Shown here piece after piece: positions 1 to 64,000 of a DNA stretch of 64,000 nucleotides (positions are counted from its first letter, which is position 1; every line of letters begins with the position of its first letter). Below the pieces are notes generated by a model that had not been told where the DNA came from, did no database searches, and saw only the letters and a program-made list of their open reading frames with translations. The stretch lies in IMG/VR virus record IMGVR_UViG_3300050120_000115, positions 24,954 to 88,953 of that record. The stretch is one strand, 5' to 3'. The position numbers and the translations under genes are program-made. Source of the stretch: a virus.

Positions 1-8
1 GGGCTAGA

Positions 9-905
9 ATGGCTCGCGCCACTGGCGGGGTTTATGTTGATGGTAACGCCATCCAAAATCTCAGTGTAAAACTTGGATTAGTTCGTGAACGGCTTCTAGA
101 GCCAGGTCCGGCACTTAGCCAGATTGCTATTCTATTTGAGACAATGGAAGCTGCAGTGTTTGCTGGTCATGGGTCGGCTCCAGAGTTCGGCGTATCAGCC
201 GTATGGGCTCCATGGAGCGATGCAACAATAAGGCGTCATCAATACCCTGATGCTAGTGGTGGTGTTGGTATAGATGTGTTGGTTGGCTTCGGCTACCTAC
301 GCGCTTCCGCTATCAATCCCAAATATGGATCTATTGATTTTTTCGCTAAAGAGATTACTCTTGAGATTAACCCTAAGAATGCTGGGTACAATCGACCTAA
401 GGGTAATGCTAACTACGCAGCAATCAATAATCAAACTCGCAAGTTCGTACAGATAAGTCCAACGTTTCGCCTGATGGCAAATGAAATAGCTAAGCGCTGG
501 GTGAAGGAACCATTTAATAAAAGTGATGCAGCGGGTTTCAGGGCTAAAGGTCCAACCGCTCCAGCAATTCGTGACGAGCGCGGACGATTCGTTTCTAAAG
601 ATCATGTTCATAGTCGTAAATTCTCTGAAGTAAGCACCGAAGGCAAAGCCAAAGATTACGCTAACTTCGAGAATCGAAAGATTCGTGGAATGAATTTGGA
701 TCATCGTACCACCGAATCTAAAAGACTTCAACAGGAGTATAAGGATGTCGTGTCGGGGGCGAAGGGAAATTTCGCAAACGCTAGGGCTTATGATGCAGCC
801 GCTAAGCGTGTAGGTCGTTTTCATGTCTCTAACTTTGATGGTATGTCTACCTCTGGCCTAAAACAGTCTTACTTTTATAAGGCCAACAATCCAGGATTGG
901 GTTAA
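9..905 (+). CDS. Putative neck/tail-completion (virion morphogenesis) protein with basic C-terminal extension
   Basis: Lies upstream of the sheath. N-half resembles Mu gpG/P2 gpS-like morphogenesis proteins (W-APWS-AT...L...G-LR-S). Confidence 0.5.
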   Translation: MARATGGVYVDGNAIQNLSVKLGLVRERLLEPGPALSQIAILFETMEAAVFAGHGSAPEFGVSAVWAPWSDATIRRHQYPDASGGVGIDVLVGFGYLRASAINPKYGSIDFFAKEITLEINPKNAGYNRPKGNANYAAINNQTRKFVQISPTFRLMANEIAKRWVKEPFNKSDAAGFRAKGPTAPAIRDERGRFVSKDHVHSRKFSEVSTEGKAKDYANFENRKIRGMNLDHRTTESKRLQQEYKDVVSGAKGNFANARAYDAAAKRVGRFHVSNFDGMSTSGLKQSYFYKANNPGLG

Positions 906-907
906 TT

Positions 908-1588
908 GTGAGCACTACTCCCGTTACCCCCTGGTGGAAAAATTGGAACCTAGAGTACACCGACAATCAGTTCGGCCCCTTTTTTGGTGGTGGTTCGGTG
1001 CAGGAAGCATTCTACCAGACTCTAGAATTATGGTTTCCTACATATATCGCTGAAATGAATCGTAAACTCGGTGGAGAAATTCTAACCGATGTTCCTCAAT
1101 TTCGTACCGAACCAGACTATCGCTCACTAAGCAGTAGTCAGCAGTGCCAAATTCTAGTAAACGTTCCTCACACTGTTGGAACTCCTGAAAATTTTCAGGC
1201 CGGAGTCAGGGCGCAATGGCGAGTCAACGTCATGGTCTTCGTTTACGGTTCTAAAGACTGGCAAGAAACTCAAGCACTCACATACGCCTACGCCACTACT
1301 TTGCGTTCGCTCATTTTGCAGCAACGTGGACTAGGGGGTATCGCTCAAACCACTACGTGGGAGGGTGAGGAGTACTTAGAGGGCGAACACAGCTCTACTC
1401 GAACCACTGGAATTGCTCACGTTACTTTCGTTGTTACGATTGGAAACGTCAACAAACCTTTCGGTGGACTTCCTGCGTCACAATTTGCACCAGTAGGTGC
1501 CAACACGGGTCCGACACTTCAGCCCGTACCAGATCAACCCGACGTGGAAACTTACGATATTACTATAACAGAAGAGGCAATAGACTAA
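908..1588 (+). CDS. Putative tail terminator/completion protein
   Basis: 226 aa beta-rich ORF between the neck gene and the sheath; call is by synteny. Confidence 0.45.
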   Translation: MSTTPVTPWWKNWNLEYTDNQFGPFFGGGSVQEAFYQTLELWFPTYIAEMNRKLGGEILTDVPQFRTEPDYRSLSSSQQCQILVNVPHTVGTPENFQAGVRAQWRVNVMVFVYGSKDWQETQALTYAYATTLRSLILQQRGLGGIAQTTTWEGEEYLEGEHSSTRTTGIAHVTFVVTIGNVNKPFGGLPASQFAPVGANTGPTLQPVPDQPDVETYDITITEEAID

Positions 1589-1842
1589 TGGCAAATATTG
1601 ACATACGAGTCTCTGCGTCACATACAATTTTCGGTAATGAGGGACAACCTTTGAGCCCAGGTTTTGAGTACACCGTAAAAGATACTCCCCTCATTCAGAA
1701 TTATGCTTCAGAGGGAATCGTCTCTATCGCCCGCGCCGAAAAGGCAGAGGACGAAAAGACCGAGAAGAAGCCACTTACTAAAACTCTAACGGACCAGGCA
1801 ACTGTTCCTACAAAGACCTCCGAGGAGAACTCTAATGGCTAA
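1588..1842 (+). CDS. Hypothetical structural-module protein
   Basis: 84 aa, TAATG-coupled, directly before the sheath. Confidence 0.6.
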   Translation: MANIDIRVSASHTIFGNEGQPLSPGFEYTVKDTPLIQNYASEGIVSIARAEKAEDEKTEKKPLTKTLTDQATVPTKTSEENSNG

Positions 1843-3385
1843 CCAAGCCCCAGGCGTTACTATCAATGTCACCGCTAACGCTACGACTCCTGCCAACCCA
1901 ACTTCAACCTCTAACTGGTTCGTAGCTGGTATGGCTGCTGGACCAGCTGGTATTGCAGTTCCTATCAAGTCAATGAATGACTTCAATACCTACTTCGGCC
2001 AGATTGTTTCTGGTGGAGTTACTGGACGCTACATTCTTAACGCTAACGTTAGCTCTACCCTTCTTTACGACTCCCTTGACGTGTTCTTCCGCGAGGGTGG
2101 TTCTGCTGCGTGGGTTTCTCGTGTTGCCTCTGTTTCTAGCGGTGTGGTTGCTACTTCGACCACTACTGGCGGACTATTTTTGCTGACCGCCGCTGGTAGC
2201 GGAACGTGGGCTAACTCATCAAATGCTGGTGCTAATGGACTAATCCTAACCATTACTGGTTCTACCGTTAACGCTACTACTGTGTACGCAACGTCGCTGG
2301 CTTACAATGGAAACGTTCTAGCAACAGCAACCAGCCTAGGAACCAACACAGACATCGTTAACTGGGTGAACTCACTTCCTCCCTACATTTCAATGTGCGT
2401 GGCATCAACTCAGTCGGGCACCACCGTGCTGCCTGCCTCCGGTTCTTCGGTTTCCGTCTACATGACAGGTGGAACCGACGTAGCAGTTGCTGATGCTGAC
2501 ACACCTGCTGCCATCGCAGTCTTCACAGACATTCTCGGCCCTGGTCAAATTTCTTACCCAGGAAATACATCAACCACTACAGCTGGCTACCTGGTAAATC
2601 ACGCCTTGGCATTCAACCGTGTGGCACTACTGGACGCTCAAAACACTGCCACTGCTGCGACCATCGTAACTCAGGCTAACACCGTTCAATCAGCCGCTAC
2701 GGACCCTTCATATGCAGCTATGTTCGCTCCATGGTTAATTGTTCCGGGAATCGTTAATTCTAACCCTGCTGTTCCTACGAGCACGGTATTTAACCGTACC
2801 GTCCCTCCTGTTGCCCTGGCGGCTGCTTTAATGGCGAAAAACGATGCTTCAAATGACTGCAACGTATCCGCTGCTGGTACCACCAATGGCGCATCTACAT
2901 ACGCTACTGGTGTATCTCAGACCTATATTACTTCTGACCGTGCGCTTCTAAACGCATCTGGAGTTAGTGTAATCAAATTAGTTCCGAACATCAATGTTAT
3001 CGCCCTTTACGGATACCGTAGCCTTTCATTCGCTCCTTCGTTCGTTCCTCTTAACAATGTTCGTTTCCGTATGCAAATCATTCGTGACCTTGATGTCATT
3101 GGCGAGTCATTCGTATTCCAGGAGATTGACGGTAAGGGCCAATTGTTCGCAGCATTTAATGGTGCTATCGCTGGACAGATGAATGCTTACTGGGGTCGTG
3201 GATCTCTTTACGGGCTTACTGCTGACGAGGCATTCTTTGTTAACACGGGTACTTCTGTTAATACTCCTACTACCATCACGGCTGGTCAAATTATTGCCAA
3301 CGTTGGTGCGAAGTTCTCCCCACAGGCCGAATTCGTTATTATCAACGTTACCAAATACTTGGTAAGTTCCAACCTTCCGGCCTAA
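1835..3385 (+). CDS. Contractile tail sheath protein
   Basis: N-terminal APGV-I motif, GP...P..I.S..DF..YFG, and a C-terminal sheath domain (LYGYRSL...NVR...FVFQEID...PQAEFVII). Confidence 0.9.
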   Translation: MANQAPGVTINVTANATTPANPTSTSNWFVAGMAAGPAGIAVPIKSMNDFNTYFGQIVSGGVTGRYILNANVSSTLLYDSLDVFFREGGSAAWVSRVASVSSGVVATSTTTGGLFLLTAAGSGTWANSSNAGANGLILTITGSTVNATTVYATSLAYNGNVLATATSLGTNTDIVNWVNSLPPYISMCVASTQSGTTVLPASGSSVSVYMTGGTDVAVADADTPAAIAVFTDILGPGQISYPGNTSTTTAGYLVNHALAFNRVALLDAQNTATAATIVTQANTVQSAATDPSYAAMFAPWLIVPGIVNSNPAVPTSTVFNRTVPPVALAAALMAKNDASNDCNVSAAGTTNGASTYATGVSQTYITSDRALLNASGVSVIKLVPNINVIALYGYRSLSFAPSFVPLNNVRFRMQIIRDLDVIGESFVFQEIDGKGQLFAAFNGAIAGQMNAYWGRGSLYGLTADEAFFVNTGTSVNTPTTITAGQIIANVGAKFSPQAEFVIINVTKYLVSSNLPA

Positions 3386-3423
3386 CCAGCCCTAAACCCT
3401 TTCTAATTTCATAGGAGAAATAA

Positions 3424-3885
3424 ATGGCTGATCCTCTATTCAGTGCCTACGGTTCCGAACAACAGTGGCTTCCAAAACTTACTGTTATATCGCCTTTCAA
3501 AACGGGTGCCCTAGCCGGACTGGTTATAAACATCACTTTTGATAAGTTCTCTGGTGGAGACGTAACCGCAAATCCGCCTAAGTATCGCCCCGCAGGAATG
3601 GGTGACGAAATTTCGTACACGGCACTTCCAACTTACTCTGATGCCATGCTTACTAAAGCTTTTGAGCAGGCGGACCTTTTGACACAATCACAATTGCGTC
3701 GTTTGGCTGGTCGTGCCCAGGCTACCGTCACCTTGGTTCCCCTGGATGACACTGGTCTCGCATGGGGAAATAACCGTGTGTACAGCGGTCGTCTTGCTTC
3801 TGTCAAGGATGGAAACACTGACTCGACTTCAAGTGCTGTACGTAGCTGGGATGTAACTGTATCAGTGGACACCATTAGCGGTTAA
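3424..3885 (+). CDS. Tail tube protein
   Basis: 153 aa directly after the sheath, with AGGAG RBS; FDKFSGG...YRPAGMG pattern of myovirus tube proteins. Confidence 0.8.
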   Translation: MADPLFSAYGSEQQWLPKLTVISPFKTGALAGLVINITFDKFSGGDVTANPPKYRPAGMGDEISYTALPTYSDAMLTKAFEQADLLTQSQLRRLAGRAQATVTLVPLDDTGLAWGNNRVYSGRLASVKDGNTDSTSSAVRSWDVTVSVDTISG

Positions 3886-3907
3886 CCACTAAAGTCATTG
3901 GAGGAAT

Positions 3908-4489
3908 ATGACTGAATTTGTAATTGAGAAGCCGGAAGGCGACGCCCCTGAAGAATTGCAAGAAGATTTGGGTGATTTTGGAGGTTTGTACAAGACTCCA
4001 GAGGTCGAGGCATCAAAGCCAGCGACACCTATTTTTTCTTTAAAGAGTCGCCGTGCTGAAATCCTAAAGAAACTTCACATCGATCTTCGAGTACCTCGTT
4101 ATGAGGAGCCCGAAGTATGGGTACGTTTCTCTCCTGTGGACACCACGTTGATGAACGCATCGGTAACCAAGCACTCAAAGACCAAGGAAAAAGACTGGGG
4201 ACTAAAGGCCAATGCCGAAGTTCTTATCAACTCTTGTGTGGGTATCTACGCCGTTTTCCCAGAAAATCCTGATGAGAAGTTCTCACTACGCGAGGACGAG
4301 CCCAATGGTGAGTGGACCAAGTTCGATATGGCCCTAGCTAAGGCATTGGACATCATCCCAGATGAGCACGCTCCCGCCATTTCTGTTGTCCGCAAGTTCT
4401 ACTTTGCTGATGGTGACCTAGTTGATACTACGGAACGCCTTCTGCGATGGAGCAATGTTTCCAATAACGAGGCTGACACAGTTTTTTAG
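3908..4489 (+). CDS. Tail assembly chaperone (G-like)
   Basis: Between tube and tape measure genes; ends at slippery GTTTTTTAG. Confidence 0.75.
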   Translation: MTEFVIEKPEGDAPEELQEDLGDFGGLYKTPEVEASKPATPIFSLKSRRAEILKKLHIDLRVPRYEEPEVWVRFSPVDTTLMNASVTKHSKTKEKDWGLKANAEVLINSCVGIYAVFPENPDEKFSLREDEPNGEWTKFDMALAKALDIIPDEHAPAISVVRKFYFADGDLVDTTERLLRWSNVSNNEADTVF

Positions 4490-4713
4490 AAGCCCTGAAG
4501 GAAGATCCATTTATTGAGCAGGGTGCTTATGCACTAATGCACGGAATGGACCCACTGGAGCTTCTGGGACAGGGCAGAGATGAGCACCTCATTAGCTTGG
4601 CAATTCTCAACAAGACCATAGAGGTAAGTAGTAAGCAAAAATTCGAGGAGTACAAAATTCTCTCGCAACTTACTAGTTACGAACTGGCAAAAATTCTAAG
4701 CAAAATACTCTAA
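3908..4713 (+). CDS. Tail assembly chaperone, -1 frameshift extended product (GT-like)
   Basis: T6 run at 4482-4487 overlaps the TAG stop; the -1 frame is open to TAA at 4711-4713 (FLEALKEDPF...LSKIL). Confidence 0.7.
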
Positions 4714-4748
4714 CCAAACTCCGTCTTCATATTTTTAGGCGGCACGAG

Positions 4749-4782
4749 ACCGCTGCCCTTCGGGGTGGCGGTTTTCGTATTT
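4749..4782 (+). terminator. Intrinsic terminator-like hairpin before the tape measure gene
   Basis: ACCGCTGCCC-TTCG-GGGTGGCGGT stem with a UUCG loop, followed by TTTCGTATTT. Confidence 0.65.
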
Positions 4783-4791
4783 AAGGAAGTA

Positions 4792-7700
4792 ATGGCTGGA
4801 CCCGACGACATACCTATTGTAATTGGTGTAACAACTGGTGATTCCACCGAAGTGGTGGGGGCGTTGGATGACGCCGTAATTGGTCTAGAAGACAATCTTG
4901 GTAAACTAGATGCAACCGCCCAGGCGGCGGCTGGGTCTATAGATGAGGTTGGGGCTAGCGCGGGAGTCTCTGCAGCCAATGTTGACAAGCTCACCGCTGC
5001 CGCTGGAAAGCAATCTGGTGAAGCCAAGGCTGCAGCAGACTCCAACAAGGCTCTTTCGGACTCTAACTTGACCCTAGGTGATACCGCCAAGGGCGCGGCA
5101 GACAGTATCCTATCAGAAGCGGATGCAGCTAAGTTAGCTACGGCAAACCTACGCGCGCAGATGATTGTACAAGAAGAGCTTGCTGCAAATATGGCGGCAG
5201 CAAATTCAGCCCTGGGATCTGCTTACGTTGGAATGAGCAAACTAGAGGCTCTTGGTACCCCGGCTATTATGAAAGCCGCTACCTGGACAGTTCTGGGTGC
5301 TGGTGGACTTGCTTACGAGGGCATTAAGCAGTACATGAACTTTAATAAGCTCATTACTCAGACAGTCACTCAGGCTGGAGTGGCACCGAGTAATATGGGG
5401 TTCTTGAGCCAGACGGCTGAGAATATCTCAAAGCTTACTGGTGTTAAGCTCGATGACGTAGCTAACTCCTTGTATCGTGTGGCTTCTGGTACTGCTTCTT
5501 GGAATGACGGTCTTGGCGCGACGAAAAAGCAACTAGCGGATATTACTACCTCAGTTACCAAACTGCAGGTTCTGGGTAACGTTCCGGCTGGTGCAGCATC
5601 AGAACAGGCCGCTCGTGTTATTGTAGCACTTGTTAACTCTAACCTAAAGGGCGTAGGAACCAACCCCGCTGCTGCAGCGGCCCTTATTAACGCTGCCGTT
5701 GGTTCTGGTGACATGCGCCTTAATGACCTGGTTCCTGGTATCGGTCGAGGTGTCCTTCAGTCCGCTAAAGCCAATGGTATGAGCGCTAAAGACATGCTTT
5801 CGTGGATCGCCCTACAGACATCTATGGGTACCACCGCAAACGTTGCTGGTAACTATGTCAAGACTGGTATTAACCTTCTTGCCAACCCTTCCGCACAAGG
5901 TGTTTTGGCAGAAGCCATGATAGGGATCAAACCTGGAGAAATGCAGGGATTGATTTCTTCGAAGGGTGGATTGCAAGCTGCTGTGGCTGCATTTAATGCA
6001 GCGGTACAACACTTCAATCCTTCTACTTCTTTCGTTGGATATAGAACCAATATAGGTAATCCGCGTCCGGGGGGAACGGGAGAACAGGCAGCGATCAACA
6101 AACTCGAAACATGGGCTGTTGGAGAAATGCCTGCTGCGGTTCTGAAGCAATGGCAGCATGGTGGTAGTGCAGCTTCTGGTGGTCTAACTGCCGCTAACCA
6201 GCAATGGATTACTGACCTTATCCTTACCAAGGCGTTCGGTGGTTCCAAGCAGTTCGCTACGATTGCAGCCATTACAAAGAATCCTCAACTCCTGGCCGGT
6301 ATTGAAACCTCAATTGGTAACAAGTCTTCACAGGCATACTATAACTCATCTTATGCTATAGCAGAAAACACTCCCTCCCAGCGATTCGATAAGGCCATGG
6401 CAGCGTTGACCGTTGACTTGGTGAAGGCTGGAAAGGTTATGTACCCAGCCGTTATCAAGGTGGTGGATGGTCTGGTTTGGTTCGTTGGTAAAATACTATC
6501 GTGGAAGCCCGCTCTGTATGAAATAGGAGTTGCCCTAACAGCAATTGTTGGGTTTGCGGCCCTAGTCAAAGCCGCAGAACTTGGCAAGGGTGCCATGTCT
6601 ATCTACGGTGGGTTGCTAACTAGACTAAACCCTAATGGAACTAGCGGTTCATACTTCCGTAATGCCTATAACGTGAGTTCAGGAAAATCAACCCAGGTAG
6701 AATTGGGGGCTGCAGTTAGAGACCTTCAACTTGCTGAAGGAAAAGTCGCTACCGCTACCGTAGAGGGTGCTACAAAAACTACCGCTGCTATTGGCGAATT
6801 GATGACTTCTGCAGAGGCTGATACTGCTCGCCTGCAGACCACCATCATCGAGACTAGTGGGGGTAAGCTTGGGGGGCTAGGTCGTGGTCTTGGAGCAACA
6901 GGTGCAGGTGGGGTCGCTGGAGAAGAGGCAGGCGTTTTAGCCTTTCGTTCAGATATGTCAAGCCTGTACAAGAACGGACCTCAATTGGGACCGGTTTTTC
7001 CAACGCGTATGGGACCCACGTCACCTATGGAAGAGTTGGTTGGTCAGGGGAATAGTTACGGCGCAGCATCCTCTATACTATTCCAGAGAGATCAAGCGGC
7101 TATGCTATATCGACAAAAAGGGATGACTGCTGCAAGTGAATTTTCTGGAGTAGGTAACGGTCCTTCTGGATATCCAGAACCGTATGTACTGAACACTCCT
7201 GAGGACAAATTTCCTGGATTAGGATTATTGTCTACCGGAGCAAAGGACGCCTCTTCAGCTGCTCCGTCGATACTTTCTGAATTGAGAGGGCTGGGAGGAG
7301 GGGCGCTTGGATTAGTCGGTGGCCCAGTAGGGGTTGCCATGATAGCGGCAACCGTTCTTCCTATGGCTATGCCATACATGATAAAGGGACTGAGCCCAGT
7401 TATGGGATTCCTTGGCCATCTCTTCTCAGGGGGAAGAGCCGCCGCCGCACTACCTGTTCCTTCGGTAGTAAGTTATAACACGATACAAGATGCTACGCAA
7501 AAAGTAAATTCTATCAAGAAGTCTATCGCTGCTATGTTAAGTGGGGGGTTTGACCCTTCAACGGCTTCAATGGCTGAAAAGCTACAGTGGTGGAATTTGC
7601 ATCAAGATCTTTCATCTGCATTGGGAACAAAGGCGGTTGTTGCAAAACAAAATCCATATGCGGTTTATAAGCAAGCATATGCTTTAACTAACAACGCTAA

Positions 7701-8553
7701 TTTAAATTCTTTAATTTCTAAGACCGGTGCAAGCAGTTTCCTAAATAACACCACTTTGGTCGGTGGAGTAATGGCAAACTTTTCAGGAGCAGCCCTTACG
7801 GCCAGTCAGCAAGCTTATAAAGATCAAGTGTTGCTTGGAAAATCTATTCAGGGTAATACTCCTTGGGCTAAAGCCATTAGGGAAATGTTGCAGGGTGCTC
7901 AAGGTAAGGGTAAGAACTATCTAGGATTGTATGGAGATTCGGCTTCTCAAATACAAAGACTTATCTACGGGACAGTAGTGGGTGCTCACAACACTGCTCA
8001 GAATTTGTTGAATTCTGTGAATGGTGTTAAGTATCTTGGTGCAGGATTAGTAGACAAACACTATAATGATACTATGGCAGCACAAGGAGCCATTTCTCGT
8101 CAAGTGAACTGGGGAGCAGAAAATCAATTTCTATCAACCACTTCTCCAACCAAAAAATACAGTGCGTCTTTTCTGGAAAATAATGCTACTAATACAATAG
8201 CTACCGCTATAAAATTAGCAAAAGAAGATTTTACTAAAAGCCAGCAAACCTCTCTTGGCCCGGTGGCGGATAAAATGTACCTAGCGGCATCTAAAACCGC
8301 CGCCACAGAAGCCAGCAAATTTGAAGCACTAAGATCAGAAATTATTGCGAATGGGAAGAAAACAGAACTAGGTAGTAAAACTATTAAGGACATGACTGAT
8401 CAGATCAATAAGAACATGACACAATTATTCGATCAAAAAAACCTTAGTGCTGCGGCCTTCGGAAATGCGTTCGCCTCCGCACTGGCTGGACAAAGCCGTA
8501 GTCTTGCTGCAATGATTAACAAGGTGAGTCACCCTACCCAAACGGGAAAATAG
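4792..8553 (+). CDS. Tape measure protein
   Basis: ~1250 aa Ala/Gly-rich helical ORF after the chaperones. Start moved to ATG 4792, which has an AAGGAAG RBS. Confidence 0.9.
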   Translation: MAGPDDIPIVIGVTTGDSTEVVGALDDAVIGLEDNLGKLDATAQAAAGSIDEVGASAGVSAANVDKLTAAAGKQSGEAKAAADSNKALSDSNLTLGDTAKGAADSILSEADAAKLATANLRAQMIVQEELAANMAAANSALGSAYVGMSKLEALGTPAIMKAATWTVLGAGGLAYEGIKQYMNFNKLITQTVTQAGVAPSNMGFLSQTAENISKLTGVKLDDVANSLYRVASGTASWNDGLGATKKQLADITTSVTKLQVLGNVPAGAASEQAARVIVALVNSNLKGVGTNPAAAAALINAAVGSGDMRLNDLVPGIGRGVLQSAKANGMSAKDMLSWIALQTSMGTTANVAGNYVKTGINLLANPSAQGVLAEAMIGIKPGEMQGLISSKGGLQAAVAAFNAAVQHFNPSTSFVGYRTNIGNPRPGGTGEQAAINKLETWAVGEMPAAVLKQWQHGGSAASGGLTAANQQWITDLILTKAFGGSKQFATIAAITKNPQLLAGIETSIGNKSSQAYYNSSYAIAENTPSQRFDKAMAALTVDLVKAGKVMYPAVIKVVDGLVWFVGKILSWKPALYEIGVALTAIVGFAALVKAAELGKGAMSIYGGLLTRLNPNGTSGSYFRNAYNVSSGKSTQVELGAAVRDLQLAEGKVATATVEGATKTTAAIGELMTSAEADTARLQTTIIETSGGKLGGLGRGLGATGAGGVAGEEAGVLAFRSDMSSLYKNGPQLGPVFPTRMGPTSPMEELVGQGNSYGAASSILFQRDQAAMLYRQKGMTAASEFSGVGNGPSGYPEPYVLNTPEDKFPGLGLLSTGAKDASSAAPSILSELRGLGGGALGLVGGPVGVAMIAATVLPMAMPYMIKGLSPVMGFLGHLFSGGRAAAALPVPSVVSYNTIQDATQKVNSIKKSIAAMLSGGFDPSTASMAEKLQWWNLHQDLSSALGTKAVVAKQNPYAVYKQAYALTNNANLNSLISKTGASSFLNNTTLVGGVMANFSGAALTASQQAYKDQVLLGKSIQGNTPWAKAIREMLQGAQGKGKNYLGLYGDSASQIQRLIYGTVVGAHNTAQNLLNSVNGVKYLGAGLVDKHYNDTMAAQGAISRQVNWGAENQFLSTTSPTKKYSASFLENNATNTIATAIKLAKEDFTKSQQTSLGPVADKMYLAASKTAATEASKFEALRSEIIANGKKTELGSKTIKDMTDQINKNMTQLFDQKNLSAAAFGNAFASALAGQSRSLAAMINKVSHPTQTGK

Positions 8554-8566
8554 GAGTACCTAAGTA

Positions 8567-9340
8567 ATGACTGGATTTAACCCACAGCCACACCCAAGTA
8601 GAAATAGCGCTCCTCCTCTTTTGGCCAACAAGCGGACTCTTCTCACCCTTACTCCATTTTCCCCGAACAAGGTTTACCATCCTGTCACCATGGGTATTGC
8701 GGGACAGATTCCCCTAACCCAGGTATCTGGATCAGGTGGGTGGCAAATAGTTGACCGCCCTCGTCGTGCTGCGGCAACTCAGTGGTATGACCGATCTCCT
8801 TTTCAACTGGTCATTCCGGCAATAATGGATCAATCGGTAACGCGCTCTGCTACCACTCCCGACGAGGACGTTAACCAGTTGCTTTCGTGGCTTAGTGCTC
8901 CTGACGTTAATGCTACAATAATCCAACCTCCTACCATAAAGGTTCACGGACCCGTACTTGGTACGGAGCTGACATGGGTTTTGTATTCATTGGAACACGG
9001 GGACGCCCTGAGGGATTCCCAGTCGGGTCAAATAATCCAGCAGATACTTACCATTACTCTCTATGAGTATAACCCTCCGTTCCCGTCCTTAGCAACAGGA
9101 TCTGGTCCTGCTGCTACCGCCGCAAAATCCAACACCGGGGGCAGCACCAAGAATTACGTAGTGAAGGCCGGAGACACACTAGCAAAAATAGCCTCTCAAC
9201 AACTCAAGGGAGTCTCTCTTTCAAAAGCAGAATCAGCGATTATAGATGCCAATCGTGGGGACCCGTCATTGAACATGAGAAGTCCTGGACAGATTCTAAC
9301 AACCCTATTAGGAAAAACAATAAAGATACCGAGTAGTTAA
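8567..9340 (+). CDS. LysM-domain tail tube initiator/baseplate protein
   Basis: C-terminal LysM (YVVKAGDTLAKIA...N...L..P) directly after the tape measure gene. Confidence 0.8.
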   Translation: MTGFNPQPHPSRNSAPPLLANKRTLLTLTPFSPNKVYHPVTMGIAGQIPLTQVSGSGGWQIVDRPRRAAATQWYDRSPFQLVIPAIMDQSVTRSATTPDEDVNQLLSWLSAPDVNATIIQPPTIKVHGPVLGTELTWVLYSLEHGDALRDSQSGQIIQQILTITLYEYNPPFPSLATGSGPAATAAKSNTGGSTKNYVVKAGDTLAKIASQQLKGVSLSKAESAIIDANRGDPSLNMRSPGQILTTLLGKTIKIPSS

Positions 9341-9341
9341 C

Positions 9342-10475
9342 ATGGCTGCGTCAAAGACTATTCCAGCAGTGAATCGTTCAGCCACTTCTAACACTGGTGC
9401 CGTTCCATCGGCCTTCACTTTCCCCCAGTCCGCATCTGATACCCTTCTATCAACCATTGGATTTGGTAGCCTTAATCTTTCTGACCTTCTTTTTGTCAAT
9501 CCAGTTACTCAACAACGCTCAGAAATGTCTGATGCTTATCTTGAGGCAATTACTGACATAATTTATGAGAAGAATATGAATGGCGTAACCACGGTTACCC
9601 TTCAAACCAATGACCCTACTCGGGCGTTGCTTCGAACAGTGGTACAGCAGGGAACTGAATTAATAATTCAGGACCAGGGACGTGAGGTTCATCTATCGTT
9701 CACTCAAGAGACAAAAGCGTCTGACCAGTTGCAGCTAGCTTTTGAGTCAACAACCGTTTATCGTCTCTCTAATCAGCGAAACGCACCAGGAACAACTACA
9801 ACCTATACCTCTACTGCCGTTACTCAGTTCATGGCTTCTTTGGTGTATGCTCTTAATTATTCTGGCTCTCCTTACGCGCCGGTCAGTTTTGTTGCGCCGG
9901 ACTACCAAACAATTTGGGGTGAAATCAGCGGGTTCTTGGGGAAGGCTCCGCTAGCCGTAGGTCTAGGACGTGGAACAACAGTTGACCCATTCGAAGACTC
10001 CTGGACCTGTATGACACGAATCGCTTCCACCATTGGATGGCGACTTTGGGAGAATAACGGAACCGTATATTTCGGACCGGATGAATATTGGCTAGGAATT
10101 CTTACTGCTAGTCCGCAGGGAATCGCGCAGCCACCAGTTAATGTGGCCCTGGGCACGACAGGAACTAAGATACCGATTCTTAAAGAGTTCGGTCCAGACA
10201 TCATGCTTATTGATTACGACTGGGACGTTAACAAGCCATATGCCCAGGCCACCGTTACGTGCATGTTAGACGGGTGGACATACGACATCGGAGAAATAGT
10301 CCAGACCACGGGGTTGGGGCGAGCCGATGGATACTGGATGGTGTACGATATGCAGAGAGACTTCTACAATCCTCAGGCGACCATGACACTTCAGGTACCC
10401 ACGCCATATCCTGAACTTTACGAGCCCAACTCGCTTCCTCTTCCGGGATTTCCTCTTAGTGCAAAGTTCGTCTAA
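9342..10475 (+). CDS. Baseplate hub protein (gpD/gp27-like)
   Basis: Synteny; EDSW.C..RIA..IGW.LW...GT.YFG and GLGR.DG.W.V patterns. Confidence 0.7.
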   Translation: MAASKTIPAVNRSATSNTGAVPSAFTFPQSASDTLLSTIGFGSLNLSDLLFVNPVTQQRSEMSDAYLEAITDIIYEKNMNGVTTVTLQTNDPTRALLRTVVQQGTELIIQDQGREVHLSFTQETKASDQLQLAFESTTVYRLSNQRNAPGTTTTYTSTAVTQFMASLVYALNYSGSPYAPVSFVAPDYQTIWGEISGFLGKAPLAVGLGRGTTVDPFEDSWTCMTRIASTIGWRLWENNGTVYFGPDEYWLGILTASPQGIAQPPVNVALGTTGTKIPILKEFGPDIMLIDYDWDVNKPYAQATVTCMLDGWTYDIGEIVQTTGLGRADGYWMVYDMQRDFYNPQATMTLQVPTPYPELYEPNSLPLPGFPLSAKFV

Positions 10476-10841
10476 ATGGGAAGAACTAATTCAGCTAGTA
10501 CTCTTCTTGCTCAGCAATTGCTTAGAATGCATGGTATCACCGCTGACGCTGCTCAGATCACTGGTACATACTACGGAATAGTAGTACAGACTGATGTATC
10601 TCTAGGGCTTGGGTCTTCTTCGCCAATCCCGTCTGGAATGATGACGGTTAACATTCCAAGTCTCGGAGTAAATTCTGTTTCAGATCCTCTACCTTATCCC
10701 GGATCGGTAGCGCCACCACTTGGTACACAGGTGTCAATTGGATTTGATAGTAGTTCATCACCAATAGTACTAGCCCTTTATGGGTTTTCCTCATCATCAG
10801 GTGGGGGATCAGACATCGATCCATTTTTTCTCGGAGGATAA
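10476..10841 (+). CDS. Baseplate spike (gpV-like OB-fold)
   Basis: Y-G-VV...V.IPSLG...PP.GTQV.IGF pattern following the hub. Confidence 0.6.
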   Translation: MGRTNSASTLLAQQLLRMHGITADAAQITGTYYGIVVQTDVSLGLGSSSPIPSGMMTVNIPSLGVNSVSDPLPYPGSVAPPLGTQVSIGFDSSSSPIVLALYGFSSSSGGGSDIDPFFLGG

Positions 10842-10844
10842 TAA

Positions 10845-13535
10845 GTGCTGACTCTTAGCAGCGGACAAACATTACAAGGATCAGCAGTTACCCCATCGGT
10901 GGTAACTTACACCCTTACGGGGTCTTCTTACGTCCCAGGGTCATCTACATATGAGATCCTTGGTCAGGGACAATTGTCTAGTTCCGTAGCCGCCATGTTG
11001 TCTCCTTCAAGTGACTCTGCTCTTATCAGTCACATCCTTCTTGCCAACTCTTCTGCTTCATCCGTTTACATTAGTCTTTATGTAGACGGTACGGCTGGCT
11101 CCAACTTAATTGTTAACCTAAACATTCCCGCTAATGGTTCGGCCACATTCGACCGTGATGGTTGGAAGGTTTATGATTCTAACGGTAGTCTTCAGACTGT
11201 TGGATCTCCAGGTGCTTCTGGACCTACCGGACCTAGTGGTCCTGCAGGTTCATCAGGAGCCTCGGGACCAACCGGACCGGCAGGGGCAACTGGACCATCA
11301 GGCGGTCCCACTGGAGCTACCGGACCGACTGGGGTTACGGGACCGGCAGGAGGTACTGGAAGTACCGGAGGTACTGGTGCCGCTGGATCTGCAGGATCTG
11401 TTGGAGTAACTGGACCCACTGGACCAGCTGGGGTTACTGGGCCGACAGGAGGGACTGGCGGCACGGGAGGAATTGGTGGTATAGGCGTCACTGGAGTAAC
11501 TGGAGCAGGCGTCACTGGAGCGACCGGCCCTACTGGACCTACCGGTGTTACTGGACCTACAGGACCGACCGGAATTACGGGACCAGGATATTCTGGTGTA
11601 ACTTCTACCACATCGTTGCTTATAGCTACCGGTTCTACTACGTGGACGGTAGCGGCCACTCAGGCATATCAAGTCGGCCAGCGCGTTCGCGTGGCATATA
11701 CGACCACTCCTTCAGACTACATGGAAGGAGTAATCACCGCTCTGGTCGCCAACACATCTATAACAGTTTCAGTTGACACGACATCTGGATCTGGAACCTT
11801 TGCATCATGGTCATTCTCTGTAGCAGGACTTGTGGGCGTTACGGGTCCCACCGGACCTACCGGACCCACGGGTGTTACGGGGGGGACGGGCGGAACTGGA
11901 GGTACTGGGGCCGTGGGTGGAGTCGGGGCCACTGGCGTCACGGGAGTGACTGGGGCTGGGGTTACCGGTGTCACCGGAGCAACGGGACCTACTGGTCCTA
12001 CCGGTGTAACGGGAACAACGGGTCCTCAGGGGAACTTCGGGGGAGACGCATTTAATTGGACGTTTTCAACGGCAACAACCTCAACGCCTGCAGCCGGTGT
12101 ATTGAACTTCAACAATGCCACCGTATCTTCGGTCACTAATATTTATGTTAACCAGGCAGACTATCCAACTACTAATGTTTCAACGTGGCTAGCTGCCATG
12201 CGTTCCGGTGGGGTTGTAAAGGTTTACAACAACTCTACTCCAACCCAATTCGCGATATTCACCCTAACCGGCACCCCCTCGCTAACTGGTTCTGTATATA
12301 CCATATCTGTTACTTACGTGACAAACGCCGGTACTATTGACACAACCGCAGGCGACACTGTTCTTAATTACGATATCCCTGGATCAACGGGGGCAACAGG
12401 ACCTACTGGAGTTACTGGTGTTACGGGAGTTACTGGAGGAACAGGTGGAACAGGCGCAGCCGGTGCGGTTGGAGTAACTGGTCCAACCGGAGTAACCGGG
12501 GTAACAGGTGCCACTGGCGCTGGGGCAAGTTCGGTGGGAACAGTTAGAAATACTTCATCCCTACCTGCAACCGCAGCGGCAAATGAGTATACGGTTCTTA
12601 CAGGATCTACCGCTTCAACTACCCTGACGCTTCCAGCATCACCCGCAGGCGGAACTATAAATGCCGTCTTAAACAATGCTACCGTTAGCGCTACCCTGGC
12701 TCCAGGTGCTGGAAACTCTTTAATCATTCTTGGTGGATCGACAGCAAGCATCGTCATACCTCCAAATGGTTATTACGAGATAGTCTACGTTACCTCTACA
12801 ACGACTTGGTATGTTGTTACTGGTAGCCAAGAACGTGAACAGTTGCGCATAGGCTCAACGGCATCCTCAGCGACACCGGCTATCGATACAGATAACTATG
12901 ACGTGTACGAAATAACAGCTCTTGCTGCTACCATTACCGGCTTCACCATGACCGGTACGCCAGCTGATAACGACAAGTTGATGATAAGAATTACCGACAA
13001 CGCCACGGCTCGTGGAATCACTTGGGGTACCTCATTTGAAGCATCCCCAGGGTGTGCGCTGCCAACTACAACTGTAATATCCACTATGTTGACCTGTGGA
13101 TTCATCTACAACGGTTCAACCTCAAAGTGGAGAATTGTAGCAACAGATGCCTCTGTTGGTTCTCCACAGATAAATCAACTAGGTATAAATACTACTGCTC
13201 CTAGTGTAGCTGGAACGGTGGCCACGTCGCCCCCAACTTCGGCAACCATACAAACAGCGTTGGGTAATCTGACCTTAGGAACGGCGTATCATAATACGCT
13301 TTCTTACGATGTTAAAATGACAGTATTCATCGCAGTAACTGCCGACACCTCAATGGTTCTTAAGGATGGGGTTGGCACAACGAATACGCCGACTCAAACT
13401 ACTATAATTACCGGGACTACCGCAACTGGAATTATACCAGTTAATGTAAGAATTCCAACTGGATATTACAGATTACTTTCTATTTCTGGAACCGTAACCG
13501 ACGCTATCGTTGGACAATATTTGGAGGCCGCATAA
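10845..13535 (+). CDS. Collagen-like tail fibre/appendage protein
   Basis: Three Gly-X-Thr triplet tracts (GPT/GVT/GAT) separated by beta-rich globular domains. Confidence 0.8.
11200..12530 (+). repeat. Coding collagen Gly-X-Thr repeats (three blocks)
   Basis: 9-nt periodic GGN-NNN-ACN repeats at about 11200-11590, 11835-12045 and 12380-12530. Confidence 0.85.
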
Positions 13536-14830
13536 TGTCAACCACACCAATTAACTTAGTAGAGCTTCCTAATAACGCAATGGTAGCTCATAATCATATG
13601 TGGGCAATATATGAGAAAAATTCTTCCGGTCAATACGTAGTTGTTTCTCCGACTAAGAGTGTTCCTATCAACACTCCTTTATACGCCGTCGCTGGATGGG
13701 ATGCTCCTAGACCGGTAAACCCCCCAACAACGTATACTGTTACTTTCAATTCTGAGGGCGGATCAACGTGGCCACCAGAAACGTGCAACGCTGGTCAGTC
13801 GGTCTTAACCGATCTATTGCCCGTTAAAGCGGGGTACACATTCACTGGTTGGTTTAGCGCTCCCACTGGAGGGTCACAGGTTACGTCACCATTTACGCCG
13901 ACTGGCAACGTTACGTTGTACGCGCAGTGGACGCCAAACGCCTTACCCAGCCCGCTTATTCGTGGTGCATACATGGCACCAGCTGACCCGAGCGCGATTG
14001 CTACTTTTGCGTCGCTGACCAAAACTCCGGTAAACCTCGTTGTGGACTACATCCAGGACAACGATGGCTGGCAGGCGGTGGCTGGCGCTAGCGGCAGTAT
14101 CGACTGGTTGCTCAATGCGTGGAAAGTAACACCATATCAACTATGTCTAGCCGTACCCATAATCCCGAGCGATTCATCGGGCAACGCAGTAGGAACATTG
14201 TTATCAGGAGCGAACGGCTCATACAATGCGTACTACACCTCTCTCGCCAAAGTGCTTATAGCGGCAGGTTATGCTAAGTGCTACCTGCGCCTGGGCTGGG
14301 AGTTTGATGGAAGTTGGTACAAGTGGGCGGCGCTTAACCCGACCGATCAAGCGAACTACGCAGCATACTTCCGTCAAATCGTCACGACTATGCGCGCCGT
14401 AGCTGGCGCGGAGTTCCAGTTCATTTGGAATCCCGACGCCTCAGCATTCACACAATCGGGCTACAACGTTGAGTTGGCGTGGCCTGGAGCGCAGTACGTG
14501 GACGTGATTGGACTGGACCTGTACGACTTCAGTTGGAGTTCATCGACTGAAGCGGGCGTGTGGGTTAACTTTTTGTCGCAGATGAACGCCGCCGACGACT
14601 TCGCGACAGCGCAGGGCAAGCCCCTAGCGTTCTGCGAGTGGGGCGTACAGGCGCTCGCTTCACATGGTTTTGCGGATGACCCAACCTATATCACTAACAT
14701 GGTGACGTGGATGAAATCGCACAACGTTGTATTCGAGGCGTACTTCAACGGCGACACCACCAAGGCGCAGGATGCTTATCTTGGCAACTACCCTAATAGC
14801 TTGGCTGCGTTCACTAAAGCATTGGCGTAG
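13535..14830 (+). CDS. InlB B-repeat plus glycoside hydrolase family 26-like protein
   Basis: YTVTFNSEGGS...GYTFTGW...TLYAQW (Listeria-Bacteroides repeat), then LRLGWEFDGSWY, WPG..YVDVIGLDLYD and GKPLAFCEWG GH26 motifs. Confidence 0.8.
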   Translation: MSTTPINLVELPNNAMVAHNHMWAIYEKNSSGQYVVVSPTKSVPINTPLYAVAGWDAPRPVNPPTTYTVTFNSEGGSTWPPETCNAGQSVLTDLLPVKAGYTFTGWFSAPTGGSQVTSPFTPTGNVTLYAQWTPNALPSPLIRGAYMAPADPSAIATFASLTKTPVNLVVDYIQDNDGWQAVAGASGSIDWLLNAWKVTPYQLCLAVPIIPSDSSGNAVGTLLSGANGSYNAYYTSLAKVLIAAGYAKCYLRLGWEFDGSWYKWAALNPTDQANYAAYFRQIVTTMRAVAGAEFQFIWNPDASAFTQSGYNVELAWPGAQYVDVIGLDLYDFSWSSSTEAGVWVNFLSQMNAADDFATAQGKPLAFCEWGVQALASHGFADDPTYITNMVTWMKSHNVVFEAYFNGDTTKAQDAYLGNYPNSLAAFTKALA

Positions 14831-14833
14831 CCC

Positions 14834-15484
14834 GTGGCCGTCGCTTTCGTTCAGAAGGGCGACAGTGGGGTAGCTCCCGGCATTGCTTCTGGCGTAGCCG
14901 GGAATATCCTTCCCACTAACGCGACGGTTGGTAACTGCGTTCTTGTAGCTATAGTTCCGAATACGACCGAAGCGGCGAATAGTTACAGCGTCACTAGCCC
15001 AATGGGGACGTTCGTCAAACTGGGTTCATCGGCCAACTCTGGGTACGACATTGAGTACTGGGGGCTACTCGGTGTCCCCACGGCGTCACGGGCAATCACC
15101 GTCACAACCACGGCTGGCAGGACTTGGTATGGCCAGGGCACCGAGTTCTCAAATGTCGGGTCACTACTAGCGGCGGTCATCAAGACCGGCACCAGCACCG
15201 CGCCAAGTTCGAGCGCTGTGACGGTCCCTGCTGGTGGCGCGATTATCGCAGGTATTAGTACAGCCGGAACAATATCTGCTGCACCATTATCCCCGTGGGT
15301 TGACTACAACGCTGGCGCGTTCATCTTCGCGGACGGAGCTGATACCGCCTACCAGGTGCCAGCGTCAGGTGGATCACTGACCGCAACATGGACCACTGGG
15401 TCGGCGGCGTGGGACGTGATAGCAATTGTTCTGGTTCAGGCTGTTGTTCCATTTACTCAGGGTAGAATGTTTTTAGGGTTCTAA
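14834..15484 (+). CDS. Beta-rich putative tail/virion accessory protein
   Basis: 216 aa Thr/Ala/Gly-rich, MAVAFVQ start typical of fibre-associated domains. Confidence 0.5.
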   Translation: MAVAFVQKGDSGVAPGIASGVAGNILPTNATVGNCVLVAIVPNTTEAANSYSVTSPMGTFVKLGSSANSGYDIEYWGLLGVPTASRAITVTTTAGRTWYGQGTEFSNVGSLLAAVIKTGTSTAPSSSAVTVPAGGAIIAGISTAGTISAAPLSPWVDYNAGAFIFADGADTAYQVPASGGSLTATWTTGSAAWDVIAIVLVQAVVPFTQGRMFLGF

Positions 15485-15525
15485 ACACTTGACAGATGGT
15501 GTAGAATTCCTGGTGGAGGAATAAA

Positions 15526-16530
15526 ATGTCAAAGTTGCATGTCGTTGGATTGCCACATACTTTTGTTACAGAAGAATATTCTGCGTGTGCCTATACCCAA
15601 AAGGTGCGTAAGTTTATTCCTATGATGGAAGCTCAGGGATTTGAGGTTATTCTTCATGATCCCATTTCCCCGGAGGAAAAAATAGGGTTCGGATTCAGCG
15701 GCCCTGAAGACTATCTTAAAATAGACTTTAATAGCGATCTTCCCATGTGGAAATTGCTTAACCAGCGTCTAGTAGAAATACTGAAGGACGCCCCTAGCAC
15801 CGACATTCTTTGTTTGATTACAGGACAGCCTCACGAAGAGTTGGTTAGCGCGCTTAATATGCGAATAGTCGAATTTGGCGTTGGATATCAGGGAGTGCTT
15901 AACGGTTCGTTCAGAGTTTTCGAATCCAACGCTTGGCGTAATTATGTATACGGATCTTACAAAGCAGATGTTAGCTTTTATGATGAGGTTATACCCAACT
16001 ATTATGAGATAGAAAAGTTTCCTGTTGTAGAACAACCTGATGATTATTTTGCTTTTGTCGGTAGGATGACAGATAAAAAGGGATATCGAATAGCAGAAAA
16101 GGTCTGTGAAGATGCAGGGTATGAATTGATACTTGTCGGTCAGGGCGATACACCTTCATATGGAGACTACCGTGGGCTGCTCCCGTATAACGAAACCATA
16201 GAAATTATGGCACACGCTAAAGCATTGTTTGTCCCCACTACTTACATCGCCCCATTTGAGGGTGTTCATATTGAGGCCCAGCTTTGTGGCACCCCTGTAA
16301 TTACAACTGATCAGGGGGTCTTCCAGGAGACTGTAGTAAACGGCTTCAATGGATATCGCTGCAAGATGTATCGAGATTTTGTTGAGGCTAGTGAAAAAAT
16401 ACCCCAACTCGACAGATCTTCAATAGCTTCTTCGGCGCGCTCTAAATACAGCCTTGAGTCTGTCGGAAAACAATATGCAGACTATTTTCTGAGGCTAGAC
16501 ACCTTAAACGGAGCAGGTTGGTACGCCTAA
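15526..16530 (+). CDS. Glycosyltransferase, GT-B fold (GT4-like)
   Basis: FVGRM..KKGY, PF.GVHIEAQLCGTPVITTD.G.F.E.V..G.NG GT4 signature. Confidence 0.85.
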   Translation: MSKLHVVGLPHTFVTEEYSACAYTQKVRKFIPMMEAQGFEVILHDPISPEEKIGFGFSGPEDYLKIDFNSDLPMWKLLNQRLVEILKDAPSTDILCLITGQPHEELVSALNMRIVEFGVGYQGVLNGSFRVFESNAWRNYVYGSYKADVSFYDEVIPNYYEIEKFPVVEQPDDYFAFVGRMTDKKGYRIAEKVCEDAGYELILVGQGDTPSYGDYRGLLPYNETIEIMAHAKALFVPTTYIAPFEGVHIEAQLCGTPVITTDQGVFQETVVNGFNGYRCKMYRDFVEASEKIPQLDRSSIASSARSKYSLESVGKQYADYFLRLDTLNGAGWYA

Positions 16531-16539
16531 ACCGAACCC

Positions 16540-16567
16540 TTGACTTTCGCGATTCTTGTGATAAGAT
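16540..16567 (+). promoter_or_regulatory. SigA-like promoter
   Basis: TTGACT-16 nt-TAAGAT with extended TG, in the intergenic gap. Confidence 0.4.
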
Positions 16568-16594
16568 CTATTAGAAGACTGGATTTCCACGCCC

Positions 16595-17305
16595 ATGGCG
16601 CAACCCATCACTAATTTAACAGCTGATTGGATTCCATCCACAGGGGTGAACCTGCAGTGGACAGCGGCTACTGACGCCACCAACGCCTCCGTATATGAAA
16701 TTTACGTTCTAGAGGACGTTCTGTCATACTCCCCTTCGTGGAATCTGGTAAGTACGTCTTCCCCTTACGTCGTCTCCTCAGCATCCCCTGGAAATGCTGC
16801 TTCTACGCTTTTACAGGTGGTGGCTCCAGCTACTTCCTATACTTTCCCAGCCGCCTCCATATCTGCACTTCAGGGTCCTGGATCTACGGTGGCTCCATCG
16901 TCTTTGGCATTCTTGATTATTCACATTGACTATAGTGGAGCGTCTAGCACCGGAATAAGCGTGTCTGCTTTTCAGGCACCCCAGAATAGACCGTATGGAG
17001 TACCACATTTTCAGAATAGTGTGTCTATCGACAATTTCGGTCAGTTCGATGTTAACCCTCAAGACTCTTACGAAGATGTCTCTTCTTGCGTAGCCGTATT
17101 CTTGGGAACGCTACCGGGACAGCGACCGGTCATTCCAGACTATGGAACACCAGACCTGACCTTCAGTGATCTGGATGTATTGGATATTACCAACAATCTT
17201 GGTATTTATGAGCCTCGCGCTGATGCAAGGATAACAGTTCAAGTGGATGATAACGATAACGCAACCCTGAGTGTACTGGTTCAGGGAATACAGGGCGGAA
17301 CATAA
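16595..17305 (+). CDS. Baseplate wedge gp25/gpW-like protein with N-terminal FN3-like domain
   Basis: C-terminal T.PGQRP..PDYG....F...YEPRA gp25 pattern; N-terminal V.LQWTAATD...Y.IY FN3-like. Confidence 0.7.
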   Translation: MAQPITNLTADWIPSTGVNLQWTAATDATNASVYEIYVLEDVLSYSPSWNLVSTSSPYVVSSASPGNAASTLLQVVAPATSYTFPAASISALQGPGSTVAPSSLAFLIIHIDYSGASSTGISVSAFQAPQNRPYGVPHFQNSVSIDNFGQFDVNPQDSYEDVSSCVAVFLGTLPGQRPVIPDYGTPDLTFSDLDVLDITNNLGIYEPRADARITVQVDDNDNATLSVLVQGIQGGT

Positions 17306-20025
17306 TGGCGAGCACATACATATCACTACCGGTTATCACTGACAGTGATGTTATTGCACAACAGGCAATCGCCAATATTTCCCAGAACCTTCCCGGCTGG
17401 GTTGCGCGCGAAGGGAACCTAGAAGTATTGATTCTAGAGCAAATGGCCCTTGCAGCCGCAGAAGCTGCTACTACTGCTTCAGATGTTCCTAACGAGATCT
17501 TCACATTCTACGGATCTCTTATTGGCATAACCCCAATGCTGGGAACATATGAGACAATTCAAGTTACCCTAACTTTGGTTAGCCCAGCTGCCGGAAGTCC
17601 TGGTTACCAGATTCCTGCCGGGACACAAATGGGATTTTACTTTGCCGGAGCGTCTTATGTTTTTGAGACGATGACAGATTCACTTATTACCACGGGTGGT
17701 AGCAGTATCTCTTTGACTGTGCGAGCTGTTGCGGTTGGCTCTGTATACGATCTAGATACACTGTCTTCGACTAGCGGCCTAAATCTTACTAGTCTTTACC
17801 TTCAGTTAAGTAACAGTGATCCTTTGGTTTCTATAATTGAGCTTACGTCTACTCCCGCAACCAACGCTAACTTGATCTTAGGGACGGACCCCGAAAGCAG
17901 CACGTCGTTCCTAAATCGCTTGAGTGCGGAACTACAGCTCCTTGCTCCGCGTCCTATCACATCATCAGACTACTCATTATTCTCCCAAAATGTTGCTGGA
18001 ATATATCGCGCTCTTTCCATAGACGGTATCAACCCATTCAGTAACCTTATGTCAGTAACTAATGCCAATCCTACTCTTATGGCGACATCTGGTAGCATCC
18101 CATCTGGATGGGTCGGAGTAGGAGATGGTGGAACTAATCTCGCGGCTTTGAGTACCCCAGGGACATCTCCTTCTAACTACGTGGCAGTAACAACTGCTGC
18201 TTCAGCTCTAACATCTCTTGCTCCCTTTGAGGCCGCTAGCATAGTCGGAGCTACATCTATTACTATTACAACCGGCACTGGTCCTGCTATAAGTACTTCA
18301 GCAAGTCCTACCAATCCTGCTGTGGTTATAATAATTGATACGGTCAACGGCAACGAGGTATCCCTAGTAACGGCTGCGGCTGCGACAACGGGTTCTGGCG
18401 CTACCACACAGCAGGTGCTCACTTTAGGGGCTCCCCTTGGATATGCCCACAGTACATCAGCCACTCTTTCGGTAGCCCAGGGTGCTGATCTACCTCTTGT
18501 GGGATCAACCCCAGGATCTCCCGGCATTACTGCCGCTAACTCAAAATACTACCAGGCATCGGCAGTGATACAGTGCGGTTCAGACACAACCGCAACTGCA
18601 AAGCCACATATAGTAGCCCTGGCTACCTACCTTGATGGATCTACACGAGTATTCTCTAGTCACCCACAATTTACTAGTGGATTATTCGATTACACAGCCT
18701 CACCTAAGACCATTCTTTGCAATATTCCAACGGTAAATTCGTCTAGTTCTAACTACCTAGCCGGTTCTGCTAATGCTCCATACAATACCCTTAAGCCATC
18801 TTTGGTATCAGTTAAAACATTTGTAGTGTGGACCGTTGCCGGAACTTCCAAAACTCACTACATCTATTACGACAGCGTAGCAGCTACTCCACAACAGTTT
18901 CAGGACGATGATCAGCCAACTATATCTACAAGTTACTGGAACTTTATTCCAGATCCTAATCTATCTAGTTACTATTTTGCTAATTCAGCCCTAGGATCGT
19001 GGAGCGTTCCTTCTGGGGTTACTGTTATTCCTGGATTCGGATTTCAGTACCTTGGAACTGGCTCGGCTTTAGGAAGTAATCTAACAGTAACTTCACAGAT
19101 TTTTAATTTATCTAATGTTTCTTCAGATAACCCTGGTGTTACTACTAGAAATTATACAGCGTTTGCTACAGTAGACGCATCGTACACTGGTTCTAATTTT
19201 GGTAACATTAACGTAGAGGTATGGGACCTTAGTACTGGAGCCATCTTAACCACCGGCAGTGGCCCCACAAATGTTTCAGTTTCTCCTGCTTCCCCTATTT
19301 TGAGTACCCTAACCATTCCGTTTACCCTTACCACCGCAAAAGATGTTGAAGTAAGAATAGTATTTGGTACGGGACTTAATGTTCCCCTAAACTCTAGTGT
19401 GGTGATTTCAAATATTGGAATTATGGGTGGAACTCAGACTGCTGCGTACTGCACGTCAAAAAACGATGGTGGGTATTCATGGACCCAGGGTGGTCTGTAC
19501 TCAACTCAGGTGTTCAATTATCCACGAATGATTTCAATATGTCCCATAGATGTAAATGGAATTGGTGTAATAGATTCTGTCAATGACAATCTTATTTCCT
19601 ATCTTCAATCTCGACGTGAAATTAACTTTGTTACCAATGTCCTTCAGCCCAACTATTTACCTATTGATATTTCTTGGAGTGCCTATGTCGAAGCTGGATA
19701 CAGTGCAGCTACAGTACAGACGGCTGTCAACGCTGCTATAAGAAACTTCTTAAATCCAGCTACATGGGCTAATGGGCAGGGTAACCCGCCATCGTGGGAC
19801 GGATCTCAAACTACTATTCGTATATTTGACATAGCTTCGGCCATGAGCCAGGTACAGGGTCTGGGTAGTATTACTGCTGTTACTACTCGTCCGTCGTGGC
19901 CAATCTCTGGATCATATGGGACTTCAGACATTGTGATGATTGGCATAGCCGGTCTTCCTATAGCTAATAACATAACTTCCAGTATTCTTACCTCTACTCT
20001 CGCTGCATTTTCTGGATTAACCTAA
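17305..20025 (+). CDS. Baseplate J-like wedge protein with large internal insertion
   Basis: N-terminal W...EGN.E..ILE...IPAGT...F.T...G.D.ES...F..R...RPIT..DY and a C-terminal J domain, separated by ~500 aa of beta-rich sequence. Confidence 0.8.
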   Translation: MASTYISLPVITDSDVIAQQAIANISQNLPGWVAREGNLEVLILEQMALAAAEAATTASDVPNEIFTFYGSLIGITPMLGTYETIQVTLTLVSPAAGSPGYQIPAGTQMGFYFAGASYVFETMTDSLITTGGSSISLTVRAVAVGSVYDLDTLSSTSGLNLTSLYLQLSNSDPLVSIIELTSTPATNANLILGTDPESSTSFLNRLSAELQLLAPRPITSSDYSLFSQNVAGIYRALSIDGINPFSNLMSVTNANPTLMATSGSIPSGWVGVGDGGTNLAALSTPGTSPSNYVAVTTAASALTSLAPFEAASIVGATSITITTGTGPAISTSASPTNPAVVIIIDTVNGNEVSLVTAAAATTGSGATTQQVLTLGAPLGYAHSTSATLSVAQGADLPLVGSTPGSPGITAANSKYYQASAVIQCGSDTTATAKPHIVALATYLDGSTRVFSSHPQFTSGLFDYTASPKTILCNIPTVNSSSSNYLAGSANAPYNTLKPSLVSVKTFVVWTVAGTSKTHYIYYDSVAATPQQFQDDDQPTISTSYWNFIPDPNLSSYYFANSALGSWSVPSGVTVIPGFGFQYLGTGSALGSNLTVTSQIFNLSNVSSDNPGVTTRNYTAFATVDASYTGSNFGNINVEVWDLSTGAILTTGSGPTNVSVSPASPILSTLTIPFTLTTAKDVEVRIVFGTGLNVPLNSSVVISNIGIMGGTQTAAYCTSKNDGGYSWTQGGLYSTQVFNYPRMISICPIDVNGIGVIDSVNDNLISYLQSRREINFVTNVLQPNYLPIDISWSAYVEAGYSAATVQTAVNAAIRNFLNPATWANGQGNPPSWDGSQTTIRIFDIASAMSQVQGLGSITAVTTRPSWPISGSYGTSDIVMIGIAGLPIANNITSSILTSTLAAFSGLT

Positions 20026-20043
20026 AGCATCCTAAGGATCTTC

Positions 20044-21450
20044 ATGTCTATAGATAGTGTAAATAACTTTGTTACAACTCTAGTGGAAACACCACCATCT
20101 CCGTTCATCTCTGGAACGTCAATGTTCGTTAGAACAGGTGATGGTGCCCTGATGCCAACACCTCCGTTCAACCTAACGGTGTCACCCCCTGGTGTGGCCG
20201 CTAATGCATATAATGCTGAAATAGTTAGGGTTACCGCTATATCTGGTGACCAGATTACCAACATGACCAGAGGTGTGGAAAGTTCTATAATTCAGAATAT
20301 ACAGGCTGGATGGACGGTAAATCAAAGTATTACCGCTGGACTTATTGCAGAAATCGAAGCAGCAATTGCTGCTGGTGGAGGCGGTGGGGGCGGTGGCGGA
20401 GGTGCTGTATCTAGCGTATTCGGCAGAACTGGAGCAGTGATACAGACCATCGGTGATTACGGTGTCGGTCAAGTTACGGGAGCTGCCCCATCGGCATCTC
20501 CTTCGCTCACCGGAACGCCCACTGCGCCCACTGCGCCTGCGTTGACTAACAGCACACAGATATCTACAACCGCATACACCGATGCAGCAGTTTCTGTAGA
20601 AAAAGCACGAGCAATAGCCGTAGAGGTAGGATTCGTCTCGTCTGCTTCTCCAGCTTTGACGGGAACACCTACGGCCCCAACTAATAGTACGGTTACGGAT
20701 TCTACCACACAGATAGCTACAGATGCTTTTGTTCAGGCCGCAGTTACTAATGGAGTAACTGGCGGTCCATCTATATTTACAGCGAGCGGAACATGGACAC
20801 CATCAACGACCGGTCAGCAATTGTTCATGGCTACTGTTGTCGGGGGGGGTGGAGGAAGTGGGGTCGCGTCTACTACCTATGGCGCTGGTGGCGGGGGGGG
20901 CGGAGAAGTATTAGCTAACTTCTACCTAGGACACGTAACCACATCTCAAACTATTACTATAGGGGCCGGTGGAACCCCTGGTAATTCTGGTGGTAATACT
21001 ACCATAGGTTCCTTAGCTACTGCTAAGGGTGGTTTCGCTGGCTCTACACAGAATGGTGGCCCTGGGGGTGCTTGTCCTCAGGCATATAATTCAACCAGCC
21101 CTGGGGCCGGTGGACAGGGGTCTTCAAGTACTAATGGTTCATTTGGATACAGTGGCCTATTCAGATTTGGCTCTGGTGGTGGTGGTGGTGGATTTCATGC
21201 TTCCACCGGAGGGGTAGGTGGTGGACCACTGGGTGCTACCTACGGCGCTGGGGTAACTGGCGCTGGTGGCGGAGGTGGATCTGGAGACGCAGGTTCTGCT
21301 GGGGGTGCCGGGGTCGGTACTGTTGGCGGTGCGGGTGGATCAGCTTTGGCCAATAGTGGCTCTGGCGGTGGTGGCGGAGGAGCGGGAACGACCCCTGGAG
21401 CCGGTGGAAATGGTGGTTCTGGATATATAATCGTTTGGCAGGTTGCATAG
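20044..21450 (+). CDS. Gly-rich tail fibre protein
   Basis: VSSVFGRTGAV, duplicated SP.LTGTPTAPT...TQI.T.A motifs and a C-terminal Gly-rich domain (GGGGG...G.GGSG.IIVW). Confidence 0.8.
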   Translation: MSIDSVNNFVTTLVETPPSPFISGTSMFVRTGDGALMPTPPFNLTVSPPGVAANAYNAEIVRVTAISGDQITNMTRGVESSIIQNIQAGWTVNQSITAGLIAEIEAAIAAGGGGGGGGGGAVSSVFGRTGAVIQTIGDYGVGQVTGAAPSASPSLTGTPTAPTAPALTNSTQISTTAYTDAAVSVEKARAIAVEVGFVSSASPALTGTPTAPTNSTVTDSTTQIATDAFVQAAVTNGVTGGPSIFTASGTWTPSTTGQQLFMATVVGGGGGSGVASTTYGAGGGGGGEVLANFYLGHVTTSQTITIGAGGTPGNSGGNTTIGSLATAKGGFAGSTQNGGPGGACPQAYNSTSPGAGGQGSSSTNGSFGYSGLFRFGSGGGGGGFHASTGGVGGGPLGATYGAGVTGAGGGGGSGDAGSAGGAGVGTVGGAGGSALANSGSGGGGGGAGTTPGAGGNGGSGYIIVWQVA

Positions 21451-22130
21451 TGGGACTTTTATTAGAAAAGTTACCTACCAGTGGGGTAACGGGACCATGG
21501 CATCTCATCTTTGACGAAGAGTTTAATGGGTCATCTCTCAACACTAATCGATGGACCCCATACTGGTTTAGCAATGGAAATGTTGTCAACAATGTTAACT
21601 GTTACTCTGCCAATGTATCTGTTACTCCTGCTCACGGCCTGGAGCTATTATTAGCTGGTGCTAACAGTGGATCGGTGGTAAGCTCCAATCCTAGTACCAA
21701 TCCGGTCGGCTTTCAGTTCACCTATGGATACGTAGAGTCTCAGATAACCTTCCCTAATAATAATGACTGGTCTGCAGGATGGATATTGGGGAACCCTTAT
21801 CCAAGTGGTGAATTTGACTATGCGGAAACAGATATACCAAATGAACTTACTGTAGGTAACTACCATTATGGAACCGGTGACGGCACAGCCGTTAACGACC
21901 CATCTCCAATATCTGGAGCCTTAGGAGTAAGTCACGTATTCGGTCTTGACTGGCAACCCAACCAGGCAAATTTTTATTATGATGGAACGCTCCACCATTC
22001 CATTACCGGATCAATTATTGTCAGCACTCCTCAGTACCTAATCTTCAACCACGGGGCAACATCATCAAGTGATGCTTCGGGGGCTGGATCAAAAGTTACC
22101 GTTAGATACGTTAGGGTTTGGCAACACTAG
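21450..22130 (+). CDS. Glycoside hydrolase family 16 protein
   Basis: W.LIFDEEF.G..L...W, FTYGYVE, catalytic E-F-D-Y-A-E, HVFGLDW, YVRVWQ. Start probably the TAGTG-coupled GTG at 21450. Confidence 0.85.
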   Translation: MGLLLEKLPTSGVTGPWHLIFDEEFNGSSLNTNRWTPYWFSNGNVVNNVNCYSANVSVTPAHGLELLLAGANSGSVVSSNPSTNPVGFQFTYGYVESQITFPNNNDWSAGWILGNPYPSGEFDYAETDIPNELTVGNYHYGTGDGTAVNDPSPISGALGVSHVFGLDWQPNQANFYYDGTLHHSITGSIIVSTPQYLIFNHGATSSSDASGAGSKVTVRYVRVWQH

Positions 22131-23485
22131 TGACAATAGGTACTGGGTATTATGGTGAAGGATATTTTGGTGGTACGGACCTTTCGTACATAATCCCGTC
22201 TTCCCCCGCGCCCGGATTACCGTCTAGTTACACTACTAATCAGATTTATTCAGCAATGCCTCAGTTCGTCCAGGACCAGGACGCTGCACTGGGTTACCCG
22301 TTCTATTACTATTTATACGGAGTCTGTCAGTCACTAGACAAACTTGACAATCTAATGTTTGATAACGTTGGTGCTGGTATCACCGTTATGCCGACCTCTA
22401 TTTCGGGAACTCAAATAACACCAGGTAAAATTTCTTTACCAGTTGCGATTTCTGATTATGTGATAAATGTTTTCAATACTGATAGTACTTGGAATCAGAT
22501 AAATACCACGTCCAACTTCACCGTTAGAATAGAAAACGAAATCATACTTGTCTCTGGTGGAGCTTATAATTGGACACTTCCAAGTCTACAATTATATGTC
22601 GTACAGCGTGGGTACGAAAATACTTCTGCAGCTATTCACGCTGCTAGCTCTGGGGCTAACGGGACCACTGATCTTGTCAATTACGCTGGAGCTGTCGGTT
22701 GGTCACAAATCTTGGACATCAATCGTTGTCCTTCATACGCCCTTCCGTGGCTCGCACAATTTATTGGGTCGGGGATACCTCAAAATACGACGCTAACGTA
22801 TCAACAGATGATACAGAAGATGCAGGCTCGCTCAGGATTTCAGAGAGCAACGGTGTCCTCTATCATTGCAGAGATGGTGGCGGTTATTAATGCGCAGTCT
22901 GGTTCTATGTCTCCTATTTCCGCCGCGCAAATTATTGTACTCGAAAACACTGGTGTTCTAGCATCTCGTGGCGCTAATCTAAATGCCGCAATCGCTACGA
23001 CTGGTGCCACCTCTATGGTGCTGACCAACACAGATTCCTCTTGGGGAGATCTGGGAAGTAATGGAAGTTTCGTGGTGCAGATTGATGGCGAAAAGATTCT
23101 AGTACCTCAAGGTCTGTATAACTGGCTTTCGGCCCCGGTAACCATAACTGGAATAACAAGAGGCTATGGTGGGACTGGTGCAGCCACTCACACAGTAGGT
23201 ACTCAAGTCACTCTCGCTGGTGGTAATGACATTTATGGATTCAATGAGTACGCCATGACAATACTGATCCCGTCATCGTACTACGACCTGTATACATACA
23301 CCGGTCTAGTAGCAGCAGCGGGTGGCGCGGGAACCTATACGGCAGTCAATACCTTCATCGGGACACTCGGTGGAATCTACGGAGATCTGTCGGGCTCCTC
23401 TCTTCCATCATCAAGTTCTAATTTTGTTAACTTTCTATATCGTTACAGACCCGCAGGTCTTCAATGCTTCGTTGGTGGTTACTAG
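22130..23485 (+). CDS. Baseplate wedge/tail protein (P2 gpI-like) with inserted repeats
   Basis: LD...CP..ALPWLAQF.G gpI motif and terminal RYRPAG; two inserted I(D/E).E.ILV...RGY..T.A..H modules. Confidence 0.7.
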   Translation: MTIGTGYYGEGYFGGTDLSYIIPSSPAPGLPSSYTTNQIYSAMPQFVQDQDAALGYPFYYYLYGVCQSLDKLDNLMFDNVGAGITVMPTSISGTQITPGKISLPVAISDYVINVFNTDSTWNQINTTSNFTVRIENEIILVSGGAYNWTLPSLQLYVVQRGYENTSAAIHAASSGANGTTDLVNYAGAVGWSQILDINRCPSYALPWLAQFIGSGIPQNTTLTYQQMIQKMQARSGFQRATVSSIIAEMVAVINAQSGSMSPISAAQIIVLENTGVLASRGANLNAAIATTGATSMVLTNTDSSWGDLGSNGSFVVQIDGEKILVPQGLYNWLSAPVTITGITRGYGGTGAATHTVGTQVTLAGGNDIYGFNEYAMTILIPSSYYDLYTYTGLVAAAGGAGTYTAVNTFIGTLGGIYGDLSGSSLPSSSSNFVNFLYRYRPAGLQCFVGGY

Positions 23486-23505
23486 TGGAAATTAAGGAAT
23501 ACTAA

Positions 23506-24216
23506 ATGGCCTCGGGCTCTACTTCAAGACTACACGTACCCTATCCGGTTAATGCGGACACCGCTAACATCGCGTCCGACATGGAAGCGATTGCTAACTA
23601 TATTGATGGAAACCTCATTCCATACTACCAGGGAGCTACGTTCGTTGGAACTCCAGTAAGCGGAAACTTCTGGTGGAACACTACTGCGGGAACTTCGTAT
23701 GGACTCAATTATTACGATGGCTCATCGTGGCATTCTGTTAGTGCTGTATCTACTTCCTTTTCTGGAACTGCGGCGAACCGCTCCTCAATTGTCCCCTCCC
23801 CCGTTCTTGGAAATTTCTACTGGGCAACTGACACTACCGTTCTTTCTTTTTACACCGGGGCAGGGTGGGTAGTAGTAGGAAGCACCACGGTAAATGGACA
23901 AGACATTGCTATCTCTACCATCAACACCTGGCAGTCAGTAGCAACCTTAACTCCTGCAGCTAATGGACTCTATCAAGTAATCGCGTGTTTTGATGTGAAC
24001 TCAGGCACACCCACCGTAGGGGTGCAGGTACTCTACGCAGACGCAAACGGCGCGCAGACACTATCAATAGCCCCAACTGGTTCTGCACTCAGCGCTGGAG
24101 GGTGGTCGTCATTGACGGCGCTCATTTCTGCACATACCGGAACGTCCATTTCACTTCAGGTACAAGCATCGACAACGAGCAACATCACGGCTAGCGGATT
24201 TATAGAGGCGGTATAA
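23506..24216 (+). CDS. Tail fibre/minor tail protein
   Basis: T.RL..PYP...D N-terminus and two G.F(W/Y)W.T....L.(Y/F)Y.G..W repeats. Confidence 0.65.
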   Translation: MASGSTSRLHVPYPVNADTANIASDMEAIANYIDGNLIPYYQGATFVGTPVSGNFWWNTTAGTSYGLNYYDGSSWHSVSAVSTSFSGTAANRSSIVPSPVLGNFYWATDTTVLSFYTGAGWVVVGSTTVNGQDIAISTINTWQSVATLTPAANGLYQVIACFDVNSGTPTVGVQVLYADANGAQTLSIAPTGSALSAGGWSSLTALISAHTGTSISLQVQASTTSNITASGFIEAV

Positions 24217-24617
24217 TGAGCGGCGGAATAATTCTTCCAGAACCCTCTGTAGTGGCCTTAATAACATCCGGTGGGACCATCGAAGGCCCTGGTGGACTCT
24301 CTGGAATTTTCAACGGTGCGATAACAATGTCAGTGGCCAGCACTTGGTACCAATTATCGTCGGCTTCACTTACTCCCGGAACTTATCTAGTCTTGTTCAG
24401 CGGAGTGGTCAGTCCTAACTATTTGTTGTCAATGACACTATCGCTGACTAGTGCAGCATCATCGAGTTCGTGGTCAGTTACATCCATAGGATACGCGAAC
24501 GTAGCAATCGTAAAGGTTGTAACCACCACAACTATCTATATGAATGGCTCCATCTCTTCCATTGCCTCTGGCGCAGGGGCTGGGTATGGAACTATTATCG
24601 CTACATGTATTCTCTAA
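24216..24617 (+). CDS. Hypothetical fibre-associated beta protein
   Basis: 133 aa, TAATG-coupled, Ser/Thr-rich, LTPGTYLV pattern. Confidence 0.5.
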   Translation: MSGGIILPEPSVVALITSGGTIEGPGGLSGIFNGAITMSVASTWYQLSSASLTPGTYLVLFSGVVSPNYLLSMTLSLTSAASSSSWSVTSIGYANVAIVKVVTTTTIYMNGSISSIASGAGAGYGTIIATCIL

Positions 24618-24626
24618 AGGAAAACA

Positions 24627-25385
24627 ATGACAACTCAAGATAGCCGACCGGCTCAACTAGCGTGGCTCAAGTGGGCCGCTGCTAACCCTCACCTATTCAT
24701 CTATTCTGAGGGTGCCAATCGCATGTCCGCCATTGGCGTATGGCCATTAAGCTTTCCGATCACCGCCGACTGCTCAGGATTCGATACATGGATTCCGTGG
24801 GTTGCTGGAGGAAATGATCCGAACGGACTCGGGTTCGACCACCAGGGGTTCACGGGAACTCTTTTGTCACATGAAGAACACCTAGCACTATGGATGCGTA
24901 ATTCTAAAAACCAATTAGTTGAAGACGTTATTCCGGGAGATTTAGTTGTTTATGGCCCCGGTACAGGGGAACACGTCGCGATGATCGTTGAAGTTCACAA
25001 CAATGATATCTTAACAATAAGCTTTGGTGACAGTCAAGGACCTATATATACTTGGGTAAATCCACCTACTACCGTTTCTTCTCGTGGCTACGAAAGCGAT
25101 GGACGCCAGCCTCAAACGTACCTAGCTAATGTCACTGAGACTACGCGCCCACTTCGTACTCCTGCTGACTTGTTTGCTAATCCAACAGCCAAGGAACTCG
25201 CAGTGGCTGGTCTCGTTTATCTTACCGGTCCCCCCGAAGCGAAGATTGCCCAGGGCAACAAGTGGCCTATCTATTATTTCTACGACGGAAAGTTTTATAT
25301 TGTGCATCCCAATATGCCTGTTGGCACCGAAGAATACGCATCGAAGAATTACAAAACTCCAAATCATGCAGTAAGTGAGGAGTAA
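24627..25385 (+). CDS. Endolysin, NlpC/P60-type cysteine amidase/peptidase
   Basis: Y-S-E-G..R...ADCSGF, PGDLVVYG...HVAM catalytic Cys/His; first gene after the tail module. Confidence 0.75.
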   Translation: MTTQDSRPAQLAWLKWAAANPHLFIYSEGANRMSAIGVWPLSFPITADCSGFDTWIPWVAGGNDPNGLGFDHQGFTGTLLSHEEHLALWMRNSKNQLVEDVIPGDLVVYGPGTGEHVAMIVEVHNNDILTISFGDSQGPIYTWVNPPTTVSSRGYESDGRQPQTYLANVTETTRPLRTPADLFANPTAKELAVAGLVYLTGPPEAKIAQGNKWPIYYFYDGKFYIVHPNMPVGTEEYASKNYKTPNHAVSEE

Positions 25386-25955
25386 ATGCTCATGCTTATC
25401 CACTTATTCGGCGGTTCGTATACAGCCTTAAATTATGTAGCAGACCTTATTACGGTGCTTGGTGCATTCTATGCAGGATACAGATTTTTCGAAAGCCGCC
25501 AGATCAAACGCCAAGAGAAGAAAGACAAAAAAGAAAAAGAAGAACTTATCGCTACTGTAAACACAGTAGTAGATGCTAGCGTCATCAAACTAATGACTAG
25601 CGTAGATTCCCTCGTTGAAAAAAGCGTCAAAGAAGAGCTGGCTGAAGTTAACGACAAGATTAAAAATCATGGTGAGATGTTACATCGCGTTGAACACGAA
25701 GTTACTTTTAATGACGGATCAAGTATGAAAGACTCTCAAAAGCGAACCGAAGCGTTGCTTAATAAGATGGCCATTGCCGTTGATGCTGTTCATGATACCC
25801 AAATTCGCCGCGAGCAAGATCAAAAAGCTCAATCAGAAACTCTTGAAAAGATTGATAAACGAGGTGAGGCTAACGCCAATGCTATTAACAGGGTTTCTAA
25901 TACCCTGGCTGGTCACCTTGGTGCCCACGAAGGGCTTCCGGGGGAAAACAACTAG
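25386..25955 (+). CDS. Lysis-cassette membrane protein with coiled coil
   Basis: One N-terminal TM helix, then EV..N.GSSMKD motif typical of actinophage lysis-cassette proteins. Confidence 0.55.
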   Translation: MLMLIHLFGGSYTALNYVADLITVLGAFYAGYRFFESRQIKRQEKKDKKEKEELIATVNTVVDASVIKLMTSVDSLVEKSVKEELAEVNDKIKNHGEMLHRVEHEVTFNDGSSMKDSQKRTEALLNKMAIAVDAVHDTQIRREQDQKAQSETLEKIDKRGEANANAINRVSNTLAGHLGAHEGLPGENN

Positions 25956-26311
25956 TGACTTTTCTCTTGCTGGCCTGTGTGGCCGCGCTTGCTATGGTGG
26001 TTCAAGACATCTTGGGCATCGTTCTTCTTCTTGCCGCCACTCGAAATCGTGGCTCACTCGCGGGGATAATGGATAGCCTTCAGTGGTTAGTTGGAATCAC
26101 CACTACTACCATTTCTGTTTCGGTTTTACAAGGTCATTCTCTATATGAGAAAGCCGTCGTAATAGTTTTAGTAACCCTCGCCAACTTTTTTGGGACGGTA
26201 TGGGGAGAGAAATTGGGAACGCACTTTGTCAAAGACAAGGGGCGACGCACCCACGAAGAACGCCTAAAAGCCTTAGAGATGTACGTAGAGAATAATAACC
26301 ATAGTGGATAG
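25955..26311 (+). CDS. Putative holin / multi-TM membrane protein
   Basis: About 3 hydrophobic segments with a charged C-tail; next to the endolysin. Confidence 0.5.
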   Translation: MTFLLLACVAALAMVVQDILGIVLLLAATRNRGSLAGIMDSLQWLVGITTTTISVSVLQGHSLYEKAVVIVLVTLANFFGTVWGEKLGTHFVKDKGRRTHEERLKALEMYVENNNHSG

Positions 26312-27059
26312 AGGGATAATGACCGAACTGTTAGATGGACGTAAGGCTGGTAAGCTGGGTAAGCTACCTGGACAGCAACTTCTGACCACCACCCTACGCG
26401 ACTATATGAAGGGTGGCCTTCCTACTGCTCCCGCATCAGTTGACTACGGTCCTCGTGTTTCTAACTACCCCATGGCAGACAATGATAGACTTGGCTGCTG
26501 CACGTACTCTGGAATTATCCATCTTCTTCAGCTGCAGTATGCTGAAATTGGAGAAGAGTTTACTTATCCGGGAGATGAAGAAGTACAAGTAGAATACTTT
26601 GCCGAGACCGGTGGGCAAGATAGCGGCTGTGTAGAGACTTCTGTTCTTCAAAAATGGTCAGGGCCTGGACTCTTTGGAACCAAGGCTGCTGCATGGGTGC
26701 CGATCAATGTTCGTGATAAGAATGAGATGCAGGCTGCTATCTATCTATTCGGTGGAGTTTACCTTGGTGTAGAATTACCACAGAGTGCTGAATCTCAGTT
26801 CGAGGCTCAACAGCCGTGGCATCTCACGATCCCCCGTGGAAAACCAGTCGGCGGTCATTGTATTGTTGGGTCAGGATACAACCGTGAAGGTATAGACATC
26901 ATCACATGGGGCAAAGAAACAACCATGACATGGGACTGGTGGGAATACTACGGTTCGGAAGCATACGCTGTCATTCCTCAAGTATTTGTTGAGGCCGACC
27001 ACGGCCCCGTCTACCGAATTGCCATTGACCAACTACAGGCTGATTTGAAACTTCTCTAA
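26304..27059 (+). CDS. Papain-like (C1-related) cysteine peptidase
   Basis: NDRLGCCT (catalytic Cys), GGHCI..GY and ITWG motifs. Confidence 0.65.
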   Translation: MDRGIMTELLDGRKAGKLGKLPGQQLLTTTLRDYMKGGLPTAPASVDYGPRVSNYPMADNDRLGCCTYSGIIHLLQLQYAEIGEEFTYPGDEEVQVEYFAETGGQDSGCVETSVLQKWSGPGLFGTKAAAWVPINVRDKNEMQAAIYLFGGVYLGVELPQSAESQFEAQQPWHLTIPRGKPVGGHCIVGSGYNREGIDIITWGKETTMTWDWWEYYGSEAYAVIPQVFVEADHGPVYRIAIDQLQADLKLL

Positions 27060-27586
27060 TGTACCAGCCTAAGCCGGGGGATCTAGTTTTAGCAAGAACA
27101 GCTACTCTCTATGGAAAAATGATTCGAGCTGCACAAGCTCTTCGATGGTGGCAAGGACGCGACTGGAATCACGCAGCCATAGTCGTCAAGGTTGATACAG
27201 ATGGAACAGTATGGTGTCTCCAAATGACGAAGAATTGTAACCTAGTTAAAATAGAAGATGTTGCCAAAAATGGACACGTAAAAATAGTTCCGATCCCTGC
27301 AGACTTAGATGCAGATCGTGCTGTGGCATATGCTTATCTTCAGCTAGGTATTGATTACGGAGTGGGAACGATAGTAAGTGTTGCCGTTAATCTTGCCCTA
27401 CCCCGATTCTTAAATTTCGACTTTACACGCCCCGGAACCCTAATTTGTTCTGGGCTTGTAGCAAGAAGTTGGGAACACGGTGGATGGAACTGCCCCGTTG
27501 ACCCGTTTCAAATTACACCTGGTCAATTCGACCAAATTATGGGCGGCGGAGGAATCCCCGTCTACTATCCCCTTCATAAAGGATAA
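27059..27586 (+). CDS. Permuted papain-like amidase (YiiX/YaeF-like)
   Basis: PGDLVL...WNHAAI (His first), LG.DY, ICSGLV (Cys later): circularly permuted NlpC/P60 order. Confidence 0.75.
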   Translation: MYQPKPGDLVLARTATLYGKMIRAAQALRWWQGRDWNHAAIVVKVDTDGTVWCLQMTKNCNLVKIEDVAKNGHVKIVPIPADLDADRAVAYAYLQLGIDYGVGTIVSVAVNLALPRFLNFDFTRPGTLICSGLVARSWEHGGWNCPVDPFQITPGQFDQIMGGGGIPVYYPLHKG

Positions 27587-27588
27587 AC

Positions 27589-28230
27589 ATGACTGCTTTC
27601 GATCCCCTAAACCCCAAGTACCCAACACAGGTGCTGTACGACCCTATCAATAATCAGTTCGTCTATTGGAACGGCCAGCAGAACGTTGTGGCACCTATCA
27701 ATGTACAGGCGGCTCAGTCGGCTTTGACTGTTTCCAGCACTAGCGGAACCTACGGAACCGTACTTACCCTGGCTACTAGCGGTGGAACCACCAGTGGAAC
27801 CGTTACGTATGTGCTCAATAACGCTGGATCAGCGAACGCGAGTATTACTGGAAGTGGTACCACCTTAACGGCCACTACCGCAGGAACCTGCACCATTACG
27901 GCTACCATGGCTGGAGATACCGACCATATTGCGGTTAGTTCTGCTCCCACAACCGTAACCTTTGCTAAGGCTTCACAAGGTGCGCTCACACTCACCAGCA
28001 CAACTGGCGTCCACGGTACTCCTCTCACCTTAACTTCTAGCGGCGGTAGCGGAACTGGTGCGGTTACTTACGCCATTACATCTGCCGGAACTGCAGGTGC
28101 AACTTTGAGCAACGGGGGAACGAAGCTTAACGGAGCAACTGCCGGAACCTGCACAGTTACCGCAACCAAAGCAGCTGACATTGACTACACTACGGTTAGC
28201 TCTACTGCTACGACTGTGACATTCTCATAG
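27589..28230 (+). CDS. Protein with two tandem Ig-like repeats
   Basis: Two ~85 aa repeats Q.ALT..ST.G..GT.LTL..SGG...GTCT(I/V)TAT.A.D...SS..TTVTF. Confidence 0.7.
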   Translation: MTAFDPLNPKYPTQVLYDPINNQFVYWNGQQNVVAPINVQAAQSALTVSSTSGTYGTVLTLATSGGTTSGTVTYVLNNAGSANASITGSGTTLTATTAGTCTITATMAGDTDHIAVSSAPTTVTFAKASQGALTLTSTTGVHGTPLTLTSSGGSGTGAVTYAITSAGTAGATLSNGGTKLNGATAGTCTVTATKAADIDYTTVSSTATTVTFS

Positions 28231-28667
28231 TGACGGACGTTACCCCAGCACACGACCAGGCATTCTCACATAGCTACTTAGTCCATTATCCCGCTCACCC
28301 GCCGCGAAAAAGTGACCCTCACTATAGGGACTTTGAAGCCTATCGCAAGTCCCATGTGAAGACTGCTAAATGTGCCATTGGTGAGCATCGTAATGATTAC
28401 TCCGAATGTCAGGGTGGTCTAGAATTGCACCACGCGCACGTCGAGTTCAGCCTCCAGAACGGTGTAGACCTGAAATGGCTAGAGGTGGACTATCCAGGCA
28501 TATCTGATCCCAATACGGTTGGATCTTGGGTAGAATCTGGAGAAAATCTTATTTTCTTATGTGAGGGCCATCATCGCGGGGCGGGCGGAGTACATAATGC
28601 AAGTGCCTCAGACTATGAAGCTGAAAAGTATGTACGATCCCTCATTTCTCCTAAACCAAAAAACTAA
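28230..28667 (+). CDS. HNH-like His/Cys-rich protein
   Basis: C.IG...C.GGLELHH...NL..LC..HH...GVH pattern. Confidence 0.55.
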   Translation: MTDVTPAHDQAFSHSYLVHYPAHPPRKSDPHYRDFEAYRKSHVKTAKCAIGEHRNDYSECQGGLELHHAHVEFSLQNGVDLKWLEVDYPGISDPNTVGSWVESGENLIFLCEGHHRGAGGVHNASASDYEAEKYVRSLISPKPKN

Positions 28668-28817
28668 CTGCCCGTATGCGGTTTTTCCAGAGTGCCCTTT
28701 GTGTAGCGGGGAGATGGCTGCCGAACATGCACACTATAGATGTAAAAAATGTGGCTGGCGCGACGCGTGTTGCCAATAGTTTGTTGCGCCGAAGCGTAGA
28801 TAAAGGGAACACGACAA

Positions 28818-29246
28818 ATGGAAATCTATAACATCAACGTTACGGTAGCCTATGGCCAGCCAACAGACATCCCTCCCTACGTTAACTTCAGTGTCGTACC
28901 AGCTAACAGCGTCATTAAGGTGGCTCTGGCACTACCGTTTCAGTCTCTCGCTGGAGTAGTTGTTGACCCTGATGTTGTTACGATAGGGTTCATTCCTCCC
29001 GGCGTAGCGAATTCGGCACCCCCAACTCCGGTTACCTTCGTCTACACTAATGGTCAGTCGCCTCCAGATCCTACGTATACCGTGGTCAGGGATTCCGCTG
29101 GGAACTACCATGCCCAGTTTGACATTACTTCCTATCCTACCGGATCTTGGAAGGTTTTCATTTCCGGCGCGCCAGGTACCAGCGGACTTGACACCACTAA
29201 AACTAAAATCTATTATGATCAGGGATTTATAGTTTCTGCATACTAG
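28818..29246 (+). CDS. Hypothetical Ig-like protein
   Basis: 142 aa with RBS; VDP..VT...G.Y......G.W beta-sandwich pattern. Confidence 0.5.
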   Translation: MEIYNINVTVAYGQPTDIPPYVNFSVVPANSVIKVALALPFQSLAGVVVDPDVVTIGFIPPGVANSAPPTPVTFVYTNGQSPPDPTYTVVRDSAGNYHAQFDITSYPTGSWKVFISGAPGTSGLDTTKTKIYYDQGFIVSAY

Positions 29247-29264
29247 AATTAATAAAGAAAAGAC

Positions 29265-29316
29265 TTGATTAATCCTCACTTTTGTGCTACACTGGTAGTC
29301 GGAGGTGAGGATTTTG
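29265..29316 (+). promoter_or_regulatory. SigA promoter embedded in an RBS-sequestering/terminator hairpin
   Basis: TTGATT(29265)-17-TACACT(29288) with extended TG; stem 29271-29290 pairs with 29295-29313. Confidence 0.6.
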
Positions 29317-29319
29317 TCT

Positions 29320-29583
29320 ATGTCGGACCTAAGCGCGTTCAAGGCCATAGAGCCTGATACTAAATGTACCATCGGACGATTGCCATTCACTGATGAGCAA
29401 AGAATCATATTTGATCTAGTGATGGAAGCCGACCGCTTTGAGTTCCCAGCGGCACGAATCATTGAGGTTATGAATGACGACTGGGGATTAGAGGTAGGCG
29501 TAACTACCCTCAAGCAGCACCGCCGTAAGAAATGCGCATGTTTTAAGGGCAATCCAGCCCCAAATCAGGAGAAAAATGACTAA
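29320..29583 (+). CDS. Small HTH-like/Zn-binding protein
   Basis: GGAGGTGAGG RBS then ATG 29320; C...HRR..C.C pattern often seen upstream of phage phosphoesterases. Confidence 0.5.
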   Translation: MSDLSAFKAIEPDTKCTIGRLPFTDEQRIIFDLVMEADRFEFPAARIIEVMNDDWGLEVGVTTLKQHRRKKCACFKGNPAPNQEKND

Positions 29584-30910
29584 AGATCTCTCGCAGTTTC
29601 GCCGTCCTGAAGGTTCTAAGAAGGACAAAAGTTCTACGTCACTAAATTGGGGTAAGAATGGTAACGCATCTGCAATTTTTTCCGGGGGCACAGAAATACC
29701 AACGGACGCAGACATTCGTGCGCTGCTTGAAAGAGTTGGCAAGAACCCAGAAGACTACAATTGGGAAATAGTATCTGTATCTTGGAACTCTGCCTCTTGG
29801 CACCGTACTGAAGATGTGGCGGCCCAGTCAGTAAAGCACAGTGCGTTTACTGCACCCTCATGTGTAGTGAATATTAAGATTGCTCCTAAGTCTGAAGACG
29901 GGGACATGACGGTAGAGATTCGTCAGGCTCCCCCGCTAAAGGTGAGCGTTCAATCTACTAATCGTCTTCCTAAGCGTCGTACATCGGACTCTCTTAATTG
30001 TGCCGTCATTTACGCCGACTCGCAAATTTGGTACTGGTGTGATGTAAATGGTGTATGGCACCCTACCCATGACGAAGCGGCCTTAGATATTGGACTTCAG
30101 ATTACTGCAGATGTAGAGGCGGAGCACGGCATTGATGTCATGGTTGACCTTGGAGACCTGGGCGACTTTCCTGTTGTATCCACACATCCTTCCCCGCTTG
30201 CCATGACTCTACACGCAAGCACGAATATGTCTGTTGCAAGAATCTCTCGCCTCATGGCAGAGCGTACCGCACTTAGTCCTAATGCAGAGATGCGCCGCTG
30301 GTTGCGTGGCAATCATGAACAGAGGTGGTCAGACTGGCTGGCTAATAATGCACCTCACTTGGTTGGGCTCAAGAGGGCCGGAGAAGATGACCATCTTCCT
30401 ATCCTAAGCCTTCAGTATCTTACAAGGTCAGAAGAATTGGGTTGGACACTGGGGGAGAGAAGTTATCCAAATGATATTTTCTGGCTCAATGAAAACACTC
30501 GATGCATTCATGGCACTCTCGGAAATACTCAGGTAGGAACTACCCTCAACAAATACTTACAGGAAGAAGTCAACACTATCGCAGGGCACACACCCCACGC
30601 AGGGCTGGCCTATAGAACTATCGCACGTCAGAACGGACCGCGCACGTACATCGCTTGTACTCCCGGAGGCTTTATGCGCCGCGACGGAATGGTACCATCA
30701 GGTAACAATAAGAACACCGACATGGGTCAACCTAGCCAGAGCGATGGAGTCGGTTGGGAGCAGGGTATGGCAATCGTTTTTTACACTCCCGGCGCGGGGA
30801 TAACGGTTCCACAGATAGAACACATTCCAATCTTCGACGGAAAGGCCGTATGGAGAGGTAAGGTATACACTGCTCGCTGTGACGTGGACGGTAACCCGTT
30901 AGATGTCTAG
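29576..30910 (+). CDS. Calcineurin-like metallophosphoesterase (MRE11-like, actinophage type)
   Basis: ADSQ, LGDLGD, GNHE, IHG and GHTPH metal motifs; WEQG. Confidence 0.75.
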   Translation: MTKDLSQFRRPEGSKKDKSSTSLNWGKNGNASAIFSGGTEIPTDADIRALLERVGKNPEDYNWEIVSVSWNSASWHRTEDVAAQSVKHSAFTAPSCVVNIKIAPKSEDGDMTVEIRQAPPLKVSVQSTNRLPKRRTSDSLNCAVIYADSQIWYWCDVNGVWHPTHDEAALDIGLQITADVEAEHGIDVMVDLGDLGDFPVVSTHPSPLAMTLHASTNMSVARISRLMAERTALSPNAEMRRWLRGNHEQRWSDWLANNAPHLVGLKRAGEDDHLPILSLQYLTRSEELGWTLGERSYPNDIFWLNENTRCIHGTLGNTQVGTTLNKYLQEEVNTIAGHTPHAGLAYRTIARQNGPRTYIACTPGGFMRRDGMVPSGNNKNTDMGQPSQSDGVGWEQGMAIVFYTPGAGITVPQIEHIPIFDGKAVWRGKVYTARCDVDGNPLDV

Positions 30911-31175
30911 TCCTAAGTACGACGAAACTCGTAAAGTACAGAAGCCTCCTCTGGAGGACGTACTGAGTGTCAAGCGCAAGCGAGCGTGGCTACCTGCCCC
31001 AGAGGGCGACGTTCCCTGCGATGTGTGTGGACTGTTGTGTCCCCTGAATCTTTATGAAGGCTTCGAAACTATTCATATAACCTGTAGTTACGGAGTGTCG
31101 GGGAAGCGCTGGGTGAAGGAACGTGCTAAGAGACTAAAGGCTGCTATGTTAGCTGGGAATAGTCTCGGAATCTAG
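30903..31175 (+). CDS. Hypothetical Zn-finger protein
   Basis: CDVC...H.TC; overlaps the upstream stop. Confidence 0.5.
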   Translation: MSSPKYDETRKVQKPPLEDVLSVKRKRAWLPAPEGDVPCDVCGLLCPLNLYEGFETIHITCSYGVSGKRWVKERAKRLKAAMLAGNSLGI

Positions 31176-31508
31176 GAGTTCGGAGTACGCTTCTTCAGGT
31201 TCCATTCCCCGCGCGGAGAATTCTGAACGTTGTTTGCTGGTAGATCCGCCCCACGTATCCGTCACTTCTGGATTTTCCATCGCGTAAGTAAAACACTCTT
31301 TACGAACTGGGCAACGTCTACAGATTTCCAATCCACGCTGAGCATATGCCGACTGGCCTTGGCCCGCGAACCACAGCTCCGTAGGTTCGCCGTTGCACAG
31401 AGCATCATACATCCATGGTGGGCGTTGACGACGTAACATCATTACAAAAGTGGCGATTTCCCATTCGGTAAACGAGATGACTGGATGAGAATCATTACTA
31501 TTGCTCAC
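31149..31508 (-). CDS. whiB: WhiB family transcription factor
   Basis: WM..ALC.....WF...ICRRCPVRKEC..YA...TWGG....R. Confidence 0.9.
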   Translation of the reverse strand: MSNSNDSHPVISFTEWEIATFVMMLRRQRPPWMYDALCNGEPTELWFAGQGQSAYAQRGLEICRRCPVRKECFTYAMENPEVTDTWGGSTSKQRSEFSARGMEPEEAYSELLDSETIPS

Positions 31509-31659
31509 TTAGGTTCAACTCCTTGTAAATATGGAGATGAGCTGCGGCATGAGCCATTGGGCGATTGGATTCCCTACCTGAAAGATTTCCACACGAACAT
31601 GTTAATTTAAAACCATCCCCATCTGGGGTAATGTCTACATAGTGTGTGGTATTCTTCAT
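31498..31659 (-). CDS. Small Zn-finger protein
   Basis: MKNTTH...CSCG...AAHLH; coupled to its neighbours. Confidence 0.5.
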   Translation of the reverse strand: MKNTTHYVDITPDGDGFKLTCSCGNLSGRESNRPMAHAAAHLHIYKELNLSEQ

Positions 31660-32066
31660 TCTATAAAGCCCCTTAGTTTTGCTTCTTTTGGATTTATGGT
31701 GACATAGTGGTGGCATATTCTACATGCCGCACGGAATTGCTGATTTTCGTCACCGTTATTCGGGACCTTATTTCCTCCGCGCGAGCGAAGTTTTACTTCG
31801 TGTACATCAACTGCTTCGCCCTGGCACTCATCATTCCAGCGTATCTCACACTCGGGATGACGGTCCAGAAAATCTTGAACGAACGGTATACGCTCTTCTT
31901 CATAAAACTTCTGAGTCTTCTCAGATCTAGCTGCTATCTTCTTCCCCCCTCTTCGCAGGGGGGATTTTTGCTTAATGGACTCCGAGATACTGGTCGAGCT
32001 GCTCCGCGTAAACGGAGTTCTCGCGAGAGAGCCGTGCGATTTCAAAGTCTTTCTTTTCAATGACAT
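31656..32066 (-). CDS. HNH endonuclease-like protein
   Basis: Basic N-terminus; CE....C...A.DVHE...RSRGG...CR.CH.....P.EA...G. Confidence 0.75.
   Translation of the reverse strand: MSLKRKTLKSHGSLARTPFTRSSSTSISESIKQKSPLRRGGKKIAARSEKTQKFYEEERIPFVQDFLDRHPECEIRWNDECQGEAVDVHEVKLRSRGGNKVPNNGDENQQFRAACRICHHYVTINPKEAKLRGFIE
31943..31970 (+). terminator. Plus-strand terminator-like hairpin facing the convergent operon
   Basis: TCCCCCCT-CTTCGC-AGGGGGGA followed by TTTTTG. Confidence 0.5.
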
Positions 32067-32133
32067 GTTCTAACTCAAAAATCTGGGACTCAAGCCCGTG
32101 TATATAGTCTAGAGTGGCCTCATCATATTCCAT
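31972..32133 (-). CDS. Small acidic coiled-coil protein (53 aa, not in ORF track)
   Basis: GGAGG RBS; MEYDEATLDYIHGLESQIFELEHVIEKKDFEIARLSRENSVYAEQLDQYLGVH. Confidence 0.5.
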   Translation of the reverse strand: MEYDEATLDYIHGLESQIFELEHVIEKKDFEIARLSRENSVYAEQLDQYLGVH

Positions 32134-32136
32134 ACT

Positions 32137-32508
32137 TTACCCTCCTGTGCTTGTTCGGTAATTGGCATTCAGGGTTTGGAGCGCACCAATCTCGTCTCTT
32201 ATCGAGAACAGTGCTTGCTTGTGAGCCTCTCGCTTCGCGGAAGTGGACTCCATTTCAAAGCGTTCATCTTCAGTGTTAATGGTAGCAAGATCGTCAGCAG
32301 CATCCCCACTAACTTTCACTCCATCTACTACTCCCAAGACACGGGCCTGGAAACGTTCCTTAGCGAACTTTGTCTTAAAGGCCGCTTCTGCCCGACCAGC
32401 ATTTTCTATCACCTCTAAGTACGTACTGGTAAGGTGATCCTGACGGTTGATGGCAGAGCGCAACCTGTTCTCTATATCTATAATGGAAAGGGGAGCACGC
32501 TCAGTCAA
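32137..32508 (-). CDS. Helical coiled-coil protein
   Basis: 123 aa, all-helical, within the operon. Confidence 0.6.
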   Translation of the reverse strand: MTERAPLSIIDIENRLRSAINRQDHLTSTYLEVIENAGRAEAAFKTKFAKERFQARVLGVVDGVKVSGDAADDLATINTEDERFEMESTSAKREAHKQALFSIRDEIGALQTLNANYRTSTGG

Positions 32509-32510
32509 GA

Positions 32511-32840
32511 CTAGACCTCGTGTGTTCCCTCAACGTCGCGGGCCTCGCGCTCGGCGGTACGGTCATTCAACCAATGAAGTGCCTCTTCGAGCTTGGTAAT
32601 AGCCAGTGCGTTCTGACGACAAGCAAACTTACCACCGTTAGCAGACTGGTAGAAGTAGATGCGTTGCTTGGCCACCGCTATGAGAGTCTCCACGAAGGCA
32701 CCATTAGGTTCCTGCCGATCTTCTCCGCGTCCCAGGGGTCCGTTCTGCCACAACACGGAAAACCCAATGCCGGAAGCGTAACCCCCTGAGGGATTCCCGT
32801 CATTGTCTAGGTCATTAACTGCAGTAAATTTAGCTAGCAT
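32511..32840 (-). CDS. tad1: Tad1-like cyclic-nucleotide sponge (anti-Thoeris/anti-CBASS)
   Basis: WQNGP...NG...E.LI....R..FYQ...F.CR.NALAITKLEEALHWL..RT..R..R.VEGT matches the recalled Tad1 core FQ.G...G....LL....DRL..FQ...F..RENA.A.T..EEAL.W...R...R..R.V.GT. Confidence 0.75.
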   Translation of the reverse strand: MLAKFTAVNDLDNDGNPSGGYASGIGFSVLWQNGPLGRGEDRQEPNGAFVETLIAVAKQRIYFYQSANGGKFACRQNALAITKLEEALHWLNDRTAEREARDVEGTHEV

Positions 32841-32842
32841 GA

Positions 32843-32983
32843 TTATTCTCCTAGTGCATACTCTTCGTAGCGCTTAGCGGTTCCAACCACATCTACACCC
32901 GTTTTTTTAGCTGATTCAATGGCCAGTTGCAAAAATAGTGTTTTCAGAGCTACCAGTTCACCATCTATGGTCTTTTCTCTCAT
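32843..32983 (-). CDS. Small hypothetical protein (46 aa, not in ORF track)
   Basis: ATGA-coupled to the upstream gene; MREKTIDGELVALKTLFLQLAIESAKKTGVDVVGTAKRYEEYALGE. Confidence 0.5.
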   Translation of the reverse strand: MREKTIDGELVALKTLFLQLAIESAKKTGVDVVGTAKRYEEYALGE

Positions 32984-33222
32984 GATTTACCTTTCTTAAT
33001 GTTCTGTAGCACCATATTCTTGATGGTACGTGTTACTTGAAATCCGACTCCGGCGAGAAGGAAAATCCAAAGATGGTGAGTATGGGTGGCAACCGCCCAC
33101 CACACTAATCCAATAACCCCACCAGTAATGGTGATGATAAGAAGCGCCATTAATAGCACTCCACTAGCTACTACGTATGCTTGACTCTTAGTTAAGTCAT
33201 TGAGCGGTGACTGTTCTTTCAT
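32980..33222 (-). CDS. Small two-TM membrane protein
   Basis: Two hydrophobic segments. Confidence 0.6.
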   Translation of the reverse strand: MKEQSPLNDLTKSQAYVVASGVLLMALLIITITGGVIGLVWWAVATHTHHLWIFLLAGVGFQVTRTIKNMVLQNIKKGKS

Positions 33223-33668
33223 TGCGATTTCCTTTTATTTGCTGTTATTTTTGCGCAAGCCCTACACCTGCGCGCACCATCTGGATCAATGTACAGATTA
33301 CTTCCTTGGTATTCGTGTCCGCGAGGACAATGGGTTTTTCTACCTTGACCATTATCTATAGCATTATCCACATTAGACAATAATCTTAAATGATTAGGAT
33401 TGCAACATGGCCTGTTCTTGCATATGTGATCTACCGTCATTCCTTTTGGTATATATCCGTTAACAGACATCCACACAACTCTGTGTGCTGTTGTCCCCGC
33501 GTTACCTCCATCCCCAGTTCTCCACCCAATTTGTCCATAGCCATGATTCCCTATACTAAGTTTCCAAGGCCAACAGTCATCTTCTAACCCAATGTTAACC
33601 CTGTCAAAGACTCTATCTATTACTCTTTGAGGAACTTCTTGCGTGGAAGGCGGTGCGCACTTATCCAT
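33219..33668 (-). CDS. HNH homing-type endonuclease
   Basis: CWPW.....GYG...AHRV.W....G.IP....DH.C.N..CCNP.HL, followed by KTHCPRGH...C..C. Confidence 0.9.
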   Translation of the reverse strand: MDKCAPPSTQEVPQRVIDRVFDRVNIGLEDDCWPWKLSIGNHGYGQIGWRTGDGGNAGTTAHRVVWMSVNGYIPKGMTVDHICKNRPCCNPNHLRLLSNVDNAIDNGQGRKTHCPRGHEYQGSNLYIDPDGARRCRACAKITANKRKSQ

Positions 33669-33670
33669 GG

Positions 33671-34099
33671 CTAAAATGGAGGCTCTTCATCAAACGCATA
33701 CGTTACTGGAGCGGCCTTGGTATATCCATTTGTTTCGGAACGGGGAGTACGGAGAACTGAGGCAGTTGCCCATTTCAAACTTGGAGCAATTTCATCAGCG
33801 TTGATCTCAAATGCATTACGCTTCTCTCCAGTTACAGTTTCGTAGGAGCGCTGTTCTAGCCTACCCGTTACCACCACCCTGTCTCCCCGACCTAGAGAAA
33901 TAGCTACGTTCTCCGCTAGCGGACCATACGCAACCACGTCGAAGAAGGAGGTTGATTCCTCCCACTCTTGACTCTGACGATTCTGCCAGCGGCGATTGAC
34001 CGCTACTCCTAGCTGTACACTGGCCTGCCCTGAGTTCAGGAACTTAAGTTGTGGATCGCGAGTTACATTACCCGAAACCGTTATAGTGTTATCTGACAT
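33671..34099 (-). CDS. ssb: Single-stranded DNA-binding protein
   Basis: ITVSGN.TRDP.L.F...VAVNRRW...G.RV.V.GRLEQRSYET...ADEI.PSL, acidic DEEPPF tail; actinobacterial type. Confidence 0.95.
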   Translation of the reverse strand: MSDNTITVSGNVTRDPQLKFLNSGQASVQLGVAVNRRWQNRQSQEWEESTSFFDVVAYGPLAENVAISLGRGDRVVVTGRLEQRSYETVTGEKRNAFEINADEIAPSLKWATASVLRTPRSETNGYTKAAPVTYAFDEEPPF

Positions 34100-34317
34100 T
34101 ATTCTGCCTCCGTAAAATCGATGTAGTAATCCTTGCCGAGATTCAAGTGGGCTGGCGTTTCGGAGGTCTTAATGCTTACTGAGATCTCTCCGCTGGGGGT
34201 TGTCCTGAAGAATTCCTCGTTCTCCAGCGACGATCCTGCCTGCACCGGACGCAACTTGAAGTTGACCGTTCCATACATGTCTCGCGTCTCCGAATAGCAT
34301 GTAAACTTTGCTCTCAT
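34099..34317 (-). CDS. Conserved-looking small phage beta protein
   Basis: RAKF...EN..F...TPSG.I...G..YYIDFT.A pattern. Confidence 0.6.
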   Translation of the reverse strand: MRAKFTCYSETRDMYGTVNFKLRPVQAGSSLENEEFFRTTPSGEISVSIKTSETPAHLNLGKDYYIDFTEAE

Positions 34318-34326
34318 GATTATCTC

Positions 34327-35139
34327 TTACTTTCTAGCCAACGGTGTGTAATTCGGGTGTGCCTCAAGCTTGGCCTTAACCCGCTTGAACTCGTCTACTG
34401 TCAACTCATCGTTGGCACTGATGCTCCGGCCAATGATGTTATCGATGAGGTCACGCATACCCTGGTCGTCCATTCCGATGTTCTTGATGGATACAGCCCA
34501 GATCATTTGAGACTGTGCTTTGGAAACGAGGGTTCCAGTGGGCGCTGGTGCGGAGCCTGCAGTGTTAGCGATCTTCTCGTTCATCCCCGTTGTCGGCGCC
34601 GGAGCAGAAGGTGCGGGTGCTGATCGAGATGACTGCTGATTTTGCGCCGGGGCGGGACGAGGGGTTTCAGGAGCGATACCCACTACCTTCGTACCTACTG
34701 TATCGGGATCTGGGTCACCAGTCACAAGCTTGAACTGCTGCTTATAAAAATACTTCTCAGCCATTGACATAGCCGCCGCCATGGATTTGTCGTTCGAGTT
34801 TTCATTCTCCCCGACAACGATTGCAGTGGTGTGAGAATTGTCAGGGCCGGTCATCTCGTAGGCCATAATGACCTGAGCCCAGTGCTGGTGACCGATTACC
34901 GTTCCTTCATGGTTGAAGATATCAGTATCCCACGACTTAGCACTCTGTAGCTGCGGAACAATATTAAGATTTTCCTCTACCAGAAGTGGCTGGATAGCCT
35001 CAATAATCTGCTCAATGCCTACAACCTTATAGTCCCTTCCGCCTCCGATGCCAGCTACCTCTACACCTTTTTGAAGACGGCCAACCCTTCCGGTAACGGC
35101 AAGAATAGCCTCGTGAACCGACTTTGAACCTACAGCCAT
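34327..35139 (-). CDS. ERF-family ssDNA annealing protein
   Basis: K......Y......I...I.PLL....L...G....DK....A.S.A.KY....F...TGD.DPD, then a Pro/Ala linker and C-terminal helical domain. Confidence 0.8.
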   Translation of the reverse strand: MAVGSKSVHEAILAVTGRVGRLQKGVEVAGIGGGRDYKVVGIEQIIEAIQPLLVEENLNIVPQLQSAKSWDTDIFNHEGTVIGHQHWAQVIMAYEMTGPDNSHTTAIVVGENENSNDKSMAAAMSMAEKYFYKQQFKLVTGDPDPDTVGTKVVGIAPETPRPAPAQNQQSSRSAPAPSAPAPTTGMNEKIANTAGSAPAPTGTLVSKAQSQMIWAVSIKNIGMDDQGMRDLIDNIIGRSISANDELTVDEFKRVKAKLEAHPNYTPLARK

Positions 35140-35166
35140 TTTATTCCTCCAATTCGATCTGTTCTC

Positions 35167-35195
35167 AGTATAGCAGGTTGCTGTACTAAAGTCAA
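35167..35195 (-). promoter_or_regulatory. SigA promoter for erf-ssb genes
   Basis: TTGACT-17-TATACT with TGC extension on the minus strand. Confidence 0.75.
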
Positions 35196-35213
35196 CACGT
35201 ATTTCGTTTTTCT

Positions 35214-35444
35214 TTAATGCTCATTCATCAGGTGGATCATTAATTCGTACTCCGGGCCAGAACCAATGAACACATAAGGAGCCTTGGGTCGCGTTTGGAA
35301 TAGCCCCTGAGCAGGTTCGATGGTGTACAGATCTGCTAGCACTACTTCGGGATCGTTTTCCATGGTCGGGTCAACCAACACCGTTACAATATCCGACTCC
35401 GGGGGAAGGGTCCTTAAGTGCGAGACCAACTCAATTACATTCAT
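35214..35444 (-). CDS. Hypothetical protein
   Basis: M.V.EL...L..LP.E start typical of small phage ORFs. Confidence 0.6.
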   Translation of the reverse strand: MNVIELVSHLRTLPPESDIVTVLVDPTMENDPEVVLADLYTIEPAQGLFQTRPKAPYVFIGSGPEYELMIHLMNEH

Positions 35445-35680
35445 GCTATCAAGTTGAAGTGACTACCAGCTCTATATGCTATTTCCGCAACGCGGCCAAG
35501 ACGGTCTTCAATATCCTTGATCATATCGTATTGTTGGTTAACCACGGCCACCAGACTAACTATGTCCTGTCGCAATCCTTTATTCTCATCCCCCAGACGG
35601 TTAACCTCATAAACAATACTCTCCACATACTTGCGAGTATGCCAGCTATCAAAATCAGTCCACTCTGGTGCTCTAATCAT
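35441..35680 (-). CDS. Hypothetical coiled-coil protein
   Basis: ATGA-coupled ORF. Confidence 0.55.
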   Translation of the reverse strand: MIRAPEWTDFDSWHTRKYVESIVYEVNRLGDENKGLRQDIVSLVAVVNQQYDMIKDIEDRLGRVAEIAYRAGSHFNLIA

Positions 35681-35871
35681 AGGTCCTCTCCCATGCTCAT
35701 CTGCCAGTCATCGTACTCTCTGCTAGACCTTGACACTTCTTTGTCTTCAAGTTCCGTCAGCCTGTCATTCAACGCATCTACGTTAGCTACTAGATTGAGT
35801 ATGATGTCCGTGCGCACCTCTCCAGGAAGATCGTCCCACGGGATTACTGAGGACGTGCCTTCGCCCCACAT
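35677..35871 (-). CDS. Hypothetical protein
   Basis: TAATG-coupled start at 35871 (MWGEGTSS...). Confidence 0.5.
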   Translation of the reverse strand: MWGEGTSSVIPWDDLPGEVRTDIILNLVANVDALNDRLTELEDKEVSRSSREYDDWQMSMGEDL

Positions 35872-36932
35872 TATTTCACCAGCAAAGTTCGAGAACCGGG
35901 GGAGGACTTCAAGTAACGAGACCACACCTCAGGCTCAGAAGCTTCCAGAGATTTAGCATCAAAGGTTGTACGGTCCTGGCCAGACTTAAAGGTCAGTACC
36001 AGTTCGTTACTGTATACCGCTGCTTCGTGATCCCCTAGTCTAGATACAATCTTGGTACGTAGGGCCTTCTCTCTCTCGGTAGCCTTCTTAGTTTCCTCTT
36101 TCGCCGCGACGAAATTCTGCACCATTAGATAGTCATCGTCATCCATGTCGAGAACCTTGTCCGGGGTAGAGCGGGGGAAGCGGGCAGAGATTAACTCCTC
36201 CGTCGTGTCAGAGCCATCGATTTCTGGCTCAATCTCGTATACAACGTTAGCCCAAAAAGCGGACTCTGCCTCACAGATGTCCAGAGCAACCTTGTCATCC
36301 CAGATTAAATCGTCATCGGGGAGTTTTCCTAGTTTTCGAACGACCAGTCCTTGTCCGCCAACAAGAGCAGCGAAAGTAACATGGTATACTTCAATACCCA
36401 AAGACGCAAGAACGATGCCATAGTGGTAGCCCTGAATAAGATATGTCTCTGGTACCTTACCTTTAGCCCATTTGTTCGCCGCGCCGTTGGTAGCGATACC
36501 CGTGGTTTTAACTTCCACGATGTCTATGATGCCAGGGGGGATCTCCGTGCTGTGCCAAACCGTCACTTTCCCCGCTGGGAATTGCTCAGAGGGTTCTACC
36601 TCAACGTAGTCCAGGTTCACGAACATAAAAGGGTAGTCGGGGGAAGAGGACCAAGCAAGGACGGGCCACTCAACAAGAGCCTTGTTAAACTTCTGAGCGT
36701 AGGCTTCTCCAATGACTGGCTCCAGACGATGCCCCCACTCTGTCGCTTCGTTCCCTGTGAACTCTCTAACAGTTTTACCGGCCTTCTCACTCCAAAGCTG
36801 GAATGAACTTCCGTACTGATTAAGCCCCAAAATTGTACCGGCGTCTGACCCGCCGATGCCTTTAGCGCGTTCGGCTAGCCACTCTTCCTCCGATAGATCC
36901 CAAGTTGGGATTATGTTAACACTCAACTCCAC
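35871..36932 (-). CDS. YqaJ/lambda-exonuclease family recombination nuclease
   Basis: EEWLAERAKGIGGSD...LG...Y.S..QLW.EK...WGH.LE, NLD, EVKT, Y.IQ..HY. Confidence 0.9.
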   Translation of the reverse strand: MELSVNIIPTWDLSEEEWLAERAKGIGGSDAGTILGLNQYGSSFQLWSEKAGKTVREFTGNEATEWGHRLEPVIGEAYAQKFNKALVEWPVLAWSSSPDYPFMFVNLDYVEVEPSEQFPAGKVTVWHSTEIPPGIIDIVEVKTTGIATNGAANKWAKGKVPETYLIQGYHYGIVLASLGIEVYHVTFAALVGGQGLVVRKLGKLPDDDLIWDDKVALDICEAESAFWANVVYEIEPEIDGSDTTEELISARFPRSTPDKVLDMDDDDYLMVQNFVAAKEETKKATEREKALRTKIVSRLGDHEAAVYSNELVLTFKSGQDRTTFDAKSLEASEPEVWSRYLKSSPGSRTLLVK

Positions 36933-37201
36933 TCCTCTACTAATTCATACGTCTGTGCAAAGATGTCTGGTTTACAGGGATAAAACTCTTCAGCCACACC
37001 CTTAATTACGTAATCCCCCTGCTTGGCTATCATTGTTCCCTCTAGTGTTTCTATCTCTAGTTGCTTGATGTCACTGGTAGCAATCACGGGTTCAACGTAC
37101 TGAGAACCAGCTATCCATTTATTGATGGCTATGACGTGTGACGTACTTCCACCAAATTTTATGGCCTCTACCTCAACTGGTTTCTTACGGTATCTTGCCA
37201 T
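36923..37201 (-). CDS. Conserved phage protein (YRKKPV...TLEG...GD...FYPCKPDIF..TY family)
   Basis: Recognisable widespread phage family motif. Confidence 0.75.
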   Translation of the reverse strand: MARYRKKPVEVEAIKFGGSTSHVIAINKWIAGSQYVEPVIATSDIKQLEIETLEGTMIAKQGDYVIKGVAEEFYPCKPDIFAQTYELVEEWS

Positions 37202-37431
37202 TATTTTTTACCTTTCGCGAGACGAATACTACGGGCGATATTTTCCTCTAGATCTATCTTACCACCATCATGCAGGGAGGCACACGTTGCGTGGACGTTG
37301 CCCAGTGAAATGCCGGTGGCTTTTTGAAGGTCGCGGTAGGACGGACCATAACTGCGCTCCTTGTACCACTCCTTAATAGCAGAGAGTACTATGCGTTCGT
37401 TGTCAAGTCGTTTGTCCATGGTGTTCATCAT
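37201..37431 (-). CDS. LexA-type winged-HTH DNA-binding domain only
   Basis: VL..I.......YGPS.RDL....G.S.G.V......L...G.I......ARSIRL; no S24 peptidase domain. Confidence 0.8.
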   Translation of the reverse strand: MMNTMDKRLDNERIVLSAIKEWYKERSYGPSYRDLQKATGISLGNVHATCASLHDGGKIDLEENIARSIRLAKGKK

Positions 37432-37625
37432 TTCCCCCGCGCCAAAAAAACTCCGAGTAATTCATCGTCACTCATTCGTTGGGCCGCCTTGTCGGTAGCA
37501 GGTGCCCAACCCCACCAATTACATTGGTGGCAATAGCAGGGGTTTCTATTTCCTTCTCCGTCATTACAATAATACTGAGGGGGGTCACTAGTTAGGATCA
37601 TTCTTGTATCAGGAATATGTCTCAT
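37428..37625 (-). CDS. Small Cys-rich protein
   Basis: MRHIPD...LTSDPPQYYC...C.CHQC; start uncertain. Confidence 0.45.
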   Translation of the reverse strand: MRHIPDTRMILTSDPPQYYCNDGEGNRNPCYCHQCNWWGWAPATDKAAQRMSDDELLGVFLARGK

Positions 37626-37939
37626 TCCTCCCCCTCCGAAAATTCTGCATCCCAATCCTCTGGTGTTCCAAGTCTCACTACGTGGATGAAGAAGTCTCCA
37701 TTATCGTCATCCATCTCCTTGTCGGACATTGGTACCCCAGCATGATTCATGCAGACTTGATCAGTACAGTAACCATTGTCTACTCCATACTGTAGCCACG
37801 TATCAAAGTTCATCTCCGGCGACTCAATTTTTTCGGCGGGGAGAATACGGGTTATACCAGGACCGCATATTGGACAGTCTTCGTCATCTAAGTGACTCGA
37901 CTCGTAGTGCGTTTGCGCTCCACAGTTATATATTCTCAT
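37622..37939 (-). CDS. Hypothetical acidic Cys/His protein
   Basis: F..WL.YG..NG.C...VC..H.G.P.S..E pattern. Confidence 0.55.
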   Translation of the reverse strand: MRIYNCGAQTHYESSHLDDEDCPICGPGITRILPAEKIESPEMNFDTWLQYGVDNGYCTDQVCMNHAGVPMSDKEMDDDNGDFFIHVVRLGTPEDWDAEFSEGEE

Positions 37940-38948
37940 TGGTCTCCCCGAACATTGCCTTATCTACTGCCTCTTTAACCATGGCGTAAGTCTCAGGTTC
38001 GTTAGATAGGCGCTCCTTACCCTTCGTCTGACCATTCGCGAATTTCTCACCCTCGAAGTAGGTCCATGATCCGTTGTCCATCTTGGCGAGCACTCCCGTC
38101 TTAACTGCCGCGTCATAGAGGGAATTTTCCTTCGCCGCGCCCTTGCCCAAAATGATGTCAAACTTAGCCACCTTGTACGCAGCGGCCATCTTGTTTTTCA
38201 CTACCTTTACTTCGGTTTTGTTTCCAATGATGGTATCACCATCCTTGATGGCGTCCCGCTTACGAATATCAAGACGAATAGATGCGTAAAATTTGAGGGC
38301 GCGTCCCCCACTGGTCGTCTCCGGTGATCCGTATTGGACACCGATTTTCTCACGTAATTGGTTAATGAAGAAGAGGATTGTTCCAGAACGTGCAGTACTT
38401 GATACAAGTTTAGCTAGACCATCGCTCATAACCTTGGCGAGACGACCGATATTAGCATCCCCGATCTCACCCTCTAATGCGGCTCGGGGAACCATGGAGT
38501 TTACAGAGTCAATGACGATGACACCGAACCGTTCACTTCGTGCCAGGCGATTAGCAATCTCAAGAACCTGCTCAGCGGTATCTGGTTGTGAAAGGTATAG
38601 ATCGTCTACGTTAACGTCGAGGGCACGCATGTACTCGGGGTCAATGGCATACTCCATGTCAAGATAGGCGCAAAGAAGTCCGGCCTTCTGCGCCTCAGCA
38701 ACCAAGTGGATAGCCAGGGTTGACTTGCCGCTGGATTCTGGCCCATAAACCTCTACAATTCTACCACGCGGGAAACCACCGATCCCAAGAGCATCGTCTA
38801 GAGAAGGGATACCAGAAGAGATAGCCTCCGTGGGGACAATGGTATCATCACCCATACGGATGATGGAACCCTTGCCGAAGGTAGCATCGATGTCAGCTAG
38901 GACACTCTTAAGACGATCCTCCGTAGCTATCGGTTTCTTAACTACCAT
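37926..38948 (-). CDS. recA: RecA recombinase
   Basis: FGKGSI, GRIVEVYGPESSGKST, SQPDTAEQ, FINQLREKIG..YGSPETTSGGRALKFYASIRLDIR, VVKNK. Confidence 0.97.
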   Translation of the reverse strand: MVVKKPIATEDRLKSVLADIDATFGKGSIIRMGDDTIVPTEAISSGIPSLDDALGIGGFPRGRIVEVYGPESSGKSTLAIHLVAEAQKAGLLCAYLDMEYAIDPEYMRALDVNVDDLYLSQPDTAEQVLEIANRLARSERFGVIVIDSVNSMVPRAALEGEIGDANIGRLAKVMSDGLAKLVSSTARSGTILFFINQLREKIGVQYGSPETTSGGRALKFYASIRLDIRKRDAIKDGDTIIGNKTEVKVVKNKMAAAYKVAKFDIILGKGAAKENSLYDAAVKTGVLAKMDNGSWTYFEGEKFANGQTKGKERLSNEPETYAMVKEAVDKAMFGETNENI

Positions 38949-39126
38949 AGTAGTACCACGGACCCAGCGAGTAACCTAAAAGTGTGAGGGTTGTCTCTGC
39001 CTGATGGAAAAGACCTGCCTCGAAACTTCCGTCCTCGTGATCCTTGAATGCTTCCAAGGTCCCTATAACATCCTCGTATACGTCATTGATCGCCTTCTTG
39101 CGAAGTTGCGTTTTCAAACTGGACAT
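38938..39126 (-). CDS. Hypothetical protein, first gene of the leftward operon
   Basis: GAAAGGG RBS downstream of the promoter. Confidence 0.6.
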   Translation of the reverse strand: MSSLKTQLRKKAINDVYEDVIGTLEAFKDHEDGSFEAGLFHQAETTLTLLGYSLGPWYYYGS

Positions 39127-39147
39127 TTTTTCCCTTTCGTCTGTTCC

Positions 39148-39209
39148 AGTATAACATAAGTTCAGTCCCGAGTCAAGTCCTTGACTTCAGAAGTTTTTCC
39201 TGCTATACT
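39148..39209. promoter_or_regulatory. Back-to-back divergent SigA promoters
   Basis: Minus strand: TTGACT(39176-71)-17-TATACT(39153-48). Plus strand: TTGACT(39181-86)-17-TATACT(39204-09). Confidence 0.8.
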
Positions 39210-39216
39210 GTCCATC

Positions 39217-41289
39217 ATGCACCAGGTTCCTCAACGTCATCTCGTCTGGCTAGACGGAGAAAAGATCAGGCTGCTCTTCAAACCACCGTTCAATAAGTTC
39301 GATGATTTTCTCAAAGAGGTGAGAGCGGTTACTGGTAGGTCGTGGGATGGTCAGCATAACATCTTTCCCCTAAGTTCTTCTGCAGAGGTACGTTCTTTGG
39401 TGGAGGCTTGGGAGATACCCGTCTCCCCCGAGGTCGAACTTTTAGAGGGATGGAATACCTACGTCGGTATGGTCAAGCGTGGACCCTACAACGTCTTCAT
39501 GGATCATAAGTCAGTGGTTATAACCTTTGATTATAACTCTACACTTATATCAGTAGTCCACCACTACATCCCTGGCGTGAACTGGCGGGGTTCCAATGGT
39601 ACTTACCGCGCTCCGGAGACGAGCGTTAATGAGGCCATCAAGTTTGCTCACGAGTTTGACCTCACGGTGGACCCGGAGATCGAAGCAAGAATACAGAAGG
39701 CAGTAGATGACGCAAAGGAATTGTATGAGCACTCAACTTTACTTGACTGGGATGAGTTCGAGATACCCGGACTCATACTTCCCCTTCGACCATATCAGCG
39801 TGCTGCTGTTGCGTATATGCAACGGGTTAGGCGCTGCATTTTAGCCGATCAACCAGGACTCGGTAAAAGCGTTTCGTCAATATCCACGGTAATCCTTGAT
39901 AAGTCGTTGCCGGTTGTGGTAGTCTGTAAGAACAGGTTGAAGGAGACTCTGCGCGAGGATTTCCTTAAGTTCTACCCCAATCTCAACATCACAATTTTGA
40001 ACGGGGGGAAACGACAAGAGATACCGAAGTCGGACGTGGTGATAGTTAACTACGACATAGCCAAGCAGCGACTAGAGGACATCAAAGAACATGGGTACAA
40101 ATCTCTCATCGTTGACGAGTCTCACTACATCAAGAACGGTAAGAAGCGATCCACCTGTACTGGGTGCGGGCACAAGGTCAACTCTAACGCAGTGAACTGC
40201 AAGGGGTGCGGTAAGACCGGAATCAAGGTTAACACTCGTTGGGATGTGCGTCGTACGGATGCGGTGATGCGTCTCTCAATGTCCCTCCCCCCCGAGGCGC
40301 TGGTGCTTTTACTTACAGGGACCCCAATCGGAATCCGCCCCGGTGAACTAATCCGTCAGTTGGAGTGCATCGACCGTCTAGATTTGTTCGGGGGAGAGTG
40401 GAGGTTCAGGAAAAGGTACTGTCCCGACAACAAGACAGCACTCAATCTCCAAGAGCTGAACACCAAACTGCGCGAGAACTGCTTTGTTCGCCGTAAGACG
40501 AGTGAGGTATATGGGCAACTCCCTCCCATTCAGAATTCCATCCAACGTATGGTTCTCACCGATGAGCAGATGAAGCGTTATAAGGAGATCGAAGCCGACA
40601 TCGTGGAGTACCTCGCGGAGAAGGCACGTCAAAAGGCCATCGACATGGGAGAAGATCACGATGCCGCTTACTGGAGCAAGCGTAACGCTGTCGAACGGGC
40701 TGAGGCTTTGGTCCGACTTAACACCCTACGTGGAGCTATTGTCGAGTTAAAATACGAGGCTGCCTTAGACTGGCTAGATACGTTCCTGGAAACAGGTGAC
40801 GAGCCGATACTCGTCTTTGCCAACCGAATCAAAATAGTGGAAGGGGTGTACAATCGATACATGGAGATGGCAGTTAAAGTCAGAGGAGACCTCACGAATG
40901 AGCAGGTACTGGAGAATGTCCACGTCTTCCAGGAACAGGATTGGTGTCGTATGCTTGTGGCTAACACGTCCTCTGCGAAAGAGGGTCTTACGCTCACTAA
41001 AGCATCGCATGTGGCCTTTTTAGAACTGGAGTGGAATCCAACAGACCATTCACAGGCTGTGAGCAGGGTTTACGGGCGCACAAACGATCCTCATGGAGCA
41101 GTTGCATACTATCTTCTAGCTCCTGGGACCGTGGATTACGATATGTATGCACTACTGCAAGAGCGTCAAAAAATTGTGGACGCGGTAACGGACGGTATTG
41201 AACTGGACGAGAAGCAACTAAGTATCGAGGACCAACTTATTAAGATGCTCGAAGAAAGAGGAGGATACAATGAGGCACTACGCAATTAG
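39217..41289 (+). CDS. SNF2/SMARCAL1-like helicase with N-terminal HARP-like domains
   Basis: LRPYQ, LADQPGLGKS, IVDESH, LTGTP, EGLTLT, WNP....QA..R; start reassigned to leaderless ATG 39217. Confidence 0.9.
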   Translation: MHQVPQRHLVWLDGEKIRLLFKPPFNKFDDFLKEVRAVTGRSWDGQHNIFPLSSSAEVRSLVEAWEIPVSPEVELLEGWNTYVGMVKRGPYNVFMDHKSVVITFDYNSTLISVVHHYIPGVNWRGSNGTYRAPETSVNEAIKFAHEFDLTVDPEIEARIQKAVDDAKELYEHSTLLDWDEFEIPGLILPLRPYQRAAVAYMQRVRRCILADQPGLGKSVSSISTVILDKSLPVVVVCKNRLKETLREDFLKFYPNLNITILNGGKRQEIPKSDVVIVNYDIAKQRLEDIKEHGYKSLIVDESHYIKNGKKRSTCTGCGHKVNSNAVNCKGCGKTGIKVNTRWDVRRTDAVMRLSMSLPPEALVLLLTGTPIGIRPGELIRQLECIDRLDLFGGEWRFRKRYCPDNKTALNLQELNTKLRENCFVRRKTSEVYGQLPPIQNSIQRMVLTDEQMKRYKEIEADIVEYLAEKARQKAIDMGEDHDAAYWSKRNAVERAEALVRLNTLRGAIVELKYEAALDWLDTFLETGDEPILVFANRIKIVEGVYNRYMEMAVKVRGDLTNEQVLENVHVFQEQDWCRMLVANTSSAKEGLTLTKASHVAFLELEWNPTDHSQAVSRVYGRTNDPHGAVAYYLLAPGTVDYDMYALLQERQKIVDAVTDGIELDEKQLSIEDQLIKMLEERGGYNEALRN

Positions 41290-41422
41290 CCGCGCCATCG
41301 TGAAGCACGTTGCACCAGGACTGAAGTACCCGTCGTCAGCTATCGCTCGGAAGGCGGTGCGAACTGCCCTATTTTCCGGTCCTGCCGCGTACAAGAAGTC
41401 CCCTCCCGCGCGCAAGCAGTAG
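41270..41422 (+). CDS. Small basic protein (50 aa, not in ORF track)
   Basis: GAGGAGG RBS; MRHYAISRAIVKHVAPGLKYPSSAIARKAVRTALFSGPAAYKKSPPARKQ. Confidence 0.5.
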   Translation: MRHYAISRAIVKHVAPGLKYPSSAIARKAVRTALFSGPAAYKKSPPARKQ

Positions 41423-41556
41423 ACCCCCTCCTAGGATCGACGGAGAGGCCCCTAGATTGGCTCAGTTCGTCACGAAAAGTCGGAGTAGTATCCCAAGACC
41501 TTGAGAACGTTTCAGGGCGTCATAGGTCAATATAGAGTCCTAAGAAAGAGTTGTAG

Positions 41557-42516
41557 ATGAGTAAAGAGGTTGAGGTTCGCGCCTATAGATTTTCCATTCT
41601 GCCCGAGTGGATTTTATCAAAAGACATTAGCCATGCTGCCATCAGGCTTTTTTGTGTCCTTAATAGATGGCTAGGAGAAAACGATTACGTTTGGCCGTCC
41701 AGGAAAACAATAGCAGAGAGAATGGGGTGCTCTGTGAATACCGTAGACAGGGCTATAGATGAGCTTGAAAAAATAGGGGCCATAAGTGTAGAGCACCGAT
41801 CAGATAGCAACGGAGCCCCTACTAGTTCCCTTTTCTATCTATGGCCCGCTACTTTTGGGGGTACCCCCATGGGTGGGGAGACCCTCCCTGGGTGGGGAGA
41901 CCGTACCCCCATGGGTGGGGAGACCGTACCCCCAAAACAGGTATACAATAGAGATACAATTAAAAGAGAAACAATTAAAGAGAATTCTTCTACTCCCACC
42001 CCTCCGGGGAGTGAGAAGTGGACGGACGAAGTTAAAGAACTCACCTCCCTTCTCTGCCATTGGAATGTCGAGAACGGATACAAAGCGTTTACCCTAGGTC
42101 CTAAGCAGTGGGCTGACATGGATAAGTTGTTGAGGATTGACAAGCGCTCGCCGGATGAAGTTAGATCTATCATCGAATGGTGTCAGAAGGATGCGTTTTG
42201 GAACGGAAATATCCGTAGTACTTTGAAGTTGCGTAAGCAGTTCGATACCTTGGTAGGGAGGATGCGCCAGCAGGGGTGTCTCCCTCCAATCCCCTCAGAG
42301 ATCTCCCTTTCCCCCGACCAAAAAAATGTTGCGCTTATTTTCGACTGCTATGACCAGGGAGGAGAGTGGTTCGACTTCACGACTGAGGAATTCTTACTTG
42401 ACAATCCCGTTTCCTTCGGCTATAATCGTCCTAGGGATGCTCGGGGAAATATGGTTGACGCGGACGGGAAACCGTACAAGATGACCGCCCAGGGCCAGAG
42501 AGTGAGGTTGGAATAG
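41557..42516 (+). CDS. Replication initiator protein (lambda O-like, N-terminal wHTH)
   Basis: WPSRKTIAERMGCS..TVDRAI.EL...G HTH; C-terminal W...MDKLLRID.R...I.W.Q.D.FW..NI.S..KLRKQFD; internal iterons. Confidence 0.85.
   Translation: MSKEVEVRAYRFSILPEWILSKDISHAAIRLFCVLNRWLGENDYVWPSRKTIAERMGCSVNTVDRAIDELEKIGAISVEHRSDSNGAPTSSLFYLWPATFGGTPMGGETLPGWGDRTPMGGETVPPKQVYNRDTIKRETIKENSSTPTPPGSEKWTDEVKELTSLLCHWNVENGYKAFTLGPKQWADMDKLLRIDKRSPDEVRSIIEWCQKDAFWNGNIRSTLKLRKQFDTLVGRMRQQGCLPPIPSEISLSPDQKNVALIFDCYDQGGEWFDFTTEEFLLDNPVSFGYNRPRDARGNMVDADGKPYKMTAQGQRVRLE
41853..41990 (+). repeat. Iteron array and AT-rich tract (putative replication origin)
   Basis: TGGGTGGGGAGACC x3 (41870, 41889, 41912); 23-bp unit x2; followed by ACAATTAAA(A)GAGAA x2. 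Confidence 0.75.
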
Positions 42517-42785
42517 TGGGGTACATACTCATCGTAGCGTTCGTGGTCCTCGTATTCGTGATCCTTTTCGGCGCGGGAGTTTTTAAGAGTGTTGACTCCT
42601 CTCCGGGGGAAGACGCAGATAAAGAAACATACTCCCATCAAGGACTTTCCGACAACTGCTTATGGCACATCAATGCCTACATTGAGAGCCTTGATACCAA
42701 ACCCACAGCGCCAGCTGAAATAGGTGCTGCAGTATATGAAGCCCTAAGTGAATGGTTGAGTCAACAGTATGAGGAGGAAGCATGA
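42516..42785 (+). CDS. Small membrane-anchored protein
   Basis: N-terminal TM helix. Confidence 0.55.
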   Translation: MGYILIVAFVVLVFVILFGAGVFKSVDSSPGEDADKETYSHQGLSDNCLWHINAYIESLDTKPTAPAEIGAAVYEALSEWLSQQYEEEA

Positions 42786-42837
42786 CCTACACCTGCGCCA
42801 CAGAGGGATGCGGAGAGTCATTGACTAAGGAGGCTTC

Positions 42838-43095
42838 GTGATTTTCGTTTGGACTTTCTGCGTGATGGGCCTGGCGACTCTGTTGCTGGTTTACATCCTC
42901 GCCCGTCGTGACGCTCGGACAATCACAACGATCACCGTGGCGTCGTCGCTTCATCTTCCGAAGGGGACGAAAATAGAAATAGAGGGGGAGCGGTTCAAGA
43001 TTCTCAACGTTTCGGTGGATGGAACGACTCTACGGGTCCGCAGACTTCGCGCTAGGTCGGCGTCATTGACTAGGGAGGGGAACAATGAAGTTTGA
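42838..43095 (+). CDS. Small membrane protein
   Basis: AAGGAGG RBS; N-terminal TM helix. Confidence 0.55.
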   Translation: MIFVWTFCVMGLATLLLVYILARRDARTITTITVASSLHLPKGTKIEIEGERFKILNVSVDGTTLRVRRLRARSASLTREGNNEV

Positions 43096-43486
43096 CGTTA
43101 ACGAATTGTCATACGGACAACTGATTGGGAGCAGGTTTTGCACGGTCCTTTCATCGTCATCAATGGGCGAATATGAAGGCGACGAGTTCTACATCGTGGA
43201 GCAGGCCAATGAAAGATGGGGCGACGGAGTGCGCTACGGGTTCGTTTCTGTCGGCTACGGGTCATGCTCCGGGTGCGACGACTTGCAAGGAGCGGATGAC
43301 GCTAATGAAGTGAACGAACTCGCGGAGAGGATTTACAAGTCGATTAAGTGGTTCGCCACGCTCGACGAACTAAAAGCGCACCTGGACGTAATGGACGCGG
43401 CGAACGAGTGGTACATGAACGATGACGACTGGCCCCAGGCGAAAGCAGAGTTGATTGCTGGTCTTGACACGGAGGAGACCCCATGA
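43085..43486 (+). CDS. Conserved phage protein (YEGD...GYGSCSGCD family)
   Basis: Recognisable motif; acidic. Confidence 0.65.
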   Translation: MKFDVNELSYGQLIGSRFCTVLSSSSMGEYEGDEFYIVEQANERWGDGVRYGFVSVGYGSCSGCDDLQGADDANEVNELAERIYKSIKWFATLDELKAHLDVMDAANEWYMNDDDWPQAKAELIAGLDTEETP

Positions 43487-43833
43487 CCACCTCAGAGCAA
43501 GCCGCGTTACTGGCTGAGCACCAGCCGTATACCTGGAACTGCGAGATTGAAGACTGTCGCTGCAAGGAACACCTTGCTAAGTGTCGGGGGTGCGGCGACA
43601 TATACCCCTGCGACGTACACCGCATGGCAGAACTCAAAGACGCTGAGACAGCCCAGTCCGCCTCTGAAGTAGTGGAGAGAATCGTGGAGGCGCTGGAAGA
43701 AGCCAGAGAAGATTCCTTCTCCAGAGAATCACTGACCTCGTTGGACTTTTGGAACCGTGGGCAAACAAAGGGATTCGACGACGCCATCGCCCTCCTGCGC
43801 TCCCGTGACTGGTCTAAGGGGGAGGGAGAATGA
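43483..43833 (+). CDS. Hypothetical Zn-finger protein
   Basis: H.P...CRGC...YPC motif; ATGA-coupled. Confidence 0.6.
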   Translation: MTTSEQAALLAEHQPYTWNCEIEDCRCKEHLAKCRGCGDIYPCDVHRMAELKDAETAQSASEVVERIVEALEEAREDSFSRESLTSLDFWNRGQTKGFDDAIALLRSRDWSKGEGE

Positions 43834-44045
43834 GCGGTTACGAGTTCAACTGGGGCGTCAACGCTGAGAAGGCGCGGGCTCATCTTGAAGAGCAGGACCG
43901 TTTGATAGCCGTTGACGATGCGGTGATTGAGGAATTACGAGACCTCGTGGACCGTCTGGAGAGGGAATCTTGGCAACGCAAGGCGCAAAGAGCAGAATTC
44001 ATAAAGAGGTTTGTGGCCTCTAACCAAGGAGATACCCATGAATGA
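43830..44045 (+). CDS. Hypothetical coiled-coil protein
   Basis: ATGA-coupled with RBS. Confidence 0.55.
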   Translation: MSGYEFNWGVNAEKARAHLEEQDRLIAVDDAVIEELRDLVDRLERESWQRKAQRAEFIKRFVASNQGDTHE

Positions 44046-44601
44046 GACGGTTCTAAATCAAGGTCCGATATGTGGTGAGAAGAACGGCGAGCATCGTTGC
44101 TCTCTCACCAGCGGCCACGAGGGTTTACACGTCTGTTGTGTCAATGTTGCGTGGCAGACCCCGAACCCAATCACAGAGATGATGAAAGAGAGTCCTGCAC
44201 CCATGAATGAGATAGACCGAGAGGCTGGAAACATGAGCGAGCAATTTGACAAGGTATTTTCCCGTCTTAACTTTTGGGCGCAGGACGTGGCGCATTGGCT
44301 AATGGCTGACGATATTCGCGCAGAACTTTCCGACGCTCTAACCTCCACCGACGCCCAACTCGCCGCTCTGAGAGACGAGCGTGACCGGCTGGCGAGGGCG
44401 TTAGAACGTGACGCGATTGCGAAAGCACTTCAGTCGGCGTGGACCGACTTTTGCGCCGACACCGGATGCATCCCCGACTGTTTCACAATCCACGGCCCTC
44501 GAACCACACAGGTCGAAGCCAATTTCGACAGAGGGAACTTCGCTGGATTCGTAAGAGACTGGCTCCTGCGCCAACTCATTGAAAGCGAGGAAGGCCAGTG
44601 A
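44038..44601 (+). CDS. Hypothetical mosaic protein
   Basis: AAGGAG RBS before ATG 44038; N-terminal C....C.L..GH.G.H Zn knuckle. Confidence 0.55.
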   Translation: MNETVLNQGPICGEKNGEHRCSLTSGHEGLHVCCVNVAWQTPNPITEMMKESPAPMNEIDREAGNMSEQFDKVFSRLNFWAQDVAHWLMADDIRAELSDALTSTDAQLAALRDERDRLARALERDAIAKALQSAWTDFCADTGCIPDCFTIHGPRTTQVEANFDRGNFAGFVRDWLLRQLIESEEGQ

Positions 44602-44828
44602 GCCAGCCAACTCAAACGTGTCAACTCTGCGGCAACAGCGTCGTGGCCGTCATTTCTGGTCGCGGATTTCCACCTGACACCGCCGCCAAGAAACTGAAGA
44701 AACTCTGCAACTCTCAGGGCTGTGAGTGTGACCCCAAGTATCGAGCGGGCATTGAAGGGCTGGAGAGACTACTGAAAGAAGCCCCCAGCGTGACCGACAG
44801 AACCAGTGAGAGAGGGAAGAAATGCTGA
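44598..44828 (+). CDS. Small Zn-finger protein
   Basis: CQLC...C....C.C.P.Y. Confidence 0.55.
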   Translation: MSQPTQTCQLCGNSVVAVISGRGFPPDTAAKKLKKLCNSQGCECDPKYRAGIEGLERLLKEAPSVTDRTSERGKKC

Positions 44829-45046
44829 CAATTAGCAAACGATGTGTCTGCGCGAAATGCGAGGCCAGCGGGCGAGATGGGATGTATCGAATGGTCGGCC
44901 ACTGCACGAACTGCGGACAGGGCGATATTCTGATTCTCTACCGCGAGGGGGACAAGGCGGCGATGGCTGATTGCCCTATGTGTGGAAACTACTACACCGT
45001 CACTCCTGACCGTCTTGCCACGCCAGACGAAATACCGGAGGCGTGA
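44822..45046 (+). CDS. Small Zn-ribbon protein
   Basis: C.C.KC, CTNCG, CPMCG. Confidence 0.55.
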   Translation: MLTISKRCVCAKCEASGRDGMYRMVGHCTNCGQGDILILYREGDKAAMADCPMCGNYYTVTPDRLATPDEIPEA

Positions 45047-45066
45047 TGACCAGTGAGAGAGGGAAG

Positions 45067-45369
45067 ATGACCGACGACCGATTGAAAGAGATTAAGGAAC
45101 GGCTGGAGAAGGCAACGCCGGGGAAATGGCGTGCTGATAGGAACACGGTTGATTTTGGGCCACCAACCGGCTCGCCATTTGCCGTGCTACACAGTGACGC
45201 TGACCCGTCGAACACCACCAACGACGCCGACTTCATCGCCCACTCCCGCGAGGACATCCCCTACTTGCTGGCCGAGATTGAGCGACTGAAGCAACTCATC
45301 GGAAAATCAGCCTCGATGGGCCGGGGTATCTTGACGATTCTTGGACAGGCTGAGGGGGCTGGGGAATGA
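45067..45369 (+). CDS. Ead/Ea22-like protein
   Basis: RL.EIK.R.EKATPG.W...DADFIAHSREDIP.LLAEIERL. Confidence 0.7.
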   Translation: MTDDRLKEIKERLEKATPGKWRADRNTVDFGPPTGSPFAVLHSDADPSNTTNDADFIAHSREDIPYLLAEIERLKQLIGKSASMGRGILTILGQAEGAGE

Positions 45370-45839
45370 GTGACGCACAGGGAATCTGGACAACGGGCGC
45401 TGGGCCAAACTCTCTGGAATTCTCAGAGATAATCGCGAGATACGAGGCCCAAATCTCAGCCCTCACCGCTGACCTGGCGCAAGCCCGCTCCTACTCAATC
45501 GAGCGCATCACAGAACTTAAGGCGAGTCACGAGGCCGAAATACAAGAGCACGTCCTACGCGCCGACAGCCTGCGAGCCGAGTTGAGACGACTGGAAGAGG
45601 AGATGGGTGAAGCCAACGATCAGATTCTCGATGCTGACCGCGATTTGGACAACCGAGAGACGGAAATACGGGCGCTGAAGGGACGGATAGAGCGCGCGCG
45701 AGACTGGCAACGCGAATTGGTGGACTCAACGAACGCGGCCCTACTCGCTCATGGTGTCTGCTACTGCAAGGAATGTACCGGGAATATAGAGCGTCAACGG
45801 GCCTCTAACGAAGTCGCGGCCATTCTGGGAGAGTCGTGA
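45366..45839 (+). CDS. Coiled-coil hypothetical protein
   Basis: Long heptad pattern; C-terminal C.C..C. Confidence 0.55.
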   Translation: MSDAQGIWTTGAGPNSLEFSEIIARYEAQISALTADLAQARSYSIERITELKASHEAEIQEHVLRADSLRAELRRLEEEMGEANDQILDADRDLDNRETEIRALKGRIERARDWQRELVDSTNAALLAHGVCYCKECTGNIERQRASNEVAAILGES

Positions 45840-46007
45840 AATGTGCTATACTTTCCGTCATTCCCCCGAACCAAAAAATTAAAGGACTATTATGACCATT
45901 GAAGAATTAGGGAATCTATTAGAGGATCTCCTGAATGAACTAAGAAATCTTAACGAGAATCTCATGGTGCTTAACTTTGAAAACGCTCGCGAACGTGGTA
46001 ACGTTTA

Positions 46008-48356
46008 GTGATTAACCTTTACGACATACCAACCGAAGAGGCCCTAATAGGGGCGATGCTGTTGCGCCGCGAAGCAGTTATAGAGGCAATGGACATCGTT
46101 GAACCCACTGATTTCTATCTTCCTTTCCATGCTTCCGTCTTCCGCACTATCGAAGAATTGTTAAGTGAAGGTATTGTTATTGACTACACAACAATAACCT
46201 CTAAGGTCGGGGGAGACGACACTGTAATACGACTATCCACCATGCAGATGAACGCCCCTAGCGCTAGCACCAATGCTGTCATTTCCTACGCTCGCATAGT
46301 GTATGACAAGTCCATGGCCCGCAAAGTATACCAACAGCTGGAAGAGGCACGTGGAAAGTTGATCGCGGGAGATGACCCTTACGAAACGGTTGACGATCTT
46401 GACAAGCAACTAGGTACTGTAGGACATTCTCATGGTGACGAGTTAGAGTCAGTGACCCTCGAAGAACTCGAAGCATCTATGGACCTGACTCAGGATGTGG
46501 TTATACCTGGTATGCTCAACCGTGGTTGGCGTACTATCATCGTAGGATCAGAGGGGAGCGGTAAGGCCCTAGACATTGACACGCCATTGCTAACCACCAC
46601 TGGGTGGAAGACCATGGGCACTGTTGTTACCGGTGATATTGTTTTTGGCGAAGATGGTGAGCAGACAGAAATATTGGCAGTTACGGAACCGTTTATTGGT
46701 GATTGCTATGAACTGGTATTTAGTGATGGATCTAAAATAGTCGCTGACGCTAACCATCTTTGGAAAACGGAAACCCTTAAGTCCAGGGAGTCTAGTGCTT
46801 ATCAACGGAGACGACCGGAGGGGTTTAATGATTGGAGGACTCAGTTGCACAAGAGGAAAGAATTTCCTTCTATCAAAACGACTAAAGATATTTTTGATAC
46901 CATAATGGCCAGGAAGGGTCATGCAGTCAACCATTCTGTCGAGGTGTGTGGTCCGCTGCAGTTGCCCGACGCTGATCTCCCTCTGGACCCATATGTTCTT
47001 GGCGTATGGCTGGGTGATGGAACATCTAAAGAACCACATATAACATCCATGGACGATGAGATTATAGAGGGCGTTGTTAGCGCAGGATTCCCCGTTAAAA
47101 GTCTTGATCGTAAACCAAATAATAGGGCTGCAACATATAGATTTGGCAAGGAGTTAACCCTACGCTTACGAATGTCTGGCGTAATTGGAAGTCAATATAA
47201 GAGACTTGATACTGGGCACAAGCATATTCCAGAGCAGTATAAGTTCGCTTCTTTTGAACAACGCCTCGCCCTTCTCCAGGGTCTTATGGATACTGACGGT
47301 ACCGTATCCGGTGGCGGCGAAAAGAAGGGAAGAGGATACGGAGCCTCTAACTGTGTGTTTAGTGTGGTAGACAGAACTTTAGCCTATGATGTTTTAGAGT
47401 TGGCCATAGGGTTGGGTATTAAAGCAAGCATCAAAGAGGGGGACGCCATGCTATACGGAAGGATTATTAGTAAGGTTTATGATGTTATATTCCAGACTGA
47501 CCTTCCAGTATGCAGACTAAAAAGAAAACTTGAACGCCTTCATCCTCTGAAGACTTATCGTGCCAAGCTTCGTTACATTAAAGAATGCCATCCAGTCGAT
47601 CCTAGGATGGTTCGCTGTATTCAAGTAGACAGAGAAGATGGAATGTTCTTAGCTGGACGCACTCTTATACCTACTCACAATTCGGTTCTGCTTCGCACTA
47701 TTGGCATCTCAGCGTCTCAGGGGCTGCACCCTTTTTCTCATCGTCCCATTCCCCCTGTCCGAGTTTTGGTAGTTGACCTTGAGAACCCCAAGGAAGCTAT
47801 TATTGAGACTGGTTCTAAACTGATGCAGTACGTCAAGACATTCTCACCAGACTATGACCCGACAAGGTTCAAAGTCTTTCGCAGGCCGGGAGGGATAGAC
47901 CTAAGAAAGAGCAAGGACAAGGCCGATCTACGAAGAGAGATTGACGCACACCAACCTGACCTCGTTTGCATCGGACCAGTCATCAAGATGTACCAGCGAA
48001 AGGGTGGGGAGTCTTACGAAGAGTCCGCCGATGCTGCGATGTACGAACTAGACCAGCTACGAGTTCGCTACGGTTTCGCCCTTATGCTAGAGCACCATGC
48101 CGCTAAGGGTCACCAGGGGTCGCGAGAGATGACACCTTTCGGCTCGCAACGTTGGATGAGTTGGCCGGAGGCGGGCAAGAGTCTGTACAGTGACAAGAAC
48201 GATCCCACTATTGTGAGGGTGGACACTTTTCGTGGCGACCGTCTTCAGGGAATCGCTTGGCCTAATAGAATTACGAGAGACCGTGAATGGATAGTGTCAG
48301 GAATTTGGGATGACGGAATCCCCGAGGGAATAGGACAGCCGGGGAGAAGACCATGA
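46008..48356 (+). CDS. DnaB-like replicative helicase (DnaB N-domain plus RecA-like AAA domain) with intein
   Basis: EEALIGAML...DFY...H..VF..I DnaB-N; Walker A GSEGSGK/S split by the intein; VLVVDLEN, EHH, PFGS. Confidence 0.85.
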   Translation: MINLYDIPTEEALIGAMLLRREAVIEAMDIVEPTDFYLPFHASVFRTIEELLSEGIVIDYTTITSKVGGDDTVIRLSTMQMNAPSASTNAVISYARIVYDKSMARKVYQQLEEARGKLIAGDDPYETVDDLDKQLGTVGHSHGDELESVTLEELEASMDLTQDVVIPGMLNRGWRTIIVGSEGSGKALDIDTPLLTTTGWKTMGTVVTGDIVFGEDGEQTEILAVTEPFIGDCYELVFSDGSKIVADANHLWKTETLKSRESSAYQRRRPEGFNDWRTQLHKRKEFPSIKTTKDIFDTIMARKGHAVNHSVEVCGPLQLPDADLPLDPYVLGVWLGDGTSKEPHITSMDDEIIEGVVSAGFPVKSLDRKPNNRAATYRFGKELTLRLRMSGVIGSQYKRLDTGHKHIPEQYKFASFEQRLALLQGLMDTDGTVSGGGEKKGRGYGASNCVFSVVDRTLAYDVLELAIGLGIKASIKEGDAMLYGRIISKVYDVIFQTDLPVCRLKRKLERLHPLKTYRAKLRYIKECHPVDPRMVRCIQVDREDGMFLAGRTLIPTHNSVLLRTIGISASQGLHPFSHRPIPPVRVLVVDLENPKEAIIETGSKLMQYVKTFSPDYDPTRFKVFRRPGGIDLRKSKDKADLRREIDAHQPDLVCIGPVIKMYQRKGGESYEESADAAMYELDQLRVRYGFALMLEHHAAKGHQGSREMTPFGSQRWMSWPEAGKSLYSDKNDPTIVRVDTFRGDRLQGIAWPNRITRDREWIVSGIWDDGIPEGIGQPGRRP
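46566..47681 (+). mobile_element. Class 3-type intein with LAGLIDADG homing endonuclease (372 aa)
   Basis: Starts at Ala (ALDIDTP); block B ADANHLW; LGVWLGDG and LLQGLMDTDG; block F VRCIQV; ends PTHN/S. Confidence 0.9.
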
Positions 48357-48859
48357 CGGTAGTAGTTGCGTACACAACAAAGGACGAGTGCTGGATGGCT
48401 AGCGATTCAGCTAGCTCTGATGGAGCTTCGATTGAGGAGGCTGTTACCCCTAAGGTTATGAGACACGCTGGTGGAGGGTTGATTGGTTCAGCCGGATCGT
48501 GGCTTCTCCTTAACCTTCTCTACCCCCTTCAAAAAAAGAAGTGTGAAGTTTCTGATGTGCTAGATATCATTCGCATCGTCAAAGATGGCCCGCACGCGGA
48601 AGAATTGGATGGTGCAGAAGTTCTAATGGCGTGGCCCGGTAGGCCATTGGTGGTTGTCTATAGTGGTGGGTATTATGTAGAACTCAAGTCCCCGTACACG
48701 GCCATCGGCGTGCCAAAATACGCCCTTGGATTTTTGGAAGGGGCGAAGGACGAGATCGATGGAACAGTACTCAAGAAAGCCGTCACCATCTCAGCAAAAT
48801 ATTCAACATCAGTAGGACTACCCGCTAAACTACTACACGTTACGAAAGGATCAGAGTAG
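48353..48859 (+). CDS. Ntn-hydrolase, HslV/proteasome-beta-like protease
   Basis: M-T-VVVA...MASDS...K...IG.AGS...AIG N-terminal Thr nucleophile pattern. Confidence 0.65.
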   Translation: MTVVVAYTTKDECWMASDSASSDGASIEEAVTPKVMRHAGGGLIGSAGSWLLLNLLYPLQKKKCEVSDVLDIIRIVKDGPHAEELDGAEVLMAWPGRPLVVVYSGGYYVELKSPYTAIGVPKYALGFLEGAKDEIDGTVLKKAVTISAKYSTSVGLPAKLLHVTKGSE

Positions 48860-48860
48860 T

Positions 48861-49205
48861 TTGATTAGAGAATTATTCAATGGAGAGCAACGAGGCGAGT
48901 GTCGGGGAGACTGGGAGCATTTCAAATTCAATAGCAAGAAGAGCGCTGTCACCATGGCCATGTGCGATAGGTGTGTGGTGCGAGAGGCTTGCTTAGAATA
49001 CGCACTGGAACACGAGTCCTATGGAATTTGGGGCGGGGCAAATGAAAAAGACAGGAAGAAGATCCGCAAAGAACGTGGCATCCCCCAACCCCCACTGCTT
49101 GGCTATTACAACCCCCTGTTCCCCGTGAACGTAAAAATTACCAACGCCCGCAGCGCCCAGCGTATGAGGGAGATGCGATACCGCAGACAGGAAGAATCAG
49201 TATGA
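48861..49205 (+). CDS. whiB: WhiB family transcription factor (second copy)
   Basis: C.G....F...MCDRC.VREACLEYAL...YGIWGG..E..R. Confidence 0.9.
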   Translation: MIRELFNGEQRGECRGDWEHFKFNSKKSAVTMAMCDRCVVREACLEYALEHESYGIWGGANEKDRKKIRKERGIPQPPLLGYYNPLFPVNVKITNARSAQRMREMRYRRQEESV

Positions 49206-49927
49206 ATTTAGAAGAAGAACATCAGGCCGTTTGGGAACAGAACTTTCCAGGGCAACGTATACCAGGTAGTGCTGAGCCGCTAGAAGGTAAGTGCGGAGCC
49301 AAGATACGTAATAAAAATCTTGCCGCCATATCCCTGGTCCGCCATTGTAAGGCAGCGGCAGGTCAAGGCACGCCGAATTCTACCGGATGTTGCTCCAGGC
49401 ACGGAGGATCGACGCCGACACACGTCCGTTCAGCGATGCGCAAAAAGGTGGGCAGCGAAATGGCTACTCTAGCAGAGCGCTTAGGTGAGGCCAAACCCAT
49501 CGGACCTCCTGAGGTTGAGTTTTTCATCCTGGCGTCAAAATCCAAACAGTGGGTAACTTTGCTCGAAGAGGAGATGGGCAAACTTGGTGCCGACATAACC
49601 TCGTATGATGCCCAGGGAGTGGAGCGTGTGCGCGCGGTCATCGAATTACTTGAAAGGGGTTGGTCAAGATTTCAAAGCATAATCGAGTTCAGCATGAAGC
49701 ACGACTTGCAGAAGAGAGTGGTAGAGTTAGAGGAACAGCAAGCATCCGCACTGATAGCTATCATTATGAGCGTTATTCTTAGTCAGTCCCTCGCGCTCAC
49801 CGAAAAGCAGGTTGCCACAGCCAGGTCACTTTTGGCTCAGGAGTTCACTAAGGCGGGTAAGTCTCTATCCCCCACCTGGTCCGAAGGTCTTATAGAGAAC
49901 GAAATTATTGATGCTGAAAGTTGGTAA
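49202..49927 (+). CDS. HGGxSTG-like Zn-motif protein, possible terminase small subunit
   Basis: CGAK...C...AG.GT...G.C..HGGSTP followed by a helical region. Confidence 0.55.
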   Translation: MNLEEEHQAVWEQNFPGQRIPGSAEPLEGKCGAKIRNKNLAAISLVRHCKAAAGQGTPNSTGCCSRHGGSTPTHVRSAMRKKVGSEMATLAERLGEAKPIGPPEVEFFILASKSKQWVTLLEEEMGKLGADITSYDAQGVERVRAVIELLERGWSRFQSIIEFSMKHDLQKRVVELEEQQASALIAIIMSVILSQSLALTEKQVATARSLLAQEFTKAGKSLSPTWSEGLIENEIIDAESW

Positions 49928-49931
49928 ACAC

Positions 49932-49960
49932 TTGACAAATCGTAACTTAGGGTATATAAT
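49932..49960 (+). promoter_or_regulatory. Perfect-consensus SigA promoter, leaderless
   Basis: TTGACA-17-TATAAT; ATG follows 6 nt after the -10. Confidence 0.85.
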
Positions 49961-49966
49961 GTAGGT

Positions 49967-50107
49967 ATGCCATACAAAGACCCTGAACAAACAAAGCTTT
50001 ACTACAAAGATTATTACCAGCGTAACAAGGAACACCTGAAAGCCTACGGCATCGCCTACGGCAAGCGTAAACGCGCAGAAGCTAAGGTTGCTAAACATGG
50101 GGGCTAG
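49967..50107 (+). CDS. 46-aa basic ORF resembling a homing-nuclease N-terminus
   Basis: MPYKDPEQ...YYQRNKEHLKAY...KRKR; leaderless start. Confidence 0.55.
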   Translation: MPYKDPEQTKLYYKDYYQRNKEHLKAYGIAYGKRKRAEAKVAKHGG

Positions 50108-51248
50108 AAAACCCAATGTGGGGGTTAACGATCTCGCAACAATCAACCCCGAACTAGCGGCCCAAGCACACGGGTGGGACCCAACGACGCTAAGGATTAA
50201 CAGTATAGAGGTGGTCTTGTGGAAATGTGATAAAAATCATGTTTGGGAATCTACTGTCCATAATCGTACAGCTGGACATAATTGCCCGTATTGCTCGGGA
50301 CGCCGTGCTATTTCTGGCGAGAATGATTTAGCGACCATGCATCCAGATATAGCTGCGCAGGCGAACGGTTGGGACCCTACACAAATACTTCCCTATAGTA
50401 ACGTAAGAAAGCAGTGGCATTGCGATAAAGGTCACTTATGGTTAGCTAGTTCTAGTACAAGAGTATTCTGTAAATTGAATAGCGGCGGTAATGGGTGTCC
50501 TTATTGTAGTGGAAGATACGTGTTGACCGGGTTCAATGATTTGGCCACTCTGTACCCAGAGATTGCAGCAGAGGCCCATGGATGGGATGCTACGCTCACA
50601 TCGGGATATACCAATAAAAAACTAGATTGGATTTGTGGGAGTGGCCATGTATATTGCACCAGGGTCGGACATCGAACTTATTATGGGAGTGGATGTCCAT
50701 ACTGTAGTAATCAAAAAGTTCTTCCGGGTTTTAATGATCTTCTTACGGTTGATCCAGGTTTAGCTGCTCAGGTATATGAAGGAGATCCATCTATGGTTAC
50801 GGTATCTTCTGGAAAGAGATTTAAGTGGATATGTGGATATGGCCATATCTGGTCGTCTCGTGTCGCAGATAGAACTGCTGGCAAGGGATGTTCCGGGTGT
50901 GCTATTCGTGGTTTCAACACAGAAAAGCCTGGATATCTTTATTTATTACGCCACGATCTATGGGGAATGCTACAAATTGGGATCACCAATCTGCCTCAAA
51001 GGAGAATGAACAAGCACGCTGAACTAGGTTGGGAGATTGTAGAGATTAGGGGACCGATGAACGGTAATACCGTGCGAAGGGACGAGAAGGAAATTTTAAG
51101 GTTTCTTCACCGTAACGGTGCCGATGTCGGCAACGCAGGCATAGCCGGAAAGTTCGATGGCTACACAGAGTGTTGGGTAGAAGAAACTTACCCTGTCAAG
51201 TCACTTCAAGAACTCCTAAACGCTGTTGGGGAATTGGTTTCTGACTAG
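50097..51248 (+). CDS. Zn-ribbon repeat (treble-clef) protein with C-terminal GIY-YIG-like nuclease
   Basis: Four NDLAT..P..A....W......W.C..GH.W....R..G.GCPYC repeats, then GYLYLL....QIGIT.....R...H...E...L...DGYTE. Confidence 0.75.
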   Translation: MGARKPNVGVNDLATINPELAAQAHGWDPTTLRINSIEVVLWKCDKNHVWESTVHNRTAGHNCPYCSGRRAISGENDLATMHPDIAAQANGWDPTQILPYSNVRKQWHCDKGHLWLASSSTRVFCKLNSGGNGCPYCSGRYVLTGFNDLATLYPEIAAEAHGWDATLTSGYTNKKLDWICGSGHVYCTRVGHRTYYGSGCPYCSNQKVLPGFNDLLTVDPGLAAQVYEGDPSMVTVSSGKRFKWICGYGHIWSSRVADRTAGKGCSGCAIRGFNTEKPGYLYLLRHDLWGMLQIGITNLPQRRMNKHAELGWEIVEIRGPMNGNTVRRDEKEILRFLHRNGADVGNAGIAGKFDGYTECWVEETYPVKSLQELLNAVGELVSD

Positions 51249-51313
51249 GGTTTTTAGACTTCTTTAGTTATCCGTCTTCCCCCGGCCTAAAATTTAGATG
51301 CGAGAAGGCGGGA

Positions 51314-51460
51314 CTAACCAACGCGTTGGAACTCAGTCATCTTATTACCCTTTACCATCTTGCAACGGTGGGCTACTTCTTTGATGAAGGAAGGCTGACG
51401 CTGGCGCTCATTGCACTTGGGGCATACCCACACTGACTGACGTTGCTTCTCGACTACCAT
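51314..51460 (-). CDS. Small Zn-finger protein (48 aa, not in ORF track)
   Basis: MVVEKQRQSVWVCPKC...VAHRC...; GAGG RBS. Confidence 0.55.
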   Translation of the reverse strand: MVVEKQRQSVWVCPKCNERQRQPSFIKEVAHRCKMVKGNKMTEFQRVG

Positions 51461-51684
51461 GAATTTTCCTCGCTCGGGGGAAGGGACAAGCCGGGAACGA
51501 AGTCCACCTTCATAAGTCCAATGAACTGAGTGTAGTCTAGTGTAGGGATATTAGAATACATTGCTCCACAGGTCGGGCACTCTGCCTCCTTGCCTCCCCA
51601 GCTGTCCACCCAGTCTCCGCATTCCGCGCAACTAAAAATAGAGTACTCTATTGCTACGTCTACAGCTATCGGCTCTGGTCTCAT
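51454..51684 (-). CDS. Small Zn-ribbon protein
   Basis: CAECG...CPTCG; ATGA-coupled start at 51684. Confidence 0.55.
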   Translation of the reverse strand: MRPEPIAVDVAIEYSIFSCAECGDWVDSWGGKEAECPTCGAMYSNIPTLDYTQFIGLMKVDFVPGLSLPPSEENSW

Positions 51685-51950
51685 GTCTCGTCGTCCTCTT
51701 GTGAGTCTTTCCACTCATAGTACTTGTCGTTTTCTTTATTTTCCCGTTCCCCGATTGGATGAACACCAAGATCCTCAAGGTGAAGAAGGATTGGAAAGGC
51801 TAGTCCCTCAATCATCGCTCTTTGTGGTTTGTTGATTTTGGGAGGAGTACTGATGTTATTGAGGGCGCGGTACCAGCCGCTCAATTCAGCAACAGCCATG
51901 TCTAGTTCGGTAAATTCCTTCTCTATATTGTCGTACTTTTTGTGGCTCAT
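51681..51950 (-). CDS. Hypothetical protein
   Basis: ATGA-coupled with RBS. Confidence 0.55.
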   Translation of the reverse strand: MSHKKYDNIEKEFTELDMAVAELSGWYRALNNISTPPKINKPQRAMIEGLAFPILLHLEDLGVHPIGERENKENDKYYEWKDSQEDDET

Positions 51951-52354
51951 GCTTCCTCATACCCGTCGAGCTGCTGTACAGCGTAGTTGATCATACTGTC
52001 ACAGAATATCTTTTGACTCGAAAAAAACCACGCGGGGCAGACGGAATTATAGATGTAGTGTCCGACGAGTTTGATCAACTGAAGAGGGCTCTCTAGGGAG
52101 TCGTTGCGGTCCCACGAGTACTTGACTCGTTCCGGTAGGTTCTCTTCCCCCCCGGCCAAAATTGCGGAGGCTTCTCGGTTCATGTTGATGAGCCACTCGC
52201 CAAGCTGATTCTGAGTTAAGAACTGCCACGACAATGCGGGCTTATCTACTTCAGACGCTTCAAAGTCTAGCATGAGCACGCTATTCTGCGAGCTATCCCA
52301 GGCTACTGTCGTGATAGCGTCAATTTCATCTTTGGAAAGCAAAGACATTTTCAA
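51947..52354 (-). CDS. Hypothetical conserved phage protein
   Basis: First gene after a promoter; G..L...N..S...KL...Y.Y.S...W..S pattern. Confidence 0.6.
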   Translation of the reverse strand: MKMSLLSKDEIDAITTVAWDSSQNSVLMLDFEASEVDKPALSWQFLTQNQLGEWLINMNREASAILAGGEENLPERVKYSWDRNDSLESPLQLIKLVGHYIYNSVCPAWFFSSQKIFCDSMINYAVQQLDGYEEA

Positions 52355-52369
52355 CCTTTCGTTTATCTT

Positions 52370-52398
52370 AGTATAGCATAAATGCTGATCTTTGTCAA
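52370..52398 (-). promoter_or_regulatory. SigA promoter
   Basis: TTGACA-17-TATACT with TGC extension, minus strand. Confidence 0.8.
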
Positions 52399-52523
52399 GC
52401 CTAACTGGTTATACCTAAAACTCTGGAAGTTTGAAATCCCTGATAAAAAGGCACAAAAACCATTTTGGCGGCGGCGGCAAACGGTCCCTATGAACAAAGG
52501 TTCAAGAAATATGAGAAAAGGTG

Positions 52524-52552
52524 TTGACACGGAGGAGAAAGTACTGTACACT
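52524..52552 (+). promoter_or_regulatory. SigA promoter, leaderless
   Basis: TTGACA-17-TACACT; ATG at 52559. Confidence 0.75.
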
Positions 52553-52558
52553 GGATAC

Positions 52559-52756
52559 ATGACAGATATTCGAATTCGAACATATGCGGAAAATGAAGAG
52601 CGTACTCGCCGGTTTTTGGATCACGCTAAAGACGACTGGTATTCAGGCGATATTAAGGAAGCTGCCTTCTTGGCTACTTGTGCAGTCGCTACTTCTAATC
52701 TCGCTATCGCCGCCGCAATTTTAGCGCGCCCCCAGCCGGATAATGGAGTCATCTAA
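52559..52756 (+). CDS. Hypothetical early protein
   Basis: Leaderless ATG 52559 (MTDIRIRT...). Confidence 0.6.
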   Translation: MTDIRIRTYAENEERTRRFLDHAKDDWYSGDIKEAAFLATCAVATSNLAIAAAILARPQPDNGVI

Positions 52757-52947
52757 TGACCTACACGCAATGCCTCCACTGCATTGACGAGGTGAGTAAC
52801 AATCCTTGCGACCTTGATTTATTTATCCGTCTCGCGGAAGGTGGAGAACATCCAGAAAAGGGCGAGTGGTTCCACCCCTACTATGCAGATGTATGGTGTC
52901 ATAACGCAGAAGGTACTAAAGCAGCCCCAGGGAGGGTACACGGATGA
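52756..52947 (+). CDS. Small Cys/His protein
   Basis: C.HC...W.H.....C......A.P; TAATG-coupled. Confidence 0.55.
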   Translation: MTYTQCLHCIDEVSNNPCDLDLFIRLAEGGEHPEKGEWFHPYYADVWCHNAEGTKAAPGRVHG

Positions 52948-53399
52948 GTAACATTTTTCAAATCGGGGATTGGGTCAGGTTCAAGGATGAAGACGACTTT
53001 GGTCTAAGTACGCACCTTAAGGTGGTAGACTTGAAACCAGTTGGGAATGGGAATGAGTTTAGTTACACTCTTTTTGACCCCGCATCCCCCGATGCTGAAA
53101 TTAAGAGCTATGGCTCCGAACTGGAACTCGTGGAAATTCTTGAAAGGGGGAAGACGGAACCAAAGACGAAAACCACCTACAGGATGGCAAACGGAGACCT
53201 TATCTATGGAGAGTACAGCTATGTAGGGGACCTAGAATTCTTTGAGGATAGTGATGAACCTACTGAACTAGTGAAAGAGACATGGGTACTCGTGTCTTCA
53301 GAACAGCTCACTATCCCCGGACTAGATTCAGAGGATGACAATTACGAAGACGACATTGTTCAAGCCGATGATTTACACCGATACAGCATGGGAGGATAA
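52944..53399 (+). CDS. KOW/SH3-like domain protein, acidic
   Basis: FQIGDWVRFK...Y.L......ELELV. Confidence 0.55.
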   Translation: MSNIFQIGDWVRFKDEDDFGLSTHLKVVDLKPVGNGNEFSYTLFDPASPDAEIKSYGSELELVEILERGKTEPKTKTTYRMANGDLIYGEYSYVGDLEFFEDSDEPTELVKETWVLVSSEQLTIPGLDSEDDNYEDDIVQADDLHRYSMGG

Positions 53400-53401
53400 C
53401 G

Positions 53402-53599
53402 ATGGAGATCATTGAGGACAGATGGACCGCAGTAAACGGAAATGTTTGGACCAGAGAAGAGTTTTTAGATAAGATGGAGTGGGAGGGTGGTCTGGTAGAC
53501 ATGATCGGTTGGGGTGGTGCTGGTTGCTTCCCTCCGTCTCTCCGCGAGATGGCTAAGAGTATTGAGGATTTTGAGTTCGGGGAGGACGAAGGTGAATAA
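53402..53599 (+). CDS. Small acidic protein
   Basis: GGAGG RBS; KMEWEGG motif. Confidence 0.6.
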   Translation: MEIIEDRWTAVNGNVWTREEFLDKMEWEGGLVDMIGWGGAGCFPPSLREMAKSIEDFEFGEDEGE

Positions 53600-53939
53600 G
53601 CAAGAGGCACTAAAGAGTGCAGAAGATTCAATAGGTTTAGCCAGGACTGCTGGAACAGGCTACTTACCAGCGTATTATCTTGCTAGAGCACAAGTATATT
53701 CTACACTAGCTATAGCGCTCAAGGAGGAGCCTGTCCCCAATTCCGTTCCCCCCGTCCGAAAATTTAGTGGGCCGGGAGATGATGAGTACAATCAGGGGTA
53801 TGAGCAAGGACTATATGATGGAGCACACGACCTAGCAAAGTTAATTGACAATTACACCAACGATCCCTACAAGCCTTACGAGGCAAAAATTCAATTGATA
53901 CGCGAATCGTGTGGGTACGTTCTTGAGGTGGAAAAATAG
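53592..53939 (+). CDS. Hypothetical protein
   Basis: GTG start at 53592 (MNKQEALK...); AQVY.TLA, Y.QGYEQG motifs. Confidence 0.55.
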   Translation: MNKQEALKSAEDSIGLARTAGTGYLPAYYLARAQVYSTLAIALKEEPVPNSVPPVRKFSGPGDDEYNQGYEQGLYDGAHDLAKLIDNYTNDPYKPYEAKIQLIRESCGYVLEVEK

Positions 53940-54091
53940 TGTCATTAACTTTTGACGACATGGAACCCGAAGAGGATTACGGACTGAACGACTGGCTAGA
54001 GCAATTGCTGGAAGAGACCTGGCTCGAATTTTTAGAGGCGGGGGAAGAGGAAATGCACGAAGGAGAGGACGCGGATGAACTCGATGAATGA
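53939..54091 (+). CDS. Extremely acidic 50-aa protein (not in ORF track)
   Basis: TAGTG-coupled with GAGGTGG RBS; 22 D/E and no K/R. Confidence 0.55.
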   Translation: MSLTFDDMEPEEDYGLNDWLEQLLEETWLEFLEAGEEEMHEGEDADELDE

Positions 54092-55496
54092 CCTAGAGAC
54101 AACTGTTATGAAGATTGTCCACTTGGTGGAGGACGTCTACGGTCACGCTATCATTGTCGGGGGTGCCGTTCGTGATTTCTACATGTCCGGCGAGGCAGAT
54201 ATTTTTGAGTCTGCTACGGATATTGACCTAGAGATTTTCGGACTTCCCTGGGGGGACGTGAAGTGTATCCTAGAGGCTCTGGAGCTTGAGTACGATGAGG
54301 TTGGCGAACAGTTCTGTGTCTTGAAGATCAAGGGTCTCCCCATCGACATCTCCATTCCCCGCCGCGAAAATGTAACTGGTGCTGGGCACAAGGACTTCGA
54401 CGTTATCGGTGACCCTCATATGTCATTCGAAGAGGCTGCTAAGCGTCGTGATTTCACGATGAACGCCATGGGCTGGAACCCGACGACTAAGACATTCATC
54501 GATCCATATCATGGACGTTTAGCCATAGAATTAGGTAGGATATTTCATGTATCTAATAAATTCAGTGAAGACCCATTGCGACCAATCCGTGGTGCAAGAT
54601 TCTCTGCTAGATTTGGAATGATACTTTCTGGGCCAACTGGTGAATTGTGTTTTATTATGAATGAATCGATTAGTGACTTACCATCTGAGCGTATATGGAT
54701 GGAATTCAGACGTGCTCTTCTAGAGTCATACAAACCATCAACCTTTTTTTGGGAACTTGATTTAATGAAATGGTTAGAAGGTATTTTCCCAGAAATATCA
54801 GCATTGCAGGGTGTAATTCAAGATCCTGAATGGCATCCAGAAGGGGATGTTTATGCACACACGATGCACGCACTAGATTACTGGGCGCAGAATCTTAAGA
54901 CCGGCAACGACGAGGACGATTTGATCGTGGCGCTCTCCGTCCTGTGTCACGACTTTGGCAAAGTTTCTACTACAGAGTTTGTGGACGGAAAAATTCGTGC
55001 GCGGGGACACGAGGAGGCTGGAGCAGAACCCACCAAGAACTTCTTGCACCGTATGCGTCAGTACGAACTCGCTAAGCAGGTAATCCCCATTGTTGAGAAC
55101 CATCTGTACCCGCTCCATGTGGACCAATTTTCCGCGCGGGGGATACGGAGACTGGCAACGAAGGTCCCACGACTTGACCTCCTAGCCATCGTCTCAAGAG
55201 CAGACGTAGCAGGTAGACCCCCTATCGACCCAGCAAACTCCTTTGCCAAGATTGACGAGTTCGAGCGTATGGTGAGTTTAGTAGATTCTCCAGTAGGCGG
55301 CCCTAAGCGTTTGGCGACTGGGGATATGCTCATTGATATGGGTCTCTCCCCCGGTCCAGAATTTAAGGTCATCTTAGACCACGCTTATGAGTTGCAGTTA
55401 GACGGGATCATTAGCGATTCAGAAGATGCTTTGGAAGTATTGCATCAGCTGTTAGACGGTCCCATGACCGCCTACGGACACAATTTAGAAGATTAG
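54075..55496 (+). CDS. cca: Class II CCA-adding tRNA nucleotidyltransferase with HD domain
   Basis: VGGAVRD, DIDLE, RRDFTMNA, EDPLR..R..RF, ERIW.E, HPEGDV..H, LCHDFGK, GHE. Confidence 0.9.
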   Translation: MNSMNDLETTVMKIVHLVEDVYGHAIIVGGAVRDFYMSGEADIFESATDIDLEIFGLPWGDVKCILEALELEYDEVGEQFCVLKIKGLPIDISIPRRENVTGAGHKDFDVIGDPHMSFEEAAKRRDFTMNAMGWNPTTKTFIDPYHGRLAIELGRIFHVSNKFSEDPLRPIRGARFSARFGMILSGPTGELCFIMNESISDLPSERIWMEFRRALLESYKPSTFFWELDLMKWLEGIFPEISALQGVIQDPEWHPEGDVYAHTMHALDYWAQNLKTGNDEDDLIVALSVLCHDFGKVSTTEFVDGKIRARGHEEAGAEPTKNFLHRMRQYELAKQVIPIVENHLYPLHVDQFSARGIRRLATKVPRLDLLAIVSRADVAGRPPIDPANSFAKIDEFERMVSLVDSPVGGPKRLATGDMLIDMGLSPGPEFKVILDHAYELQLDGIISDSEDALEVLHQLLDGPMTAYGHNLED

Positions 55497-55570
55497 TTAT
55501 CCACAACCCATTTTGACCAGGGGAAAGACGGAATCTAAAGATTTGCAAACGAGGATAAGTGTGCTATACT
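55497..55570 (+). promoter_or_regulatory. DnaA-box-like 9-mer and extended -10 promoter upstream of the Rpf-like gene
   Basis: TTATCCACA at 55497-55505; TGC-TATACT at 55562-55570. Confidence 0.55.
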
Positions 55571-55643
55571 TAAGTGAACAACAAGAGGAGGCTGAGTGAA
55601 AATAACATTCACCACGTAATTATTTGCTGACCATCGGAGTATC

Positions 55644-56057
55644 GTGTTTAAAAACATCAGAATACTAGTAGTAACCCTTTTTTTGTCCTTGTCCGTCTTC
55701 GTCGTTCCGGCTCCGGCTGGTGCGGCACCTATTCATCATCATCCAGTAGTTATTCATCAAGTGGTCCACAAGCCTGTGGTCGCTTCAAAACCCCTCGTTT
55801 CCCCCCTCCAAAAAATTCAGTGGTCGTGGGTCGGATTTTGTGAAACGCATGACGACTGGACCATGGAAGGCTCTCTTTACGCCGGAGCACTTGGCATCAC
55901 AAGGACTAATTGGATTGCCTACGGGGGGAGACGGTTCGCTTACGACGCAGCCCACGCGACCCCTTCAGAGCAGATCTATATAGCAACAGTTATCAACAAG
56001 GGTTATCCAGTGCCCGACCAACCTACTGGAATTTACTGTGACCCGCGAGGATGGTAG
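55644..56057 (+). CDS. Secreted resuscitation-promoting-factor (Rpf)-like transglycosylase
   Basis: Signal peptide (...APAGA); W....CET...W......Y.G.LG.....W..YGG.....A..AT..EQI..A...GW Rpf domain. Confidence 0.8.
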   Translation: MFKNIRILVVTLFLSLSVFVVPAPAGAAPIHHHPVVIHQVVHKPVVASKPLVSPLQKIQWSWVGFCETHDDWTMEGSLYAGALGITRTNWIAYGGRRFAYDAAHATPSEQIYIATVINKGYPVPDQPTGIYCDPRGW

Positions 56058-56059
56058 CA

Positions 56060-56290
56060 ATGACAGACATGAGCCTTCAAGAGGTGATCGACGGACTTCG
56101 CAGTGGTGTTGGCGTCGATATGCAAGAATTAATAGATAAGCTATTGACAAACGCATCAGATGCTGGTAGACTTAAAGTATTAGAAAATGCAGTAGACGAC
56201 GGAACGTTCGAGTCGTGGCCGATGTCATTGGGACTGGCTAACTATCTGGAGGATATACTCAGTGGAGAAGAAGATATTCAAGAAGGGTGA
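56060..56290 (+). CDS. Small acidic protein
   Basis: ORF between Rpf and the next gene. Confidence 0.5.
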   Translation: MTDMSLQEVIDGLRSGVGVDMQELIDKLLTNASDAGRLKVLENAVDDGTFESWPMSLGLANYLEDILSGEEDIQEG

Positions 56291-56912
56291 CCGGGTTAGG
56301 ATCAGAAATATGACGTATGGCGCTAGTCCTACGTATGTGGGCAGAACTGGTACTATTGACGAACGCTCTAACTCTGATTTATTCGGGGAACCTGCTTACT
56401 GGATTTATTTAGATGATTCTGAGAGGGGATTTAACGGTAAGGGTATTTTTACTGTTTCAGAGTTGGAGTTGCTTCCAGAAACCACGTCTTCCCCCGAGAC
56501 AATTTTTGATGTAGGAGACAGGGTCATATCCACGAAAGATGGCTTAAGGGGGGTAGTAACGGAGCTTGTAAATTCTCGTAACTCTGATTTTTACTTCGTA
56601 TGGGTTAGGTTTGATGGCCCTGGCTTCTCGGAGACTCGCAGAGATTCAGAACTCGTATTCGAGGGCGAGCCGATCAAAACCTTCACCGGATATCGCACCG
56701 GGGATATAACGGACACTCATAACGAAGACCAACGTAATGATAGCAAGGAACCTCAGTACTATGGATGTGTATTCCCAAATGGACGCACAGTACTTTCTTG
56801 GAACACTTCTGTAGAGTCCCTTTCTGTATTTGACTCCTACGCCGAATTCGAAAAAATACACGGACATTACGAAGACGGTTATGGAACCTTCATAGCATGG
56901 GACAAGAAGTAA
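56262..56912 (+). CDS. Protein with two KOW/SH3-like modules and a conserved actinophage C-terminal domain
   Basis: FKKGDRVRI, FDVGDRV; G.VF.NG..VL.W.....S..VFDS......IHGH...GT.I.W. Confidence 0.6.
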   Translation: MEKKIFKKGDRVRIRNMTYGASPTYVGRTGTIDERSNSDLFGEPAYWIYLDDSERGFNGKGIFTVSELELLPETTSSPETIFDVGDRVISTKDGLRGVVTELVNSRNSDFYFVWVRFDGPGFSETRRDSELVFEGEPIKTFTGYRTGDITDTHNEDQRNDSKEPQYYGCVFPNGRTVLSWNTSVESLSVFDSYAEFEKIHGHYEDGYGTFIAWDKK

Positions 56913-57163
56913 TGAGTGTTTGCGTACTTACAAAGTTCGATGTAGACTCTGAAAGGATTCTGGTCGGGGAACGAATTACGGAGGTTTTCAAGGACTGGCG
57001 TTCTGTAGAAGAATATTATCCAGACGTATTATTTCAGATTTGGCATTACGATGATATTGTAAAGGGATTGTACGCAGAAGTTAGGAATGACGTAAGGTTC
57101 GGGAGCGGAATGATTCATCGTACAACAGTATATGATGCGCTAATTTGTGAGGTGAAGGAATAA
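56912..57163 (+). CDS. Hypothetical protein
   Basis: TAATG-coupled start at 56912. Confidence 0.5.
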   Translation: MSVCVLTKFDVDSERILVGERITEVFKDWRSVEEYYPDVLFQIWHYDDIVKGLYAEVRNDVRFGSGMIHRTTVYDALICEVKE

Positions 57164-57339
57164 TGGGAACTAGAACATTATGGGCAATCGTTGGGAGCTT
57201 TTTCCTTGTGCTGGATGGCTCTACGATTCAATACAGCGCACTTCATCATCACGTTTTTAGTCTTGTGCTGGCGCTGATTAGTTCGTTTCTCTTTTTTCTC
57301 ATCGCTGTACTAAACGGCCTAATGGCGGATGGTAAGTAA
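57163..57339 (+). CDS. Small two-TM membrane protein (58 aa, not in ORF track)
   Basis: TAATG-coupled at both ends; hydrophobic. Confidence 0.55.
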   Translation: MGTRTLWAIVGSFFLVLDGSTIQYSALHHHVFSLVLALISSFLFFLIAVLNGLMADGK

Positions 57340-57716
57340 TGAACAGTTGGTTTCATGCCGTATCCGCTTCTAAGAAATGGGGCGGAACTCCAGAAGACTA
57401 CATTGAGATTGAGGAATTCATTGACTCATCCAAGGTTTCTCTGGGCGACGTGAGGCACCGTAGTTTGTATCATCATACTGAGGGCGTGTGGTTGTGTCAG
57501 AAAGTTTTTGGACGAATTGTAACTCTCGGAGGAGGTCGGCAAGTTCCCGTAAGATTAATTGCCGAGCGTCACATTATTGAGGATTTAGGGTGGTTGCCTT
57601 CACCGGCAGACTACTTGAAGAACATGCCGATCCAACAATGGTTCGGTGGGGCAAAACGTCGAGAGATGTCTTGGGAACAGTTAAAAACTATACCGGAGGA
57701 GGTATCAAATGTCTGA
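57339..57716 (+). CDS. DUF6915-like His-rich protein
   Basis: HA.S.SKKWGG..EDY..I...IDSSK....D.RHR...HH..G......FG......G..VPVR.IAE.HI.EDLG..PS..DYL. Confidence 0.7.
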   Translation: MNSWFHAVSASKKWGGTPEDYIEIEEFIDSSKVSLGDVRHRSLYHHTEGVWLCQKVFGRIVTLGGGRQVPVRLIAERHIIEDLGWLPSPADYLKNMPIQQWFGGAKRREMSWEQLKTIPEEVSNV

Positions 57717-58206
57717 GTTAGCAGGAATTCCAATCGAGGGGGATATTAATCCAACTCATAAAGTAGTAGATCAGGACCCTATTGATTACTGGATCGATGC
57801 CATTAAGGGAGTGTTTACCACAGGTGTTGTCAAGGCCGTAAGGTGGTACCAATACACTCCATATTTTAATGACGGCGACGAATGTGTCTTCGGTATTAGA
57901 GAAGTCTACTATCGATTCGTAGATCTGGATGACGAGGTAGTAGGTGGGGATTACGAGGATGGCTTTCTGGGAGCATATGATGACAGATACGCCGAGTTGC
58001 TTGGTGGATCTAAATACGACGAGGTAACACGAAAATTCACCCCCGTAGAGGGGGCGGACCCGGTTACCGCAGCTCTTGTTAGAGAGTTAAACGAAAGATT
58101 CAACAGTGGTCGTCACGAGGTAGAGCTAGGACGTATCTTCGGTGATCATGCTAAGGTGACCGCCACTCCAGATAAGTTCATTGTTGATTATTACGAGCAC
58201 GACTAA
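57709..58206 (+). CDS. Acidic partner protein of the DUF6915-like gene
   Basis: W.QYTPYFNDGD.C.F...FGDH..V.......YEHD conserved-looking motif. Confidence 0.65.
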   Translation: MSELAGIPIEGDINPTHKVVDQDPIDYWIDAIKGVFTTGVVKAVRWYQYTPYFNDGDECVFGIREVYYRFVDLDDEVVGGDYEDGFLGAYDDRYAELLGGSKYDEVTRKFTPVEGADPVTAALVRELNERFNSGRHEVELGRIFGDHAKVTATPDKFIVDYYEHD

Positions 58207-58502
58207 TGGCCTTTGAAGCTAAGAACAATTACGTGTTTCTGACACTAGACGATAAGGAAGATGAAGTTACTGACTTCGGACTTGTGATCCCCACCTCCCT
58301 AGGCCCCCCTCCAGCGCGCGGAAAAGTTGTGGCGGCGGGACCGGGAAAACATCACGGGAGCGGCAAATTCATACCGAACCCCCTCTCTGTTGGAGACATA
58401 GTTCAGTTCGATAAATTGCAAGCAAAGGGTGTAAAGATCGAAGGTACCGAGTACGTGTGGATAGATGCTGACCACGTAGAGTGCATATTGGAGGAAGAAT
58501 AA
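58206..58502 (+). CDS. groES: Co-chaperonin GroES
   Basis: Mobile loop TDFGLVIP, GKVVAAGPG, L.VGD.V.F....G.KIEG.EY. Confidence 0.9.
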   Translation: MAFEAKNNYVFLTLDDKEDEVTDFGLVIPTSLGPPPARGKVVAAGPGKHHGSGKFIPNPLSVGDIVQFDKLQAKGVKIEGTEYVWIDADHVECILEEE

Positions 58503-58648
58503 TGGCCAGACCAGAGCGTCAGATGAAGATCCGTCTTAATCCCCATGCGCACCGATTAGATGGCACTACGTACACGGTTACCACACGTTTGTCGCGGAAA
58601 TTGAAGGCGCGGGCAAAGACGAAGGCTAAGAAGGAGGCAGCAAAGTGA
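58502..58648 (+). CDS. Small basic protein (48 aa, not in ORF track)
   Basis: TAATG-coupled; C-terminal RKLKARAKTKAKKEAAK. Confidence 0.5.
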   Translation: MARPERQMKIRLNPHAHRLDGTTYTVTTRLSRKLKARAKTKAKKEAAK

Positions 58649-58938
58649 CAATTCTATTCTGGATAGTAGTAGCAGCGTTATTCTTCATTGGTATGGGTAT
58701 TGCAGATTCTTTGCACTATCAGCGCTCGCTCCGTGATTCCTTTACTTCCCCCGATCCAAAAAGTTATGCGCTTCTTCAGACCTACGGCTTTCAAGTTAAG
58801 TACTCTCCGCTGGTCGAACTTGGTACCGTGTTGCTCATCAAGGGATCATCAATTTTGGACCCGGACTATGCCGTATTTTCCGGCGCGGGAGACTGGGAAG
58901 ATGATTGGCAGAATTTCCTAGACCTGGAAGAGGATTAA
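58645..58938 (+). CDS. Membrane-anchored hypothetical protein
   Basis: N-terminal TM helix; AAGGAGG RBS. Confidence 0.55.
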   Translation: MTILFWIVVAALFFIGMGIADSLHYQRSLRDSFTSPDPKSYALLQTYGFQVKYSPLVELGTVLLIKGSSILDPDYAVFSGAGDWEDDWQNFLDLEED

Positions 58939-59631
58939 GTGGCTACAGAATATCACAAGATCAATTCACTTCAGAAGCGCCACACAGAAGGACCCCTTAA
59001 AGGCAGATTTACTGGCGAATGGTGTAACCCAGTTCATGAGTACCTACAACACAACGCTTGGTATTGTCGTGAGAAGGTGGATGGAAGGAACATTCGTATT
59101 GACCTAAGAAAGAACTATACTGTAGTTGCTGACGATTTAGGATATCCTACTTATGCCGACCCGAATAATTCAGCGGAACGATTCATTGGTGGTCGTACCG
59201 ATAATGCGCAAATCCCCGCACCACTGTATGCTGTTCTAGAGGAACTATTTCCTCTTGACAAACTGGTTGACCACTTCGGTAACGAATCGATTGGAACCGG
59301 CATAACGCTCTATGGGGAAGGTTTTGGCGCTGGAATTCAAAAAGGTGGCGCATATGGTCCAGTTGACTTCATCCTCTTCGACATTAAGATAGGTGATTTC
59401 TGGCTTAGCGAAGGAGCCATTACAGGAATAGCAGAATCTCTTGGGCTGCGAAGGGTTCCATACCAAACCATGACTCTATCTTCCGCCATTTCTATTGTTT
59501 CTAGTCATGAGTTAGGATCATCCATCAAAGAGGGTGAGGCAGAAGGTCTTGTTTGTGTTCCAGTCGTGCCGTTATTCGACAAATGGGGCCAGCGCGTAAT
59601 TGTAAAAGTGAAAGGCGTTGATTTCCAATGA
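58939..59631 (+). CDS. RNA ligase (Rnl2-like nucleotidyltransferase domain)
   Basis: Motif I EKVDG.N; III LYGEGFG; IIIa FILFDI; IV EGLV; V VKVK. Confidence 0.85.
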   Translation: MATEYHKINSLQKRHTEGPLKGRFTGEWCNPVHEYLQHNAWYCREKVDGRNIRIDLRKNYTVVADDLGYPTYADPNNSAERFIGGRTDNAQIPAPLYAVLEELFPLDKLVDHFGNESIGTGITLYGEGFGAGIQKGGAYGPVDFILFDIKIGDFWLSEGAITGIAESLGLRRVPYQTMTLSSAISIVSSHELGSSIKEGEAEGLVCVPVVPLFDKWGQRVIVKVKGVDFQ

Positions 59632-59849
59632 TTGACGAAACAGCAGATTTAGAAAGCCAGACATTTACACTAACACTGTCCGGTGAGTATATCAAGGTCA
59701 TCATGAATGCCCTGCACTTCACGCACGGATTTATGGGCGGCGTGGATGCGGAGATTCAGGAGCAAACCGTCCAAGTGAATAATGCTATTGTGGATCAGGT
59801 GACACAGCAAATCCCAGAAGAGGAACAGGTTGAAGATGGCGAGTTTTGA
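59628..59849 (+). CDS. Hypothetical acidic protein
   Basis: ATGA-coupled. Confidence 0.5.
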   Translation: MIDETADLESQTFTLTLSGEYIKVIMNALHFTHGFMGGVDAEIQEQTVQVNNAIVDQVTQQIPEEEQVEDGEF

Positions 59850-60084
59850 TAGTACGATACCGGAGATAGATCCTTTCATTTTAGATGCCGCTTATTCCCG
59901 CGCCATAAATTTGGTAGAGTTAAGTATCGCGACGTGGCGAGGGATGAGGGTTCCATCCGAGATCCTAGAGATAGCTGGAGAAACGGCCAGGGAGGATGAG
60001 TACTTTTTCCGGGGCGGCGCGATAGCACTAGAGGCTCTGAAACTTGAACTCGAAGCCGAGCGTGCAACACAATTTTTAAGTTAG
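59836..60084 (+). CDS. Hypothetical protein
   Basis: Coupled ORF. Confidence 0.5.
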   Translation: MASFDSTIPEIDPFILDAAYSRAINLVELSIATWRGMRVPSEILEIAGETAREDEYFFRGGAIALEALKLELEAERATQFLS

Positions 60085-60088
60085 GGTA

Positions 60089-60123
60089 TTGACACGAGAC
60101 ACAAACTATAGTAAACTATAGTA
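60089..60123 (+). promoter_or_regulatory. SigA promoter overlapped by tandem palindromic repeats
   Basis: TTGACA-17-TAAACT; AAACTATAGT x2. Confidence 0.6.
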
Positions 60124-60134
60124 AGGAGGTAATT

Positions 60135-60392
60135 ATGGGAAAGAAAGCAGATGAACTTCAGAAAAAATTGGACGAGGCGAATGCGGAAATTGAGCGCCTG
60201 AACCGGAAAATTATTGAGAAGCCACAACCCAAGGTCGAACCGTGGAAAGAACCCTTCACAAATCCGTGGGTATACCCATACTATTCATTTACCCTTCCTG
60301 TCACACCAAAACAGGTTCCCTACAATGATAGCGACACCTTCACTATTCCAGTTTCACGAACTATCTGGCATTCAGCTAGCAGACAGGTATAA
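60135..60392 (+). CDS. Hypothetical protein (coiled coil plus Pro/aromatic tail)
   Basis: AAGGAGGT RBS. Confidence 0.65.
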   Translation: MGKKADELQKKLDEANAEIERLNRKIIEKPQPKVEPWKEPFTNPWVYPYYSFTLPVTPKQVPYNDSDTFTIPVSRTIWHSASRQV

Positions 60393-60397
60393 CGCTA

Positions 60398-60582
60398 TGA
60401 ACGAATTGAAACTTTCTTTCTTCGTAACCGGAGCGTTGGCTGTAGTGTCGTATCTGTACTCGCTTTTCTTTGGGCTTAACGGTGTTCAGTTCTTGACAGT
60501 GTGGGTATTGGCATCATTAACCTACCTGGTGGGCGTTCATTTATTCCCGGTTTCCCCGATTCAAAATTTTGAGGAGTTGTGA
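60398..60582 (+). CDS. Small two-TM membrane protein
   Basis: MNELKLSFF...; hydrophobic. Confidence 0.5.
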
Positions 60583-60733
60583 CCGTGGAAACATGGCAGA
60601 TTTCTCCGGTCGGGGGACAAGAACGGATTCTAAGGGACGCACACCGAGACCATAACACCTCAAAAGCCTGGGGAAATTTTGACTGGCCGTGGCGTAGACT
60701 ATGGCGAAAATGGAAGAAAGGATTTAGCTACCT

Positions 60734-60925
60734 ATGAGTACGGGATTTCTAGACGGCGAAGACCCTCTTTACGACGACGGGGATAGGGTAATGCTAGCGT
60801 CCACCGGCAGACAGGGTGATGTGCTATACTCGCGCACAGAATTTGGCAAGAGAATCTACACCATTAAGGACGATTTGGATGTAGTGTTCGAAGCCCCTGA
60901 AGATGACATAATTTCGATATGGTAG
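60734..60925 (+). CDS. Single KOW/SH3-like module protein
   Basis: YDDGDRV......G.V.......YT.......E.DI. Confidence 0.55.
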   Translation: MSTGFLDGEDPLYDDGDRVMLASTGRQGDVLYSRTEFGKRIYTIKDDLDVVFEAPEDDIISIW

Positions 60926-61737
60926 CCTGTCCCTATGCAGCACACTACTTTAACTCAGGATTTACTTGGGATCGTATTATGTATTGCACAGGATGTGGTA
61001 GGCCTATCGACATCCCCATTTCCCCCGACCAAAAAATTGAGACCGCCGAAAGCGAGAAGACCATGACAAAGACTCGACTGATCCGAGAAGACGAACTAGA
61101 ACTTAAGGTAGGTGACACGGTTGTCAAGCGAAACGGCATCGGATACGGCTACAGTCGTACAGTTATAAAGATAGATATTATTCCTAATACTGGAGTGCGA
61201 GTCTGGACCGGCCCCGCTTGTTACGATTGGTATCAGGATCTGATAAAGGAGACTACTGTAAAGAGGGTCGAAACACATACGGACCTTGTTCACACGTTTC
61301 TAGAGGCCCCCCACCTTGAAGTGCTCCTCCCCGAGAAGGGGGTATTCAAGCCTGGTGATAAGGTCTATTATCGCATACCTGGCGACAAGACCGGTGATTA
61401 CTATCCAGGTATTGTTTCTGGGGTTAGAAATACCTGTTACGATGGGACTCCAGTAGAGGCCGGATGGGAAATGATTGACCTTAAAAGCGGTGGATTCGTT
61501 TATTTGAGGGACTTGAGGCACGAATGGGAACTCGAAGAAGATACCAAGAAACCATCTCGCGGAATTTTCAAGCGCGGGGATGAGGTATATTGGGACACAG
61601 CCCAGACGGCCCTAACTCCGAAGGCACATCGACGCTATGAGGTGGTGGGGGGGAAATTTGGTGATAAGGTGATGTTCCAGTCAGGTGGATGGGCTTTTGA
61701 AGGAAACGTACACCATCTTTACGAGGAGAACGAATAG
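60919..61737 (+). CDS. Protein with three KOW/SH3-like modules
   Basis: LKVGDTV, FKPGDKV and FKRGDEV repeats; N-terminal Cys knuckle. Confidence 0.6.
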   Translation: MVACPYAAHYFNSGFTWDRIMYCTGCGRPIDIPISPDQKIETAESEKTMTKTRLIREDELELKVGDTVVKRNGIGYGYSRTVIKIDIIPNTGVRVWTGPACYDWYQDLIKETTVKRVETHTDLVHTFLEAPHLEVLLPEKGVFKPGDKVYYRIPGDKTGDYYPGIVSGVRNTCYDGTPVEAGWEMIDLKSGGFVYLRDLRHEWELEEDTKKPSRGIFKRGDEVYWDTAQTALTPKAHRRYEVVGGKFGDKVMFQSGGWAFEGNVHHLYEENE

Positions 61738-62531
61738 TGCTGAGTGCTGACTCTGTCCTATTCGTTGGAGATACACACGCCAACACGACCTGGCTCCGTA
61801 AGACCGTCCTTCCCCGCGCCGCCGAATTAGAGGTGGACGCTATATTCCAGTTAGGTGATTTTGGATACTGGCCCATTAGGGGCAACAAATTTCTAGAAGT
61901 AGCGGCCAACGCTCGTAAGACCCACGGTGTTGATGTATGGTTCATCGACGGTAATCACGACGACCATGTTTCATTGCGTAAGGATTATCTGAAGACATTC
62001 GTTGGAACTGATGAGCGTTTTCCAGCGGAACTTTCTCCTGGATTTTTCTATCTCCCGCGCGGAAGTAGGGTTGAGGTAGCAGGACTCTCTGTAGCCTGCA
62101 TGGGTGGCGCGCACAGCATCGACCGTGCATTTCGCACGCCGGGGGAAGACTGGTTCCCGGAAGAGCAAATTACCGAAGAAGACGTAGAGGCCGCACTGAA
62201 GAACCCCAGAGCAGACATACTAGTGACTCACGATGCTCCAGCAGGGTGGGAGATTCCTGGGCTCATGCCGAGATCTTCCCTTCCCCGCGAGTGGCAAAAA
62301 GAATTGCCCGCTTGTGAGGCCCACCGTGAAAAGCTAGCCGAAGTACTCAATATTGTTCAGCCAAAAGTATTAGTGCACGGACACTATCACGTAGGGTATT
62401 CCAAGACCGTTGACATGCCCTGGGGAGCGCTAGACGTGTCAGGATTGAACTGTGAATTCACGGCGCGCTGGGGAATGGTGATATACAAGAGGGAAGACGG
62501 ATTCGATTTAGTATGGGAGAATGATCTGTGA
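61737..62531 (+). CDS. Calcineurin-like metallophosphoesterase
   Basis: GDTHAN, LGDFG, DGNHD, GGA.SID, THDAP, HGHYH. Confidence 0.9.
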   Translation: MLSADSVLFVGDTHANTTWLRKTVLPRAAELEVDAIFQLGDFGYWPIRGNKFLEVAANARKTHGVDVWFIDGNHDDHVSLRKDYLKTFVGTDERFPAELSPGFFYLPRGSRVEVAGLSVACMGGAHSIDRAFRTPGEDWFPEEQITEEDVEAALKNPRADILVTHDAPAGWEIPGLMPRSSLPREWQKELPACEAHREKLAEVLNIVQPKVLVHGHYHVGYSKTVDMPWGALDVSGLNCEFTARWGMVIYKREDGFDLVWENDL

Positions 62532-62887
62532 AAACACTTGATAAACCAGTCGAAGTCGGAATACGTAAGTTATGCACCACCCAAGAAGAGGTGGATTTCT
62601 GGACCGAACGTTTCAATTTTTCGGGCGGGGAAGATACGGACCTTCCAGAATACGACCGTATGAAAGATGCCATGGTACAGGCAACCGTAAGGTACCGCGA
62701 GATTATAATGGACCCTCAGGGCTATCTCGATTCTCTAAAGATACCTGGCGGCGTGGACGAAGAAGAACGTCAACTGGCCGTGGCAATCCACTATGCCAAG
62801 AAGTTCGTAGGGTCATACGATATAGCACGCTATATACTTGATGGAATAGAGTCCGGCAGACTACTTTCCTCGCTGCCCCCTTTCTAA
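62528..62887 (+). CDS. Hypothetical protein
   Basis: GTGA-coupled ORF. Confidence 0.55.
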   Translation: MKTLDKPVEVGIRKLCTTQEEVDFWTERFNFSGGEDTDLPEYDRMKDAMVQATVRYREIIMDPQGYLDSLKIPGGVDEEERQLAVAIHYAKKFVGSYDIARYILDGIESGRLLSSLPPF

Positions 62888-63015
62888 AAATTTCCTAGCG
62901 CTCATGTAAATGAATCATGAGCCTATTTCCCCACATCACGTCATGTGTGCGTATCTCCACATTTTGGGCGACGCGCAGAGACGGACCCCTCAAAAGCAAT
63001 TTATTTATGTAGGGT

Positions 63016-63528
63016 TCATGCACGTAGACCAGCAGCCCTACGCTTGTTTCTCCATTTATCTCTGGACATCTCCTTACATGTTCTGCAATATCTGGTACCC
63101 TTAGGGGATAGATAAAGATTTTCACCGGCCAACTCATGACCATGTATGCAATGAGTCTTTCGAGCGTGAACCGCAGAAGGCCCCTCACCGCGAAGAGTAT
63201 TTTCTTTGTGCGTAACAGGTTCAAGATGAGATGGATTTACGCAACGTCTAACTCGGCACAGGTGATCTAACTCTAATCCTTCAGGGATGGGTCCAATCAT
63301 AAGTTCATATGAGGCCCTGTGCGCTCCTATATATTTATTGTTAATCCTGAAAACTCCATACCCATCATCTATCTTGGTTGGAATCCACACCCAACACGGT
63401 CCAAGGTGAGGAGCATATTCAGGAACGGGTCCTTCTTTGTTCACTTTGGTGAGTAATTTACTTATCAGGTTGTCAACAGACTCTTTTTTTCTCATTTTTC
63501 CTATCGTGTCAAAATTGAAACGTTCCAA
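63016..63528 (-). CDS. HNH homing-type endonuclease
   Basis: CWVW.....GYG.F......AHR.SY....GPIPEGLELDHLC....CVNPSHLEPVT..EN..RG, KTHCIHGH...CRTC; same family as 33219-33668. Confidence 0.9.
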   Translation of the reverse strand: MERFNFDTIGKMRKKESVDNLISKLLTKVNKEGPVPEYAPHLGPCWVWIPTKIDDGYGVFRINNKYIGAHRASYELMIGPIPEGLELDHLCRVRRCVNPSHLEPVTHKENTLRGEGPSAVHARKTHCIHGHELAGENLYLSPKGTRYCRTCKEMSRDKWRNKRRAAGLRA

Positions 63529-63586
63529 CCACTAAGTTTTTTCACTAGCGCTTGTTGAATGAATCACCGCTTATTTTCTCCGCATA

Positions 63587-63679
63587 TCATGTACATACGT
63601 GGGGTGCAGTTGACGGGACAGCGCAAGCGAAACACCATCCCGCCAACTCACCCTGGGGCGGCAACCCCGGTAGGGGCAC
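63587..63679 (-). other. Leaderless 30-codon ORF overlapping a long RNA hairpin
   Basis: GTG at the predicted +1: MPLPGLPPQGELAGWCFACAVPSTAPHVCT; stem 63602-63653. Confidence 0.4.
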
Positions 63680-63685
63680 GTATCA

Positions 63686-63714
63686 AGTATAGCTTACAAT
63701 GATGTAATTGTCAA
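63686..63714 (-). promoter_or_regulatory. SigA promoter
   Basis: TTGACA-17-TATACT on the minus strand. Confidence 0.8.
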
Positions 63715-63789
63715 GTAAAAAATCGAATGAATCACCGATCTTTTGGTCATCGCACGCGCGCGATTACCTTTTGTGCTATACTCGTGTGC

Positions 63790-63978
63790 ATGGCAAAGAA
63801 GATACCAAATAGCATGAGGAACAAGATTCCTCGGACCGTTTACTGTGGCTACTGTTTACGTGAGACCGGTAAGCGCGTGAGGTTGGTGGTGTATAGTGAC
63901 GAGTACCGTAAGCACTTCGACACCCACAAGGTCGTGTGGGTTGGTGATCTTATGAACATGAACGATTACCATGGGTGA
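63790..63978 (+). CDS. Small Zn-finger protein, leaderless
   Basis: TGC-TATACT (63774-82) 7 nt before the ATG; CGYC...H...H. Confidence 0.6.
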   Translation: MAKKIPNSMRNKIPRTVYCGYCLRETGKRVRLVVYSDEYRKHFDTHKVVWVGDLMNMNDYHG

Positions 63979-64000
63979 CAACGGAGTACGCAGTAAGATA

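Follow-up and report, generated by a model that had tools for sequence, protein, structure and literature searches.

Why does one bipartite word recur about 40 times, mostly inside genes, in an uncultured 89-kb phage of actinobacteria, and what might read it? The word is asymmetric and about 25 bases long and consists of a pyrimidine tract, a C-run, a short spacer and an A-run (consensus tCCGTcTT-C4-7-G-N3-7-A4-6-TT). WhiB and Rpf-like genes mark the host as an actinobacterium. The stretch analysed, here called the window, comprises 64,000 nucleotides, and feature positions refer to it; genome-wide counts cover 88,953 bp on both strands.

Geometry and copy number of the motif

Copies were scored with a two-block weight matrix trained on 29 copies from the closest relative (relative B) alone, with a cut-off of 16 bits. 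The matrix retrieves 42 sites in the genome, 26 on the plus and 16 on the minus strand and at similar density on both, and 38 of them lie inside the window (Table 1), which agrees with the roughly 40 copies of the original prediction. All 13 strings listed there were found, each once, at the positions given and among the 42 sites. The estimate of about 30 copies in 51-63 kb was somewhat high, as 21 sites lie in 51.2-64 kb and a looser, self-trained model alone reaches 29. In 45 of 57 clean copies the start of the C-run and the end of the A-run are 14-16 bp apart (SD 1.4), and in 46 of the 57 the end of the C-run precedes the end of the A-run by 9-11 bp, about one helical turn. Run lengths offset the gap (A-run, r = -0.51; C-run, r = -0.29), and no base is conserved downstream of the A-tract.

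Does the word exceed what composition and coding would yield? C-runs of at least 4 bases number 531 genome-wide on both strands versus 466±15 in shuffles. With all of them scored, the next AAAA follows most often after 4 nt (12 cases), 5 nt (13) or 6 nt (7), compared with 1-4 cases at each background distance, confirming the fixed spacing. Gaps of 3-6 nt occur 35 times, whereas sets of 200 shuffles give 8.4±3.1 (maximum 20) when dinucleotides are preserved, 14.0±2.8 (maximum 23) when synonymous codons are exchanged and 10.7±2.3 (maximum 19) when codon order is changed. Moreover, the stricter pattern TCCCC+[GT]N2-7(AAAAT or AAATT) occurs 26 times versus 8.1±1.7 in shuffles, and the 42 matrix sites compare with 2.5±1.5 in 20 dinucleotide shuffles and 13.4±2.3 (maximum 21) in 200 synonymous shuffles. 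Both gene orientations lie above the codon-shuffle null at 12 bits (45 versus 6.9 and 38 versus 11.3). The motif is a genuine DNA signal and, since its counts exceed both synonymous-codon and codon-order shuffles, it is selected at the DNA level, as had been proposed. As synonymous shuffles still yield 13.4 matches, the encoded proteins account for a share of the signal.

Placement and conservation

On a crude ORF map 37 of the 42 sites are genic, 22 in gene sense and 15 antisense, which bears out the claim of mostly intragenic copies in either orientation; codon phases 0, 1 and 2 are all used, the copies are spread over all relative positions within genes, and five sites are intergenic. Four of the 11 co-oriented copies of the right arm lie in the final 10% of the gene (P ~0.02). 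Motif density is 1.65 per kb in the right arm versus 0.14 per kb in the structural genes, in line with the sparser copies described for the tail genes. Likewise, acquired or foreign blocks hold no site of at least 16 bits, as had been claimed, the region in question carrying six sites on 12.1 kb, of which about 5.3 kb are foreign (P ~0.03, post hoc). The motif is a feature of the non-structural region, above all of a single 12.7-kb arm, and not of the entire genome, and the earlier term genome-marking was an overstatement.

The phage has a strong promoter set of its own, TTGACA-N17-TGCTATACT. Consensus promoters adjoin the intergenic copies at genome position 843 (outside the window) and at window positions 45855 and 55508, and also a sub-threshold C-run/A-tract at genome position 11234 (outside the window). 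The copy at 45855 lies directly 3' of a TGCTATACT -10 element and 5' of the DnaB gene, and that at 55508 has a DnaA-box-like TTATCCACA (55497-55505) on one side and an extended -10 promoter on the other. Consensus promoters are scarce in the right arm.

Table 1. Motif copies in the window, with matrix bits in this phage and, where given, at the aligned site in relative B and in the relative G001; "predicted at" gives the position in the original prediction.
Positions	Strand	Description	Bits	Bits in B	Bits in G001
919..945	+	weak region, structural module	18.5		
4249..4269	+	atypical, gap 0	18.0		
15659..15685	+	structural gene	20.9		
23790..23817	+	structural gene	17.9		
23844..23869	-	structural gene	16.6		
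27392..27418	+		16.7		
33726..33754	-	SSB gene (Pfam)	16.2		
34637..34661	-	Erf-like annealing protein gene	18.9		
37426..37453	+	antisense to gene	20.5		
37625..37645	+	antisense, matrix gap 0	19.5		
37825..37850	-	predicted at 37826	21.8		
39992..40015	-	antisense in SNF2 helicase gene	22.5	21.0	-6.7
40380..40402	-	antisense in SNF2 helicase gene	17.9	16.6	
42303..42329	+	initiator gene, predicted at 42308	26.6	23.4	8.2
45855..45881	+	intergenic	23.2		
48728..48752	-	antisense	16.3		
49112..49140	+	WhiB gene	23.6		
51271..51295	+	intergenic, near-consensus TCCGTCTTCCCCCG-gcct-AAAATTT	24.8		
51461..51488	-		23.6		
51615..51641	+	weak, CCGCG replacing C-run	16.1		
52141..52164	+	antisense; retained in B, missing in G001	23.4	23.6	7.6
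53078..53103	+		18.6		
53566..53591	-	antisense	22.9		
53741..53765	+		25.4		
54026..54052	-	predicted at 54027	25.9		3.3
54348..54373	+	CCA-adding enzyme gene	21.1	21.3	7.7
55125..55150	-	antisense in CCA-adding enzyme gene	25.2	25.2	17.5
55340..55364	+	weak, CCA-adding enzyme gene	16.9	12.0	
55508..55531	-	intergenic	18.0		
55794..55818	+	Rpf-like transglycosylase gene	22.4		
56483..56505	+		18.5		
58740..58765	+	predicted at 58746	20.7	15.9	
58873..58897	-	antisense	18.5	21.5	
60545..60569	+	~20 nt 5' of RBS and start codon	20.4	26.2	
61014..61039	+	predicted at 61019	25.7		
61562..61588	-	antisense	18.2		
62614..62639	-	predicted at 62615	22.6	21.1	18.7
62868..62893	+	gene 3' end	18.7		

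Relative B, the sole motif-bearing relative and incomplete, carries 29 copies over 22 kb. Its 26 genic copies are 13 co-oriented and 13 antisense and use all codon phases, a second, independent case of both features; the motif also stands there in genes without a counterpart in this phage. It is absent from the 70%-identical relative G001 and from four more distant relatives. Retained are 11 of 14 alignable sites in B and 3 of 17 in G001. In the comparison with B the motif is 83.2% identical and its flanks 76.8% (Fisher P=0.006), a modest excess drawn from 14 sites, whereas against G001 the motif falls below its flanks (66.0% versus 73.2%; P=0.004). Sites differ between relatives by point changes, not insertions; the copy at 39992..40015, for example, is retained in B and broken by synonymous codons in G001. 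The motif is lineage-specific and kept at orthologous sites. Conserved protein sequence partly explains some copies, such as two in the CCA-adding enzyme gene, and the copy at 55125..55150 is largely kept in G001 too via the protein sequence. Strains from other peat metagenomes are set apart in the right arm by gene-cassette indels.

Possible readers of the motif

Which factor could recognize such a word? Tentatively, and at somewhat under an even chance, we take the copies as candidate double-stranded DNA recognition sites for one sequence-specific DNA-binding protein, which could be a product of the phage itself or of a host common to this phage and relative B. Judged from the layout of the sites, the protein may read one face of a site of about 25 bp in three patches, namely CCGT, TTCCCCCG and, about one helical turn further on, A4-6TT. 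The motif is asymmetric and has ±1 bp of play, which suggests either a two-module monomer or a domain that reads bases, joined by a minor-groove arm on the A-tract. Since copies lie within genes in either orientation and are concentrated in non-structural, presumably early or middle regions, such a protein would probably coat, bend, silence or otherwise organise the non-structural part of the chromosome rather than serve a classical promoter operator. We infer its existence, build and role alike. To our knowledge, intragenic sites in both orientations have no regulatory precedent in actinophages. For the architecture, a monomeric two-domain phage repressor on an asymmetric site is described in PMC9283540. 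Two-domain stoperator repressors are analogous to the proposed reader yet distinct from it. The motif itself was rejected as a sigma-70 promoter, RNA structure, iteron or mosaic junction and also, in agreement with the original statement, as a stoperator or start-associated sequence.

The genome's proteins gave no match to Lsr2, HU/IHF, a sigma factor (sigma70_r2), HTH_3 or HTH_17, and AT-hook and SPKK-type peptides are likewise absent from them. The DNA-binding proteins that could be recognised comprise two WhiB proteins, an HTH_36 initiator and a weak LexA-like winged helix; G001, which lacks the motif, has all of them too (54-69% identity). The original interpretation stood with respect to DNA-level selection and the use of both orientations, whereas its protein-binding site, self-mark or packaging/replication signal are candidate roles, and none of the readers that it named could be tied to the motif.

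Alternatively, the motif could be a strand-specific signal, either for single-strand nicks by a phage HNH endonuclease or for the start of priming. Its asymmetry and similar density on the two strands would fit, several HNH endonucleases are encoded in the genome, and an HNH_3 paralogue family occurs in this phage and relative B and not in G001. However, motif intervals are irregular along each strand, free-standing HNH genes occur sporadically as selfish elements anyway, and a primase or polymerase was not recognised among the proteins scanned; this explanation is unlikely.

A role as promoter-like elements that a remodelled host RNA polymerase would use, yielding sense and antisense transcripts, appears distinctly unlikely. 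The C-run block would lie at about -30 to -17 and be followed by a weak -10-like NAAAAT, with phage WhiB, bound at sigma-A region 4, as a helper, much as MotA and AsiA act at middle promoters of T4. The two WhiB genes, the scarcity of consensus promoters in the right arm and the copies near gene ends there are consistent with this, and the A-tract plus T always places an A at -11 and a T at -7. Against it, 15 of 37 genic copies here and 13 of 26 in B are antisense, copies occupy every relative gene position, bases 3' of the A-tract are not conserved, G001 has both WhiB proteins, and the genome has its own strong promoters.

Selection on DNA irrespective of orientation and absence from recently acquired blocks would also suit a target of sequence-specific DNA modification or of self/non-self discrimination, and an encoded DUF4406/dNMP-kinase protein hints at unusual nucleotide metabolism. 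We consider this improbable: no C5 or N6/N4 DNA methyltransferase is found among the genome's genes, a mark focused in a 12.7-kb arm cannot shield an 89-kb genome, and we know of no methyltransferase site resembling a 25-bp target with ±1-bp play.

Could the motif have no function of its own and be a by-product of composition, of codon-pair or peptide preference, or of common descent of copies? The matches that survive synonymous shuffling, the excess of C-runs themselves and the copies preserved in G001 by conserved peptides speak for it. Yet this quite improbable explanation is largely refuted already by the 42 sites found, by the use of both orientations and three codon phases, by retrieval of the copies with a matrix from another genome, by copies in non-homologous genes of two phages, by the opposite conservation against B and G001, and by point changes in place of insertions.

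It is very improbable that the copies are preferred action sites of the host's type IA topoisomerase I. The mycobacterial enzyme, whose binding is bipartite and asymmetric, cuts at C(G/T)CT↓T(C/G). In PMC6379724 it is described as sequence-specific, with a need for at least 20 nt and protection of DNA upstream of its hexamer. The host is actinobacterial, a host factor could explain restriction to one lineage, and this phage's consensus contains GTCTTC, a 5/6 match to the hexamer; however, G stands where C is expected, B has GTCTCC without TT, and the exact hexamer occurs in 3 of 42 sites versus 17 of 487 control C-runs and the relaxed 5-mer in 11 of 42 versus 52 of 487.

Secondary sites of the phage replication initiator, one of the readers originally named, are barely credible. 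The iterons GGGTGGGGAGACCGTACCCCCAT (three copies, 41861-41930; GGTCTCCCC on the opposite strand) have the core GTCTCCCC in common with the motif, and the initiator's N-terminal domain and iterons are not alike between this phage and motif-less G001. Relative B already argues against it, bearing the motif with G001-type iterons (GGGGGTGCAG...) and an initiator just 53% identical, and this phage has no dispersed set of iteron-like 13- to 17-mers.

An RNA-level element (protein binding, anti-SD/SD mimicry or processing) or mosaic recombination hot spots or boundaries, equally remote, might draw on the slight lead of co-oriented copies (22 to 15), the anti-SD-like pyrimidine tract with its SD-like reverse strand and the cassette indels between peat strains, but are largely refuted already by the counts: antisense copies match sense ones in quality, six folded copies have no common structure (z -1.1 to +0.9), no Rfam family occurs in window 29-64 kb, and ends within 15 bp of a motif number 2 of 30 for strain-level joints (2.05 at random) and, for homology segments, 2 of 38 against B and 3 of 36 against G001 (about 2 at random).

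The bipartite word and its copies

Are the copies of this word more numerous than the composition and the coding content of the phage genome would produce? The genome (G000) contains 531 runs of at least four C, both strands counted, and the distance from these runs to the next AAAA peaks at 4, 5 and 6 nt (12, 13 and 7 cases) over a flat background of 1–4. Gaps of 3–6 nt number 35, as compared to 8.4±3.1 in dinucleotide shuffles, 10.7±2.3 in codon-order shuffles and 14.0±2.8 in synonymous-codon shuffles. Moreover, the most over-represented words of the genome are the octamers TTCCCCCG (21 vs 3.3 expected) and TCCCCCGA (17 vs 2.3). A weight matrix trained on the genome's own copies drifted, giving 90 matches at 14 bits, and was dropped in favor of a cross-trained two-block matrix, for which training was restricted to the 29 copies of the closest relative (relative B) because circularity was to be avoided. 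This matrix finds 42 sites of at least 16 bits in G000, against 2.5±1.5 in dinucleotide shuffles and 13.4±2.3 in synonymous shuffles (maximum 21 among 200), and 31 sites at 18 bits against 0.8 in shuffles. About 40 copies are thus real; 38 of the 42 are within the window, 21 of them between 51.2 and 64 kb. The original prediction had estimated roughly 40 copies, which agrees with this count, and all 13 copies that it quoted are found where it placed them; the test that it had set, scoring of all C-runs for a fixed distance to the A-tract, does bring out such a distance (4–6 nt to AAAA). A scan of IMG/VR for TTCCCCCG-N3-6-AAAATT yielded at least 119 stretches and among the 80 listed one has two matches and the rest a single one.

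The motif is asymmetric and spans about 25 bp. It starts with a pyrimidine-rich stretch of 12–20 nt with the consensus tCCGTcTT, followed by a run of 4–7 C and then usually G, a GC-rich spacer, and A4–6 followed by TT; no conserved base is found downstream of the A-tract. The C-run and the A-tract are separated by 3–8 bp, a spacing that appears variable only if taken from the inner end of one run to that of the other. Of 57 clean copies, 45 have 14–16 bp between C-run start and A-run end, and 46 have 9–11 bp, approximately one helical turn, between C-run end and A-run end. A shorter spacer accompanies a longer run (r = -0.51 for the A-run).

According to our own crude greedy ORF map, 37 of the 42 sites are genic and 5 intergenic. 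The genic sites are co-oriented with the gene in 22 cases and antisense in 15 (binomial P=0.32), occupy codon phases 0, 1 and 2, and are found at relative positions from 0.04 to 0.98 along the gene. As coding strands are purine-rich, the codon-shuffle null gives more antisense than sense matches (11.3 vs 6.9 at 12 bits), and the 38 antisense and 45 sense matches observed at this threshold therefore represent strong enrichment in both orientations. Spacing along the genome is irregular, with clustering in one arm. Compared with the synonymous-shuffle null, and in genome coordinates, there are 4 sites in the left arm (null 2.5; 0.28/kb), 6 in the structural genes (1.8; 0.14/kb), 11 at 56–76 kb (4.1; about 0.5–0.6/kb) and 21 in the right arm at 76.2–88.95 kb (5.1; 1.65/kb). 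Several intergenic copies adjoin promoters. After the CCA-enzyme gene a perfect TTATCCACA, which is DnaA-box-like and intergenic, adjoins a motif copy and an extended -10 promoter; with two copies in the window vs 0.55 expected, this word may be there by chance. C-runs of this genome also serve ordinary hairpins, as a canonical intrinsic terminator shows, which has a CCCCCC / GGGGGG stem and an 8-nt loop and is followed by ATTTTTG.

The phage and its relatives

The record of 88,953 bp from IMG/VR is 100% complete by CheckV, the GC content of the window is about 48%, and near-identical sequence is present in peat metagenomes, with no RNA data set among the runs listed as containing it. A tail sheath match makes this a contractile-tailed phage, more precisely a tRNA-rich myovirus of peat source, and its two WhiB genes and an Rpf-like transglycosylase indicate an actinobacterial host. 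Other recognised genes encode an SNF2 helicase, an HTH_36 initiator, a DnaB helicase with a LAGLIDADG intein, RecA, a YqaJ exonuclease, an Erf-like annealing protein, SSB, a CCA-adding enzyme, an RNA ligase, a Cpn10-like protein and several HNH endonucleases. Neither a repressor nor an integrase could be recognised in the genome, and the phage looks lytic. Positions 51–63 kb of the window have no megablast match among 50,697 phage records, and tblastn with the sheath protein finds cultured actinophages only at a distance, with identities of at most 29%. HNH_3 endonucleases occur as two paralogues in G000 and one in relative B, and are absent from the about 70% identical relative G001; further HNH genes are found in the left arm of G000.

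Contigs of four sequencing runs contain strain variants and cassette indels relative to G000, with 380 variant places. Near-identical strains in contigs of runs X2–X4, for which the habitat is not recorded (X1, from which G000 derives, and X5 are peat runs), are devoid of whole cassettes. In both X2 and X3 a joint skips 690 bases, so that precisely the RNA ligase gene is absent. These cassette differences show that gene gain and loss are ongoing in the right arm. Association of the motif with mosaic junctions was found neither between strains nor between relatives.

A search with the sheath protein recovered 59 related IMG/VR loci. The sole long close relative, G001 (95,949 bp), is syntenic with about 65–78% nucleotide identity over 39 kb and is without the motif; it has 3 strict-pattern matches and 12 weak matrix matches vs 2.5 in shuffles. 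All 12 weak matches are on the minus strand; two are orthologues of G000 copies, and others resemble the reverse complement of purine-rich ribosome-binding regions. The more distant relatives G002–G005 have 1–10 matrix matches vs 2.5–3.6 expected. Relative B, which is incomplete and known from fragments only (L016 and L017 with sheath identities of 89% and 82%, L213 of 7.9 kb, and L200 with L199 of 14 kb), bears 21 copies in L200 and 8 in L213 with the consensus ccGTCTCCCCCG-N3-5-AAAAATT, of which 13 are sense, 13 antisense and 3 intergenic, in all codon phases. Genes of relative B that have no counterpart in G000 also bear copies. Five queries (CCA enzyme, a 272-aa right-arm protein, initiator, SNF2 helicase and a 3-sequence SNF2 alignment) found no members of the close clade beyond G001 and relative B, and 12 distant CCA-enzyme loci have no motif.

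How did the copies come about? With relative B 14 of the G000 sites are alignable, and 11 of these retain a motif of 14 bits or more; with G001 17 are alignable, and 3 retain it. Relative to B, identity is 83.2% inside the motif and 76.8% in the flanks (P=0.006, 14 sites); relative to G001 it is 66.0% inside and 73.2% in the flanks (P=0.004). At one site the near-identical peptide (I/V)LNGGK is encoded by motif-spelling codons in G000 and relative B, but not in G001. Since the orthologous alignments show mostly substitutions and not insertions, the motif was written in place. A mobile mini-element of the MITE or REP type was rejected on the same alignments, as those to G001 are mostly indel-free, a few having small indels. 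Genes common to G000 and relative B and absent from G001 are HNH endonucleases, a 50-aa basic ORF and acidic or unknown proteins, a gene-sharing profile that is weak because relative B is incomplete.

Other dispersed signals of the phage family

Separate from the motif, G000 has its own promoter set of about 15 near-perfect copies of acTTGACA-N17-TGCTATACT, and the promoter words ACTTGACA and GCTATACT occur 15 times vs 3.2 expected and 13 times vs 2.6 expected, respectively. The motif itself is not a sigma-70/sigma-A promoter, since its blocks are 3–8 bp apart instead of the 16–18 bp of -35/-10 hexamers and its orientation is mixed.

The second dispersed word of the family is a palindromic operator of 16 bp, ATCGCGCGCGCGAT, which has an upstream GAATCACC / GAATCCCCGG element on one side and an extended -10 (TGnTAcACT) on the other. 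Like the motif, it is a dispersed regulatory word of the same lineage and concentrated in the right-arm or early region; unlike the motif, it is palindromic, intergenic and embedded in a promoter. G001 has about 30 copies of it, at 83–96 kb and 0–2 kb, it is strongly enriched in G003, G004 and G005, two or three copies are found in L200, and G000 has one. The abundance of the two words is roughly complementary across G000, relative B and G001.

Inside the initiator gene of G000 there is a lambda-O-like origin, comprising three iterons, GGGTGGGGAGACCGTACCCCCAT, an inverted repeat, TTTTGGGGGTAC/GTACCCCCAAAA, on the flanks, and then an AT-rich stretch. The iteron core, GTCTCCCC, is similar to the motif. 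In G001 and relative B the iteron (GGGGGTGCAG...) is another one, and the N-terminal half of the initiator differs as well. As relative B combines the motif with iterons of the G001 type, a link of the motif to the initiator and its iterons was rejected.

Positions of features in G000 and relative B (window coordinates unless stated otherwise; gene layout according to our crude ORF map)
Feature	Position	Remark
Leftward genes	0–14 kb (genome)	
Rightward structural genes	14–56 kb (genome)	
Leftward recombination genes	56–64 kb (genome)	
Rightward replication genes	64–89 kb (genome)	with many small genes
Promoter set, -10 hexamers	35172, 39153, 39204, 42421, 49955, 52375, 52547, 56167, 63691	six more in the first 14 kb of the genome
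Palindromic operator	63749–63764	promoter context about 63725–63785
Origin	41853–41990	inside initiator gene
Iterons	41861–41930	
Intrinsic terminator	31944–31975	
DnaA-box-like word	55497–55505	intergenic
Motif copy in (I/V)LNGGK codons	39992–40015	
Motif sites aligning to G001 without indels	39992, 54348, 55125, 55340	examples
50-aa basic ORF	41270–41422	
Small basic ORF	58481–58648	
WhiB genes	31149–31508 (-), 48861–49205	
LexA-like winged helix	37201–37431 (-)	
Initiator gene	41557–42516	
Further motif copies	51271–51295, 61014–61039	
HNH_3 endonucleases	33219–33668 (-), 63016–63528 (-)	
HNH_3 endonuclease, relative B	about 4140–4600 (L200)	
Cassette-variable places	58936–59627, 51460–51972, 52568–52779, 61532–61718	
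Facing motif pair, relative B	13480–13560 (L200)	

Candidate reader and comparison with known systems

What could read such a word? As the motif is asymmetric, keeps its geometry within ±1 bp, is indifferent to orientation and frame, is kept in orthologues and is found in one lineage, it would most simply be a site at which one protein recognises duplex DNA. Rivals to this reading are strand-specific nick or priming signals, WhiB-assisted promoter-like elements, a modification target, in a genome with no methyltransferase gene, and a functionless by-product, against which the higher identity of the motif than of its flanks in relative B speaks. Topoisomerase sites are a further rival; the hexamer C(G/T)CTT(C/G) of the strong site of mycobacterial topoisomerase I occurs in 3 of the 42 sites and in 17 of 487 control C-runs, and was rejected as a defining feature. 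A structured RNA or intrinsic terminator was rejected, with 0 Rfam matches at 29–64 kb of the window and six copies that fold no better than shuffles.

As a recognition site for one protein, the motif would offer three conserved patches (CCGT, TTCCCCCG and the A-tract) roughly one turn apart, a spacing that would fit a protein lying on one face of the helix and reading the A-tract via its narrow minor groove. Since the copies cluster in non-structural regions and several intergenic ones are close to promoters, the motif may serve to organise or time expression in the non-structural part. Genes for Lsr2, HU/IHF, sigma, HTH_3 or HTH_17 proteins were not found in G000, nor were AT-hook or SPKK-like peptides; with regard to a cognate repressor, only a weak LexA-like winged helix came up, and the recognisable DNA binders of G000 also occur in the motif-less G001. 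On these grounds a host factor shared by G000 and relative B is as likely as a phage factor.

Dispersed cis-sites of phages are an already known kind, and we rate the motif as belonging there; there is a real chance that its reader and mechanism are new. The stoperators of Cluster A mycobacteriophages are described as asymmetric, lineage-specific 13-mers in more than 20 dispersed copies, located in promoters and short intergenic spaces, oriented with transcription and inactive if inverted, and read, in the known case, by a repressor that is a monomer with two DNA-binding domains for the asymmetric site (PMC9283540). The motif resembles stoperators, such as those of L5 gp71 and the TipsytheTRex repressor, in being a lineage-specific word with many asymmetric copies in an actinophage genome, and differs in being bipartite with about 25 bp, in having 37 of its 42 copies in ORFs, and in the antisense orientation of 15 of these 37 (13:13 in relative B). 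Neither position nor orientation is that of stoperators, and the motif, not being a 13-mer, lies outside the stoperator family; the original prediction had set it apart from stoperators, and the intragenic position and mixed orientation confirm this distinction.

The start-associated sequences (SAS/ESAS) of Cluster K mycobacteriophages are located just upstream of start codons. They are like the motif in being a short conserved word with many repeats in an actinophage genome; the motif is found at all relative gene positions, and the separation from SAS proposed earlier holds on the placement of SAS as commonly described. Architectural sites of the IHF type are asymmetric, about 25–35 bp long, have an A-tract one helical turn from the core and are usable in either orientation. 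As such sites are generally described, their geometry of A-tract and core would be like that of the motif, with a core of unrelated sequence. G000 has no HU/IHF-fold gene, and actinobacterial mIHF is not known to have a consensus. Conserved inverted repeats of phiC31 and the MotA boxes of T4 are further comparators. In the literature, where word searches reach sequence motifs unreliably, no description of the motif was found.

It could be imagined that the roughly 40 asymmetric 25-bp sites constitute a private, orientation-blind cis-code, point-substituted into non-structural coding DNA, which organises or switches a chromosome arm via a new kind of reader and has in G000 largely replaced the palindromic operator, of which relatives have dozens of copies. 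We consider this rather unlikely as a whole; if true, phages would control their genomes globally in a way that is new, through sites that, unlike stoperators, are intragenic, orientation-blind and bipartite. Stoperator-like site families showed how one phage protein controls a whole genome and explained the immunity groups of actinophages, and the design differs here, with longer bipartite sites inside genes, in either orientation and confined to the non-structural part. Should the motif merely dock a nucleoid protein of the host, it would remain of use for marking the host range of actinophages that have not been cultured. The 42 mapped sites, 11 of which are conserved in a second phage, provide a handle for finding the reader and also allow studying how a further layer of information is accommodated within coding sequences. 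Furthermore, G000 and the 70% identical G001, with no motif and about 30 operator-promoters, constitute a natural experiment in regulatory turnover. Finally, in fragment L200 of relative B two motif copies stand face to face with a common A/T tract (TCCGTCTCCCCCC-tcag-AATTTTT-ggg-CGGGGGAAACGGA) directly upstream of an operator-type promoter, so that both dispersed words are juxtaposed.
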